A DNA stretch of 64,000 nucleotides from NCBI RefSeq assembly GCF_004010195.1, contig NC_057718.1:52346254-52410253 (forward strand). Reading direction: 5' to 3'. The notes beneath the pieces were generated by a model. That model was given only the letters and a program-made list of their open reading frames with translations, was not told the DNA's origin and did no database searches. Origin of the DNA: Chiloscyllium plagiosum. Lineage: Eukaryota. Position 1 is the first letter of the stretch. Each line of letters starts with the position of its first letter. Position numbers and translations under genes: made by a program. Positions 1 to 64,000 of this stretch are shown here, one piece after another.

Positions 1-125
1 GGGTGTGGGGGCGGGGTTAGGTCTGGGGGCGGGGACGGGGATCGGCGCGGGGGCGGGGTTGGGCGTGGTGATGGCGATAGGCGAAGGGGCGGGGTTAGAC
101 GTGGTGACGGAAATAGGCGTGGGCC
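1..125. repeat. GC/CpG-rich imperfect G-rich tandem repeat with four GGGGCGGGG boxes
   Basis: GGGGCGGGG at 8-16, 26-34, 50-58 and 86-94; many intact CpGs in an otherwise CpG-poor window; truncated by the window edge. Confidence 0.6.
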
Positions 126-1035
126 AAAGTCACTCAAAGGAGTGGGCCATGGTCAGTTCTGGAGTCTGTCCACTAAAAGACAAAGGGGGTAATCAGAGAA
201 GAAAATGGCTGCATCTACACCAGGAATGGCTGGAGTAGGTGCTTCATTCTGTGAGGGAGGGGTTTCAACTTCATTCATTGTGAGGCCCTTCAAACAGCAA
301 CAGCATGACACACAAACCCTCGACTGAAAGTGAAACACAGGACTGACACATACCTGCTTTGTGAATCTTAGGCATTAGACTTCTGTCTACAGTCTAATTC
401 CTTGCCCAAGCTCTCCCGACCACATCATGCCATAGAACAACTAAAGCCCACTAATTCCAGTGATGCAGTATGTATGTTATACTTCACGGAACGATGGAAT
501 ATAATTGCCAAAGTAGGAAATCACTTGCTATTATCCTGTAGCCTGGACATGATACAGGAGCCGCTCACTTTACATTGTGGACTATTGAACATTGTGTAGT
601 ACTAACGATGGGTGATCTCTGAATCTTCAGATGTTGTTGTTGTGGTTAGACAGAGATTCACATGCACAACTAATAATGACAAGTGCAGATGTATTCACAA
701 AAATATATTAACATTGAGATAGCACAGCATCACCTCTGTGGCATCAGAAGGTCTTCATCTTTCCTGCTCTCCCAATCTGTCTCAATGCATTCCTGAGTTC
801 TGCAGCTGGGATGGGGACAGCCTGCCCTTTGCTGGGGCTCGGTGGCTCGGTCAGGGGACCACCATGGCTTTTGGATTTCAAAAGGCCCAGGCATATTGAG
901 TGTGACTTGCTCCAAGAAAGGTCTACCTTCCTCAGCCTGAGCACCCATAGGACTGACGCTGGAGGTAGAAGGACCAGCCACTTCCGGAGTGTCATGGGAG
1001 GAGACTTCCGGAAGGCCTGTGTATGGTTCTTCCTC

Positions 1036-1171
1036 GACGAGAAAGTGGTTCCTGCAATGCTGGAGATTAGAGTCAAGATTAGAGTAGTGCTGGAAAAGCA
1101 CAGCAGGTCAGGCAGCATCCAAGGAGCAGGAAAATCGACATTTCGGACAAAAGCCCTTCATTAGGAATTCC
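1036..1171 (-). mobile_element. Short Penelope-derived element with degenerate hammerhead motif
   Basis: 11-bp TSD GGTTCTTCCTC (1025-1035 / 1172-1182); minus strand CTAATGA-A-GGGC-TTTT-GTCC-GAAAT-GTC. Confidence 0.8.
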
Positions 1172-1727
1172 GGTTCTTCCTCTGGCTGGGCGACTACTGG
1201 CCCAGTCCTGTCTCCATGTGAGGAAGGAGTACCTGCATTCCTGCATTGTGGTCAAGGTCCCTTACTGTTGGTGCTGAGCATGGATGACTAGGATGATGGA
1301 ATGCAAGTTTTGCCATTATCTAGTAGACTCAAACTGCTGGACCTGGCACTCCATGACAACTGCCAAACTGGCCATGAAGATAGTCAGCTGATTGCATGCC
1401 TGAGGCAGCATAGTGCCAAACCTTAGTGTCATGGTGCCCAGTGCCCTGGACAAACTTATCCCCTGTTCCTGTGTCTGCTTGTGAAATGCATGAAGTTCCT
1501 GATTGCTAACAACACTGGGTTCTCTCCTGTATGGAACTGAGTAGGTGTAGTTCTCCAAGTGCCAACAAACTGAGGGGTTTCTTCCTCAATCAGTTGCAGA
1601 GATGAGACAGTGAAGTGCTCACATGCAGGAGTCCCTGGCCCTAATCTAGATAACACTGAAATGCCAGGGTCTGAGCTGGTGGAGGATGCAGGAGGGCCAG
1701 CCTTGACAGTGTTCCACTGAGCAATCC

Positions 1728-2182
1728 GTTGCTAAGGTTTGGAGGATTTGAGCTATCGGAAGAGGCTGAACAGGCTGGGGCTGTTTTCCCTGGAACGTTG
1801 GAGGCTGAGGGGTGACCTCATAGAGGTTTATAAAATCATGAGGTCATGGATAGGATAAATAGACAGTCTTTTCCCTGGGGTGGGGGAGTCCAGAACTAGA
1901 GGACATAGGTTTAGAGTGAGAGGGGAAAGATATAAAAGAGACCTAAGGGGCAACCCTTTTTCAGAGGGTGGTGCGTGTTAGCAATAAGCTGCCAGAGGAA
2001 GTGGTGGAGGCTGGTACAATTGCAACATCTAAAAGGCACCTGGATGGGTGTATGAGTCGGAAGGGTTTGGAGGGATATGGGCCGGGTGCTGGCAGGTGGG
2101 ACTAGATTGGGTTGGGATATCTGGTTGGCATGGATGACTTGGACCAAAGGGTCTGTTTCTCTCTGTACGTCTCTCTGACTCG
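1728..2182 (+). mobile_element. CR1 (HER1-type) LINE 3' fragment
   Basis: Encodes LEDLSYRKRLNRLGLFSLERWRLRGDLIEVYKIM; 3' UTR ggaccaaagggtctgtttc and short tandem tail. Confidence 0.9.
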
Positions 2183-2395
2183 ATGATAGTCCTGTTCATA
2201 ATGACCACCATGAGCATTCAACCATTGCCTTCGAGAGACAAAAGAAAGAAAGTATCACAGGCCAAGGTTTAGAAGTTAGGAAATGTTAACAATGAATTTG
2301 CATTTGGTGGGAGAATGATCAATGCTTCTTACTTAATTTCCAGATCTCCACATGTCTGGTACCAGTCTTCACCTGCAAGGGCCAAGACCATCTTT

Positions 2396-2571
2396 GTAAG
2401 AGAGTGGAGGATCCGGAGGGAGGTCCGTTGCTGGAGGCTGCGGATTTGTTGAAGGGCCTGTGCCCGAAACGTCGAATGATTCCTGAAGAAGGGCCTGTGC
2501 CCGAAACGTCGAATCTCCTGTTCCCTGGATGCTGCCTGACCTGCTGTGCTGTTCCAGCAATAAAGTTTCAA
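2396..2571 (+). mobile_element. Short Penelope-derived element with partly duplicated hammerhead
   Basis: 14-bp TSD CCAAGACCATCTTT (2382-2395 / 2572-2585); body gatgctgcctgacctgctgtgctgttccagc; interrupts the Harbinger exon. Confidence 0.85.
2478..2515 (+). ncRNA. Minimal hammerhead ribozyme motif with intact core
   Basis: GATTC / CTGAAGA / A / GGGC-CTGT-GCCC / GAAAC / GTC / GAATC: stem I GATTC:GAATC, 4-bp stem II, palindromic ACGT stem III. Confidence 0.8.
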
Positions 2572-3941
2572 CCAAGACCATCTTTTCATGGTGGGTGAAG
2601 AGATGAATATCCCAGCTCCCATCCTGGCCCTGTTACAGACAGTTTTCTCCTGTAATGAGAGAAAAGGGAGGTACTGAGTAAGATGTAAGTGGGTGGCACA
2701 GCTGTTTAGTGCCAGTGCATTTGAGAAAAATCTGGTGAGTTGCCCTAAGTAAGTGAGCGAGTAGGCAATGCAGATGGCCAGCCGACTAATGGGTGCAAGG
2801 GAGGTAACAGCAAGTGAGAGAAGATGTCACATATAGGAGTGTGAGTGGTACAGCATTAGTCTTGAAGGAATGTGAGTGCCGAAGCAGCAAATGAGTGCAG
2901 GTGAGATTGCAGACAGCAATTCAGGGCATTTTCCCTGGTAAAGCAGAGAAGGCCAGTTACCTTCCTCCTGCTTTGTTAGATGTTTCCTTGGACCACATAG
3001 ACCACTCAGACCAGGTTGACAGAGTCTGGTGTCATAGGCTCCTCTGCTAATCATTAGGAAAGAGGATGCCTCTGCTTGACACCATCCTCAGGACCCCCAG
3101 GTCCAATCTCACAAAATAAGGTGCAAATTTCCCTTGTCCATCATGTCCAGGGCAAATATTGGCAAATAAACAGGGTAGCTCGAGACTGCCAACTTGTGAC
3201 AGGAAGTGCAACAGCCTGTTAAATGTGATGCTGACTAAGTTGGATTAGGGAGTAGTCCCTCATATTCAACTACACGTGTTTAAGAAAGGAGATTAGCAGA
3301 TTCCACACGACCCAAATTAGCAGGTCAGATACTAGGTGACTTTTATATACTGACTGATGTAACCATTTGTACACACAACATGAATCATGTACATGCATGG
3401 AATGGTCACACTCATAACATTTCTATCAAAGTGATTTGTGCTAGCCATACGGTAAATGAAGTGAGTAGATCCTGTGCAATTTTCTTTGAAGTTGAGGGTC
3501 CAGTAATACATAAAGCAGCTCAATATTATGGAGCTAAATTGGTGGTCAATGTAACATGCCACACCATTTATTTATTTTTATAATTCTGCATAAAAAATGG
3601 TATACAATTTATTGTTGATCCTAATCATAGCAAACAGAGATGAATGTTGCTCATAACTTTGGATATTATTTTGCTTAAACATAAATTGAAGCTAATTTGC
3701 AGAATGTCCTTAATTTGCAATTTGAAAAACTCTTATGTTATTACAGACAATACTAATTGTTAAAAATCATAATATATTAAAAATGTCAATGTATCTCTTT
3801 ATGTCTAAATGATTACGGTGAAGTTAGTTCATCTGCTATAATCAATCGAGTATACCTGGAATTTGATACGTAATTTATGAAATACAATTTAAACTTCATT
3901 TAAAATAATATGTTTTCTTTTGTCTCAATTACCCGTTACAA

Positions 3942-4249
3942 GGCGGCACAGTGGTTCAGTGCTGTCTCGCAGCACCATGGACCCGGGTTCGATTCCAGCC
4001 TCAGGGGACTGTCTGTGTGGAGTTTGCACACTCTCCCAGTGTCTGTGTGGGTTTCCTTCGGGTGCTCTGGTTTCCTCCCACAATCCAAAGACGTGCAGGT
4101 TAGGTGAACTGGCCAGGCTAAATTGCCCATAGTGTTAGTCAGGGGTAAATACCGGTTGGGGAATGGGTCTGGATGGGTTACTCTTTGGAGGGTCAGTATG
4201 GACTTGTTGGGCCGAAGGGCCTGTTTCCATACCGTAGGGAATCTAATCT
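3942..4249 (+). mobile_element. HE1-type tRNA-derived SINE
   Basis: A-box GGCACAGTGG, B-box GGTTCGATTCC (3986-3996), core tgtgtggagtttgcac...ggtttcctcccacaatccaaag, CR1-like tail gggccgaagggcctgtttcc. Confidence 0.9.
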
Positions 4250-4324
4250 CTGAGACCTATTCTGAGGCTTCCACCTATGTCTTGAAGATACATGAACTTG
4301 TGCATACATTTTATCTCATAGTAG

Positions 4325-7000
4325 TGTAAAGACCACGTCTTTGAAAAAAAAATGAATTAGATTACAAAATGTGAAAGGACTGCTTTATACTAAGGACTGT
4401 GGAAGGAGTTGCTGTATTTTTAAAAACAAGTTACTGGAATGCACTGTGAGTTGTGTTTACACTGCTACTTTGTTGAAGCAGTGGAGGAAGATGTCGAAGC
4501 TGCACAGTACAATTAATGGGCCTGCAGAGCAAGCTTCATCCAGAAACAATGTGCTGATTGATTTGTATAACCAGGACCAGTTGAGGAGGCCATGAGTTAT
4601 CAATATGACAACAAGCTTCTGATTGGCTCCTTGGCATGTGAACAGAATGTGTTCGGACTGAAAAAGAGACAAGGGTCTCTCTCCTTGTCTTTTCAGTGAA
4701 GTAAACAAAAACTGGAAATATTATCTACTCTCTCCCACATCTGCTGTAAGTTGTTGACTGAAAGGCTGAATAATTAATGTGTCAACTGGCCACATCTTTG
4801 CCAAAGAACTGACAGATTCTTGAATTAAGGAGATTAGAGCAGAAGATCTTGGAAGAAGCACAAAGGGCAACTCATTGAAAATTGTGGGCGAGCCTTATTG
4901 TTCTGTGTTTCCTTTTTTTAAAAAACAATTCATAACATCCAGGTTTGTTTGTCTCTTTCTATCTGCATGTATGTACCAGGGTTCAGAAGAGGCTTAGGAT
5001 TTCAACGAATGGAATTACATATTGATAATTTACAGTTTTGTTGATCTGTGGTAAGAAGTGATTTCTATTTAGTAAATAATACTTTTTTATAAAATACAGT
5101 GACCTGGGCATTGCTTTCTGTTAACTTGATTCCATCAGACAGAAAAAAAAGGGACTTTAATAATTTGATTAAACCGTTAACTTCTGTGATGATCCTAGGA
5201 AATATAGGACATGAGTGTTCATGACCCATATGGGTCATGACAAGAGACTGGGGGCTTGTCTGGGATTATTTTGAAAATTCTGCATCAAAGATTTGGGTGT
5301 GATATTTGGAGGTGGCACAGAAGTAAAGAAAATGCCACTTTTTCTTTCAACTACAAGAAGAAATGGCACAGGCAAGTGCTAGAGACTGTATGTAGATGAC
5401 AGAGTTGTCCTTGACAAACTTGAAAGAAATTACAGAAGTCAGGTTAACTGAATTGGCAACTGATTTGGGAATAGAAGGAGCAACAAAAGCAAGAAGGCAG
5501 AGATAATCAAAGGGGTAACACAGCATTTAGGTTTAGAAATACAAGAGAGACCAGATACTCAAGATATTGAAACATTAGAATCAATTAAACTTGAGTTACA
5601 GTTAAAACCACTTGAGCATGTGAAAAGAATGAAAAAGCTAGATAGAGTAGGAAGTTAAAAGGCAGGAAATGGAAATAAGAAAATGAGTATTAGAATTACA
5701 AAAGGAAAGAGAAAAGAAAAAGAAAAAAAATGAATAAAATATCGAGAAAAGACCCATTAGGTATTGACGAGTGCCGTACTGGGATGTATCCCACGATTTA
5801 AAGACACGAAAGAAATGTTTAAGCCTATGCAGGACTTTGAAAATTTGAGGCGAGGGACGTGGAGTCTTGCTTTATATCCTTTCAAAAAGGAGCATTGCAA
5901 ATGAATTGGCTAAAAACATACGAGAATTGCCCTATCAAAGCAAGTTGACAGGTGGAACACAGGTATATGCTTCACTGTCCAAAAAGGTTTCTTGGGGTTA
6001 TGAAACGGTGAAAACAATGTACACTGACTGCATAACAATTAGGGCCTGAAGCACATAGAGAAAGGCTTCAGAATTTAAAGTAACAGCCTGGCCAAACCTG
6101 TATTAAATTCCAGAGAGCTAAGCAAAGTAATGTTGACAGATGGATATGAAGTTGAAACTACATATGAAGTCCTTATACAAGTTCCCTTGGAAGAGTTTTA
6201 AATCTCACTATCTTCTGTTGGAAGAAACCACATTAAAGACCAAAATGTTGCAACTGCTAGTTGACAATCATAAGCTGATCCATAAATTTACCCATCATCC
6301 TCATAAATTCAAAAGTGGGAGAATGAAAGGAAGGCAAGTAGTGGTGTAAAGAATGGAATGCCCCAAATATCCTCCTCAGGTCAGAAAGGAAAGTGCTCAG
6401 GATGGAGGTAAGAAACAGAAGCTGAAGGATTTCCATTGTAAGAAAGGGCACACATTTAATAGGGGTGCTGGAAGTTGTGAGGGAAGCCCATGGCATTTAT
6501 TGGGATTTCTAAGATTGAATGTGAAAAGGAAACTCAAAAGAAAAATACCACAGATCAACTGATAACTTTAACTACAAATAAAAGATCAAATGTATACACT
6601 TCTATAAGAAATAGATGAGAGATAAAAAGGGTTTTTGTCGAAATCTACTTTCTCAATACAGCCAAGTTCATATCTATATTAAAGGATAAAGGCTACATAA
6701 AAATCTTTTGCTGGAGAAGGGCTTCATATTCCTCCAGAAAGTTCAAAGAAATTCCATGCAAGTCATAGTTTTATCTACAATTGGTGAAAATCTGAATCAG
6801 GCTGAAGAGACAGACCAGTTGCAAGAAGAAGTTCCAAGTATTTTTTCATCATTTATAGTAATCAGAGCAAAAGATTAACAAATTCCACTACCAGAGGTCA
6901 AAGTTATACCACAAGCAGATTTTAGGGTTGCTGAAACATCCTTCTCGACAGAAATGATTTGTTCCATCTATTTAACTAGTCAAATCCCAGAACAAAATAT
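4325..7000 (+). mobile_element. Decayed Gypsy (Gmr1-like) LTR retrotransposon: 5' LTR, PBS and gag remnant
   Basis: Probable LTR TGT...TGACA (about 4325-5242); PBS at 5249-5266; gag remnants QSKLTGGTQVYASLS..YETVK, PEAHRERLQNLK..PGQT, LEEFK and a decayed Zn-knuckle FHCKKGH near 6430; 3' boundary uncertain. Confidence 0.7.
5249..5266 (+). promoter_or_regulatory. tRNA-Pro primer-binding site
   Basis: TGGGGGCTTGTCTGGGAT versus TGGGGGCTCGTCCGGGAT (complement of the tRNA-Pro 3' end); both differences are CpG>TpG. Confidence 0.8.
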
Positions 7001-8635
7001 GGCTTGATAGAATTTATTTGCTGTGCTTTGTTAATTAAAGTGGTGGTTAGACTACACATTTTACTTGACAACAGATGTTTATTCCATTATAGAAAAAAGA
7101 AAAACAAACACTGTTATCTAGACAGAGAAGACAGCAAGATCTAAAACATAACAAAAAAAGATTCAACCTGGATTTTGCGAATTTATTTAAAGGACTCTCT
7201 TCTTTAAAATAAAATCCCTCATAGAAGTAACCCACACCACTTGTCTATAACTTGAAATATAAATTTCAAAACTGATATTATTAATTACAAAATCTGTGAT
7301 TAATGTGATAAATGATCATACTACAGCTCATTTTTCAAACTGGTCATGTCAAAATCTGGTAATAGCACAGATATGTCACTATCTTGAGAATATTTGTTCT
7401 TCAGCAACGTGAAAAGTAACTTTATGAATGTCTTGATATTTATTACCAAGCAACTCTGGCCAAATGGAAGACCTGCCAGAGAAATAAGGTTTCTTTTTGA
7501 CTATTTTGTTTTCTACAGCCACAGAATTGGTTAAAAATAGATCAGTCTTGACCATTCTTGAAAAGGAAAAAAAATGATCTTCTTAGAAGAACTTCCTTTC
7601 AAGAGAGGGACCTTCTTCCAGGGAGAGAAGTGGACAGAGATGAACCTACATGAAGAACACAGGGCTGGATACAGCACTAGCATTTGAAAAATACAAACAA
7701 TAAAAATATAGGAAAGTTATGAGTTATTGATTACTCAGGAATGGTTATGTGTATGTATTCAAGTGTTAAAGGAGAAAGAAAAAACTATTTTTTAGTCAAC
7801 CTGTAATTATCTATCTTATTATTACTTAAGACACTCCAGCAAAAGGAAAGAAAGAAATTTAATGATTCCATGATTTATGTAATTCGTAAGTGGGAAAGGC
7901 ATTCTTTGAATTCTGAAGTTTAATACAGAAAGTGATAGTGAGAATAGACATCAATTAAGTTAATAATTGATCATGTAATTAATTACTTAGTAATAATTGG
8001 AAATGCAGACTAACAAATCCTTGGGTCTTGATGGACTTCAAACTGGAATCTTAAAATGAGAAGTTAATGAGAACATGTGATACATTGGTTTTCATTTTCC
8101 AAGTTTTAAAGATTCAGGAATGTTCCATGAAATTGGAAAAGAGAAAACGTCACACCTATATTTACAAAGGGGGACAGAAAGCAGGAAACTGTGTCCAGTA
8201 AGCTGAACAACTTGTAAGTAAGATGTTAGAAGATATCATTAAAGACATTTTAGTAAAGCATTTAGAAAAATTCAAGGAAATGAGGTAGAATCAATATGGT
8301 TTGGTGAAAGGGAAATCATTTTTAACCAATTTATGGAGTTCTTTGAGGAGGGTCCATATATTGCAGATAAAAGGGGACCAGAAAATATCTTCCAGACTTC
8401 CAGAAGATTTTTGATAAGGGCCTTGTCAATTTTTAATTGCAGAAAATAATAACTCACAGTGTAGTGGGTAACATATTGACATAGAAAGAAGAATGACTAG
8501 CTAACAGGAAATGAAGTAGGCATAAATGGGTAACCTCCTAGTCAGGAAGAGATTACAAGTGGGTGCCACAGGGATCTCTGCCAACATGTCAATTTCGCAA
8601 AATTTATATAAATGAAGGACCGAAGGTTTGTTGTG

Positions 8636-8764
8636 GAGAAAGTGAGGATTGCAGATGCTGGAGATCAGAGTCGAACAGTGTGGAGCTGGAATAGCACAGC
8701 TGGTCAGGCAGATTCTGAGGAGCAGGAGTGTCATTGTTTCGAGCATAGGTTCTTCATTAGGAAT
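8636..8764 (-). mobile_element. Short Penelope-derived element with degenerate hammerhead
   Basis: 11-bp TSD GGTTTGTTGTG (8625-8635 / 8765-8775); gagaaagtgaggattgcagatgctggag...cttcattaggaat. Confidence 0.85.
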
Positions 8765-8806
8765 GGTTTGTTGTGAAATTTGCTGATGGTGCTGTGATGT
8801 AGGTTG

Positions 8807-9706
8807 TGTGACTTATAGGTACTTAATAATATTTATTTTGAGGTTTTGTTTCTTGACTTAGTAAAATGTGAGTTTTCTACGTGTATAAAGTTAATAATTA
8901 ACTTGGAAGTATTGCTGTAGACATGGCAATTTCTTTTAAAATAGTATTTGAGACCAACCTTCACATTTAATTAATTTTTGTGCACCACAAATGTAGTTTT
9001 ATTAACCTTTAAATTATTTTGCAATATGGCAAAATAAATAATAGGACCTCAGAGTTTGATAGATTTCTGGACTTGTTTGTATTGAAGCTTAAGGGAAACA
9101 CCCATAACTAGACAGGCATTGTTTTATCCTTGGGTTTTTGCCTATTTAGACCAGTACTCTTAAGAAGGGAAACATATAATGAAACAACCCTTAAAAGTAA
9201 TTCTGGTTTTAGACCAGGATTGTTGGGATAAAAGCCTGAAGGGGTTACTTAATGATGCATATTTCTAGCTTCAGTTGTTAACAACTCAAAGAAGAAACTC
9301 TTTACAATTCTAGTCTATAAATTAAAGTTCCAAGTTACCTCCAGGTACCAAATTAACAGAGATGCTGGGTATGAATACTGCATAAGTGGTATTTTGGGGT
9401 ATTATTTTAGATGCATTTTGGGGACGTTGCAAAAGCTGTTATTTTTCTTTTCAATTTATAATGGGGTGTTTTTACATTTACTGTGTGCTTAAAAATCTTT
9501 GTATTTATGTTGAAAGTACATTGTTTGGTTTATTCTAATTGGTATTAATTTCTATTGTTAATAACTTTCTTTTAAATCTGCACTATTGTGTTATGTTTCA
9601 GTGAGAGACCGCTTCATCAAAACCAAACCAAACCAAATCAAAGTAAGATCTTTCGAGAGTGAGGAAAAACACAGCAAGTCAGGCAGCATCCAAGGAGTGG
9701 CTGNNN

Positions 9707-9739
<33 letters not shown>

Positions 9740-9934
9740 CGGGGGGTGCAGCTGAGAATGCAATAGCTAGATGAAAGTGGGGGAGAAGGTGATACATCAA
9801 AGAGGAGGATGGAACAGGTAAATGGGAAAGACCTCTTAGCCTGTCAACCATCTTTCCCATCCTATGATCTGTCAACCCCAAGTTCTAGTTTGGTATTTGA
9901 CTTGCCAGTAATAACATTAGCTGGGACCATAATA
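8807..9934 (+). mobile_element. Possible solo LTR inserted in CR1
   Basis: Non-CR1 block interrupting the CR1 RT; TGTGAC...CATAATA ends; 4-bp flanks GTTG/GTTC. Confidence 0.3.
9655..9832 (-). mobile_element. Penelope-derived fragment spanning an assembly gap
   Basis: aaaacacagcaagtcaggcagcatccaaggag before NNN (9704-9706); purine-rich PLE-type UTR after the poly-G. Confidence 0.55.
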
Positions 9935-10576
9935 GTTCCAAGATAGATAGGAAAGAAAGCTGAGAAATGGGTGCAAGGAGGTTCCAAAGAGATATAGATA
10001 GGCTAAAGAGCATAGGTAAAAATCTTGAAAATGAAAAAACTGGACAATTGTCTGCTTTTGGTAGTAAGAATTTAGAAATAGGGAGACCCCTTGAGATGTA
10101 TAAGGATTTAGGTGAGCCAGTCCATACACTGCAGAAAGTTAGTATGCAGGTACATTAAGTATCAGGAGTCATTATTCAAGGAAGAATGGAAGTGATCTAC
10201 TAGATTGATACCAAGAATTAGTGCATTGTATTCTAAAGATTAGTTGGACGAGTTGGCCTTGTTTCAATTAGATTTGATTAAAGTGTATATAACCCTGAAT
10301 GATCTTGAATAGGTGAATGTGGAAAGGATGTTGGTTCTCATGGGGGAATCCAGAACTAAACAGCACTATTTTGAAATTAGGGGTTTCTCTTTCAGAACAG
10401 AGAAAAGGAGATTTTTATTTCTTCAAAGGTCGTGTGTCTTTGGATCTCTGCCGCAGAAGGCATGAAATTATTGATTTTTTTTATCAAGTGTGTTGCTGTT
10501 CAACAGAGATATCAAAGATTATTTGGGGTCGATATAAATATGGAATTTGAAGCACAATTGGATTAGCTTTGAACAT

Positions 10577-11572
10577 TTGCATGTTTTGAGATGATTTATA
10601 GCTCATGTTGAGGTTCTGGATGTAAGTTAGCTCATTGAGTTGGAAGGTTTATTTTCAGATGTTTCATCGCCATATTAGATAACATCCTCAGTGAGCCTCT
10701 GCTGAAGCACTGGTGTTAGTGACCTGCTTTTTATTTATGTGTTTAGGTTTCCTTGGGTTGGTGATGTAATTTCCTGTGGTGATGTCAGTTCTTGTTGAGA
10801 TGTAATTTTTAGTTCTTTTTTCTCAGTGGGTGGTAAATGGGGTCCAAGTCGATATATTTGTTGATAGAGTTCCAGTTGGAATGCCATGCTTCAATGAACA
10901 CAGTCCATCGATTTCTCAGCAACAAACCCAAACAAGCAGACAAAATGCATCCAGAAATCCTAGCCACTCTCCATTCCATCAAAGTCATCTCGGAAATGAC
11001 TGCTAGACTACTCAGACTTCTTGGCATTATGGTAGCCCAAACATCCACTAACACACCAAAACAGCAGCTAATGAAATTGAAGGACCCCACACAGACAACA
11101 AGCAAAACTAATGTCATTTACAACATATCTTGCAAGAACTGTAACAAACAGTACACTGGACAAGCAGGCAGAACACTAGCCACCAGGATACATGAACATC
11201 AAGTCGGCACAAAAAGACATGACCCACTCTCACTAGTATCCTTACATACAGATGGAGAAGGATACCACTTTGACTGGGACAACACATCCATCCTAGGACA
11301 AGCCAAACAGAGACATGCATGAGAATTCCTAGAAGCATGGCATTCCAACTGGAACTTTATCAACAAACACATTGACTTGGACCCCATTTACCACCCTCTG
11401 AGAAATAAGAACAGGCAATGACACCACCAACCCAAGGAAACCTAAACACATAAATAGAAAGCAGGTCACTAACACCAGTGCTTCACCGGAGGCTCACTGA
11501 TTATGTTACCTAGAATGGTGAGGAAAAATCTGAAAATGAACCTTCCAGCCCAGTGAGCAAACTTACATCCAG
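10577..11572 (+). mobile_element. 5'-truncated Penelope-like element with GIY-YIG remnant and inverted terminal copy
   Basis: ORF 10837-11322 NVIYNISCKNCNKQYTGQAGRTLATRIHEH...FDWDNTSILGQ; about 10615-10890 is an inverted copy of about 11325-11572; 12-bp TSD AGCTTTGAACAT (10565-10576 / 11573-11584); HHR-like CTGAGGA-T-GTTATC..GGCGAT-GAAAC-ATC on the minus strand near 10655-10695. Confidence 0.9.
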
Positions 11573-11739
11573 AGCTTTGAACATCTTAAATTGTGGTAAA
11601 GTCAAAGGGTTGAATGGTGTATTTCTGACCTATTTAAAAGATGCATGTGCTTCAGTTTGTGCAGGACACAAATGAGACTACGTCTAACTACAGGGAATAG
11701 AATTTGTCACATTATGGAAAGAAAGATACAAATGCTTCA

Positions 11740-12200
11740 GAGCTGTTCTGAAAACACGTCCAACACTCAAACCTGAAATGGATGGGTTGTGTTATGAGGA
11801 AGGGTTAGGCAGTCTCAGCTTGTATCAACTTGAATTTAGAAGAGTTTGACTTGATTGAAACATATTAAATCCTTATGGAATAGAGAAAGAATGTTATTTG
11901 TGTGGGAGAATCCAAACCAGGGGTCACTGATGATAAATAAGGAGCTACTCTTTTAAGGCAGAGATAAGAGATTTTTTTCTCTCCATGAGGTTCTTTGGAA
12001 TGTTCCTCAAAGGAGTAGTAGAAGCAATGTGTTTTTTTTAAGCAGAGGTTGATAAATTTTAACAAAGGTATGAAAGGTTATCTATGGTGTGTAGGAATGT
12101 GGAGTAATCAGATTAATCACTATCATTTGATTATTATAGCAGGCTTGAAGAGCAGCGTGGTCTACTCCAACTCATGGTTTGTACATTTGTATGTAACTAC
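11740..12200 (+). mobile_element. Old CR1 3' fragment
   Basis: GLCYEEGL..LSLYQLEFRR..LIETY; 3' UTR gcaggcttgaagagcagcgtggtctactcc. Confidence 0.7.
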
Positions 12201-13752
12201 ATAATGGTGGGGTAGATGAATTGTGTTTCAAAAGAAAATATGAACATCACCAAAAATTTTGAAATAGGTCAAGAAACAATTTGATGCAGGAATCAAGACA
12301 CATAGTGACTTTTTGGATAGATAAATAAAGGGCAACAAAGTAGACTTCTGTATCCACAGACATATTGTGATCATCTTTTTTTAAAACATCTGATTTCAGC
12401 AAGGTTATATCTAGACCAGCTTAATCAAAATGTTACTTACAATCCTTAGATCCTGTATGGGTGAATGGTGGAACAGCCAATCAAGTGACCACATCTAGGA
12501 TTGCTGCCCACCTTTGAATGATGTTCCATCTCTGCAAGCTACTCCTCTAATAAGGGGGCTGTTTCCATTGACAAAATGCCAACAGAGGCATAAAATAACC
12601 ATTAACAGGTAATGGGCAGCAGAGAACATACCATTCCCAGATCAGGGAATATTCCAAAGTGATAGAAGAGGTTGAAATTTCAGCCCTCACACCTGTTTAG
12701 CATCCCTCCCACTTTAAAGGCCTGTCTCCAGAGAGCTGGTACAATTGCAGCTCCTGTTTTCTGTAGCAATGTTTTCTGAATTACCTCCCTTGCAGCACTG
12801 CCACATAACTGAAGATAAGATTGTACACATCAATTAATTCATATTTTCTGCATGTAAATCATGAAATCTTAAAATATCTTTTTTTTGGAGTCAGAAGTTG
12901 AGGTTTACTTGATTTGTGTACATATTTAGCTTCATTTTTGTTGCACGATGCACAATGTGAAAATCAGCCAATTGAACAATTCAGACCATTGGTTAAAGGC
13001 AAATTTCTTTCTTCCTTTGGGACACTTAAAGTCTGATCAGAAAAGTAAACAGATGTTAAGTGTTTATGACAAAATGCAGTTTCCTGCATATATTATCTAG
13101 TCAAAATTTATAGCTATTTTTATATTCTAAGTTAAAATGAAATAAAAGATTTCCAGTGATTTTGAATGTGGTCACTATCTCATAAAGAACTGATAAGAAA
13201 TCATACCATTGTTTGCTGCAAAGTGCTTTTTCAGCTTTCACCCTTTCAATAATTTCATATTCAACAATACGAATATGAACGTATTTATGAAATTCAGGAT
13301 TAAAATGTGCTTAGTTTTATAGTTCAGAATTAATTGACTTGATACTTTCGAAATAGCTTATATTAATCTTTAGTCCTGAACTTAAAGAACAGTATGATCA
13401 AGAGAATTGAATGCACCACACAGCACTGCATTGTTGCCATGGCAATTTCATAAGGTAGCTCAAGAGTTCTGATCCAAGTGCAATACAGCACATAAAATCT
13501 ATCGTCTTGAAGCATATGCCATAACAGCTTTTTGATTCCTGAAAAGAAGGATCAAATACAAACACTTTGCTTTTTAACCTTTAAATATCCAAAACTAAAG
13601 GACTGCAAATAACATTGATTTATAATTTTAGTTTTGCAAAAGCTCAATCGTAAAAATGCAGCAAATTTAACTCAAATTAATTATCTTATGATTATGACAC
13701 TGGTTTGACAAATTATTCTTTTAATTCTAGAATGCAAATTCAAAACATTCAA

Positions 13753-14086
13753 GGGGTGGCACCGTGGCTCAGTGGTTAGCAATGCTGCCTCATGGGACCC
13801 GGGTTCAATTCCAGCCTTGGGCGACTGCCTGTGTGGAGTTTGCACATTCTCCCCATGTCTATATGGGTTTCCTCTGGGTCCTCCGGTTTCTTCCCACAAT
13901 CCAAAGATGTGCAGGTTAGATGAATTGTCTATAGTGTTCAGGGATGTGTGGGTTAGATGCATTAGTCAGGGGTAAATGTAGAGTAATAGGATAGTGGAAT
14001 GGGTTTGGGTGGGATACTCTTTAGAGGGTCAGTGTGGAGTTGGTTGGGCCGAAGGGCCTGTTCCCACAGTACAGATTCTATTTTAT
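13753..14086 (+). mobile_element. HE1-type SINE
   Basis: A-box TGGCTCAGTGG, B-box GGTTCAATTCC, conserved core and CR1-like tail. Confidence 0.9.
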
Positions 14087-14186
14087 GAAAACAATGTGAT
14101 TAAGGTGTCCCCTGGTAATTAGCTGCAAGTTTTCTTTATCCCACATGAAAATAACTGGATAATTTCACTTAGTTCATTTTGATATT

Positions 14187-14371
14187 GTGATGTGGAGGTA
14201 CCAGTATTGGACTGGAGTGGACAAGGTCAGAAGTCACATGACACCAGGTTATAGTCCAACAGGATTATTTGAAATCACAAGCTTTTGGAGCACTGCTCAT
14301 TCATCAGGTGAAGTGACTTCAGTAGCACTCAGACAGCTTGTAAATCCAACTAAACCTGTTGGACTATAACC
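14187..14371 (-). mobile_element. Short Penelope-derived element (different subfamily) with inverted arm and hammerhead remnant
   Basis: Perfect 17-bp inverted repeat 14247-14263 / 14355-14371; minus strand CAC-CTGATGA-A-TGAGC-AGT-GCTCC-AAAAGCTT-GTG. Confidence 0.7.
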
Positions 14372-16069
14372 ATCTGTTTATGGCCATGCTTCTGATTTTT
14401 GGGCATATAAAAGTTTCAGCACCTCAATTTTCCATGGCATTGACTAGTGGAAGGTCTGTGTCGACATTGCCTCTGCAACCTTTGGTGCTATCCCTCCCTC
14501 CCCTTCCAGAAAGAGACAACGGAGGTGAGACTCAAACTGCAAACTCATGGGATCTTATCTGAAGAGTGAGAGAGGGCAGACTTACAGGAAACAGCAGCCA
14601 TGCTGAGGGCAATGTGGTTATCAGGAGCAAAACAAAACCAAAACTTTGCGAGTAAATCAATATTCTGTGAAGCATTCAAGTATGTGTGCTTGGCTCTTTG
14701 AAGTAATTCTTTTCATTCACTGAGTGCTGAGCAATCCTGAAAATAGCATTTTATGTGGCTATGATTATTATTGAGCACCAACAGAGCACAAATGATGGAA
14801 ATGTGGATCTCTGATCGCTGCCTCATCCAAACATCAGTAACTGCACCTACTGTGCTACAAATGATCCCATAACATGCGGTGGTTTTAAAAATGGATGGGA
14901 TTTAAAGTTTGGAAGTTCCCATTCCATTTCCATCTCCCGTTTGCCTGAGCTTTATGCAAAAAAAAAACCTGACATAAAACTTACTCTTGCATATCTTTGT
15001 TCTTCATTAACAACTATTTGGCTGTGTAATAAATTTACAAAGAGAAGTAAGAAAAATAAAGAAGACAAGAAAAATAAACAAAAATAGGAAAAAAAAGGAA
15101 AAGAATTAAGGAGAAAGATAAAGGAAGGAAAAAAGAAAAAATGCAATTACAGTACTTTGTGTGACTTCAGGCCATCACTGAAGTATAGTCACAATTACAA
15201 TAACATATTTTTAAAACTTAAATCAAATGAATCACCAACTGTACATTCTGTTAAAGTAACAGTGAGATAGGACCTGAAGAAGTAAGGGATATCAGAACAA
15301 CACAAATGTTATTGAACTGCAAGCAAGCAGCAAGCTCAGGGGATCAATAGATTGGTGTCGATTTGAGCATCTCTAGAATTAGCAGGCCACCGCACCTAGT
15401 TTTAACACTTGCTTTGCACAAATGAAATCACATTTTAACTCACCCTGTTATTTTTGAGAACTTGATTAATTTCACTAGCATTACTGATTAAACTCACCAA
15501 AAACAGTGTTAGGTCCAGCAATTAATAGTACAAGATATTAATAATCAGTTATTGGTATTTCTTAAATGATAGAATAATTGCGACTGACTGACAATGAATC
15601 TCTCAGGTTCAGAAAGTTAACAATTTAAACTGTCGATTCTCATTGGCTCAAGTTGAAAATTGTTGTTGGAATTCAGAAAATTTACCATTTTCTTAGTTTA
15701 ACTTGTCTCTGCACTCTCTCCTTTTTCTTCTCAGTGAATTGTCCACTTAGTTCTAAATTATCCAATGTTGTTATTTGAAGAGATACACTGTCGATACAAA
15801 CTTACCACTGTCTTAACTATTCGATAACCAGCTTTATTTTTTGTAAGCTAGGGCCAAAAAAAGTACAAAAGGCTGAAGTTTTCTGGAAAAGTCTACCTTA
15901 GAATTTATGAATAATGGATACATCTACATTAACATTAATATCCTTCATCAGATTAATCAAATATATCTTAGACTGAAACAATATACTTCACAATATAGCA
16001 TGGTTTAAAAAGTCCACCTGTACAAATTTACCTCTCTTCATTGTACAGGATAGTGACATTTAGAAAATA

Positions 16070-16370
16070 AAACACAGGAAGAGAGGATTGAGGAATAGTT
16101 TTAGACTATTCAGCTCTTTAATCCTGCTCTGCCATCCAATAACATCATGGTTGTGGTAGCAGTCCCACTTCACTACCTGTCACCTGTCTATCAAATATCT
16201 GTCTCATGGTTCTTCGAATAAATTCAATGATACAGTCTCCACTATTTTCTGGTGAACTGAATTCCACAGACTAACAAATGTCTGAGGGCAGAACAAAATT
16301 CCTCATCTCCAACTTAAAAGGAACCCCACTTATTGTTAAACTGTTTCCCCCAGTTCCAATTCCTTGCACA
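16070..16370 (-). mobile_element. Old CR1 3' fragment
   Basis: Reverse of a CR1 3' end (cctgctctgccatccaataacatcatggt...gaattccacagact...aaattcctcatctc). Confidence 0.55.
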
Positions 16371-16694
16371 GGCTGCTTGAGACAGGCAAGCAGATCTTTC
16401 ATTTTCAAAAAAGAAAAAAACGTTGTGGTTACAGGTAAAAGGTCAATTAAATTAATTTATATCACATCAGAATTGTTTATTTATCTTTATTATTCAAAGC
16501 GAACACATACCTAAGGCTAAATTACAACATAGTTAAAAAAGAATTATGAAATTACACAGCAATAATGCAGAATCTGATTAATTTTCACTGACACAAATAT
16601 TCAAAAACAATTAGAGGCAATTAGAATTCCATAGCTAAGCTCAAATGAATGATAGATAACACTAAATCATGGAGATACACATTTCTTACAATCA

Positions 16695-16960
16695 CTGATG
16701 AGTGCTGGAGGGCATGCCAGGAGTATCACTAGGGATACCTAAAACTGTGGTGTCAACCTGCTGAAGGCAGAAAGCAGGACTAGTTGTGTGCCAAGCAACT
16801 TAAGCAGTAGGTGATAAAGACATGCAATGGATTCTGCAACAAATGATCTAAGAAGCAGATCTAAGATCTTTAAGCCTGCCACATCTAGTCCTGAATGGCA
16901 GTGGGCAATTAAACAACTCACTGAAGGATAAGGCTCCACAAATATCCCCGTCCTCGATGA
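16695..16960 (+). mobile_element. Fragment of second LINE family (same as 42525-44975)
   Basis: DECWRACQE..; RSKIFKPATSSPEWQWAIKQLTEG*GSTNIPVLD; a further RT-like piece at about 18020-18150. Confidence 0.7.
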
Positions 16961-17850
16961 TATTTCCCTCCCCACCCCTATGTGCTTTCCGTAGGGACCG
17001 TTCACTCTGCGACTCCCTCATCAGTTCCACACTCCCCACTAACAGCTCCTCCAAACCTGGCACCTTTCCCTGCAACAACAGGAAGTGTAGCACTTGCTCC
17101 TACACCTTCCCTTTCACCTCCATCCAAGGCCCCAAACAATCATTTCAAATCTGGCAGGGATTCATCTGCACTTCTTCGACCTGATCTATTGCATCCGTTG
17201 CTCCTGATGTGGCCTCCTCTACATAGGAGAGACCATGAGCAAACTCAGGGATTGATTTATGGAGCACCTGCACTCTGTACGCTGCAATCAACAGCACCTT
17301 CTTGTTGCCAGCCATTTCAACTCCTCCTCCCATTCCCTTGGCAACATGTCTATTCTGAGCCTCCTCCATTGTCAAAATGAGGCCACATGCAAACTGGAGG
17401 AATGAGGCCTTATATTCCACCTCAGGAGCTGACAACCCAATGGCCTCAACTTAGAATTCCCCAGTTTCAAAATCTTCCCATGCCCAACCTTATCCCATGT
17501 CCACTCCTCCCTCTCCTCCTGCCTCTTTGACCTGACTAAACCTGTTCATCTTCCTTCTCACCTATCTATTCCATCTTCCCCAGTGACCAATCACAATAAC
17601 CCTCTATCTGCATCCACTTATTACCACCCACCTATCTTTCCCACATCCACCTATCACCATCCAACCTATCTTTCCCCCAGCCCCACCCCCTCTCTCTATT
17701 TCTGAGTTCCCTTTCCCCTCCGCAGTCCTGATGAAGGGTCCTGACCCAAAGAGTTGACTTTCCTGCTCCTCCAATGCTGTCTGACCTGTTGTGCTCTTCC
17801 AGTTTCACATTGTATTGACTCTGATTTCAGCACCTGCAGACCTTACTATG
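16960..17850 (+). mobile_element. Penelope-like element 3' fragment (GIY-YIG remnant, UTR, hammerhead remnant)
   Basis: PLCAFRRDRSLCDSL, GTFPCNNRKCSTC, LIYCIRCS*CGLLYIGET; C-rich UTR; AGTC-CTGATGA-A-GGGTC-CT-GACCC-AAAGAGTT-GACT at 17724-17759. Confidence 0.9.
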
Positions 17851-19587
17851 TCCAACTGGCCCACACTACCTCCAACTGGATAAATACTTGCTCAGCCACT
17901 AATGACTACATCCTGTGTGTGAATTTTGAAGACAAAGTAACTAATATATGCAATAATGCATATTCCAAAAGATTGAAGTCTTTAAATGCTAATATTTCAT
18001 CAGCCCTTCATTGAGTCATAGAGTCATATGGGAGTAGCCAAGGCCCAACCATGTTCAGATGTTTCATAACTAATCCTCCCTCCATCATAAGGTCAATAGT
18101 GGGGAAATTTGTTAATGACTGCACAATTTTCAGCACCAACCACAACACCTCATGGTGAGAAACTCTTCACAAGATTTGATAAAACTGATATATCGCTAAT
18201 TTCTATAAAAATCAACTCCTGGTCTTAAAACGTCCAGTAAAGAAGTTGATTGCAGTAGGCTAGACTCCACCTATTCTGATACATTGCTAAATTTCCTACA
18301 GATAATTGGTACCTATCCCCAGTCACCCAGAAGCAATCTCAAACCACAGTGGTGAGAAATTCATTCACATTGTGCCCTTTCAAATGGTTTCCTCCCATTG
18401 CTCTCCTTAATCCTTCAGTTACTTCACTTATTGATCTGAAGGCCTTGATACCATTTTTGATGGCAGATCATCATTTTTGTCGGCTTGGGCATGTGCTTAG
18501 TGACAAGTTGGATGCTACAAAAACTCAGGTATGTAATTTAACATCAGCTGAACGAGCATATTGGATTTTATTTTACACCTCTTCAGCACCTCTTTGTGGG
18601 ATTGCTAGCTTCCAAGACAGAGAATGAGGGAAAACCTCTAACACTACATCATGAATCTTAATCAAAGACATATAGATATAAGAAATTTAATTGAACTGGG
18701 AGAAGAGTTTGGATTTGTATTCAGGCTGGATCCCACACTATCATAGGCTTCAGTAAGTAAGTCAGATGTCAGTTGTTATTCTTGTCCAGAGTGAAACGGG
18801 ACTTCAGTTTTGTCAGCAGAACAAAGAAAAACCTACAAGATATAGCTGATACTCTGAAAATGCTTAATTATGTCCACTATGCCACAAAGGTACTAACCTT
18901 ATATTCTTCAACTATTTTCATGAAGATAGGCCATCTGTAAAAAGCATTGTGGTTCATGTATATCAGAGATTTTATAAACCAAAGCAGGCTATAATTTCAG
19001 CCAAGGTTACGTAACAAGCTTTTTATGAGATCTGAAATCCAGACTATTGAAACAACTGAACCCTGAGGAAACCGTCACTTACTGGTCTCTGACCTCTTTT
19101 ATCAATTATACAATAATATACATGGGTTTCAAATTTTTGCAGTTTTTACAATTGATACTTCAAAGTGTCTGGATGTTTGAACACTTTTATTGCCCTGTAG
19201 TGAAAGGTTTCTTTTCCAAGTCAGTGAAAAGTAATGAATAAAGTCTTGACTTTGAGTAGACATCATCCTTGAATTGAGGAACAAATGACAATTATCATCA
19301 TGTGTAACATCAGATAAATAAAGTATTCTTTCAGCATTTATGAAGTGGTTTCATTATTCTGTGTATTCCTCTTTTTGTGATGCTCTTTTTTTTTCAAATC
19401 AGAGGAAACCGCGTGATCCATCTCACTGACATCTGACACAAAGGGTGGAAAATTCACATTCATTTAAATTATGAGGAGAGTAATGGGTAGGAATGTAAAT
19501 GATGAAAGAGTGGACTTTGCTGTGAGTCTTTAACTGAACTACTGCTGGTCCCTTGATAAATTGGTGAGGGAGTTTGAGATCATGTAC

Positions 19588-19835
19588 TTTTTTTCTTTGT
19601 TCATTCTTGGGATATGCATGCTATTGGCAGGGCCAAGATTTCTGAAGGTACTTAACAATCAATTATTTTGTCATGGGTCCGGAGTCACACACAGGCCAGA
19701 CCAGGTCAGGACAACAGATTAATGAAGGACTTTAATAAACAAGGTGTATTTTCACACCAATTAATGATAGGTTCATTGCTGAGACTAGCTTTCAACTGTA
19801 GGCTTTCATTATTGAATTCAAATGCCACCAGCTGC
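19588..19835 (-). mobile_element. Second SINE family, 5'-truncated copy
   Basis: Shares tail ttcattcttgggatatg and body ggagtcacac.caggccagaccagg with 54728-55025. Confidence 0.6.
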
Positions 19836-21299
19836 TGTACATATATAGGTCAAAGTAATTCTAATGAAAAGGACAACAGCAGGATGACTCATCTACCTTA
19901 GATTTCTGAGTATGTAACAACCACTGTATAGACAGGAGACCTAGGAAGGCTGTTTGCTGGGGGTCTAACTTTTCACTGGGGATCATACAGTGGGATCTGA
20001 GAGGCTTAACTAAGATGACCTTTCTTAAAGACCAGAAGGAAGACCATAACCTCTCTAACAAAAAAAGAGGTGTGCACTGAAGCGACTGAAGTAGCCAAAG
20101 GCAGGACTGTGGTTCCTTTAACTTAGGTGAAAATATGTCCAGAGGATCCAAGACCTCAGGAAGACAGAAAATGTTAAGTAGGCCAATGTTAATATTCTTG
20201 ATCAAGAATTTAGAATGGGAATCACAACAGCAAAGGGCAGACAGGTTGACCTTGTTGCAAAAAAATATGAAGTTGGATTGTGGGAATTAACAGAATCAAG
20301 AATCTGGTTCCTTCTGGCAAGGACAAAACACAAGGTATTTATCAGCACAAACTATAAAGGCTATCTGTTTCCAAAAATCTTTCAACTATCCTTTATCTCC
20401 CCAAGGACAATCCCATAATGCAATAAGCAACCAAAGGAAACAAATCAGAACCCCATCAATTAAAGTTTTCAAGAATCATCTTCAGATCATTTCCATTTGA
20501 AAACTTTCTTTATCAGGACCACTACATGAGCAGGTCATGCTGGTGCCATCCATATAAACAAAGACAGATAATGATGCAGCACAGCAGATATATTGTCAGG
20601 TTGTGTCCAAGTGCGATATTTACTTTCCCTGCATTCTACAGCACACGCTTCAGAACAAGACATCTTGCAGCTCTACTCATTTTTGTCTCCAAGAATATCC
20701 CTTTCAAAGAACCCAACACTGATACTGATTCACATTTGCTGATCTCCTAGTATGCATGCATTACACATAGCTTTCACTAACGCTGTCTTCCCCTCATGTA
20801 AATGCAAGCTGTTTCTAACATTCATAACTCTTTAGCTTCTCTGTTGTTGAAGGTAACAAAAAGCATTAATTGAAGCAGAAATGCAGAGTGGCAAGGTGGC
20901 CAGTGAATGAGGGTTGGTGCAGTGTTAAGCATGGCACCTAGTTCATGGCATCGCAGCAGCCACTGGGCCTTTGGAGACCCAATGGAAAGGTTCTGAGAGG
21001 TTCCTGGTACTGGTGATTTCCTGCCAGGAAAATTCGTGCCTCCTGAGACACTGGTGTTCAAAGAGAACTGATCTCTGCCTGAATACCATGCAGTATAAAC
21101 AACTCATAAGGACTCTGGTGTTACCTCTACAATAGATTGTGCTATCATTGTTGCTGCTCCTCTTGCTCATCAGAAGTGCCAACTGGAACTGCATAAGCTG
21201 ATCCCATGCCGTAGGAAGATGACCAAAGACCAAGACAGATGATGAGCCTGACACGAATATTACACCTGTCAAACTGTGAAAGCAGATGCTCAAAAGGGT

Positions 21300-21700
21300 T
21301 ATTTATTTTTAACTCATTTGTGTGGAGATAAAGACTTCACTGGCTTGGTCACTAATTATCCCCTGTTGTAAACTGTCCAAGAGAAAGTGATGGCGAGCTG
21401 TCACTTGAAGCACTGCAGTCTTTGGGGTACAGAAAGGGAGTGCCAGAACTTTAACCCATCCACAAGTGAAAGAGCAACATTACAGTTCCATGTCAAGACA
21501 GTGAATGGGTGCAAAGGAAGTTTGCATTGAAGACTTCTCTTATACAATATAGCCTGTAGAGGTCATGGATTTGGAAGGAATTGTCAACTTAACCTTGGTG
21601 CATTACTGAAGTGCATCTTGTAGATGTATAAAGAGGTTCTGTTGTCGCATCAGTGATGAACAGAATGGTGCTGGATTGAGTGCATTTCATCAGTTTGTTA
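21300..21700 (-). mobile_element. Second LINE family, 3' end fragment
   Basis: Colinear with 42525-42900 (gagctgtcacttgaagcactgcagtc; gtgcatcttgtagat). Confidence 0.6.
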
Positions 21701-22160
21701 GCAACCATTTATATTCCTGACATACTTCACTCAATTCAGTCCGATTCTTTTCAAAGCCAGACTAATTGTGGATGACTGCTCATATTGATTTGTGTTAGGA
21801 TCAATGCCCTGCTTTTGTGACTAATTTTGATCACAAAAAAATACATTGAAAGAGCAGAGTGATATTTCAGCAGAACACAAATCATGAGACTGCAACTCAG
21901 CATGCAAAAATATTTTCTATTGTTCTTCTGCCATCATTTGCTGATGTATGGGATGATCCTGAAAGCAGCAAACAAAGCTCTTTAGCAACAAAAGCCTGTC
22001 GTTAACATGGCCTCCTTTGCTGCCGGAAGTATACTTTGCTCCAGAGAATGAACTGTGCTATGATGAATTAAGTTACACCTGTTTAACATCAGGACCAGTA
22101 AGCTGTGCACAGTGAGAAAGTAGGGATTGAATCCAGAATGAGACACAGCCTGGTTGAGGG

Positions 22161-22350
22161 CAAAACAGAAATTGCTGGAGAAACTCAGCATGTCTGGCAG
22201 CAGAGAAAGCACAGTTAACGTTATCACTCTGATGAAGAATCACTGGATTCAAAAGGTTAGCTCTGCTTTCTTCCCATGGATGCTGCCTGTCCAGCTGAGT
22301 TTCTCCAGTAATTTCTGTTTTCGTTTCTGATCTCCAACATCTGTAATTCT
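22161..22350. mobile_element. Inverted pair of Penelope-derived ends with hammerhead remnant
   Basis: Inverted arms 22162-22189 / 22294-22321; CTGATGA-A-GAATC-ACTG-GATTC-AAAAGGTT from 22229. Confidence 0.75.
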
Positions 22351-22679
22351 TCGTGTTATTATATTGGTCGGGGAATTTGGAAGCAACATGGAAATTTGGT
22401 GCAGAGTGGAAGGAGATGCATTCTGTTTGTCTTTTTGGCTTTAAATTGTGAGGGCTTTTTTACAGGATAAAATGAAGCCCAGGATCAGGGGTCCAGCAGA
22501 AAAGACAGCGTAACATTGCAGGGAAACTGCTAGTTCGTTTGTTGGTAAGAGTTACTAATCTATCAATTACAAGTTGAAGGCAAATAGGGGAAAATCTTAT
22601 AGATTACAAACTAAAAGACCTGTAAGATTTAAACAAAATCATATTAAGAACTAAGTAAATGAAACAGAGATGTAAGATG

Positions 22680-23615
22680 GGCAAACATGTTGTACCTGCA
22701 GCATGTGGGAGCTTGTGGGTTCATAACAATCACATCTGGAGCAAGAGTTGATTGCTTGAGGAACTCTAGCTCAGAGTCAGTGAGCTGGAGTCTGAGCTTC
22801 AAAGACTGCAACACATCAGGGAGAGACAGAGTTACCAGGATGCAGTGCTCAGGAGGCAGTCACACCCTTTAGATTAACTACCTCAAATTCAGTCAGTGGT
22901 CAGGGACAGGAGAGTGTGACTATGAACAGGGAATGTAGAGGAGTCCAGGATGTAGTACTGAAGGAAACCTAACCTTTCATTTGGCTAACAGATTTAACAC
23001 TTGCTCCCTGTGAGGATGGATGACAGTGGGGGCTGTAGGGAGGATGAACAAATTGACCATAGTACTGTGGCACAGGGAGCAATTTCAGAGGGGTCAGAAA
23101 AGAGAAATATAATTATAATTGGGGATAGTATAACCAGGAGAATAGACACTGTTCCTTGAGACCGGGATCAAGAGCCCCAAAGGCTGTGTTGTCTGGCTGG
23201 TGTCTGGGTTCAGGATATCTCATCTGAGTTGCAAACGAACTTGGAGTAGGAGGGGCAAGATCCAATTGTTGTGGTCCACATAGGTTCAGTGATATAGGTG
23301 GAAAGAGGAAACACGTTCTGTTGAGAAAGTATGAACAGCTAGGGGCTTTTTTAAAAAGCAGAACGGAAAGGAGAATCATCTCTGGATTACTACCTGAGCC
23401 ACGAGCAAATTGGCACAGGGTCAATAAGATTAAAGAAGTAAATGTGTGCCTCAAAGATTACTGTGGGAGAAACCGGTTCGAATTCATGGGACATTAGCAC
23501 CAGGACTGGGGAAGGAGGGAGCTGCTCCAGTGGGATAGACTTCACGTGAAGCATGCTGGGAGCAGAATCCTGGAGAATGGCACAACTAGGGTTGTAGATA
23601 TGGCTTTGAACTAAA
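22680..23615 (+). pseudogene. CR1 ORF1 remnant (Cys-rich N-terminus, SGNH esterase domain)
   Basis: CCTCSMWE; IIIGDSITRRID; CCLAG; IVVVHIG; IISGLLPEP; WDRLH; several stops. Confidence 0.85.
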
Positions 23616-23655
23616 TAGTGGGGAGATGGGTTCAGTTGCATAAAAAATAACATGG

Positions 23656-24564
23656 GGTCATCTACATTTCTGCTACTTCCAATGCAATGCCATCACTAGA
23701 CACGTATTATCCTCCCCTCTGTTGTCTGCCTTCCTCAGGAACCATTCCTTTTCAGGAACCTTGGTCTACTCCTCCTTTACTCCCAACACCACGCCACACC
23801 ACCACGGCATCTTCCGATGTAATGGCAGAAAGTGTAACATCTGTCAGTTTACTTCCTTCCTCCAAATATCCATGGCCCCAGACATACCTTCCAGATATAG
23901 CAATAATTTACCCGCACTTTACTCAATCTAGTCTACTGTGTTCACTGCTCACAATGTGGTCTCCTCTACACTGGGGAGACGAAGTGCAAAATGGGCAACC
24001 ATTTTGCAGAACACCTTTTGCAAAAATGACCCTGAACTTCCAGTTGTCTGCCACTTCAACACAACATTTTCCCTGGTCAACATCTCTGTCTCAAGCTTGC
24101 TGCAGTGCTCCAGTGAAGCTCAGTGCAAGCTGAAAGAACAGCACCTCATTTGGAAACCCTGCAGCCTTTTGGACTCAATGGTGAGTTCATAACTTCAGGG
24201 CTGGAGCCCACCTTCTCTCATGTCCTTACCCTAACCTTCACACTCTAAGTCTTGTCATCACATGAGCTATTACCACAAGCAATCCATTGCCAGAGACTAA
24301 TGGTACCCAATAGCAGCTTTTCATTCACCCAGGCTGACCTTTATCCATTCTTTTGTCTACCAAATTACTTTTCTCTCCCTCTGGGCTCTATTTCCACCTA
24401 TCAATTACTCCTTTCCCCACCCCTTCTTTAGATATATGCCAACATTTTGTGAGCTACAATCAGTTCTGAGGAAGAGTCACTGAACCCGAAAGGTTAATTC
24501 TGCTTTATCTTTGCAGATGCTGCCAGACTGATGAGTTTTTTTCCAGCAATTTTGATTTTTATTT
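23656..24564 (+). mobile_element. Penelope-like element 3' fragment
   Basis: GIFRCNGRKCNIC; LVYCVHCSQCGLLYTGETK..FAEHL (GIY-YIG); CTGAGGA-A-GAGTC-ACTG-AACCC-GAAAGGTT from 24466; flanking AAAATAACA repeat (23644-23652 / 24565-24573). Confidence 0.9.
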
Positions 24565-24609
24565 AAAATAACAGGGTTGTTAGTTATGTTTGCTCAGTGT
24601 TTTTATTTA

Positions 24610-25496
24610 GTGAAGAAGGCATTTGGTATGCTTGCCATAATGGACAATAAGTGAGGATTGCAGATGCTAGAGATCAGACTCAGCAGTATGGTGCTGGAAA
24701 AGCACAGCAGGTCAGGCAGCACTCGAGGAGCAGGAGAATCAACATTTTAGGTATAAGACCTTCATCAGGAATTCTGATGAAGGACTTATGCCTGAAACAT
24801 CAATTCTGCTGCTCCTTGGATGCCACTTGACCTGCTGTGCTTTTCCAGCACCATACTCTTGACCCTTTATTGGGCAGTGCATTGAGTGTAGGTGTTGGGA
24901 GGTCATGTTGCAGCTGGACAGGACATTGGTTAGTTCACTTTTGGAATATTGAGTGCAGTTCTGGGCTCCCTGCTATAAGAAAAATGTTGTGAAACTTGAA
25001 CGGGTTCAGAAAAGATTTACACGGATGTTGCCAGGGTTGGAGGATTTAAGCTGTCGGGAGAGACTGAATAGACTGGGGCTACTTTCCCTAGAGTGTCAGA
25101 GGCTGAGGGGTGACCGTATTGAGGTTTATAAATCATGAGGGGTATGGAGAGAGTAAATAGGCAAAGTCCTTTTCCAAGGTTGGGGTAGTTGGGCCTAGAG
25201 GGCAAAGGTCGGAGGGGAAAAGCTTAAAAGGGATCTAAGGGACATCTTTTTAATGCAAAGGGTGGTGCATATATGGAATGAGCTGCCAGAGGAAGTGGTG
25301 GAGGCCGGTACAATTACAACATTTAAAAGGCATCTGGATGGGTATATGAATAGGAAGGGTTTGGAGCGATGTGAGCCAAATGCTGGCACATGGGTTTAGA
25401 TTTATTTCGGATATCCTTGGATAAGTTGGACTTGGATAAGTTGGACAGAAGGGTCTGTTTCAGTGCTGTCTATCTCTCTGACTCTGTGAACTCTAT
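24610..25496 (+). mobile_element. CR1 LINE 3' fragment
   Basis: VQFWAPCYKKNVVKLERVQKRFTRMLPGLEDLS...RLRGD.IEVYK; 3' UTR and tail; interrupted near 24637-24863. Confidence 0.9.
24649..24863. mobile_element. Palindromic head-to-head Penelope-derived element with two opposed hammerhead motifs
   Basis: Centre TCATCAG-GAATT-CTGATGA (24762-24780); perfect 30-bp outer arms 24685-24714 / 24828-24857. Confidence 0.85.
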
Positions 25497-25586
25497 CGCT
25501 ATTTGTTTCAAAAGGAAATGGAAACAATTCCATTTTTGTTTCCTATCTCCCTTCAGTTTAACAGTGGCAAGGTATGGAAAATAAAC

Positions 25587-25910
25587 TAACTATCTACGAA
25601 GAGTCTCCATTAATAGCTATTTACACTCCCCAGTCAGATCTTTATCCATTCCTTTGTATGTCCAACTATTCTTCTCTCTCTTTTCATTCTATCCCTACCT
25701 ATCATTTACTCCTTCCCCTCTTCCCCACTCTACCTTCTGCAGATAAACCAACATAATTCCAGCTACCACCAGTTCTGTGGAAAGGTCGCTGGACCCAAAA
25801 CTTAAGCTCTGATCACTCTCCACAGATACTGCCAGATCTCTTGAGTTTATCCAGCAATTTCTGTTTTTTGTTTCTGATTTATAGCGTCTGCAGCTCTTGC
25901 AGTTTTTATT
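25587..25910 (+). mobile_element. Penelope-derived 3' end with degenerate hammerhead
   Basis: TSD TATGGAAAAT(A/T)AAC (from 25573 / from 25911); CTGTGGA-A-AGGTC-GCTG-GACCC-AAAAC near 25775. Confidence 0.75.
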
Positions 25911-26204
25911 TATGGAAAATTAACAGCTGCTTTGACTCATCCTGCACATCAAAGTTTTCAGCTGCTATTTTAACTCTTCCTTGTTAAGTAGCTGATTCTC
26001 GTGAAGTTCTAAAAAAGTACTAAGTCTCAGTTCTGACACTATGTTTCAAGTAACATGTTTAATGGCAGTCACAAACAAATTGCAAGAACCTGCTACAGAT
26101 GTAAAGTTTATGTGACTACAACAAGCCAGCTGTACACAATGTACCTGTGTATTTCTCCAAACATGGATAACAATTTACTTGATTTTTCCTTTTCCAGTTA
26201 AGAG

Positions 26205-26992
26205 CAGGGGCTGTAAGATGGTGGTGAAGTACCAGGACTGCATGGCAGCTCTTGCCCGGGGCCCATCTGCTCCCATCTGCTTTTCTCCCTTGTTTCACTT
26301 TTACTTCTGCTCTTTTCTTTCACTTTATTTTCCCTTTCTTCTGGTCTTTTCATCCTTTTTTCTGTGGTGAGTTGGTTGGCAGCACCAACACTACAGTGAG
26401 AGCGGGTCACTTGTGGAGTGGCAGGCATGGCCTCTCCCGCCATTTGGGGCCAGTGGCAATGGCAGCAAAGATCCTCCAGCGATCAGGGACAGCAACACCA
26501 GCAGCAGCCGGCTTCTCAAAATGGAGGCACCAGCAAGGCAGCATGTGCAGTTGAATTGGGGCATGCGGCCCAGCGCCAGCCTGGCCTGGCAGCGGAACCA
26601 GGGCTTCTTGATTCCACGGCGAGTGTGGGTAAAGTGGCATCAGTGAAGTGGGCACTGATGTAAAGAGGTGGCACCTAAAATGGGGTGACTCCTACATCAG
26701 TGGGTCCGGCGCACACAGCAGTGAGGCAATGGAGGTCTCCCTTGATGGACTGGGTCGGAAAGACAGATTTTCTGAACCTTTTACTTCTTTATTTTTTCTA
26801 GATTATTCCTATGACTATAAAAGCAAACTAATTATTTCTTTACATTTTCTAATTTTCTTTTGTTTCTTAAGGATTTGATCTTAAAATTCTGTACCTAGGT
26901 ACCTTTGAGCCTAAGTGGTGCTGTAATGCAGTGATAGTAAACCTTTCACTGTACTCACTTGTGTACATGTGACAGTAAAGCTAATTCAGTTC
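26205..26992 (+). mobile_element. Probable non-autonomous retroposon with Rex1/Babar-like 3' tail
   Basis: GC-rich body starting aagatggtggtg; 3' end ctttcactgtactc..gtacatgtgacagtaaagctaattc. Confidence 0.45.
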
Positions 26993-27778
26993 ATGTTTTG
27001 TTGCATTTTATTCTGCAATGTCAATAAAGTACCAAACAAACTTTTTTTTCAGTAAGATAAAAGAATTTACATTTGCTCATATTAATATCAATATTAGAGA
27101 AAAAAAAAACCTCTCAAGTTCTATATAACACAAATATTGTTGTTTTCTGTCATTGCCAGTGATGACAGAACTGAGATCGGTATGGTGGCTCAGTGGTTAG
27201 CACTGCTGCCTCACTGCACCAGCGGCCTGGGTTTGATTCCTGCCTTGGGCCACTGACTGTGTAGAGTTTGCACATTGCTGGAGTCAATTATAAAGGATGA
27301 AATTACGACACATCTGGATAGCAGTAACAGGATAGGTCAGAGTCAGTATGGATTTATGAAGGGGAAATCATGCTTGACTAATCTTCTGGAATGTTTTGAG
27401 GATGTACCTCTGAAAATGGACAAGGAAGATCCAGTGGATGTAGTGTACCTGGACTTTCAGAAAGCCTTTGATAAAGTCCCACATAGGAGGTTAGTGAGCA
27501 AAATTATGGCACATGGTATTGGGGGCAAAATACTGACTTGGATTGAAAATTGGTTGGCTGACAGGAAACAAAGAGTAGTGATAAACGGCTCCCTTTCGGA
27601 ATGGCAGGCGGTGACCAGTGGGGTACCGTAGGGATCAGTGCTGGGACCGCAGTTTTTTACAATATACATTAACGATATAGATGATGGTATTAAAAGTAAT
27701 ATTAGCAAATTTGCTGATGATACAAAGCTGTGTGGCAGGGTGAAATGTGAGGCAGATGTTAAGAGATTACAGGGTGAC

Positions 27779-27811
27779 CTGATGAAGGGCTTTTGCCCGA
27801 AACGTCGATTT
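27779..27811 (+). ncRNA. Hammerhead catalytic core (intact core, native stem I 5' arm lost)
   Basis: CTGATGA-A-GGGC-TTTT-GCCC-GAAAC-GTC-GATTT. Confidence 0.7.
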
Positions 27812-27903
27812 CGAAGCTCCTTGGATGCTGCCTGAACTGCTGTGCTCTTCCAGCACCACTAATCCAGAATCTGGTTTCCAGCATCTGCAGTCATTGTTTT
27901 TAC
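27782..27903 (+). mobile_element. Short Penelope-derived hammerhead element inserted in CR1 RT
   Basis: 12-bp TSD CAGGGTGACCTG (27770-27781 / 27904-27915). Confidence 0.9.
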
Positions 27904-29259
27904 CAGGGTGACCTGGACAGGCAAGGTGAGTGGACAGATGCATGGCAGATGCAGTTTAATGTGGATAAATGTGTGGTTATCCACTTTGGTGGCAAGAACA
28001 GGAAGGCAGATTACTATGTAAATGGAGTCAAGTTAGGTAAAGGGGCAGTACATCAGTCAATGAAAGCAAGCATGCAGGTAACAGCAGGCAGTGAAGAAGG
28101 CTATAGCATGCTGGCCTTCATAACAAGAGGGATTGAGTATAGAAGCAAAGAGGTTCTTCTGCAGCTGTACAGGGCCCTGGTGAGACCGCACCTGGAATAT
28201 TGTGTGCAGTTTTGGTCTCCAAATTTGAGGAAAGACATTCTGGCTATTGAGGGAGTGCAGCGTATGTTCATAAGGTCAATTCCCGGAAAGGCGGGACTAT
28301 CTTACGTTGAAAGATTGGAGTGACTGGGCTTGTATACCCTTGAGTTTAGAAGACTGAGAGGGGATTTGATTGAGACATATAAGATTATTAAAGGATTGGA
28401 CACTCTGGAGGCAGGAAACATGTTTCCGCTGATGGGTGAGTCCCGAACCAGAGGACACAGTTTAAAACTAAGGGGTTGGCCATTTAGAACAGAGTTGAGG
28501 AGAAACGTCTTCACCCAGAGAGTGGTGAGTGTGTGGAATGGTCTGCCCCAGAAGACTGGGGAGGCCAAGTCTCTGGATACTTTCAAGAAAGAGTTGGATA
28601 GAGCTCTTAAGGATAGTGGAATCAAGGGGATAAGGCAGGAAAAGGATACTGATTGAGGAATGATCAGCCATGATCATAATGAATGGTGGTGCTTGCACGA
28701 AGGGCAGAATGGCCTACTCCTGCACCTATTGTCTATTGTCTATTGTCCCTTTGTCTGTGTGGATTTCCTCCAAGTGCTCTGGTTTCCTCCCACAGTCCAA
28801 AGATGTGCAGGTCAGGTGAATTGACCGTGTTAAATTCCCCATAGTGTTAGGTGCATTAGTCAGGGGTAAATGTAAGGGAATGGGTCTGGCGGGTTACTCT
28901 TCGGAGGGTCGGTGTGAACTTGTTGGGCCGAAGAGCCTGTTTCATACAGTGGGGAATCTAAAGCATATTACTCCCTCTTTAAAGCCTGAAACGATAGGAT
29001 TTCTAGTAACTTGGGCCCAATTGAGACTTGATGTATTAGTTGAGGCCAGTACTTGAGTGAATTTAAAAGTAGAAAGGTTAATTATAAGACCAGTGTGATG
29101 CAGGTCAATAATAGCAGGAATGAGAGTCTACTTCGCCAGTGGCAGCTGGGTGCAGGAGAAATTATTGAAGTGACATCTACACCCTCCTGTTCAATGCTAA
29201 CCAGATGCTACCTTGCAGATCCTGCTCATTGCAAAGTTAGTACTGGACAGTACCACAAT

Positions 29260-29580
29260 GGCGGCACAGTGGCACAGTGGTTAGCACTGCTGCCTCACAG
29301 CGCCAGAGACCTGGGTTCAATTCCCGACTCAGGCGACTGACTGTGTGGAGTTTGCACATTCTTCCAGTGTCTGCGTGGGTTTCCTCCGGGTGCTCCGGTT
29401 TCCTCCCACAGTCACAAAGATGTGCGGGTCAGGTGAATTGGCCATGCTAAATTGCCCGTAGTATTAGGTTAAAAGGGGTAAATGTAGGGGTATGGGTGGG
29501 TTGCGCTTCGGCGGGTCGGTGTGGACTTGTTGGGCTGAAGGGCCTGTTTCCACACTGTAAGTAATCTAATCTAATCTAAT
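29260..29580 (+). mobile_element. HE1-type SINE, near-intact copy
   Basis: A-box TGGCACAGTGG, B-box GGTTCAATTCC, CpGs retained, (TAATC)n tail. Confidence 0.95.
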
Positions 29581-29861
29581 GATCACGTTGGGTTGTACCT
29601 CAAAATATTTCTTCAAACACCAAATAACCTATTCAAAGGTAATGAACAACAAACATTATTTAACAAAAATCTTTTTTCTTCTTGTGTTAATGATCAACAA
29701 TGAAACAATAATTACAGATGCTGCTGTGCACACGGTCTGTTCATGGGTGCTGTTTATCACTGATATGATTACAACCAAAAAGTACAATTGTCAATCTACT
29801 TATGTAAATGGAATCACTGGGCCAAACTAATACGTTTTCAGAATTAAACCTAATTTACTGC

Positions 29862-30358
29862 AGGGTGTAGTGGTAATGTCAGTGGACTAGGAATCAGGAA
29901 GCCCAGGCTCATTCACTGGGGACATGAGATATCTCTGATGATGAGTCATCTAGACTTGAACCATTAGCTTGCTCTCTCTCCGTAGATACTGTCTGACCTT
30001 CTGTGATTTCCAGCATTTTTTGTTTTTAGTACAGATTGAAAGATCTGTAGTAATTTTCTCCAACATGGGATAGCAGCAGTTAGAATATAAATTCAGTTAT
30101 TATATCTGGAATTGAATGCTCGTTTCATTTATAGTGACCATGAAACTATTGTTGATTGTTTAAAGACCCATCTTGTTCACTCAATTTCTTTTAGGGGAGG
30201 AAATCTGTTCTCCTTGCCCGGGCTGGTTTAAGTAATTCTAAACCCATGCCAATGTGGTTGATTCTTAACCTGGTTCTGAAATTTCTCAGAATGACAATCT
30301 ATTGAAGGGTGATGGCCAATGAATGCTGACCTTGCCAGTGTCATCCACATGAAACAAA
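29862..30358 (+). mobile_element. Second tRNA-derived SINE family copy, interrupted by an HHR element
   Basis: Head gtgtagtggtaatgtcagtggactag; body agggaggaaatctg..ccttgcccgggctgg; tail aatgctgaccttgccagtg. Confidence 0.65.
29932..30062 (+). mobile_element. Short Penelope-derived element with hammerhead remnant
   Basis: 10-bp TSD ACATG(A/G)GATA (29922-29931 / 30063-30072); CTGATGA-T-GAGTC-ATCTA-GACTT-GAAC from 29935. Confidence 0.75.
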
Positions 30359-30617
30359 AGTGTACAAAAGGACTTACTACATTCTGAAAAGGCAAAGAGA
30401 TTCTGTAACTCTTCTAGGATGAGGAGACTAAACCACAAAATCCTCAATGCGGAAATTATATGCAGGCAGCATTTGATTTCATTCTTCATCCAGATTATAA
30501 ATCAGAACCTAAGGTGTGGGGTAAGATCTTACCCCTTTCTTTCAAAGCAAAGGCTATTTTCAAATAATTGGTTGCACATCTTGTTCAAAAGTTGTCTTAG
30601 TTCATAACATAAGTTAT

Positions 30618-30931
30618 GGGGCAGCATGCTGGCTCAGTGGTTAGCACTACTGCCTCACAGTGTCAGAGATCAGGGCTCAATTCTAACCTCGGGTGACTGT
30701 CTGTGTGGGGTTTGCACATTCTCGCTGTAGCTGCGTGGGTTTCCTCCGAGTACTCCAATTTCCACCCGCAATCCAAAGATGTGCAGTTTAGGTGAATTGG
30801 CCATGCTAAATTGCCCATAGTGTTCAGGGATGTGTAGGTTAGGTACATCAGTCAGTTGTACTTATTGAGGATGGGTTGGTGTCGACTTGTTGGGCTGAAG
30901 GGTCTGTTTCCACACGTAGGGATTTTATGAT
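30618..30931 (+). mobile_element. HE1-type SINE
   Basis: TGGCTCAGTGGTTAGCAC head, conserved core and tail. Confidence 0.9.
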
Positions 30932-31039
30932 ATGTCAATTTAATACAACATGTAAGGTGGCCCCATTTGTCAACCCCAAAAATAATTTTCTGGGGGTGGC
31001 TGTAAGGGGAGCTGCCAATAAAGGGAGGGTTTTGTGTGG

Positions 31040-31265
31040 TGTGGTGAGTTTGGGATAGGTGAACACAGGTAGAGGGTTATGATATCGTTGGCTGATGAAA
31101 GGAATGAATCTGGTTGGTAGCTGAAAGGAAGGTTCGGTCAGTGGAATGGAATGGAGGGGGAGGGCTGGAAAGGGACTCAGGGGATGGGAAGGGACATTAT
31201 TTGAAATTGGAGTGATCAATGGTGAGTCCGCTGGGCCGTAGGCTGCCCAGGCAGAAGAACATAAG
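31040..31265 (-). mobile_element. Penelope-like internal/UTR fragment
   Basis: Purine-rich reverse complement of a PLE-type C-rich UTR plus ...LGSLRPSGLTIDHSNFK, matching the PLE ORF ends near 17420 and 24160. Confidence 0.6.
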
Positions 31266-32144
31266 ACAACATAGTGGGTGCTGCTTTAGGCATGTTTCAG
31301 TATTAACCCTTCCAGACCCATATACAGTAAATATCATCCTACTCCATCCTATTGGATCCCATGATAAATCTTTATAAAACAAATTAATTTCTGTATTTAT
31401 TAATCTTCATTCTTAATCTATACAGTTTTAGGCAATTATTTTGCAAATTAGAATAACTAAATGTTTTAACAGTTCAAATGGAAGATAATTTTATTTTCTC
31501 TCTCTGGAATTTACCTTGTTTACTTTTTCAAATTTCTTTCTTCGTAGTTATTCTTGTAAGCTACATCTGCCTCCTGATGAAAGCAAGACAGTCAGCTTAA
31601 CTTATCAAACGCAGAAGGAGCGCGAGCCAAGCAATTATATTTTATGTGGAACAATTTCAGAGATATTTTTTAGACACTCTTATCCCTAGAGTCTGGCAGT
31701 CTTGGCAGAAAACTAATCCAAAGCATTGTTTCAGTCACCAAAGCAGCCCATCATTATCCTAAAACTGACAAGAAGCAGATCGACAGATCCTTACCTAATT
31801 ACAGGATAGATGTCTTCAAAAGACAGTCATTTTAGAAATGTAACTTTTCATTTTGTTAACAATTTATTTGGCTTTACATTATCTTTAACTTGGATGAATA
31901 TGTGACAAGGTATTTCAAACTCAGTCACAAAACTTCAATAACATTGCAGTAAGTACAAGTTCAATGTCATTTCTCACAAGAAATGTATCTTCAATAGAAC
32001 CTTAATATGAAAGGCCAAATTGTAATGTTAACTTCCAAAGTATGGTAGAATATGTAAACAAATCACAAACTCTCAAACTCAACATGAAGCATTAATTATA
32101 ATACTGAAAATGTAAATAATCATTTTCTTTGTTAACTGTTTTAT

Positions 32145-32840
32145 GTTGGAGAATTTGAGAATTGCTAACAAAAGATACATTTTGCCAAAGCTTTTCATCT
32201 TGCACTCATCAGGGTACTTGGCAAAAATACAAATTCAAGGAGAAAAACAAACATTTCTACTGCATGAGCAGAGAACGCCGAATGGTTGGCAAGTAGATTC
32301 TGACTGGGAGAGGGAATGCCATGGAGAATGCACCCATTAGTGCTGTTTTATAGTTAACAGCCATTGCAAATGAATTACATTTGCTGGATAATCCTGAATT
32401 TACAAGGAATTATGCTGACAACAAGTTTAGGATTGTCAATCAGGCTCACAATGTATTCTACCTGGATATACTAGAACTATTTATATATTAATACTTAGGT
32501 CTGATCATGCAAACAGAAAAAAACATGCTACACCTGTTTTAACTCAACAAAACAGGTACAGCCATTTGCTGGTTCATTTCACAGGTCCATACGTTGACCA
32601 GTTAGAGTTAATCTGTCTTATTTAAAATTTACCAAAGCCTGGCCGTTAACCATCAATCAGAATTAATGGATTCATTCTCTATGGCAAGACTTCTAACAAT
32701 CAGAGTCCAGTTGCCAACAAATTAGCTTTCTCTTCTCATGCAAGATAGATGTCTTTCCACTGGAATTTATAGTTATGACAATTTGCAAGGTGCCTTAATA
32801 AAAATCTTCAGCAAAAGGTTTGCTTTTTCAGCAATATTTT
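32145..32840. mobile_element. Old Penelope-like element with inverted termini
   Basis: About 32150-32330 is a diverged inverted copy of about 32670-32835; internal NYADNKFRIVNQAHNV resembles a GIY-YIG C-terminus; minus-strand CTGATGA-GT-GCAAG-AT-GAAA-AGCTTT at 32187-32212. Confidence 0.65.
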
Positions 32841-33234
32841 ATGATTATGACAGGACCAAGTACTAAGGAACCAAGCATTTCAGCTTACAAAGGCCTGATG
32901 CAATGAAATGCAGAAAACTAATGTATAATGAAGCACATTTTAAATGGTACTGTTTAAACATAATTTGGTCGGAAAACCATTTAATTCTAACCAACAGTTA
33001 TAAATAAATTGTATTGATTCCAAAATAACTCTATTTATTGATATCCTTACCATCCCAATTACTTGCTATATTCTTGCGCTGAATCTCCTCTACCATAGTT
33101 ACAGACCTACCTCGTGGTGATTCTATAATCTGAAGTTAACCAAAGAACTCAATTTAACAGGAATTATTAAGAATGACCTTTGTTATCAGTACTCTTCGTA
33201 CTTGATTTTAGTTCTTTGTTTCCCCAGTGGAAAA

Positions 33235-33559
33235 GAATCATAGAATCCCTACAGTGCATAAAGAGGTTGTTAGGCCCATCAAGTCTGCACAGAGCTTCCA
33301 AAGGCCCTATCTCCGTAACCGTGCATTTACCATGGCTAATCCACCTGCCCTACACATCCTGAGACACTACAGGGCAATGTGGCATGACCAGATAACTGAA
33401 CATCTTTGGACTGTGGGAGAAAACTGGAGAACCCAGAGGAAACCCACACATACATGGGGAGAACATGCAACTTCCAAACAGTCACCCAAGGGTGGAATCA
33501 AACCCAGGTCCCTGGCTCTGTAAGAAAGCAGTGCTAATCACTGCGTCACCATACCAGCC
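33235..33559 (-). mobile_element. HE1-related SINE, diverged
   Basis: ctttggactgtgggagaaaactggagaacccagaggaaacccac..ggaatcaaacccaggtccctgg..gcagtgctaatcactg. Confidence 0.85.
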
Positions 33560-34489
33560 TTGAAGTAATCTGACAGTGTATCCAAGTGACGACAGCTTGA
33601 AAAGTAGAAGACTGCAAAACTTCCGCTGAGAGTATTTCAGAGGGCCACATTGAGTGACCTCAAGCAAGTGTCAGCACTGATAATCTGGCTGCAGAAGGCA
33701 GCCTCCTTGCATAGGTCAGGGCTGTTATTCTCACTAACAATAATACTAACAGGACAGGCGTCCAAAAGGAATTGTTTCCACCTTGAGGCAGAGGGAGACA
33801 TGCAGCTGAAGCTACATCTCAGCATTCCTGCAGTTCTGCCAGAGACTAGAATACAGGAAACATGTAAATCATCTGGTAGTTTCTTCAGCCAGTGATACCC
33901 AGAAATAAACTTACAAACATGTGGAAGCTGTCAGCAGAAGTCGTTACTGTTCATCCACTGACCTCTTCATGAAGAAGACCAATCACTTTGCACAAAATGG
34001 TTTCCATACTCTGTACAGATCTTGGACATAATTTGTAAATCAAATCTACCAGGCTCTGAACTATTGCACACAAGATCAAGCAATTATTTCTTAATCTATT
34101 GCCATTTGAAGGTTTGTCCAGTGATAGCAAAATCCAATTTCTCTACAGCAAAAGTAATTTATGATCTTCTGTTTTAGCAAATAGGGGAATACATGGCACT
34201 TCTCTCCTGCTCTAGAACCTGTATATTTGCATTCCCCAAATGAAGACCTCTAATCTAGTCTACCAATTGAAGTACCATTGGCACAGACCTGAACTGGTGC
34301 TTTATTGGGAAGCAGAACATACTCAATCTGAAATGTCACAATAGTGCTGACACCTTCAATAGCTGAAATGAGAGAGGGAAAGCCTTTAGTGTGAATGAGA
34401 AGTAGAGATGGATGACTAGCTTCTGAAATCAGCTGCCATTTGTCATGCAGAGCATGTATAACAAGATAATACAAAAAAGAAAAGGATTA

Positions 34490-35175
34490 GACCCAAACTG
34501 AGCATCACTGAGCAGGTTATTGCTAAGCTGGTGCTGTCAGATAGCACTGTTGATGATACCTACCATCACTTTACTGAATATCAAGAGGAGACTGATATGG
34601 GCTTAATTGATTGGGTTGGATTTGTCCTGCTTTTTTGTGCATAAGGCACACCTGTTTTCCACATTGTCAAGTAGTTGCCAATGTCGTAGTTGTGCTAGAA
34701 CAGCTTAGTCAGGGGCTGACAAGTTCAGAAGCATGCAACTTCAGTACTATTGCTGGAATGGTGTCAGGATCCACAGCTTTTGTAGAATCCAGTGCCTTTA
34801 GCATTATTATCATGTAGATGGAATGAAACTGGCTGAAGATTGGCATTTGTGATTTGGTCGAGAATGAGACGGATCCATTCATTCAACGCTTCTGGTGAAA
34901 GATTGTTGAGAATGCTTAAGCCTTGCCTCTTTCATTTCATCTCCACAAAAGAACTGTGGTCACTCATCCCAACGCTGCCTTGTACAATGCATTTTTTACA
35001 GGCAGATTACTGAGGATGAGGTAAAGTGCCCTTGTTTGTTCCCTTATCACCTACTTCAGATCTGGGCAAGTAGCTATTTCCTTTAGGAATTGGCCAACTC
35101 AGTCAGTTCCAAGACTCTCTTGGTGTTGGACATTGAAACCTCCCACCAAGAGTGCATTCTATGTCCTTGCCAGCT
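34490..35175 (-). mobile_element. Second LINE family, internally deleted fragment
   Basis: Colinear with parts of 43820-44960 (ttccacattgtca..tag..gcc; cttcagtactattgctggaat; ggacattgaaacctcccaccaagagtgcattc). Confidence 0.7.
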
Positions 35176-37229
35176 GATCTGATTGTCAGTTTCAACAGCG
35201 GATGAGCTGACCCAGGGGTCAAAGGAGCATTATATTATGCAGGTGCAAACAGCTTGCCTGAGTGATAGTGAATAAGCATTTCAGGGTCAGCTGTGAGAAC
35301 TGGTTATAGTAGATCCAGGTGAAAGCAGTCCCACTCAGCTAGACAATACAGTAGAATTACATTGGAAGGGAATAGGCAATGAAACAGTGTCAAAGATTGC
35401 AGATAGTTGAGTAGGAGAAGGAGGGAACGTTTACCATTTTCACAGTCACTGTGTCTTTGAGAAGAGCTATTTGATACTATGAGACAGAAGTGGAAACTTG
35501 ATTGGAAGAATCAAAGATGGAACTGCAGAAAAGTCTAATTTTTCAATTTTCCTGTATCTTATGAATCATTTAGTCTACATCATTTAGTTCCTTGAGCCTG
35601 CTATGCTCTTTAGTTGCAACATGGTGGTCGATCTACACCTCAACTTGATTAATCGATCTTCACTGATCACTGACCCAACAAAACAATCTGCTGATCTCAA
35701 TCTTGAAAATTAAATTTTGATCCATTGAGATATTGACTTGCTCTGACCATTGAACAACACTGCAGGAGCAAGATTTTCTAATTGGAAGGAAATGATCCAG
35801 GTTCTAAGGAAGCAGACACAAGCAATCATTATCAAAACCTTGTTGATGGTGGACAAATCTCTCCTAATAATGGAATACTCAGTACGTCACAGAAAATCCT
35901 TTTAGCAATGATGTATTCTTCCTGAGCACAGCATCAGCTCGTACTAATACCCTGTCAGAATGGTGGTTCAACAACATTTGCTATCTTTTCTGCATTCCAA
36001 CAGATGGGTATTGAAACGTATAGAATTGCACATTTCCACACCCAGTCTCAAGGTAATGCCCTGCAGCAGCTGTCATTTCAAGCCCCAGTGCTCCCTCATC
36101 AAAAACATGATAGAAATTTACCAGAAATCTAGCATGATAGATGTATAGACCTTCTGGCAGATGAACATGAGGTACTGATGCAAAACACAATTGGATAAAC
36201 CAATTCTAATGCAATTGAGACTTGCCCTGAAAATAACAAAATAATCAAATCAAAACATGCCAAACAATGCTCACAGGGACTGAAATACAGAAGACAAACT
36301 AGCATAATGCAATATAGATTGAATATAGGTGCAACATCTACCCACAATATATCAAAATTGCATCTTTCAGAGAGTGTACTCAATTTCAAACATTGAAGCA
36401 TAAGCTCAAGGACAGGCAAAGAAACTAATTTCAAGCTGTCTTGCTCTAATAATTTGGACCTTCATTCATATGAAAAATGAAGCTCAAACTGAATTTACAG
36501 GAATTTCTACAAATCATGTTGAATTTTCCTTTGAATTATTGACCAATTTCAGGAATATTTGGAGCATTAAATGCAGTAGGATGGAAGAATAACATATTAA
36601 ATCTTAAGCACACCAGTATGATATAACAGCGCCATTTTTCTCTAAGCTAAAGTAAGCAGTCGTCTTTGAGGATCTGCCAGACAGAATATCCTGTCTACTT
36701 AATTGTAAAAGAACAACGATGAAACTAATTTCTCAAACTCACCTCATAAATATTTGCCATATTAAAGTAAGACACCTCAGGTGTGGATGATGCAAGTTTT
36801 GTGTTAATTTTCCTGCCTTTTCCATTCCATCAGGGATGTTACATTTTCTTTCAAATCTATCAAAAGCAGGGTTTTGGACTAAATGCACATAATTTTTGAC
36901 ACTGTCATAGAAAGAAGGGGGATTGAGGTGATGGAAGAAGTTTAGATGAACTAGTTCAGATCATCTGAGAGATAAGTATGATGAGAATTCCTACTACCTC
37001 TATTTGAAATTACTGTTACCTAAATTTGAAGTCTTGGACCCACAGCCAAGACACTCATTATGGCCAACACTTCAGTGAAAAGCCCTCTGATTTATTAAAC
37101 AGTTCTTCTCAACTGTCCAGGAACTGCTGTTGAAGCAAATGAGATGCATGATGTTTCAGTGATGAAAAGATCTGGCTCAGGACATGTGGATCTGGAGAAA
37201 ATTGGGAAGTCTTCAGAATGCTTGTTTTT

Positions 37230-38059
37230 TTTCTGTAAGGCATCCTTTACAAAATCAAACACAGAATAAGACCTTGTTCAGTCACCATTACACAAACATT
37301 CTTGGTCTTAATGTGACTACAAGAAGATAATTACTCTTCTCCAGTTGGCCAATGGGCCCTGTAGAAATGATCTGACTGATGAGAATATAGCCCAAGAGAG
37401 TGAATCCTGTTTCCCTGAGCAGACTGCACACTGCCCTCAAAGCGGCTGTGGGGAGGGGTTGAGACTGTCACAGGTCTCTTCTGGACTTGCCTTTGCAAAG
37501 GAAGTCTGGAGGAAGATGCAGTGGTTTGTGTCGAGGTTCGTCCCAAGCAGCTCTGTGACACAGGACTCTGTGCTCTACAGTCTGTTCCCTTGGACACACA
37601 CTGAGACAACATCAACTGTGCTTGGGGGACCATCAATCCTGTGAAAGATGCTCTTTGGTCTGCCTGAAACTTGTTCATCGACCAGAATAAGAAGTTGACC
37701 TTGACTGCATGTTGTAGATTGGCACATTCCAAGGTCCAGGATCACAAGTTGAGGGACACAATAATGCTAGGGGCAGCTGTTGCCAAAGCGCAGTGGGAAA
37801 AGACCATTTTCTGAGGTCTTGCTGCTGAAGCTAAATGGGGGTGCATTCAGTTATCGGACTCTCCCAGTGTCTCAAATATATGTAAATATTAGTATTATAT
37901 GTTTAAGACAGGGTTTTGGTTTTTTGGATAAAGTCAAAGTCCAATGTTTTGTTTGTTTTAATGATATGCAACTGTACAGAACCTAACTGCATTTGTGACT
38001 ATGTATATACATAAAGAGATTATATATGAAGAAAGAATATTTTTGAAATTAAAAAAAAA
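37230..38059 (+). mobile_element. L1/Tx1-type LINE 3' end (C-terminal Zn-binding region, 3' UTR, poly-A)
   Basis: CPQSGCGE...FAKEVWRKMQWFVSRFVPSSSVTQDSVLYSLFP...KDALWSA*N; ends in an A-run near 38051-38059. Confidence 0.75.
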
Positions 38060-40678
38060 TGAGAATATGGCCCATTGAATTATAGCTGCTTTCTAATAGT
38101 ACTAGATTTTTCATACTACTCTCTCCCTCTGCTTTTGTGCAGCCGAATCCACAGATCCGTTTCTTGTTCTGCCATGAAATACAATCACCCTTTTGCCACA
38201 TTACTTACTCTCAACTCCCACATTATCAGAGACCTTTCTGTACATATTTCTTTCCACTGTACCACTTTGTCCTGGCTCTGTATTTCCCTAAAAGTTGCTT
38301 ATTTCAAACATTTACAACTCTATTTAAAGTATCAAAAGGTTATCCTGGTTACTCTGTGTGTGGATTTTTCTGGATATATTGTGTGCTTCAGTAATCTCTG
38401 CATTGATTTCATATGTCCGGTGTTCATAGATTTATATATTTTCTTAGCATCTACTTAATAAGTGGTTAACATCTAAGAGATCTGGGATCTTGAAAAAGAT
38501 GCAATCGATCCAATTTACCATGGACTACTAAGATGAATGAACTGCACAGGGACATCTAGTAATAATGAGAAGAATCCAGATAAATTTAGATTTCCTTTCA
38601 AAATGCATTTCATTTTGAAATTATGGTATGTATACACCTGGCTTCCATCGAGAGCAAAGAAGTAATTTTAGGCATCAGTCATAAAACAAAATTATATGAA
38701 ATGGATAGAATAATCATATTAAATATTTAATGAAAATTAAAGAGAGGCTAAGGTCCAGATTTCTACCCATGTTAGTTAAGTACTTTGACGCAGCAAAAAT
38801 GTTACAAGTGTTCAGAAACTTTAAACGGCACACAACAGCTCCCATTTTTGGAGGGAGTGGACAGAGTTTTACATATTCACAGTTAGCAGATCCAACTGGT
38901 TGTTTATATCACCAGCTACCTTCAGTCAAATCTGATTTTAGCATCTCTTTCGTGTAGAATTTGCAGATTAGACCAATACAGAGTAAGGGGAGAAGGGAGA
39001 TTGGGTACCACTTGGATTAAGATAAGTTGCTTTTTAGAGACATGAGGTACCATTTGGGAGCGTTCAGATGGTTTTATGAATGTGCCTGAACAAAGCTCAC
39101 CGGACTTATCAACATGCTTAAATCAGCAGCCAAACGTGTCAGAAAGATATATCAATGGGACTTGGCTAAAGTCTGAAAGGGATTTACCTCAGGAGACCAT
39201 CGAAAGAAAGTATCAAAACGTTATGCATTTTAAATCTTTAAAACAAATGTCTGGACTATTGGAAAATGATTGCTAGCTATTTCACTCTGTGCTGACTTAG
39301 GTTTGAGAAGTTCCATCACTGGATTACTGCTGTGTGACTGATTTCACATTTTGTGAATATGAAAGTTTGGAGCCTTGCATTTCACAGTTCTACTGACAGC
39401 TATTCTTGGTTTTGGACATTATTGAAGGAATACAAATTAAGTAACATGTTTTTAAACATAGAGACTGATTTTGTCACTATAGAGAAGTCTACAATTCACA
39501 CTTGCAATGTTACTCAGTGTAACTTTATCTTATTTCTGCACATATCTGGATTTCTGTCCCTGGCAGAGACAGGGTGAATTGGCATGGTTCACATTAGTGA
39601 AAAGAGTGCTGGGTGGCTGTCATTCATTGGCAGGTGTTAGCATGGAGGTGGCTTGAATGTTATAGAAGACAATGGGGTATGGAGAAGGGCACAGTCTGGT
39701 GACAATAAGCATGGGCACTGAGTGTGGGTAGAGGGCTTGTTATGGTATGAGTTTGCCATGTAGGTATATGGGGACAGTGAGAGGGGTGAGGGATGACCGG
39801 CGAGGGCTGGAGGGATTGTTCATTTCCTAATTTTCAAGTTTAAATGTTGGACACAGAGCCATATCCTCAAGGAGGTCCTTCCATTCTGCCTGCATCTGCA
39901 CTTGGCAGCATTTTTGTGGTTGCCCACTTTGACATCTAGGCCGACACTATACCATCCCCACACCCCCGCAGCTGCCATGTTTGAAGGCTGTGTTTGCAGA
40001 ACCAGGAATTCTCTTGATTCTGCACACAACCTGGGAGCAGAAAGCTAAGCCCAAATATTTTAATTGCAAGATTCCTTTCTAAAAATAAACCTCATTTGAC
40101 AGTTCTGGTTATACTTTTAGAAGATCAAAATTTTAAACACGTTTTGATTATTTTTAATTGTATTATATTTTATCCTAGTTTATCTCTTTAAAACAGATAT
40201 TGTGTAGATTGAAGAGATGTTTATGCTACATTAACACCAGATTGTCTGACTTGAAGCAAGTGATACAGGCTGTTCCCTAGTGAACTAGCAATGAGAGCAA
40301 ACCATTAGCTATAAATATCATCTCAAAAAAAAACAAAATATACTGCAATCATCTTTATTTCATGTTGCTAGTGCAATGCTATTTTGCTTTTGCATTCTCT
40401 CCTCCGTCCATCAGTGACGAACAGCCCATGAAAACAACTGTCCTATTGAGGCACACCTCATTAGACATCTGGAATTTCTGGTTAGCAAACAGACCCTTCC
40501 CTGGCTGAAGATAAAGAGCTGGCAACCAGCATCACCCAGTACAAAAATAATAGAAAATCATTTATCCTTCAATGCTGCCTGGCAGCTGTGGCAGATTTTA
40601 TTTTGTATATTTCCTACATAAAAACTTCACATCTTGGAGACACCCTTTTACTTTCCTGATTATTTTGGCAGTACTCAC

Positions 40679-40860
40679 CTCTCCTATCTGTTCAGTTAAC
40701 TACGAGAGCCTCGAGCATTCTAAATGGTGATCTTAGCTGTGAAGTTAACCTGCCTTGATTCAACTAACTCCAGGAAGTTCATTCTTAATTGACCGGCAAC
40801 TTGAAACTCCCCCTTCAAATCTCATTTCCACACATCCAGCTTCCACACCTGGACTTTATT
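40679..40860 (-). other. Candidate non-coding exon (possible longer form to 41017)
   Basis: Consensus donor AG|GTGAGT (40673-40680); acceptor tttgttcttttgtcctcatctctccttcag; second acceptor t-run+ag at 41018; stops in all three frames; locally retained CpGs. Confidence 0.35.
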
Positions 40861-41128
40861 CTGAAGGAGAGATGAGGACAAAAGAACAAACATCCAGCCC
40901 CTTGTATTTGCTTAAGGAAGTATTCCTTCTCCGAGATGGTTTCTGGGAGAGCTTCTCCGGCCTCTGCATTCTACGACTTTGCTAACATTGCAGTTAGAAC
41001 AAATTCCGCCATAATTTCTAAAAAAAAAAGTTATAAATAAATCTGCCCTTATAAATTTGTTATAAGTAAAAAAAGGTCCTTCAAACTGAAGCAATGTTTT
41101 AGTTAGAATGTTTTCTTTTTACTCTTAA

Positions 41129-41720
41129 TCGCAGAGTCGTGGAGTTATACAGCACAGACAACCAGTCCATGCCAAACATAATCCCAAACTAAACTAGACT
41201 TACCTGCCTGCTCCTGGCCTGTAACCCTCCAAACCTGTCCTATTCATGTATCTATCTAAATGTCTTTTAAACTTTGTAACTGTACCCACATCCACCACTT
41301 CCTCAGGAAGTTCATTCTATACTCCTGTCTTTTTAAAATCTCCTCTCTCCTTAAATCTGTACCCCCTAGTCTTGAAATTCCCCATCTTAGGGAAAAGACA
41401 ACAACCATCAACTCTATTTATATCTCTCATTATTTTATAAACTTCTATCAGGTCCCTCTCAATTTCCTATGCTCCAATGAAATAAGTCCCAGCCTATCCG
41501 GCCTTTCTTTATAACTCAAACCTTCCATACCCAGCAAGATCCTGGTAAATCTCTTCTGAACTCTGTCCAGCATGATAATATCCTTCCTATAACTGGGTGA
41601 CCAGAACGGAACACAGTATTCCAAAAGAGGCCCCGCCAATGTCCTATACAACCCTAACATAACGTCCCAATTCCTATACTCATAGGATTGAGCAATGAAG
41701 GCAAGCGTGCCAAATGTCTT
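41129..41720 (-). mobile_element. CR1 LINE 3' fragment
   Basis: MLGLYRTLAGPLLEYCVPFWSPSYRKDIIMLDRVQKRFTRIL (41448-41660). Confidence 0.9.
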
Positions 41721-42524
41721 AAATTAAACTGAAACCGCTATTATTTTATAAAGACACATTTCAAACAAAGTTGACAATTATTTCAGTACCAAAATTCAAA
41801 AATTAACTCTAATGACCTGTTTATAATTTTCAATCCTCAAAAATTGTGCTGACAGCAAAATTAAGTTTCTTAAATTTCTCAACTGGCACACTGTTAAACT
41901 TAATTAACTCATTAATTGGTTGATTAAAACTATAGATACACATAGAACATGAAAATGTAAATCTAACAAGTTAATGCTATTTCAATCAGAAAAAAAAGAC
42001 TGATTGGTTCAAATTTAGATAAGCTATTGCACACTATACTCATGCATTTCTTCCAGTTGAATTAATGTTACTATTTTACCACCTTGTCTAATATTCCTGC
42101 AACTGACAACTAATTATTCACTGAGAAAAAATGCATAGTACAAACTTAAAGCAACTAAAAAAACCTCTTTCATAGAAATCAGTGAATATAAAATGATTGG
42201 AATTATTATCATGCCTTCAGGTGGCAACAATCTTTCAGCAACAACAACAACAAAGTCACATCTTCCTGGGACACATGATACATCGATGAGGACGTCATAT
42301 CCATTATTTCTCACCCTAGTGAACGTTCTGTCCAAATATGCCAGGTAGATGCCAGATACTATCATATTAAGAAAGATGAAAAACCAGAGGTCAGCCTAAA
42401 CTTTTCTTCTACAATTTCTATTTGTTGGATGTAAAAGGATCATTACAGGATATACCAATTGAAGACATTTTAGGACATATCCTTCTGAGAAAAGAAGCCA
42501 CTGAAATTACAAAATACTTCACAC

Positions 42525-44975
42525 TTTTTTATTCATTCATGGGAAATGGGTTTCACCCACATTTATTGCTTATCCCTAGTTGTCCTTGAGATGGTAGTAA
42601 TAAGCTGCCTTTTTGAACCGCTGAAGTAATGTGTCATAGGTAGTTACACAATGCTGTCAAGGAGGTAACTCCAGGGTTACGACCCAGCGGCAGTAAAGGA
42701 ATGGTGTTATCTTTCAAGTCAGGATGGTGAGGGGCTTGGAGGAGAATTTGCAGGTAGTGGTGTTCCCAGGTATCTGCTGCCCTTGCTCTTGTGGGATTGG
42801 AAGATGCTGTCCATGGATCTTTGGTGAATTGCTGCAGTGCATCTTGTAGATAGTACACACTGGTGGAGTGATGGAATGTAGGCTTAGTGCCAATTAAATT
42901 AGTTGCTTTGTCCTAGACGGTATTAAGCTTCTTAAGTGTTGGAGCTGCACACATTCAGGCAAGTGGAAAGTATTTCAAGACACTCCTGACTTGTGGCTTG
43001 TAGATGGTGGACAGACTTTGGAGAGCAGTGTTCTTAGCCTCTGACATGCTCTTGTAGCTACTATATTGTTATGATCAGCCTAGTTAAGTTTCTAACCAAT
43101 GGTAACTTCCAGAATGTTGGGATTCAGTGATGATAAGCTGAAAATGTGTTGCTGGAAAAGCGCAGCAGGTCAGGCAGCATCCAAGAAGCAGGAGAATCGA
43201 CGTTTTGGGCATGAGCCCTTCTTCAGGAGCCCTTCCTTCTTCTATTCAGTAATGATAATACCATTGAATGTCAGGACAGTGGTAAGATTGTCATTTAATT
43301 GAGATAGTCATTGCCTGGCATTTGTATGGCACAAAGAGTACTTGCTACGTTTCAGCCCAAGCCTGGATATTTTCCAGATCTTGTTGAATTTTGACACAAC
43401 TGCTTCAGTATCTGAGGAGTCGCAAATGGTGTTGAACATTGTGCAATCATCGGCGAATATCCCACTTCTGACCTTATGATGGAGGGAAGGCCCATGAAGG
43501 GAAGAAGATTGAAGAAGCAGCTGAAGATGATTGGGCCTGGGATATTATCCTGAGGAACTCGTGTGGAGATGTGCTGGAGCCTTGCTAACTGATCAACTAT
43601 GAACGTCTCTATTTGTACCAGGTATGATTCCTAGCAGCAGAGTACTTTTTTCACCTAACTGCTATTGAGTCTAGTTTTGCTAGGGCTCCTTGATGCCATA
43701 CTCAGCCAAATGCAGCCTTGATTTCAAGGACTGTCAGTCTAACCTGCTCCCTGGAATACAGCTCTTTTATCCATGTTTGAACTAAATCCATAATAAGGTC
43801 AGGAACTGAGTGGCCCTATCAGAACACATACTGGACATAATCAGCAGGTTCCTGCTTGATCGCACTGTGAATGACACCTTCCATTACTTTACTGATGATC
43901 GAGAATAGACTGGGATGCAGGTAATTGGCCAGGTTGGGTTTGTCTCATTTTCTTTTGTATTTAGGACATACCTGGGCAATTTTCCACATTGTCAGGTAGA
44001 TGCCGGTATAGTACTGGAACAGCTTGGCAAGGGGACCGTCAAGTTCTGGAACACAAGTCTTCAGTACTATTGCTGGAATATTCTCAGGGCCCAAAGCTTT
44101 TGCAGTATCCAGTACTTCCAATTGTTTATTGATGTCATATGGAGTGAATCAAAGTGGCTGAACACTGATATCTGTGATAGAGGAGGCTGAGATAGATCAA
44201 CAACTCAGCACTTCTCGCTAAAGATTGTTGTAAGTGTTTCAGCCATTTTATTCCCCAATGACGTGCTGGGTGGTCCCATTATGGAGGATGCGGATATTTG
44301 TGGAGGCTCCTCCTCCAATGAGTTGTTTAATTATCACCACCATTCACATGACTGCAGAACTTCAATCTGATCCAGTGATTGTGGGCTCGCTTAGCTCTGG
44401 ATATCACTTGCTGCTTATGCTGTTTGGCATGCAAGTAGTTTGGTTTGGTAGCTTTGCCAGGTTTTTCAATATTTTTAGGTATGCCTGGTGTTGCTCAGGC
44501 AGATCCTCCTGTACTCCTCACTGAACCAGGATTAATCCCCTGGCTTGATGTTACTGGTTAAATGGAGGAAATGCCAAGCTGCGAGGCTGCAGATTGTGTT
44601 GGAATATGCCTAATGGATGCCCAGTCTTGAGTTTCGAGATCTGTTCAAAGTCTGTCCTATTTAAGACAATGATAGTGCCACATAACGCCATGTAAGGTTT
44701 CTCAAAGTAAAAGGAGGAATTTGCCTCCAGAAGTATGATGCAGTGGTCACTCTTACTGACACTGTCATGGACAAATGCCAGATTGGTGGGGATCTGATCA
44801 AGTACATTGATCAAGTTCCATCACCACGTGCTACAGACCCTGTCTAACAGCTCTGTTCTTTGTGACCCGACCTGGTAGATCAATAATGTTGCTGCCACGC
44901 CCCTCATAGATGTTGAAATCCCCCATCCAGAGTACATTCCGTGCCCTTGCTACCCTCAGCGCTTCCTCCAAGTAC
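42525..44975 (-). mobile_element. Second non-LTR LINE family, long decayed copy (APE endonuclease, RT, 3' UTR)
   Basis: Endonuclease motifs NVLWMGDFNI (near 44920) and SKSDHC (near 44750); RT LPSIIRSEVG.FADDCTMF (about 43435-43490); 3' UTR ends atgaatgaataaaaaa; clade not determined. Confidence 0.85.
43137..43243 (-). mobile_element. Short Penelope-derived hammerhead element
   Basis: 15-bp TSD ATTCAGT(G/A)ATGATAA (43122-43136 / 43244-43258); minus strand CTGAAGA-A-GGGC-TCAT-GCCC-AAAAC-GTC-GATTC. Confidence 0.85.
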
Positions 44976-45379
44976 TTTGAATAACGCTTGGACCTTGCAG
45001 CTGTGAAAATCATCTATCCATTTCCCACCAGAAATAGCACTGCAATGAATATTTCCTCTAGTTTAAGATCACCAAACAAATTTAATGTATACCATCCCTT
45101 AACTGTACTGGAACAAAAATTAAAACATCAAATGAAACTTATCAAATTTAAACTGAATTACCACTTTGTGGCGTGGGGATGCACTGCAGCCCTCGTTGTG
45201 CCCCCACCTAGCATGGAAGGCATGAAGTGTACCGGTGGATATCACATATTCCTCTCCGGAAGTGAAAACTCTGAACTGACAGATGTCAGTGACCTACTAA
45301 ACTAGATTTCTACACCAAACAGCAAACCAATGAACAACGAGAGGCAACTGTCTTAAAACATACAACAGTCTTTGAGAAC

Positions 45380-45670
45380 TTGAAAGGGTAGGCGGCAGAG
45401 TCAGTGACCAAATGACATTAACTCAGGATAAGGGCTCACCCATATGTTCTTCTCTAAGCCAACAGTGAATCTGTGGAATACTTTACCACAGGCTGTACAG
45501 TCTGGGTCATTAAGTATATTCAAGGCTGAGGTAGACAGATTTCTCATGAATCTGGATATCAGGTTAAAAGGCAGCAATAGGAGTTGAGGACATCCAGATC
45601 AGTCATTTAATGGTACAGCAGACTTGATGGGCCAAATGGTGTCCTTCTGCTCCTACATCTTACAACCTTA
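45380..45670 (+). mobile_element. Old CR1 3' fragment
   Basis: gtgaatctgtggaatactttaccacag..attcaaggctgaggtagacagatt..gatgggccaaatggtgtccttctgctcct. Confidence 0.7.
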
Positions 45671-46425
45671 TAATCTGACCCCCTTCTGTCTTCCATACCA
45701 TGGAATTCTAAAACAGCCATCATAGCAAGTAAGTACCTTTACCATGCAAAGATATTAAAAAAAACTAGTCTTCTACATTGAAAGAAAACTGGAATATTAT
45801 TTTCTACAATTGAGGAAACAACATTAGAGGGCGAGATTTCTCAATGCCAGCTGTGGAAAATGAACAAGTAGCCTTATCTTATATCACACGCAATTTTCTT
45901 TATAAATCATGTTAATTGAAAACTAAACTGGGCATAATGTCAAATAGGCTGCTGACTCACTATTACTCACTTTGTGCTATCAGTCTTACCAAATGTTACT
46001 GCCTTAATGTCTTTTTCATGTATTCTCACGGTTCATTCAGAAATGACATGTCACTGTTGCAATATTTAAAACATTCCTCACAAAGTTTTAGTAAATCGTG
46101 TGTCATTCTCCATGCAACAAATTATTCATCAAATTAAACATGATATTATCCATGTGTCGGGGGTCAAATTTCATGTAAAAGATGATCTGACAATTCGACT
46201 TACAAGCTGCAATTTTATGGTCCAGTCAGGAACGGATTGGCGAGGGGGGAAGTGGGGGGCTGGAGGTCACGTAAAGTTGGGCATCATGACAATGATGTTG
46301 TACCCCCATCACCTTCAGAACCCAGCTCACTCACACTCACTAAAGCACTGGCATTGGCAGTCTGCTCATCACTTGACCAACTGATGCCCTTAAATGGCCT
46401 TTTGGTTGGGTACCCAATCCATTAG

Positions 46426-46745
46426 ATGACTCCTCCTCTACCATCAACCCTTCCATCTCCACCCCTAGATCACAGTTACCCTCACCTATCCTTTCCCTCC
46501 ATCACATTTTTCTCTACATTCCCCTCACCTACCCCTTCCCTCCACCCCTACAACACATTTCCCCTCACCTATCCCTTCCCTCCATCACATTTACACAGTT
46601 CCCTACCCCTTTCCTCCACCCCACAACATAGTTCCCCTCACCTACCCCTTCCCTCCACCCCTACAACACAGTTTCCCCTCATCTACCCCTTCCCTCCATC
46701 ACATTTCCTCTTTCCTGCCCTATTCCTGTTGATCCTGGTCCCACA
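46426..46745. repeat. C/T-rich imperfect tandem repeat (ttcccctcacctaccccttccctccaccc-type units)
   Basis: Several near-identical units between about 46470 and 46710. Confidence 0.8.
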
Positions 46746-47019
46746 CCCATCCATGTAAAATGCAACCCATCTATGCAAAAGACCTTTCCTCTATCATATA
46801 ATTTCATTTGCTTTACTCACTAATTAATTTAAACTTTCGATTTAAACAAGTACCTTTTGTATGTGAACAATGGAGGTTGAGTTTTACACTTAAAGTGAGA
46901 ACATAACTTACTGTATCACAGTTTTTATATCATTCCAATTGCCATGTATGCATTTAACTACCCACCTAAGTTTTTTTTTCACTGGAGCTTTACTTCTGAG
47001 AACTCCTTTTGATTACTTT

Positions 47020-47600
47020 GCCTAAGTTTCAGAACATTTCAATCTTAAAATATGCCTGTAGAAGGAAGTTCATGTACCAATCTCCCTTGGTCACCAACCC
47101 CAACACCCACAGTCACAATCAACAGCAATCATCTCAGCTCAGAGGTTTTTCTATGTTTGAGTATTCTCTCCAACAAAGACACATCAGGTGATGGAATTGA
47201 CTGCCCCTTGGCAAAAGCAAGTTCAGCATTCATCAATCTCACCTTCAGGCTTTGGAGAAACAAAGGTGTAAAATATATCATGTAGTCATTCTGATGGCTA
47301 TGAACTTCCTAAAGTCACAAAAACAAAACTGGATGCAATTTATTGTTGTTGCTTGAGATTCATTTGCAACATCAATTGACAGGACATACCTAGTGCCGTA
47401 AAGCATGCTCATCAGAGTTCAACTTTGATGAAAATCATAAACTTCACATAGAAAACTCCCGCAAACCAAACACAGTATTCTACAGCTAGCTGGGCTTGGG
47501 AACCTGCATCATAAGATATGCTAAACTGATACACAAAGATATTCTGAAAGCTAATCTTGAGGCTGGAACTGGGATCCTACTTAAAATAAGCTCTGCATTG
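47020..47600 (+). mobile_element. Decayed RTE-type LINE fragment
   Basis: FLCLSILSNKDTSGDGIDCPLAKASSAFINLTFRLWRNKGV resembles the post-RT 'F.YLGS...DEID.RLAKAS.AF' block of RTE elements. Confidence 0.6.
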
Positions 47601-47654
47601 ATCCAAATGGAGATGGCTTTGTTTTTCAGCAATATCAACATTCGAAAAGAACAA

Positions 47655-47881
47655 AAACAGAAACTGCTGAAAAAACTTTCTCTCTATGGAGAGAAAGCAG
47701 AGTTAATGTTTCAGGTCCAGTAACCCTTATTCAGAACCAAAGACTCTTGAGAAGAACCGTTACCAGCTGCAAACCATTAACTCTGCTTTCTCTCCATAGA
47801 TGCTACCAGACTTGCTGGATTTATCCAGCAATTTCCATTTTGTCTCTGATTTCCAACATGTGCAGTTATTTGGATTTTTTT
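47655..47881. mobile_element. Inverted pair of Penelope-derived ends
   Basis: Perfect 25-bp inverted repeat 47684-47708 / 47775-47799; TSD AAAAGAACAA (47645-47654 / 47882-47891); minus strand CTGAATA-A-GGGTT-ACTG-GACCT-GAAACATT. Confidence 0.8.
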
Positions 47882-50800
47882 AAAAGAACAAGTCATGCAA
47901 GCATGATGAACCCCAATGCCTTCTTTCACCCACCCAATACTGACCATACATGATATATGTATTCATATCTGCAAATCAAGATCTAATTTAATGACACATA
48001 AGACAATATCAGTCTGGGCAAAGAGTGACTGGTATTGAACATACAGCCATTAAAGTGACAGGAAAATCCATCACTTCTGTTGCTATTTTTTTTCGCTTCT
48101 TCCAAACTCATCAGTTCCTATTGGGAGAAGGTTCCACAGTACTAACCACACTCCAACATTTCTCCCAAATTATCATAATTTATTTGTGAATCTTGACAAC
48201 AAGTTCCATCAGGTTATTGATTAAAGTAAGCCTATCTCATCCACAGCATCCATCCACATATATGTAATTCCACAATTCCATCTGGGATGATGACATCTTG
48301 ATTGAGGTGAGAAACGTACCTAAAGTTATTTTCCCTAAGCAATGGATGGTGAGACCAATGCAACAGTCCCACAGCTGCCCTTGCTAAGATCACCTCAGCT
48401 CAGCAGTGAATACTGACAGAGAATATTCTTTGGGTTCTATGGTTCAGCACTGTATTAGTTCTCCAATAGTTGGACTACAATGACTAATGTGAGTTATAAA
48501 ATTGAGGTACAAAGATTAAAATTGGCCAGGCTTGCTTACTTCCTGGATTGTGATGATCCATTTTAGACCCCTCAATACCGAGTCCTGCTTGAATAAAATC
48601 TTCTAAGCAACCAAATATTCAAAACATAAACAGTGAGCTGGTAATTCATTTCAAAATCAGAGATCAAATTACTACCAAAATTATTTATCTCATTCCTAAA
48701 TTAAACTTTTTTTAAATTGCTAATTCTTCTTGCTGTCAAGGTTCTTCTCTTCCCTTATAGCACTGAACATTACATTTTTGTCAGTAAAGTCACTCACCAG
48801 CTCTCTAATCCCAGTAAAGAATATTGATGCATGCACTTTCAAGATAAGTATGAACAGTTTCCAACTACAGGGCTATCACAATCAAAACTTATTCTCTCTT
48901 GTCATCGACACAAGTCTTCTAGCTAGGGCTAAGTACTTTCTTTTTACCTTAAAAATAATGAGGCCAAATGTAGAACTTACAGTATAATCACAACTAAGAT
49001 TATCTAACTCCTATTTACTTCTGTAAAATATGACTAAGCTATTCATTAACTAAACCTGGAAAGTGCCGGGAGAGTTTGTATCCACTGTAATTAATTTACA
49101 GTAATCATTCTCAATTAATACCGCTTCAAGTTAAATTAAAATGCTGATCTTGAAAGTGATATTTCATTTTCTTTAAGTGAATTAATATGATATACACATT
49201 TGTCCAATTTTGTTCCTATTCAGGATTTCATACATTTTGTTCCTTCAAAGACACGAAAAGCAATTACTCCAACACTCATTAAGTATAATTTTGAAATATA
49301 CAGTTCAAACTAAAGCTGTGGCATCTGCATTTAAATTGTGTTGGGTTTCAAAAGGGACGGTGTTCTGTTGCAGTGTGGCAGTAATTCAAATTTGAATATT
49401 TTGTCGAGATAATTAAATATTCTAAAAAATAAAGTTATAAACATGTCAATCTTCCAACATAGAGGGAAAATCATCTTTTAGTTTCCTAAATTGTTGTGTC
49501 CGACAAGATAAAAATTTCATGATAAATACAAACAGGCAAATACATAAATATCAATAGCCTTACCTTTGGAATCTTCTAATGCATTAGAACATCATAACCA
49601 CATATTTAATGCTCAGGCAATAAACAAACACCATTTCTTTTACCAATGATTTAAATGGTTATTAAAATTATACTTTTTAATTATTCCAAAGAAAGCAGAA
49701 CATTTAGTACCTTTTATTTTACCTATGGAATTGATGGAATGGTTCCATGAAGTAAGCATTATTGAATAAAAAAAGAGAAACATTTTAAGTTTCATGATTA
49801 TATGCAAATGCAACTAATCATAGCAAGAAAATATATATAATATGTAAACACACAGGTGTAGTATGAGCATATTATGTTGAAATGGAAGCATGAATCCCAT
49901 GTTATGAAGATAATTTTCTGTTGGGAGATCTATGTATTCAAAACACCTACAGAACCATGACTTAACTCACTCAACATAAAAAAAAGAACATTGAAAGTAA
50001 TTAGGAGTGAAATTATGTGGTTGAATTGCTTGCAAAACCATTCCTCCAGCATTCCAACAGCCTGGTGCATCGAACATACTTTCAATCAGCCATGCATCTC
50101 TGTTAATGGGTGAAGCACACCGCTGCACATATGTTGCAATATGGTGTGACAATTTATCACACTACAAGCTAAGAGCAGGCACTAGTCGTGACAATACCAC
50201 CTGATACAGAAGCAAGCATAATTCTGAACATTATGACTTCAAGCACTCCAAACTAACTATACACTCAAATAAATATTTTAACATTGCTTTAATTATATTT
50301 AACACTGACATTTTTACATTAATGATCTCACTTTCTCCTAATTGGCACAAAGACAAAAACAAAGCAAAAAGCTTGACTCAAGTGCAAAAAGAAAAAAAAT
50401 AAAGAAAGACAGATTCTCTTGAAACAGCCAAAGTGGAAGTATAAACTTTTGTAGAATTATTTCTAGAGAGAGTTTAAAGACAACTACTAATGGGGGGGAG
50501 AGAAGGAAGCACAGTGGAAAAAAGGAATGGAACCCATACCTTGGTCGCCCATCATCAGGTGCGCCAGACCTTGAAGGGAAACAAGAGCACAGTCAGCAAA
50601 GAACAAGGGCACGTGGGAAGAGGTATTGTCACAATGACAAAAATGTTTTGTGACAGACATCTGCATTGTATTAGATGTCTTTATTACAGGGAAATAAAAA
50701 AAAAGCATTTTTCAACCACAGGTTGCAATGCATTGGGACAAGATCAGAAGAATGAAGAAATGATTCTGATAGCATTGGACAATTCCAAGATTTTCCACAT

Positions 50801-53800
50801 ACACATATCCACAGTAAAAGAGAACAAAGGCTTCTAAAGGAATTTTTGTAAAAGGACCATCCTTCCACCCTACAAATCATGCCAAAAACATTGCTTCATC
50901 AGCTGTTAGTCTGTTTTCAGAAACATATAATTTCAAGAACATTTTAATCATGATTTATACTAAAAATATGAAATTGAAGCACTAAGTAGAGATGTTATAA
51001 ATACTGTTCATAGCAGTTGTTTCCAAATTGTTGTGCACCTTTCTGCTTGAACATTCTTAAATGCCTTAAGTGTTGTTTTGGATAGTTTTACAACAATTGC
51101 TTCTTGAAACTGGGCCGTACGTGAGAGTCATATTCAATTAAAGTAGTTTCTCCAAAGACATGTGGTTTGCTAATTGATTTTTGAAGAAGTCACTTTGAAA
51201 TGTTCTCATCGAGCCTCACATGTAAAGTAAATTCATATTAATATTGGTAAAATAAGGAGAATTGGTTTGTATTGTTTAATTACATTATTTAAATTACAGT
51301 TTTTACATCAAAATGTAGATAAAAACCATGTACAGATCAGACGAGAAGATAGGTAGAAGCAGATCCGCTGAATGTATGTACACCAACCAATGATTACTTA
51401 ATTTGAAATCAATGGCAATGAAAATGGATAGTTACTTATTTGCAATTGCCAATTTTCCATCCAGCAATTAATGTTAAAATTTACACACCAGATTTTAATT
51501 GAAATATTTGACATGCACATACAAAAGTCAAATTTCATAATGAAATTGTTGAAAATTGAGTAAAATGGTTTCTGATTACATCTCTTACATTTTATTTTTA
51601 AATAGTTGTGGCTCAAAGTACAATTTATGTTAGATTTTGCAGTTGCCATTCCTGGAAGCCGACTGTTAGATGTACAGCTAAGCAAAAATGTAAACACAGT
51701 GTTGAAAATCATTCCCTGTTGGATCAATCTGAAATTCATTAGCATGATGGAACCATCAAATGCAGCTAAGAAATACAACTGACTGAATACTGGTGACAAA
51801 CCAAGAATGTGTTTCGCTATCCTATATTGTTCTTCACAACCTAAAGGACATGTTCCTATGTTGAATTTGTCAGTTACAGAACCAATTTTATAGCTCCCAA
51901 ATTAATTCTCATCACTTTGGAAGTGTATAAACCCTAAAACAGTCTGTTCCCAAAAAATGCAGGAACAGATATAATTCAGTCTGTTGTCATGTCTATTACT
52001 ACTCATAATTCTGGTACAGACTAACAGGAATAATTAATCTAAGGCAATTTCATATTTTGTTTCTTTCAAATGTGGTTTTTCTATTCTAATGTTTCATGCG
52101 AAAGTTACATATTAAAAGAAAAAAGGATTGTGATTAATGATTTCCAAAGATGTATTTTGGATACCAATGTAGTGATATTAAGCAAGGCACAGTTATTCAA
52201 TCAATGGATAAGGTAATTGGTGAATCAAACAAGGTCTCCACAAACGTCAATATATATTTGAACTGTTATGAAGTAAGTAGTTTTGGTCCATTTTGGAATA
52301 TTGTTTCATGAACTCAATTACTGTCTATGTATTCAAATCATTAATAGGAGTGCACATCACTCAGGTCTGTTTGTAGTTTACATATCAGGATGCTACTGAA
52401 AAGCACTGCAATGAGACAAGTAGAAAGTCTTATTTATAAAGTATCGCATTCCTTGAGTTGTGTAGTGTTTTTCATATGAATACAAATGACATTCATTTTC
52501 ACACTTTCCAAAATGTCACATTGTGGCTCAAACTTAATATTGTAATTTTTGTCCTCATTAATTAAGTAACTTCAAAAATTAGACTATATCAGTAATGGGA
52601 TCTATTTTTAAAATGGAAAACAAAAGTTGTAACTAGTTTTAATCAAGTGAAATGCATTTGTTCCTAAAGTGTATTTAAGTACTGTTATGAGGATTGTACA
52701 AACAATTTGCAATATTGTATTGCCAGAAAATACCAGATTAAATCAAAATTGCACATAACTGGTATTGTTGTAATGAAGATACATGATCCAAATATAACTT
52801 AATAGATCATGAGGTCCTATATAAAAATATACTGAATTGCTAAACAAAAGATTTACATCAATAAGGCATATCTATTGAATATAACATAGACAATGTTGCA
52901 GGCTGCAAAGGAGCAGGAGGCTCGAATATGGTCAGCCAGCTGAAAGTGCTGTCAAAGAGAAGTCACATATCCCAGTTTCTGAGAGAGATATGATTATTGC
53001 GTTGTTGAAATGAGTTAGAAAGAATTGACCTGCTTGAATAGCAATAACCTGTTGCTCTTTCTCCGCAAAGTGCCTGAGCTGAAAACCCACCAAAGCCATC
53101 CATATTGTTCAAGGAGTCCCTGTCGAAGATCTTCTTGGAACCTATCCACCATCTGAAGCACAGAAAATTCTGCCAGCTACAACTATTCCAGTCAGGCACC
53201 ACAGCGCCAGCAGCTTGTGTGTGCAAATAGCATCAAAATCAGAACACCATTTGGGACAATCTATAACCTCCTTTTTTCTCATTAATTTAACTACTGGTTG
53301 GTGAATTATTTTAAAGTTAACACAATACTTTGTTTCTTTTCAGAACTGTCTAAGTGCTAGTTATCTTTTTAAAAGGGCATATAATTAAAAATCATTCCAT
53401 CTTTGTTTGAATATGTTGGTGTTTGGTAATAAACCAATCGTTAGTTGTTGGCTAAAGAAATCTGGCTGCCGTTTTCTTCATACTGACACTGGCACAGTTG
53501 GAGAACTGTATAGTGGTCATAACACCAATCTGTTAAGTTCAAAAATTTGTTGTGCAGGATTGGGACTCAAAAAGAAAATGGTGATCCCTCCAAACGTTGC
53601 CTTAACACATATTTGGCGGGTCAGCCTCCATTAAACCCCCACACAATGAAGATTGTGAAATAGCCAAAGTAATTTGAAGTGGTGGCAATAATTAATGAAA
53701 AAAGGAAAATGCCAATATAGATTTCTTGCATATTAGAATAAAGAGCACTGTAACCAAAATGTCTAATTTTGAAACAAGTGTGTTTTGTATCAGAGTGAGG

Positions 53801-54388
53801 TGACTACTAATACTTTAAATAGTCCACTGATAAACTGCAAAGTGTTCACAGATTGTTGAAGATGGAATTGTGATCAGGGACTAAAGATTATACAACTAGG
53901 AGCTAACAAGCTTGTTTGTGAATTGGGAGAGTACTGGGGAAATGTGGAAATGAGACATGGTCACACTGGCAAAGACTTTGTTACAAAAGAAGAGGCTAGA
54001 ACTAGAATTTCAAAGAGATAAAGAAGAAAGGGTAAGCGAAGAAAGAAGAAGGTGGACAGGAAGGGGAAAAAGAATGTCGCGAAATAAAGTAGAATGATTG
54101 GAAACGGCTGGGAATCCATCTGCCTCCAATTTTTGGACTAGCATAGAATTGTTTAAAATTGTACAAGCAATCATAAAGTTTGAGGAAATGGACAAAGTGG
54201 TATTCTTCAAGCTGTTTGGAAAAATAGCCAAGAAAATGAAGTTAGCCATAGAAAACTGGACATTGCTCAACCCAATGCAGGCTGAGTGGCAAAGCCTGTG
54301 AAGATTACATCATGTTTTTAGGAGTCTTTTAGGATTTTATGGTAGCCTAAAAGATTCTCCTCTGTCTTATGGGTTATTCCCTGGGGTT

Positions 54389-54533
54389 GAAAGTGAGGAC
54401 TGCAGATGCTGGAGATCAGAGCTGAAAATGTGTTGCTCAATTCCTGAAGAAGGGCTTATGCCCGAAATGTCAATTCTCCTGCTCCTTGGATGCTGCCTGA
54501 CCTGCTGCGCTTTTCCAGCAACACATTTTCAGC
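54389..54533 (+). mobile_element. Short Penelope-derived hammerhead element with 5' inversion
   Basis: 14-bp TSD TATTCCCT(G/C)GGGTT (54375-54388 / 54534-54547); 18-bp inverted repeat 54420-54437 / 54517-54534; CTGAAGA-A-GGGC-TTAT-GCCC-GAAAT-GTC at 54444-54471. Confidence 0.85.
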
Positions 54534-54727
54534 TATTCCCTCGGGTTTCCAAGAAGACATTTTCAAACCTCTGGAAGCAGTCTGGGCAGATCTACATCAA
54601 GATTAAGGGAGAAGAACAGCTAGTTTTGGTAAATTGTATCAGCAGGGTGTATACATACTTTAGTTTCAGGTGCAGATGAGTACAGTCTAATATCTGACCT
54701 TGTTTGGGGTTAGGTTTGACTGAAATT

Positions 54728-55025
54728 TATTTATTCATTGGATATGTGCATCCCTGGCTGGACCAATTCCCAGTTAAGAATCAATCCAATTATTGGGGGT
54801 CTGCAGTCATATATAGGCCAGACCAGGTAAAGATGGCAGACCTTCTTCCCTAAAGAGCATTAGCAAGCCAGATAGGTTTTTACAACAATCAATAGTGGTC
54901 ATCATTAGGCTAGCTTTTCCTTTTATGGAATCCAACTTTCAACACAGTGGGATTTGAACCCATATCCTCAGAACATCAGGTTGGGGTCCTGGATTACAGT
55001 CCAGTGACATTATCACTCCACCATC
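54728..55025 (-). mobile_element. Second tRNA-derived SINE family copy
   Basis: Minus-strand head ggtggagtgataatgtcactggact and B-box GGTTCAAATCCC (near 54950-54960); tail gaataaa as in the second LINE. Confidence 0.7.
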
Positions 55026-55568
55026 TCCCTTTCCTTCATGGGAAATGATTTGGTGGGGATGAAGGTAACGTCTTTGCCACTAGTCTTAAAGAAACCAAGT
55101 GAAGTTGAGGATACAGCAGTTTCCATGAAAGATTCTGTATCTAACATAGATTACCAATCAAGCTCTAGTGCATTGAGGTCCCAATCCTATGTCCAAAATG
55201 TTTCAGAAAGTTAGAAGTATTCTGGATATAAAACAAGTTTCATAGTCATAAAGAGCTTAGGAACTGTATTATCAGGCTCAGAAGACAATGGCGAGGGCAA
55301 ATTACAATGAGTATTCCCAAGACTGGGTCAAAGGACTAGAAATTCATTTGTTTATCACCAGGATTCACCTGATGAATTGACCTCATCAGCTTTGATCCCT
55401 TTGCTCATGAACATGAGAGACAAATCTTCCAAAACAAAGAGATAATTTTGGGAGGAACTAATAAATATTTTAGGTTAGATTACATATTTGACTTCTGGTA
55501 ACTGAGCAGAGTAGCCAGTAGAGGAGCTCAGAAGCACCTGTAAACTTGACAAGTAGCCTTGAGAAAAG

Positions 55569-56254
55569 TGTCATGAAGGTGTGGGTGTACTGTACCTTTA
55601 AGAAAATTGAAGGCTAGCAGAACTACCTGACAGCACCAAGTGCTCTCAACAACCTTTTGGTCCAGCAGTTAGTGTAGCTGGTTGCCTGGAGACAAAAACA
55701 AATTTGAATTTGGCCAATCAGTTTAAATTATACCCCAAAATACCGACTACCAATCAAGTTTGAATTTAATATATTGACAATGTTAAAACACAATGAAACA
55801 ATCAAATGCTTTGGGGTATAAGACCGGGGAAAATTGAACAGTTGGAGGAGAACTGCCAAAAAACAAATGTAGGCTGCTAGTCAGAACTCTCTGAGATGTA
55901 CCTGTCTACAGAAGGAGTTTGCACAGAGAAAACATCAACACTGACCTGGCGAGTGAGTCTGCAATGAGAAGATTCAACAGCTGGCTGGTTTTGAAATTTG
56001 AATTTTTCAGTCAAACTTAATTGGGGGGTTTATCAGACCAGTATTATAGAAGGGAAAGTAAAAGCTAGGTTAGAGGAAAGAGTTGTAAATAGTTGTAAAA
56101 TAATTATTCTCTGTTATACGTTAAGAAACAAAGTTGTTAATGTTTACTTTAAATAGTTCTTGGCCACTTGAATTTTCACAAACTACTGCACAGGATAAAT
56201 CTTTCTGTATTGCTGATTTAAATAAAGCAGGAGGGTTTACCCTGTGTTATAACA
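55569..56254 (+). mobile_element. Solo LTR
   Basis: TGTCATGA...TTATAACA termini; 4-bp TSD AAAG (55565-55568 / 56255-56258); CCAAT boxes, TATAAGA near 55817, AATAAA at 56221. Confidence 0.85.
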
Positions 56255-59200
56255 AAAGGAGCAGTCAAGCAGGCCCAGGCCTCAATTTTTCAGTCAAGGG
56301 AATATGTGTTAGTGTTACTAGCTTTACAGGGTGAACTGCTGAAATCCCAATTCAATGGCCCAAAGAAAGTAGCTAAGAGAATTGATAACGTGAATGTTTT
56401 GATTGAGACCTCAGATCAAAGGAAAAAGAGCCATCTATGTAACATTAACATGGTGAAACATGATTACCATTCAGAGCAGGATAAGCAAGCACAGGCCTGT
56501 CAGGCAGTGAGGACAATGGAGGACTAAGAGGACAGTGATAATGTTGCAGAGGGCAGCCTGGATAGTACCAAATTTTCAACATTATGTTGTCCTGTTACCC
56601 AACGCCAACAGCACAGGTACAATTCTTGTACCAGCTGAGGTCAACATGAAGACCCCATTTTGTCAACTTCATCTTCACCAAGGTGCATTTTGAATGAAAG
56701 AACAGCCTATCTTCTTCTGGGGCTTTTGTATGATAGATCAGATACCATGCTTTCGTAATGAGATATAGACAGCAAGGGGATTTAATGATGCTTCTCACAA
56801 CATTTAGGTGTCTATAGAGACAAACCAGGATCTATGGGCATGCAGTCCCACTCCATAAACAGAATCATTATCATCCAGGTCTGGAGAAACAGGTTCGGGT
56901 GAAAGCAGAAATCAAATACAAATTTCAAAATCACTTCAGTGAACCCAGTCAAAGCAGCTGGATTTCACCAGTTGTGCTGGTGCCCAAGCCTATGCAAAGA
57001 CAATAGAAGGGTTAACACAGTAATCAGGGCACATTCTTACCCAATTCTTTGTCTGAAAGACTGAATTAACAAGATTGGAAGGACCACCTTTATTACTAAA
57101 ATGGATTTGTGAAAAGGATGCTGGCAGCTTCCTTTAACACCCTGAGCTAAAAAAATGTTGATCTTTGTCACAAATAAGCTTGCAGAAGTAAAGGTCAGCT
57201 ACCTAGGGCATACAGTGGGTCAGGGAAATTTGCTGCTATGAACACCAAAAATAAAACGATTGATGGAGTTTCCTGCTCCCAAAACCAAATCTGTACCAAA
57301 TCTCAGCCCCATTGCTGCTCCATTGATACTTGTTACAGCAGAAAACAAAGGCACTGTGGTTAGGAGAGGACCAAGCACCTTTTGAGAGACTGAAAACTAT
57401 CTTAACAAACTATACTGACTGCCCCAAATTCTGCCAGCCTATCAAGGTCATGACTGATGTCAGAAACTTGGGGGCTGGGGGTGGGGTGCTGTGTTGCTTC
57501 AGAATGATGAAACATACATAGATAGGTCACTGGGTGATTTCTCTCCAAAGTTAAAATTGATAACAATACAGGATTTTTACTGCAGAAGAAGACAGCTTGT
57601 GACTATTAATGGCTCCAAAACAATTTTAAGAATATGTCTGCCAATAATACTGGGAGAAGCTGGTATGAACCAATCATTATGCCCTATTTTTTTGAAAACT
57701 TCAAAAACATAAACGCCAAATGATTTTAATGGGATTTGTCATAGCAACTCCATCACGTAAAGGGGCCAAAGTGTTAAAAGGCATGGATGTTGTGAGCATC
57801 CAGGTAGATCCAAAATAACTGAGTGCTAAGACAGCAAGCAAGCAACACTGAGACACAGCCTGGTGTAATCATACACAGTGGTTTTCCTGCAGCAATGCAA
57901 TGAAAGGTCTCAGTGAGGCCTCATGGCCAGCATTACATGTGGAAGTGTACTGTAAGCGGATCGGAAATGTGTCATGAGGGTGCAATGAGAGTGTTACAGA
58001 CTGAATGCCAAGGTCCATGGATGTGTGGGGTGTGCACAGTTGATGATTGGCATAAAGCTCAGCAAAGTTGTTTCCAGATGTCCAAGATGGAAGACTGCAG
58101 GAGCAAGCAGTGGGCCGGACATGCCAGATACCTGCTCTGACGGCCATGTTGGAAATTTTGGGGGTCTGGTTTATTTCCAGTTGGTGGCAGATTAGGAGAG
58201 TGCATTTTAATGGAGCGAGATAGAGTAATGATGAGGGTGATAATGTGCAATAATCCCTGTTAATAGGCGTCTCACTGCTATTAGTGGAAATCTTACTTGA
58301 TGTCTAGAACATTGCTGGAAAATATGACTTTTGATCTTAAATGGTAAAGTTTATGCTATCCACCCAAATTTTGCTGCCACAGTCCATGTTGTTCAAAGCC
58401 TGGGAATGTTTTGCCCGAAGGCATTTTTGAATTGGATGAGGAAAAAGTTAACCTGCCCAAAGAGCACCAGCTTATTACTCTTTCGCCCATTATTTGCAAA
58501 TCATTTCATGAAAATGTCTGAGGTGAAAACCCACAGAAAGTCATCTTGATTACTCCAGGAGAGTTCCTGAAAAAGACTTTCTTGGAACCTACCCCACAAT
58601 CTAAAGCAAAGGGAATTCAGCAAACTGCAACTGTTTCAGGAAGACACTCCTGTGCCAGCAGCTTGTGTGTACAAAATAACATCAAAATCAGAATACCATC
58701 TGGGACAATCTGTGACTGATCCTTTTTTGCATAAATTCAACTATTATGTGATCAAAGTATTTTAAAGGTAACACTGCACAGTATCAATATTTTAGCAACC
58801 TTAATTAGCTTCAAACATTTCTGTGTATGTATCTGCATGACTGTTGGGAGTCCTTGATTAAATCTGTGCATTAGACACAATCAATGGTTCAAGTATAAAA
58901 CCACAGTCAAAATTGTGTTAACTTATAACTACAGCATTGTCTACCAACTCAGAATAATCTAATATTAAATTACTGAAAAATGACTTTAAAAACATATACA
59001 GGAGAGTATTATTTGGTCAGTTTCTCAGTAAATTTGAACAAAATGCATTCAAAAGCGTTAAGGTACTTTAGTTTTGTTGCACACAAAAGAAAAAAATTCT
59101 TAAGTTCAAAGGCTCATCAAGGCTTTGCAAATGAATGCAATTTGTAAAAGTTCCCAGTGGTGATTAATTAACCATGGGTCTGGCTCATTTTGTGGTCAGT

Positions 59201-59289
59201 CCAACTTCTGGTGCGGCTTTTTAATAAACCAATACAAACATTTAAACAAGGTCATGTGAACTGAAGTAAGCCCACACTTAAAATTCTGA

Positions 59290-60970
59290 GGGTAGTTTTC
59301 TGTTCCCTTGAGCCAGTGTGGGAAACGTGAGAAATATGAAAAAATATGGTGACAGCTAAACTCACCTAATTTTTCTGCAGCTCACAATTTCCTCTCCTTC
59401 CTCCAAGAAACAAAATGGCACTAATTCTGGATATGCCTGGTTGTGGCAGCTAACGGCTTGTTGCTGTGGGCCTTTGGCCGACTCTTGACTTCACCATGTT
59501 CATGTTGTATGGATACTATCTTCTTCCATTCTTCATCCACAGAAGTAAGCCTCATCAAACGATCAGTCTCACCACATCATCACAGCTGCTTTCAGACCTA
59601 CCTCACAAAACACTTCAGTCCTTCAGGATTTCATTTCAAAGCTTACGTACAGTGATGGCTTGCATGGTTCTGCCAGGTTGCTTTCTGTGCACAGACACAT
59701 GGATCTCCTGCATCTCTGGCTCTGAACTTAATTTCTTCATGCTCACTCAACTTGCACTTTGAAGCTGCCAGAGTGTGTGGCTTGCATTGCTTTTCAATGC
59801 AGAGGGAGAAGCAAGCAGCTTGTGAAGGTTGGAGTACTGAGCAGTCAAGTGGTGGGCATGTTGCTGTAGAGCACCATGCTTTGTCAATGCTAAATACATG
59901 TCAAACACTCTGCATTTGCTTCAACCAAATGACCATGCGACAAAGTTGATGGTCACTTGTCCTTAGAGGAGTTACGTGGGCTTTGGTAAATCAGGGAATA
60001 CCACCATAGTCATTCAAGGGCTTGTCCAATTATTGCCCAGCCAACTAGCCGTGGTAAATCCTGCAGTTCAAATACAACCAGATTAGGGATTGCAGGTAAG
60101 TCAGTTAGGGTACTGTGGAAATATCAATGCAAGGGGTGTTCAGATTCTTCCTGCATTGAGCAAAGGGACGGACTAAGTATGATGGAAGTGGATGGAAGAG
60201 CAGGAAGAGGTGAAGCATGAGGAGGAGAGTTGGAGAATGTTTCCACTGAATGAGTAGAAAGCACTGATAACATGAAGAGCTTGTTGCTAGGAGAATTAGG
60301 TGAAAGTTGCTGATTGGACAAGATGCATGCAGTAATGCAAGTTGTGGTACATGAGCCTTGGTGAGATAAGTGTGCAGTGGTGAAGTTAGAGTAAGGGATA
60401 GTCCCTGGGAATGTGAGGGAGCAGAAAGAAGATGGTGACACTTAGCCTTGAGGAGCACAGAAGATCATTAACCTTCTTCCTGCACTGCTGGGCTTTTCTT
60501 TTTACCTGTGACACAACACTGACACAATTCAGGCTGGCTGGGTTTGGATTGATTTCCTTTCGTGGTCAGTAGGAGAAAAGACTGCCCTTCCCTTCCACCA
60601 CCATATCCACCAATACCACCAGGTCGCTGTCAGTGAAGTTGGCTGCCAGGTTCCCTTTATGGGCCATGGACATAAGTGATAACAGTTGTACACCATTGTG
60701 TGAACTTAGTGCCTGGCTTGTAGTATCTGAAGTGGTATTCAGCTGAGGTTTAAATATGGCACCCGTGGCGTAAACATCAACAACATCCAGGAGCAGCAAC
60801 CACTCTCAGTTTTCCACCAGTAAGACCGAAGCTAAAGAAGCCGGATGCAGAAATAATGAGATGAAAAGTATAGGATTGCGTTAGGAAAGTCTACATGGGT
60901 CATTGCAATCCAGTCATTGTGAATCTCACCCAATAAAACACAAGGGTCAAAACTATGGAAAAATTCATTC
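59290..60970 (-). mobile_element. Second decayed Harbinger-type element with Myb/SANT first exon
   Basis: MAHKGNLAANFTDSDLVVLVDMVVEGKGSLF (about 60667-60575) and QCRKKVNDLLCSSR (about 60487-60446); outer boundaries uncertain. Confidence 0.65.
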
Positions 60971-61075
60971 CTGTATCTTTTATGTTGGCTTTACCCATTT
61001 CAATCAGATTGATTGTTTATGATTGAGGGGAGAAACCATGATCATCACTCTCTGTAAAGGAAAACAAATCAGAAA

Positions 61076-61169
61076 CAAAAACAGAAATTGCTGGAAAAGC
61101 CCAGCAGTTCTGGCAGCATCTGTGAAGAGAAAGCAGAGTTAACATTTGAGTCCAGTGTCCCTTTTTTAG
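61076..61169 (-). mobile_element. Short Penelope-derived end with highly degenerate hammerhead
   Basis: TSD AACAAAT(C/T)AGAAA (61063-61075 / 61170-61182); body matches the 22162 and 47655 type. Confidence 0.7.
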
Positions 61170-61534
61170 AACAAATTAGAAAATTGGATGTTCTTTTGCT
61201 GCAGTACTCTACCCTAAACCGGTGTGCAATTTTATAACACATGGTCAGGTGAGAATGCAGTCCACTGCCCTGGAAAACAATGTGTTTGTAAACACAGGAG
61301 AGTCCCTACTTCAGTCTCCTACCTATAACAAAATCTCCGCCGTTGAGCATGAAACATGATCTAGAGTTCCTAATCTGCAATGCAGCACCTAACTCTATGA
61401 GTGAGCAAGGGACCTTCCTTAGGAAGGGTTGTGTAAATGCTTTTGCCTCTTGACATCATATGAGCACCTTATCCTGCAGCATACAGCAAGTAGTTCCCAT
61501 GCTAACTTGACTAACCATTGCACTGTGACCCCAG

Positions 61535-61608
61535 TGTATGTGTGTGTGTGTTGTGTGTATGTGTTTGCGCGCGCATGTGTGTGTGTGAGTGCATGTGTGT
61601 GTGTGTGA
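61535..61608. repeat. Interrupted (TG)n microsatellite
   Basis: tgtatgtgtgtgtgtg...gcgcgcgc...tgtgtgtgtgtg. Confidence 0.9.
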
Positions 61609-62097
61609 CACTATGTGCAGCCACTGCTCCTGCTGTCTTTGATTTCCATAAAGAACTGCTAGTTTCAGACTGGCTGACAGCACTTGGCAGGCAGGACCTC
61701 CGCTGCTAAAGATCTCAATTGCAAAGACAGCTCGATAATGGTCTCTTAAACACCTGAACAGGGCTTGATTCCAACTGGCCTCCCTACCTGAACTGATGGT
61801 CACCAATCAGTGGGCACAAAATCCATCGGCCAAACAAAATCTTGGCCAATTTAGATATCCTTAACAACTCAATATGATACCACCAGTAACAGGGAAGTAG
61901 CTGAACATTTTAGTTACCTGTCTCAGTGATGAGTCAACTGCTGGTTGGCTTCATCATTAGCAACAAATATAAATAAAAGTAGAAACCATCATAGGAATTC
62001 AACCTTGAAGTCTATTCATGTGCATCGTTTAAATGGTAAACAATTAGTTTCAGGTCAAAATAAGCCATCTTCGGAGGAACACTGCCAGCAAAAATAC

Positions 62098-62409
62098 TTA
62101 GATTAGATTACATTACAGTGTGGAAACAGACCCTTCGGCCCAACAAGTCCACACCGACCCACCTAAGCGCAACCCACCCATACCCTACATTTACCCCTTA
62201 CCTAACACTACGGACAATTTAGCATGGCCAATTCACCTGGCCTGCACATCTTTGCACTGTGGGAGGAAACCGGAGCACCCGGAGGAAACCCACGCAGACA
62301 CGGGGAGAACGTGCAAACTCCACACAGCCAGTCACCTGAGGCAGGAATTGAACCTGGATCTCTGGCGCTGTGAGGCAGCAGTGCTAACCACTGTGCCACC
62401 GTGCCACCC
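62098..62409 (-). mobile_element. HE1-type SINE, near-intact copy
   Basis: Reverse complement closely matches 29260-29580, including the (TAATC)n tail. Confidence 0.95.
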
Positions 62410-63239
62410 ACAAACACTTCATTGTGTTTTGTTAAAACCTTACACTACACACAACTGTCTACTGATGTTCAAAGTAACCCCATAGAGAGCAGTGACTACA
62501 TTTCCATTGGTACATTGCACCCAAACTCCTGAGCAACGTAGTGCAATGGTGTCACAATGAGGAATGCACTAGCTCAGTTAAGATTTGCATGTGTTTGTTC
62601 AGACTGCTGTTACATACATCGGGTTTGTTTTTTGGGCATCCCTTGGAACAATGAATTAGCACCTTCACATATATTAGCAAGTAATCTACTTCCTTTTTGT
62701 GCAACTGAGGTGTACTCTGCTCAGGATTCTGCAACAACTACTACAGATTTGGCAGTGTCCTCCAAAAAACTGTTAAAAAAAAGTTAAAATTGAAAAACAT
62801 GAAACAAGAAGGCTCTCAATTTTCATAGCACCCCTGAACTTTCCCCTATTGTATTCAGCTTGCACAAAGTAAAACAAAGGATTGGTTGAAACATTATACT
62901 GTTGCATCACCAGTTAAGAATTTTGAAATGAGCCATAACCAATGTCTACTCATTAATTCTTTTGAAATTGAGAAGTATTCTGAATTAAAATTGCAATCTA
63001 CATCACTTAAAGTCTTAAGATGTAGTTTTCCCATTTTGCGTCTATCCAAAAGCAGGAACGGTTTGTGTGGAAAAACTCACATTGTGTTCGGGTCTGAAAG
63101 CCTTCCAGATTTTTCAGCAATCGAGCAGCTAATTGGTCAGCAGTCAGCTTTCCAACAGGATTTGGACCCTAACCAAAGAAAAGAATGGATGGTGGCCAGA
63201 CAGGATTGTGGAATCGAGGCCTTGGCCAAATGAGTAACA

Positions 63240-63315
63240 AATGCTTATTGAATGACAGAGCAGGCTCAATGGGCTAAATAGCCTAGTCCTGCTCATAAAT
63301 TATATGCTCCTATGT
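63240..63315 (+). mobile_element. CR1 3' tail fragment
   Basis: ttattgaatgacagagcaggctcaatgggctaaatagcctagtcctgctc. Confidence 0.6.
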
Positions 63316-64000
63316 CCTTCCCACCAGTAGCTGTGGTCAGAGTCTAGCAGATCTCAAATTTGGCAACACCAACATGAAGGCTACTGCTGGAGGGACAGCT
63401 AACATCCTGAAGACCAAGCTGTCAGGTCAGTGCTTTCAGGGAGAAGATGGATTGGGAGGGGTTTGCTGTCAACGTCTCAGGGAAAGTGGAGCAAGGGGAG
63501 AGGATGTCTGAAGAGAGGACAGGAATATGGCTATCAGCATTCAGGCCCCATCCACTGATTGGTTTCCCAATTGTTCAGCAATGTAGATTAATGGCCCTCC
63601 ACTCCCAGTCAATAACAGTCTGTCTATGTTACCAACTCTTTTTCATTCCACCTAAAAGGTAAGATCATTGCAGCCCAGGCAGTCGTAGGCCTTAACTAGC
63701 TCTTAGTTGGTCACTAATGGATAACTGAAGGGCTTTGATTAGCAGCAGGACAGGAAGGTTGAGCTTAGGCCTTGTCACCCAGTACAAAGGCAGAGGTAGA
63801 AATGTTGTAGGGCTCTGAGGTGCCACCAACTTGCCTAATTAGGCTTGCTTTCCCGACTCTAGGCCCACCACTTCTGGGACCACATGATTCTGGCTTTCTT
63901 TGCAGCATGATAAAAATTCTAACTAACATTAACCATGTAGCTAACAAATTGTGTTTAGCTCCAATGTTTATTTATAGTAGTTAAAAATCAGAATTAAATA

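Follow-up and report, generated by a model that had tools for sequence, protein, structure and literature searches.

Most of the short Penelope-like element (PLE) insertions in a 64-kb stretch of Chiloscyllium plagiosum DNA (NC_057718.1:52346254-52410253; hereafter the window, to which all counts and the searches for tandem repeats and RT refer) begin at the front edge of the hammerhead ribozyme that they carry, which suggests short run-off products ending at the start of the element's own RNA rather than a separate family. Among 14 insertions of families A and B, 11 start 1-4 nt before the hammerhead core (-4 to -1), at the outer edge of helix I, and the single copy D also has a 5' end in this interval; the other three (A5, B2 and B3) extend 185-810 nt upstream, and no 5' end falls between -5 and about -185. 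Under geometric truncation, such a concentration within 4 nt has a binomial P below 1e-14. An earlier sequence-only reading of this DNA had named a smooth continuum of 5' truncations as the observation that would count against a discrete short class; no such continuum was seen in the window, and the class exists.

Census and anatomy of the insertions

Eighteen PLE insertions were identified, at all 18 motif positions given by the sequence-only reading (each recovered within a few bases), and they are divided into family A (A1-A9; helix II GGGC:GCCC or GGGT:ACCC), the related family B (B1-B6; cross-matches between A and B down to E about 1e-11), and the single copies C, D and E. A strict scan for CTGANGA-stem-GAAA returned five sites, just two of them among those listed, because a bulged A interrupts the pattern, and an Rfam search (E up to 5) gave seven weak miRNA or snoRNA matches, three of them on inverted repeats, and no hammerhead. 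The read depth of the terminus lies three to four orders of magnitude over that of the single-copy flank, indicating very high abundance.

Family A comprises mainly short stubs. A1 (1036..1171, minus strand) has the tailed, long 3' end, a 5' end made of helix I plus three extra nt, the core change G5A and an 11-bp target site duplication (TSD; 1025-1035/1172-1182), and the tailed A3 (8636..8764, minus), with a decayed core, starts exactly at -4, adjoining its 11-bp TSD. A2 (2396..2571, plus) combines a short 3' end, an intact core with a minimal hammerhead fold, a 14-bp TSD and an inverted leader of 52 nt (2396..2447, minus); a 30-nt partial duplicate of its hammerhead at 2448-2477 is the nearest approach to a tandem and the sole case. 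A7 (27782..27903, plus), tailed and with an intact core, sits within a LINE fragment, and the 12-bp TSD extends into its first bases through microhomology. The untailed A8 (43137..43243, minus; TSD 15 bp, one mismatch), whose 5' end is a stutter of the hammerhead's own purine stretch, is 94.6% identical to A9 (54389..54533, plus; TSD 14 bp, one mismatch), likewise untailed, which has an intact core and is preceded by an inverted 49-nt arm bearing the tail. A4 (9663..9698, minus) is a partial family-A end interrupted by an assembly gap.

In family B, B4 (29932..30062, plus) is a short tailed stub with helix II GAGTC:GACTT, and B6 (61076..61169, minus) is a short untailed one with a decayed core, whose 13-bp TSD (one mismatch) overlaps both ends. 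Five copies with arms on both strands are assigned no single orientation. A6 (24649..24866) is a head-to-head pair in which both arms, the left tailed and the right untailed, begin at helix I and are joined at an AATT palindrome; B5 (47655..47881; TSD 10 bp) is another, with an untailed left arm from helix I and a tailed right arm carrying a decayed hammerhead. The plus arm of B1 (22162..22362) contains the whole hammerhead (22229) and the tail, and its inverted arm is untailed and truncated within the hammerhead. D (14185..14377) is a two-armed stub of a separate family (helix II GAGC:GCTC), the minus arm of which begins at helix I, and E (32145..32860) is an inverted-repeat remnant of another hammerhead-bearing family, not a short unit, with each arm reaching at least 150 nt upstream of the hammerhead.

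The longer copies are 5'-truncated. A5 (16961..17852, plus) retains a Zn-finger linker, a broken GIY-YIG domain and the 3' non-coding part, followed by the hammerhead at 17728 and a tailed end; B2 (23653..24564, plus; TSD 9 bp) has a GIY-YIG remnant, a hammerhead at 24466 and an untailed end; and B3 (25587..25910, plus; TSD 14 bp, one mismatch) shares with B2 about 185 nt upstream of its hammerhead (25775). C (10577..11572, plus; TSD 12 bp) is a Poseidon-like PLE with a GIY-YIG remnant and a hammerhead near 11497, whose inverted arm (10577-10898) has a tail roughly 36 nt long, together with some 190 nt of sequence from upstream of the hammerhead.

Credible TSDs of 9-15 bp were thus found in 11 of the 18 insertions, and none was found for A4, A5, A6, B1 and D. 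The TSD of B4 is weak (10 bp with one mismatch; 175/1000 random intervals score equally high), and a 9-bp repeat around E, which is no better than chance (matched in 12.5% of 400 random intervals), was dropped because E turned out to be a larger inverted repeat; scores of at least 10 were reached by 20/400 random intervals in the wide search and 5/1000 in the narrow one. The proposal of at least nine TSD-flanked non-coding copies holds in number, since nine TSD-flanked copies of 94-324 bp lack RT or EN sequence, except that B3 (324 bp), with its upstream element sequence, is an ordinary 5'-truncated copy.

The hammerhead

A CUGANGA/GAAA/UH core, a bulge directly following A9, both helices I and II and a palindromic stem III were all found, in line with the proposed minimal type I hammerhead; the proposed PLE origin is likewise supported. 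The core is mostly decayed, being intact in 5 of 15 A/B arms, and the ACGU palindrome is present in 3 of the 15. For A2 the predicted fold is the minimal hammerhead (-11.2 kcal/mol), and the predicted two-strand MFE structure differs from a hammerhead dimer.

All five helix-II pairings quoted by the sequence-only reading are present, and its suggestion of covariation can be upheld in part, as pairing exceeds shuffles on three of five measures: paired cells amount to 80.2% versus 72.0+-1.9 shuffled, and the covariation score is 0.415 versus 0.275 (0/500 shuffles as high in either case), in an alignment whose row D is one column out of register and in which several stubs contribute flank at columns -4 to -2. 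The two measures counting pairs or types are not above shuffles (92/500 and 335/500), and the double changes mostly reflect the single A/B split. Core mismatches (7/99) do not differ in rate from those downstream (34/360, P = 0.55; one mis-indexed family-B count is left out), so that no selection on the copies is indicated and the covariation reflects selection in the parent elements. A downstream promoter element within the hammerhead was also weighed by eye and found unsupported.

The 5' boundary in contigs and reads

Both A6 arms have the same end point. Among the 15 joints listed from public DNA contigs, the sole opposite-strand joint adjoins -4: it leads from 17723 to 17757, connects the two helix-I strands on opposite strands, and was seen in two organisms with two contigs each. 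C accounts for 86% of contig depth at 17722, and therefore that subfamily reads CCCAGT at the boundary, where the A at -4 stands in a CA context that we take to be initiator-like. The same CAG context also constitutes a splice acceptor.

In families C and E the copies run on beyond the hammerhead. Read depth along A5 has no clean step: the core bin (5,015) is lower than an upstream bin (5,822), and a GIY-YIG bin (329,000) is higher than the terminus peak (258,000), so that depth tracks local likeness and does not by itself establish a discrete class genome-wide. From a polyA single-cell library, which is unsuited to this purpose and cannot show circles, 214 RNA reads fell on A5 in both orientations, none of them at least 95% alike, with no RNA 5' end, no pile-up of starts and none of the 15 joints; no RNA dataset was listed with a match for 53400-55400.

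3' ends and two-armed copies

The 3' ends are bimodal, seven arms being short (80-99 nt from C3) and eight long (120-136 nt from C3). These alternative ends, about 35 nt apart, correspond to the known PLE tail, and both are common to stubs and ORF-linked copies. In all five two-armed inserts with both ends placeable (A6, A9, B1, B5 and C), one arm is tailed and the other untailed; the optional 30-40-bp tail and the inverted 5'-truncated arm by which PLEs are recognized are thus both present.

Link to Neptune

The GIY-YIG remnants proposed at 16960 and 23656 were confirmed and are joined to the same terminus, and a third occurs in C. Pfam GIY-YIG matches, each under the gathering score, were obtained at E 0.0086 in A5 and at E 0.00095 in C, and blastx of A5 and B2 led to shark RT-EN proteins. 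A Zn-finger-like motif, CNNRKCSTC in A5 and similar in B2, is missing before the EN of C. This motif between RT and EN is a feature of Neptune and Nematis that is absent in Poseidon, and the copies bearing it probably belong to Neptune rather than Nematis. Apart from one Poseidon-like copy, the insertions are end-pieces of Neptune-type PLEs. The window contains neither an RT-bearing copy nor a GGGC:GCCC copy linked to an ORF; relatives among shark proteins carry the RT domain, and in a zebra-shark predicted protein (P0007) the GIY-YIG domain reads into a hammerhead end of this type.

The translated A2 leader aligns with the N-terminal portion of a Neptune ORF from the whale shark at a score of 36, equalled in 1/3000 random window stretches and 2/3000 shuffles (P about 0.001), over 16 residues of one copy and against a target chosen after the likeness was recognized. 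A profile of 23 N-terminal regions from distant homologues detected nothing in the window, the A2 leader included. If A2 carries an inverted piece of Neptune ORF, its template would be an ORF-bearing RNA, probably holding ORF sequence some 250-300 nt behind the hammerhead. The frame after the hammerhead, MLPDLL..., was not confirmed as an ORF start, as frames differ between subfamilies; the peptide occurs in none of 190 proteins compared besides the window translations.

Origin of the short copies

The explanation put foremost, with about an even chance of being correct, is that ordinary Neptune-type PLEs generate the stubs as dead ends through their own RT-endonuclease, with an internal RT start and run-off at the RNA 5' end at helix I. 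As shown for the Poseidon element of Anolis carolinensis, the protein would nick the target and initiate cDNA synthesis at either of two positions within the PLE RNA (PMC11167929), here presumably represented by the two 3' end classes downstream of the hammerhead. The copied RNA was not cut by the ribozyme, because every arm reaching the hammerhead crosses the cleavage site; uncleaved RNA is also the main substrate of Poseidon (PMC11167929). From a start site near the transcript 5' end, RT would run off at the outer edge of helix I (-4) and leave, in the manner of a strong-stop cDNA, a stub of constant length near 95 or 130 nt, and from the downstream repeat it would continue into the 3' non-coding part and the ORF, giving 5'-truncated copies (A5, B2 and B3). 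Priming by both nicked strands may then produce two head-to-head arms, one per start site, and a staggered cut the TSD of 9-15 bp. Counting against this reading, the start site in D. virilis is located some 120 nt upstream of helix I, at which an intron ends (PMC2377424, PMC4209133).

Alternatively, a long PLE RNA could be the template, with cDNA synthesis or resolution programmed to end at helix I: the cDNA might fold back on its helix I copy or anneal, either at the AATT palindrome or to microhomology in the target, or the endonuclease might cut. This is fairly unlikely, though the palindromic joint of A6, the TSD overlaps of 3-4 nt in A7 and B6 and the joint from 17723 to 17757 agree with it, as do the self-priming and palindromes at inverted junctions proposed for rotifer PLEs (PMC3846280) and the preference of the anole enzyme for ATT (PMC11167929), the first bases of family-A stubs. 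However, helix I has just 4-5 bp and is opened by RT first from its 3' strand, A3 adjoins its TSD at -4 without microhomology, and the B and D boundaries lie at the same structural place without ATT or a shared palindrome. Very improbable is a spliced template, in which the boundary is set by a 3' splice site at helix I like that of D. virilis Penelope, the first exon being variable or very short: a pyrimidine tract and CAG directly precede the hammerhead in 3/3 ORF-linked A/B copies, and the D. virilis intron ends at helix I (PMC4209133), but the stubs have no common 5' leader, and AT or ATT rather than AG occupies -4/-3 in six of the eight short family-A arms. PLEs, moreover, are known to retain their introns on moving.

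The sequence-only reading had proposed a terminus mobilized as a discrete SINE-sized unit, that is, an independent non-autonomous family in which stubs or ORF-less masters with an internal promoter and an RT start site are transcribed from -4 and copied in trans. The discrete short class stands; the independent unit is so far unsupported, because the 3' ends are those of ORF-linked copies, A2 holds an ORF piece (which counts against independence for that copy), and Pol III boxes and A-tails are lacking, familiar box patterns having matched a B-box-like word in 1/15 arms and an A box in 0/15. The anole protein further requires RNA beyond the copied part, to which its binding motif extends and which would be absent from the stubs (PMC11167929). 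Discrete size, TSDs, several subfamilies and the great abundance favor such a family, as do the internal promoters of PLEs (PMC2377424), the existence of non-autonomous PLEs (PMC8557442) and the ability of repeats alone to mobilize DNA in trans (PMC3846280), and it is regarded as unlikely overall. The label retrozyme-like did not hold: monomers reinserted from circular RNAs of hammerhead-cut tandem repeats are highly improbable, given no hammerhead-bearing tandem repeat in 23 TRF rows of the window, none of 15 arms beginning or ending at the cleavage site, a minimal, mostly decayed rather than canonical ribozyme, and no direct-orientation tail, which a circle predicts, before any of four untailed copies (A2, A8, A9 and B6). 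The type I hammerhead and TSDs longer than 4 bp are compatible with retrozymes, and vertebrate non-LTR monomers derived from PLE repeats are known (bioRxiv 10.64898/2026.07.22.740005; PMC7229834). Pattern scans of metagenome and viral contigs gave no matches; of 48 metagenome loci for a 19-mer, 27 score with the family-A profile, nearly all just around the seed word, and they are taken as chance, with no convincing hammerhead.

Returning to run-off, a more specific version, in which shark Neptune is transcribed from the first hammerhead base pair and primed about 95/130 nt in, so that integrated strong-stop cDNA is its commonest product and the stub may re-propagate, is offered tentatively, as doubtful. 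If true, many thousands of genomic copies would mark the start site and the two priming sites to the exact base; initiator, ribozyme and priming site would be united in the stub, which in some subfamilies might re-propagate as a minimal retroposon driven by Pol II and so supply the missing step between PLE repeat and retrozyme. The copies examined look dead. A sharp helix-I boundary in ribozyme-uncut copies would make genomic copies a readout of the template RNA, bears on how PLE repeats, tails and inversions are made and on the role of the hammerhead, and allows the internal-priming model to be tested directly in vivo. No retrozyme cycle would then be needed to account for the many solo minimal hammerheads of vertebrate genomes, and repeat annotation in sharks is affected as well.

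Comparison with known systems

The anatomy of the parts is already known, all components having been described earlier; for the sharp helix-I boundary, no published description was found in the open-access literature. The non-LTR retrozymes resemble the stubs in being short, without RT or endonuclease, with a type I hammerhead, kinship to PLE repeats and existing monomers (PMC7229834; bioRxiv 10.64898/2026.07.22.740005), but they are tandem, cut to unit length and circularized. The metazoan minimal hammerheads (Cervera and De la Pena 2014, PMC4209133) share, as far as the available text goes, a helix I of 4-5 bp, an unpaired base between A9 and G10.1, a palindromic 15.2-16.2 region, covarying families and opposite-strand pairs 100-700 bp apart; that text ascribes thousands of solo motifs to truncated PLEs, and, unlike here, sharks are not among the genomes it names and insertion boundaries and TSDs are not analyzed in it.

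Poseidon of the anole (Frangieh et al. 2024, PMC11167929) likewise has two 3' ends downstream of the hammerhead, templates uncut by the ribozyme and priming on both strands; however, it belongs to another clade, no run-off short class is described there, and its ORF start inside the hammerhead finds no confirmation in the shark families, whose frames after the hammerhead are not kept across subfamilies. EN+ PLEs of the Neptune clade occur as 5'-truncated copies with a pseudo-LTR, an inverted arm and a 30-40-bp tail (PMC8557442, PMC3846280), and the shark insertions resemble the EN+ Neptune clade in the GIY-YIG domain with a Cys Zn-finger linker, the hammerhead-bearing end, the optional tail, head-to-head inverted arms, TSDs of 8-15 bp and solo repeats. 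In contrast to scattered truncation points, most copies here have one 5' boundary at helix I and carry TSDs, which the rotifer solo repeats were without.

Insertions in the Window

The window consists of repeat-rich, vertebrate-type DNA with a GC content of 39.8%, and its self-comparison together with profile searches confirmed the places previously listed as related to Penelope-like elements (PLEs), where 18 insertions are present, namely nine of family A (A1-A9), six of the related family B (B1-B6), and single copies of families C, D, and E. No extra free-standing fragments of these families were revealed by the profile searches of the window at E < 0.001. The remaining matches were inverted arms, a duplicate of 30 nt within A2, and A4, a fragment cut by the neighbouring assembly gap (three N, with a poly-G run) at 9704-9746. 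Credible target-site duplications (TSDs) of 9-15 bp were found at 11 of the 18 insertions; that of B4 is weak, and six insertions have none or a chance-level one. The TSD-flanked non-coding inserts proposed by the sequence-only reading are also real: nine, of 94-324 bp, contain neither reverse transcriptase nor endonuclease sequence. Short inserts that begin at helix I of the hammerhead are called stubs below.

Stub A7 is located within nested insertions at 27179-28961, where a SINE, which we take to be HE1, is split into two halves (27179-27276 and 28742-28961) by a CR1/L2-like LINE that in turn contains A7, so the order of the three insertion events is given. Similar SINEs occur at 3939, 13739, 29260, 30624, 33343, and 62098. 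A9 sits between direct repeats of about 260 bp (53067-53323 and 58511-58774; 76% identical), and the intervening region at about 56900-57800 resembles by eye a decayed LTR-retrotransposon pol, just as the purine-rich stretch at 5300-7600 has, by eye, the look of an LTR element's gag-pol region in decay.

Link to Neptune-Type Elements

The proposed attachment of GIY-YIG endonuclease remnants to the same termini was verified in A5 and B2, and C has such a remnant as well. In A5 and B2 the endonuclease is preceded by a Cys-rich linker, which PMC8557442 describes as a mark of the Neptune and Nematis clades; C is devoid of the linker and looks Poseidon-like. One closely related predicted protein connects the remnants with proteins from whale shark, zebra shark, bamboo shark, and rays, and by these relatives the window is judged to be shark-like. 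Moreover, the reading of a zebra-shark protein (P0007) continues from the endonuclease into a hammerhead end, which ties this terminus to autonomous elements, and the inserts have the ends characteristic of endonuclease-bearing PLEs. A pyrimidine-rich minisatellite at 46448-46698, with a period of about 40, recalls the 3' non-coding part of A5.

A Fixed 5' Boundary at Helix I

Element sequence ends 1-4 nt before the hammerhead core position C3 in 11 of the 14 A and B insertions whose 5' side is intact, and also in D; this boundary is the outer pair of helix I, and what lies beyond it is the TSD, a joint to an inverted arm, or a brief stutter. Among these 14 insertions and D, no 5' end coincides with the cleavage site, and the interval from -5 to about -185 holds none; the 5'-truncated copies A5 (16961..17852, +), B2 (23653..24564, +), and B3 (25587..25910, +) extend upstream by 765 nt, about 810 nt, and about 185 nt, respectively. 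Within the window, the discrete class suspected earlier was thereby upheld against smooth truncation. If truncation were geometric, with a mean anywhere from 50 to 1000 nt, 11 of 14 ends in a 4-nt interval would have P < 1e-14; the interval was picked from the data, a choice that cannot close a gap of that size. The boundary is absent in C and E, and no common 5' leader exists among the stubs. At the 5' junctions of A2 (2448-2477) and A8 (43231-43243), a little of the hammerhead sequence itself is repeated as a stutter, as from template jumps at a template end. In all three ORF-linked A and B copies, a CAG following a pyrimidine-rich stretch lies two bases before the core (17724, 24462, and 25771), and in family B acceptor-like runs also follow the cleavage site.

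Earlier publications already describe minimal hammerheads standing alone, pairs of them on opposite strands, tails, inversions, and non-autonomous PLEs, and neither a fixed 5' boundary at helix I nor a run-off class was found in searches of the openly accessible literature. The inserts are real and abundant and represent a variant of the known PLE insertion anatomy, with one testable feature that calls for an explanation.

The Hammerhead Ribozyme

The inserts carry the minimal type I hammerhead known from PLEs of metazoans (PMC4209133) and display its attributes: the A that follows A9 is unpaired, helix II measures 4-5 bp, ACGU, a palindrome, stands in for helix III, and helix I, likewise of 4-5 bp, varies between families (A5, AGUC/GACU; B, AGUU/AACU; A2, AUUC/GAAU; D, UCAC/GUGA). 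The covariation supposed for the stems was partly sustained by pair counting on 16 arms (copies of the hammerhead-bearing end) against 500 shuffles and slid controls. Paired cells (80.2 vs 72.0%), cells with both partners changed (21 vs 8.9), and the score (0.415 vs 0.275) exceeded all shuffles and all slid controls; the numbers of covarying pairs (92/500 shuffles) and of pair types (335/500) were not above the shuffles, and most double changes in the helices represent a single A/B split.

The 11 core bases are intact in five of 15 A and B arms, two of which also retain the palindrome. The core of family A is no better kept than the sequence behind it (mismatches 7/99 vs 34/360, P = 0.55), and the copies are decaying. 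The predicted fold of A2 is a hammerhead, and Rfam detected none in the window. A lone CTGATGA-stem-GAAA match on the minus strand at 48114, missing from the sequence-only reading and unlike families A-E, is probably due to chance.

3' Ends and Template RNA

Measured from C3, the 3' ends fall at 80-99 nt in seven arms and at 120-136 nt in eight, and each class includes ORF-linked copies. Five inserts (A6, A9, B1, B5, and C) have an extra stretch of about 32-40 nt on one arm that the other lacks, and this stretch and the inverted arm correspond to the PLE "tail" and inverted arm of PMC8557442 and PMC3846280. For the anole Poseidon, Frangieh et al. (PMC11167929) showed that reverse transcription can begin at either of two internal positions, both downstream of the hammerhead and separated by the tail. 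In that system priming occurs on both strands of the target, RNA left uncut by the ribozyme is the main substrate, and the protein depends on RNA lying past the first of the two positions.

The 52-nt leader of A2 translates on the opposite strand to IRSLQQRTSLRILHSL, which among 190 proteins compared best matches a predicted one from whale shark, in its Neptune N-terminal part; this concerns a single copy, and the target was chosen after the likeness was recognised. The score against that 125-residue part was reached by one of 3000 random window stretches and two of 3000 shuffles, and the leader was not picked up by a profile built from distant homologues. In full-length homologues the matched region sits about 75-100 residues into the ORF, and the match points to an ORF-bearing RNA as the putative template of this stub. 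The whale-shark model of prostatic acid phosphatase-like isoform X1 (P0190) has Neptune N-terminal sequence as its last 125 residues or so, either by exonisation or as a gene-model artefact.

Public Reads over A5

Public reads (runs X1, X13, X21, and X17) were placed on A5 at 80% likeness. In X1 the depth rises to 258,000 over the terminus versus 7 on the flank, with a similar profile in a second organism, which indicates that the hammerhead end is very abundant, depth being no copy number. No clean step was seen at the A5 boundary (2,001 immediately before the core and 5,015 on it), and the depth amounts to 5,822 one bin farther upstream and 329,000 on a GIY-YIG motif; it tracks local likeness, decides nothing on discreteness, and gives no sign of a stub excess in A5's own subfamily. 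Among the 15 joints listed (279 others exist), the single opposite-strand joint, at 17723/17757, corresponds to the two strands of helix I. The 214 RNA reads on A5, from a library type unsuited to the purpose, contain no RNA end pile-up.

Mechanism and Alternatives

Boundaries, uncut templates, common ends, and one ORF piece were observed, and the reading that suits them best, to which we give about even chances, is that reverse transcription is primed internally, close to the 5' end of the PLE RNA, and runs off where that RNA ends, at helix I. The boundary would then be an RNA end and, further, a transcription start site; long copies may stem from priming in the downstream repeat, and two-armed inserts from priming from both strands. 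A programmed stop on a long RNA is possible but unlikely, and an independent non-autonomous family is slightly less likely still. Position 17722 is C in 86% of the depth, giving CCCAGT at the boundary, which, judged against the initiator consensus, would fit an initiator and a splice acceptor equally; a spliced template is regarded as very improbable.

The retrozyme-like character suggested at the outset did not hold, and monomers of retrozymes are very improbable as the source, because none of the 23 TRF entries for the window is a tandem array with a hammerhead and no insert ends at the cleavage site, which places the inserts outside the retrozyme definitions of PMC7229834 and a 2026 preprint. 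The notion of a SINE-type unit is likewise not supported, the inserts lacking SINE attributes. Returning to run-off at helix I, the start site in D. virilis lies 46 nt before a 75-nt intron (PMC2377424) that terminates at helix I (PMC4209133), so the shark arrangement would differ from that of the fly.

What the first reader, a model, noticed from the sequence alone, without database searches (positions are those of the whole stretch)
2451..2515. 27-nt duplication may convert a dimer-dependent hammerhead into a self-contained permuted ribozyme
Seen: GAAGGGCCTGTGCCCGAAACGTCGAAT occurs twice, identically (2451-2477 and 2488-2514). This allows an alternative fold: stem III ACGT(2469-2472):ACGT(2506-2509), cleavage after C2473 (GUC), stem I GAA(2474-2476):TTC(2480-2482) closed by a TGA loop, core CTGAAGA (2483-2489), stem II GGGC:GCCC and GAAA (2503-2506). 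Known: minimal PLE hammerheads cannot form a stable stem III as monomers and are thought to work as dimers. Inference: this insertion supplies its own partner strand in a type III-like topology. All CpGs are intact, so the copy is probably young. The 3-bp stem I is marginal.
Basis: partly seen in the sequence, partly recalled or inferred. Interest (0 to 1): 0.7.

Follow-up and report, generated by a model that had tools for sequence, protein, structure and literature searches.

The report
Hammerhead stutter in Penelope insertion
A 27-base repeat inside a young 176-base insertion of a Penelope-type jumping gene lets a self-cutting RNA motif be drawn on one strand, but similar repeats recur at many other copies in this genome and the fold is predicted to be unfavourable, so it is likely a copying slip rather than a working ribozyme.

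Summary
It lies in a 176-bp Penelope-like (PLE) insertion (2396-2571) with a 14-nt target-site duplication, made of an antisense ORF scrap, the extra half-hammerhead and a short pLTR. It is not special: 236 junctions of this kind occur among 58,348 intact-motif matches. Of 54 young-subfamily loci, 23 allow the same cis fold, 19 end before the cleavage site, and the largest array (79 units) lacks GUC. Full-length elements lack the arrangement, and no daughter copy was found. The proposed fold is half of the known double hammerhead. It lies 4.3 kcal/mol above the normal monomer and 5-8 above the ensemble, ranking 16th of 21 sister loci. In its favour, it is predicted no rarer than a trans dimer at micromolar RNA. 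Cleavage and transcription are untested, and reads confirm both insertion ends but not the internal junction. The scan reported a similar case before on other DNA (e1-9822277). Side lead: duplication ends cluster at the helix I strand (22 of 54). Verdict: likely a template-jump by-product.

The parts
2382..2395 (+). left target-site duplication (14 nt)
   Evidence: exact repeat at 2572-2585; 28 of 30 sister loci have TSDs of 12-18 nt
2396..2401 (.). 6-nt filler, not assigned to the element
   Evidence: does not match the element ORF next to the antisense piece
2402..2451 (-). antisense piece of the PLE ORF N-terminal region, starting about 409 nt downstream of the element's 5' end
   Evidence: exact match to full-length copy L097 over this stretch; offset measured in L084 and L092; related loci
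2451..2477 (+). extra 3' half of the hammerhead (helix II, GAAA, ACGT, C17 = 2473, GAAT), without the CTGAAGA core
   Evidence: sequence
2478..2478 (+). junction G; full-length elements have C here
   Evidence: 13 of 17 loci with a downstream hammerhead have CATTC
2478..2515 (+). minimal type I PLE hammerhead motif: helix I 2478-2482/2511-2515, core 2483-2489, extra A2490, helix II 2491-2502, GAAA 2503-2506, palindromic ACGT, C17 = 2510
   Evidence: MFE fold -10.0 kcal/mol; layout matches the min-HHR description in PMC4209133; no Rfam hit
   Evidence: can be drawn; -12.3 against -16.6 kcal/mol for the normal fold on 2451-2515
2479..2571 (+). short pLTR copy of the young subfamily, ending at the nearer of two common 3' ends
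   Evidence: two 3' ends at about +98 and +134 in sister loci; 17,050 exact matches of 2515-2558
2572..2585 (+). right target-site duplication (14 nt)

Best explanation
The repeat sits inside one young 176-bp Penelope-like insertion and was likely made by a reverse-transcriptase template jump during integration, leaving an accidental half of a double hammerhead that is predicted to fold rarely and likely has no function. Shown: insertion bounds and TSD, the identity of each piece, the parent element (about 4 kb, RT and GIY-YIG matches, hammerhead at the 5' end of each pLTR), and the recurrence of such junctions. Inferred: one cDNA started near 2571, copied to the RNA 5' end at 2479, jumped back to the helix I 3' strand (four bases past the cleavage site) and copied 27 more bases. 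It was then joined, probably through a 1-2 nt overlap at 2450-2451, to a second cDNA primed on the other strand from inside the ORF. Predicted: a transcript would mostly form the normal monomer fold (helix I 2478-2482/2511-2515), which lacks helix III, so cleavage at C2473 would be slow and need high Mg2+ or the element's protein.
For: TSD and three-part anatomy. Parent is a PLE: GIY-YIG at or above Pfam's cut-off in 2 of 3 pieces, RVT_1 below cut-off in 2 of 10 pieces, hammerhead-bearing pLTR downstream in 17 of 19 loci. 236 junctions of this type against 58,348 intact-motif matches, controls 0. In 54 young-subfamily loci the upstream copy ends anywhere from -8 to +20 of the cleavage site: 19 end before it and 23 allow the same cis fold. 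The largest array (79 units of 36 nt) lacks GUC. The one other exact junction (L001) belongs to another subfamily with other flanks, so it is an independent event. Only this locus matches all 176 bases among 60 matches. Cis fold 5.2-7.8 kcal/mol above the ensemble in four contexts that hold both folds. Rank 17 of 17 and 16 of 21 among sister junctions. Inverted and rearranged pLTR structures with TSDs are described for PLEs (PMC3846280).
Against: Nearest-neighbour energies ignore Mg2+, core tertiary contacts and protein. The natural trans dimer is also predicted unfavourable: +1.1 kcal/mol at 1 M, a fraction of about 3e-7 at 1 uM, against 5e-6 to 9e-4 for the cis fold. In the shortest context (2465-2512) the cis fold is only 3.6 kcal/mol up. 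A PLE hammerhead from Anolis cleaves when protein is added (PMC11167929), so poor folding alone does not exclude activity. The template jump is inferred from sequence only. Reads did not bridge the internal junctions. Transcription was not tested.
Confidence: 0.8

Rival explanations
1. One reading: the duplication makes a working, concentration-independent hammerhead that cuts at C2473 in transcripts through this locus.
For: All core bases are intact and the helix III is the same 4-bp ACGU/ACGU helix as in the natural dimer (sequence). The cis fold is predicted more populated than a trans dimer at micromolar RNA. PMC4209133 saw some cleavage when a helix III was engineered into a single motif. 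The antisense piece can pair with 2510-2516 and extend the cis fold.
Against: Helix I has only 3 bp with a 3-nt loop, and that hairpin is net unstable (+2.6 kcal/mol from the loop terms). It competes with a 5-bp helix I that has pairing probability 0.75-0.8 in the 176- and 301-nt contexts. The engineered constructs in PMC4209133 cleaved mostly at non-physiological Mg2+. No sign of selection or amplification.
Confidence: 0.12
2. The repeat arose after insertion by DNA-level slippage or repair, not during reverse transcription.
For: Arrays of up to 79 identical units probably grew at the DNA level. Short overlaps occur at some junctions.
Against: Here the copies are not a plain tandem unit: the upstream copy sits at the joint between the antisense ORF piece and the 5' end of the pLTR, where 44 of 99 young copies begin. 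The junction base differs from the native one.
Confidence: 0.05
3. The duplication is an assembly error.
For: No listed contig bridges the internal junctions.
Against: Both ends of the insertion are present in an independent sample (X4). The junction class recurs at many loci with varied linkers. The copies are separated by 10 element-derived bases.
Confidence: 0.03

Closest known systems
Minimal type I hammerheads (min-HHR) of metazoan Penelope-like elements and their dimer fold (Cervera and De la Pena 2014, PMC4209133)
   Same: Short helix I, extra base before helix II, G10.1-C11.1 pair, palindromic 15.2-16.2, location in the pLTR.
   Different: Here the partner strand lies 37 nt upstream and lacks its own core, and helix I is cut to 3 bp with a 3-nt loop.
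Poseidon-type PLE of Anolis (Frangieh et al. 2024, PMC11167929)
   Same: Hammerhead at the pLTR-ORF start; two adjacent 3' ends (tail); uncleaved RNA as template (0 of 99 young copies start at position 0 or +1).
   Different: The main text read does not describe short reiterations of the hammerhead at the 5' end. Clade assignment of this element was not tested.
Insertion units of endonuclease-bearing PLEs (Arkhipova et al. 2013, PMC3846280)
   Same: pLTR with an adjacent inverted piece, TSD, optional tail, palindromes at the inverted junction.
   Different: Here the inverted piece is an ORF scrap and a 27-nt direct repeat sits at the joint.
Non-LTR retrozymes (bioRxiv 10.64898/2026.07.22.740005)
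   Same: Tandem hammerhead copies derived from PLE pLTRs.
   Different: Their units are 51-972 bp, each with a complete motif. This locus has one and a half motifs, and sister arrays have 36-51-nt units.
Type III hammerheads of plant satellite RNAs, viroids and LTR retrozymes (review PMC6155905)
   Same: Topology of the drawn fold: open helix III, closed helices I and II.
   Different: Those cleave efficiently as monomers using loop-loop contacts. Here helix I is 3 bp, the fold is not the predicted ground state, and Rfam gives no match.

Membership tests
Penelope-like element insertion | parent ORF with GIY-YIG endonuclease | tested here: met
   PF01541 at 22.8 and 24.5 bits (cut-off 22.6) in L107 and L100; 17.9 in L108
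Penelope-like element insertion | parent ORF with reverse transcriptase | tested here: inconclusive
   RVT_1 E 0.00025, 21.2 bits, below cut-off 29.6, in 2 of 10 stop-to-stop pieces
Penelope-like element insertion | pLTR with hammerhead, inverted pieces, tail and TSD | tested here: met
   14-nt TSD here
PLE minimal type I hammerhead | core CUGAnGA/GAAA, extra base after A9, G10.1-C11.1, palindromic helix III positions, 4-5 bp helix I | tested here: met
   sequence 2478-2515 compared with the text of PMC4209133
PLE minimal type I hammerhead | self-cleavage as a dimer or with protein | not testable with these tools
   needs an in vitro assay
Type III hammerhead (monomeric) | topology with closed helices I and II and complete core | tested here: met
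   drawable on 2469-2509
Type III hammerhead (monomeric) | active fold is the favoured fold | tested here: not met
   3.6-7.8 kcal/mol above the ensemble in five contexts
Type III hammerhead (monomeric) | match to an Rfam hammerhead model | tested here: not met
   0 matches at E <= 1 in window 1-8000; the normal minimal motif is missed too, so the test is weak
Type III hammerhead (monomeric) | loop I-loop II tertiary contact and fast cleavage at low Mg2+ | not testable with these tools
   helix I of 3 bp against helix II of 4 bp; no assay possible
Non-LTR retrozyme | at least two consecutive units, each with a complete hammerhead | tested here: not met
   the upstream copy lacks the CTGAAGA core
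Non-LTR retrozyme | circular RNA product | not tested
   no RNA reads laid on the locus

The most novel reading that the evidence does not exclude
When the Penelope reverse transcriptase reaches the RNA 5' end it hops across hammerhead helix I onto the paired strand, possibly that of a partner RNA in the hammerhead dimer. This would repeatedly write 36-51-nt tandem hammerheads into the genome. The cluster of junctions at +3 to +6 (22 of 54 loci; about 7 expected if spread evenly over 29 positions) would be a genomic footprint of the folded ribozyme in the integration complex, and some products (this locus weakly; L256, L232, L323 and L252 better) would be cis-cleaving half or double hammerheads and seeds of very small retrozyme arrays.
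Probability: 0.2. Interest if true: 0.6.

Novelty: new variant of a known kind. Interest (0 to 1): 0.22.

Why it matters
For this locus, little: it is one young insertion among tens of thousands and shows no sign of selection. The class matters somewhat more. PLE hammerheads have been proposed to work as dimers, but in-vivo evidence is lacking in the papers read (PMC4209133, PMC11167929). Natural cis half-dimers and 2-4-unit arrays are ready-made constructs for testing the dimer model without engineering. The junction positions also bear on how the PLE enzyme ends and jumps, and on how tandem retrozymes start.

Tried and rejected
(1) That the permuted form is native to the element: rejected; none of 17 loci with a downstream hammerhead has a GTC site upstream, and 13 have a pyrimidine-rich run ending in CATTC. 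(2) That GAATG marks a cleavage-generated RNA 5' end: rejected; 24 of 30 loci with that start are centres of head-to-head pairs, where GAATG is the reverse complement of CATTC. (3) That G2478 is a copied cap: no G excess before ATTCC (A 6, T 5, G 5 of 16). (4) That cleaved RNA is the usual template: 0 of 99 young copies start at position 0 or +1, while 44 start at -33 to -29. (5) Rfam: no match. (6) Expression: no RNA holder listed; the one raw RNA run laid (X21, about 2 in 100 of it read) gave 0 reads, which is no test. (7) Host gene: Pfam on 49 of 167 listed frames (those of about 100 aa or more) found only RVT_1 and a weak GIY-YIG; short exons would be missed, so the gene context is unknown. 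(8) Polymorphism: X6 and X9 lack cover of the left flank, which proves nothing. (9) Literature: searches returned no paper whose title or abstract start describes 5'-end hammerhead reiteration in PLE insertions, and none of the passages read does. Most subscription journals and all supplements were not seen.

Full report
Observation. Rfam finds nothing in 1-8000 at E <= 1. The region 2451-2515 folds no better than shuffles (z -0.89), and its MFE is the normal monomer with a 5-bp helix I.

Anatomy. A 14-nt direct repeat at 2382-2395 and 2572-2585 bounds a 176-bp insertion. Inside it are 6 unassigned bases, then 2402-2451, the reverse complement of a stretch of the element's ORF about 409 nt from its 5' end. 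The extra half-hammerhead follows, then one G, then a short pLTR (2479-2571). The genome is 3.56 Gb; earlier scan notes call it shark-like, which I did not test. Long copies of the element span about 4 kb and end in a second hammerhead-bearing repeat in 17 of 19 loci fetched. Pieces next to that repeat match GIY-YIG at or above Pfam's cut-off in 2 of 3 cases, and an RT match is present but below cut-off in 2 of 10 pieces. With the pLTR, the inverted pairs, the two alternative 3' ends and TSDs of 12-18 nt in 28 of 30 sister loci, this fits a Penelope-like element as described in PMC3846280 and PMC11167929. The copy is young: 2515-2558 has 17,050 exact matches.

Is the arrangement native or special? 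No. In long elements the base before ATTCC is C at the end of a pyrimidine-rich run (13 of 17), and none has a GTC site upstream. The exact junction occurs twice in the genome; the second, L001, has another loop II, another downstream sequence and other flanks, so it is a separate event. Only this locus matches all 176 bases among 60 matches from 40 scored of 513 candidates. A looser pattern (hammerhead 3' half, 0-14 bases, element 5' end) has 236 matches against 58,348 for the intact motif, with 0 in the reversed controls. Both are exact-match counts and lower bounds. I examined 97 of the first 100 listed junctions of the 236: 17 had an intact core and a possible helix I of 3 bp or more. For the young subfamily, 164 matches were found and the first 100 listed. 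These collapse to 54 loci after dropping four rows from the same loci and counting each array once. The upstream copy ends before the cleavage site in 19, exactly at it in 3, and at +3 to +6 in 22. Thirty-two have a complete core in the upstream copy too, and seven are arrays; the largest has 79 units of 36 nt that lack GUC. The junctions therefore form, and one even expanded, whether or not a cleavable site results.

Folding. The proposed fold is one half of the double hammerhead: the same 4-bp ACGU/ACGU helix III, but with helix I reduced to 3 bp and a 3-nt loop. On 2451-2515 it scores -12.3 kcal/mol against -16.6 for the normal monomer. With constraints it lies 3.6 (2465-2512), 5.2, 7.5, 7.8 and 7.2 kcal/mol above the ensemble as flanks are added, while the 5-bp helix I reaches pairing probabilities of 0.75-0.8 in the two longest contexts. 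Among sister junctions it ranks 17 of 17 and 16 of 21 (30-nt flanks). Against my reading: the natural trans dimer is also predicted unfavourable, +1.1 kcal/mol at 1 M, a fraction near 3e-7 at 1 uM, below the 5e-6 to 9e-4 of the cis fold. These energies ignore Mg2+, tertiary contacts and protein. PMC4209133 found no cleavage of a single min-HHR, low cleavage of dimers, and cleavage of a helix-III mimic mostly at non-physiological Mg2+. PMC11167929 found cleavage only with the element's protein, no need for cleavage in insertion, and no RNA-seq ends at the site. Weak in-vitro cleavage at C2473 is thus possible, but an efficient monomer is unlikely.

Mechanism (inferred). In 99 of the first 100 listed young copies, 44 begin at -33 to -29 relative to the cleavage site (the 5' strand of helix I), 21 run on into native upstream sequence, and none begins at 0 or +1. 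Templates are therefore likely uncleaved RNAs that start at helix I. Many insertions join two oppositely oriented cDNAs (24 of 30 are head-to-head pairs). Here one cDNA likely ran from 2571 to the RNA 5' end, jumped back to four bases past the cleavage site, copied 27 bases, and met a second cDNA begun inside the ORF. The cluster of jump sites at +3 to +6 suggests a hop across helix I. However, I measured ends by maximal extension, and short overlaps with the native upstream bases are present in 5 of the 10 loci at +5, so microhomology may explain part of the cluster.

Reads. Contigs from X1 and from X4 (another sample and study) cover both ends of the insertion, and X6 covers the right end. 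No listed piece bridges the internal junctions, so the duplication rests on the assembly. Expression and host-gene context remain unknown.

Literature seen. PMC4209133: parts 1-2 of 4 (abstract, results, discussion, start of methods). PMC11167929: parts 1-2 of 4 (main text, start of methods). bioRxiv 10.64898/2026.07.22.740005: part 1 of 5 plus passages. PMC3846280 and PMC6155905: passages only. No supplements were read; the cleavage gels of PMC4209133 are in its supplement. Searches showed no description of this 5'-end reiteration, within the limits of that library.

Verdict. Real feature in a known kind of element; likely a recurrent integration by-product with a drawable but disfavoured cis hammerhead fold. 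Interest 0.22. The wider pattern of jump sites is the more interesting lead.

Noticed in passing
L343:472-3320 (G000:C28:11848971 onward): Array of 79 units of 36 nt made of the hammerhead 5' part with the GUC site lost, ending in one complete pLTR: a minisatellite born from the element's 5' end.
   Followed up: partly
L176 (G000:C7:77962980-77963150), L323, L324: Arrays of 2-4 junctions with 37-41-nt units, each with a complete core and GUC; L176 has a 14-nt TSD. Candidates for cis double hammerheads, shorter than the 51-bp minimum unit reported for retrozymes.
   Followed up: partly
L005/L251, L190, L147, L329, L297, L299: Short A runs directly after the cleavage-site bases at the jump junction; could be oligoadenylated short RNAs used as acceptors, or untemplated additions.
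   Followed up: no
window 2450-2456; L001, L004, L005, L121, L176: The upstream copy often begins TGAAGGG, which looks like a 3-nt slip within the GAAGAAG of the core or a joint at that place.
   Followed up: no
window 24692-24850: Older head-to-head pair of the same repeat family; further copies at about 1085-1168, 8685-8764, 17726-17802, 27778-27855, 43139-43228 and 54440-54531.
   Followed up: no
window 27257-27631 (+) and 10837-11322 (+): RVT_1 match (E 1e-12) just upstream of a hammerhead copy at 27778, and a weak GIY-YIG match: other retroelement remnants.
   Followed up: no
L094, L097, L301: A deleted or diverged variant of the long element with a different 3' region before the young pLTR, shared by at least three loci; possibly a non-autonomous subfamily.
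   Followed up: no
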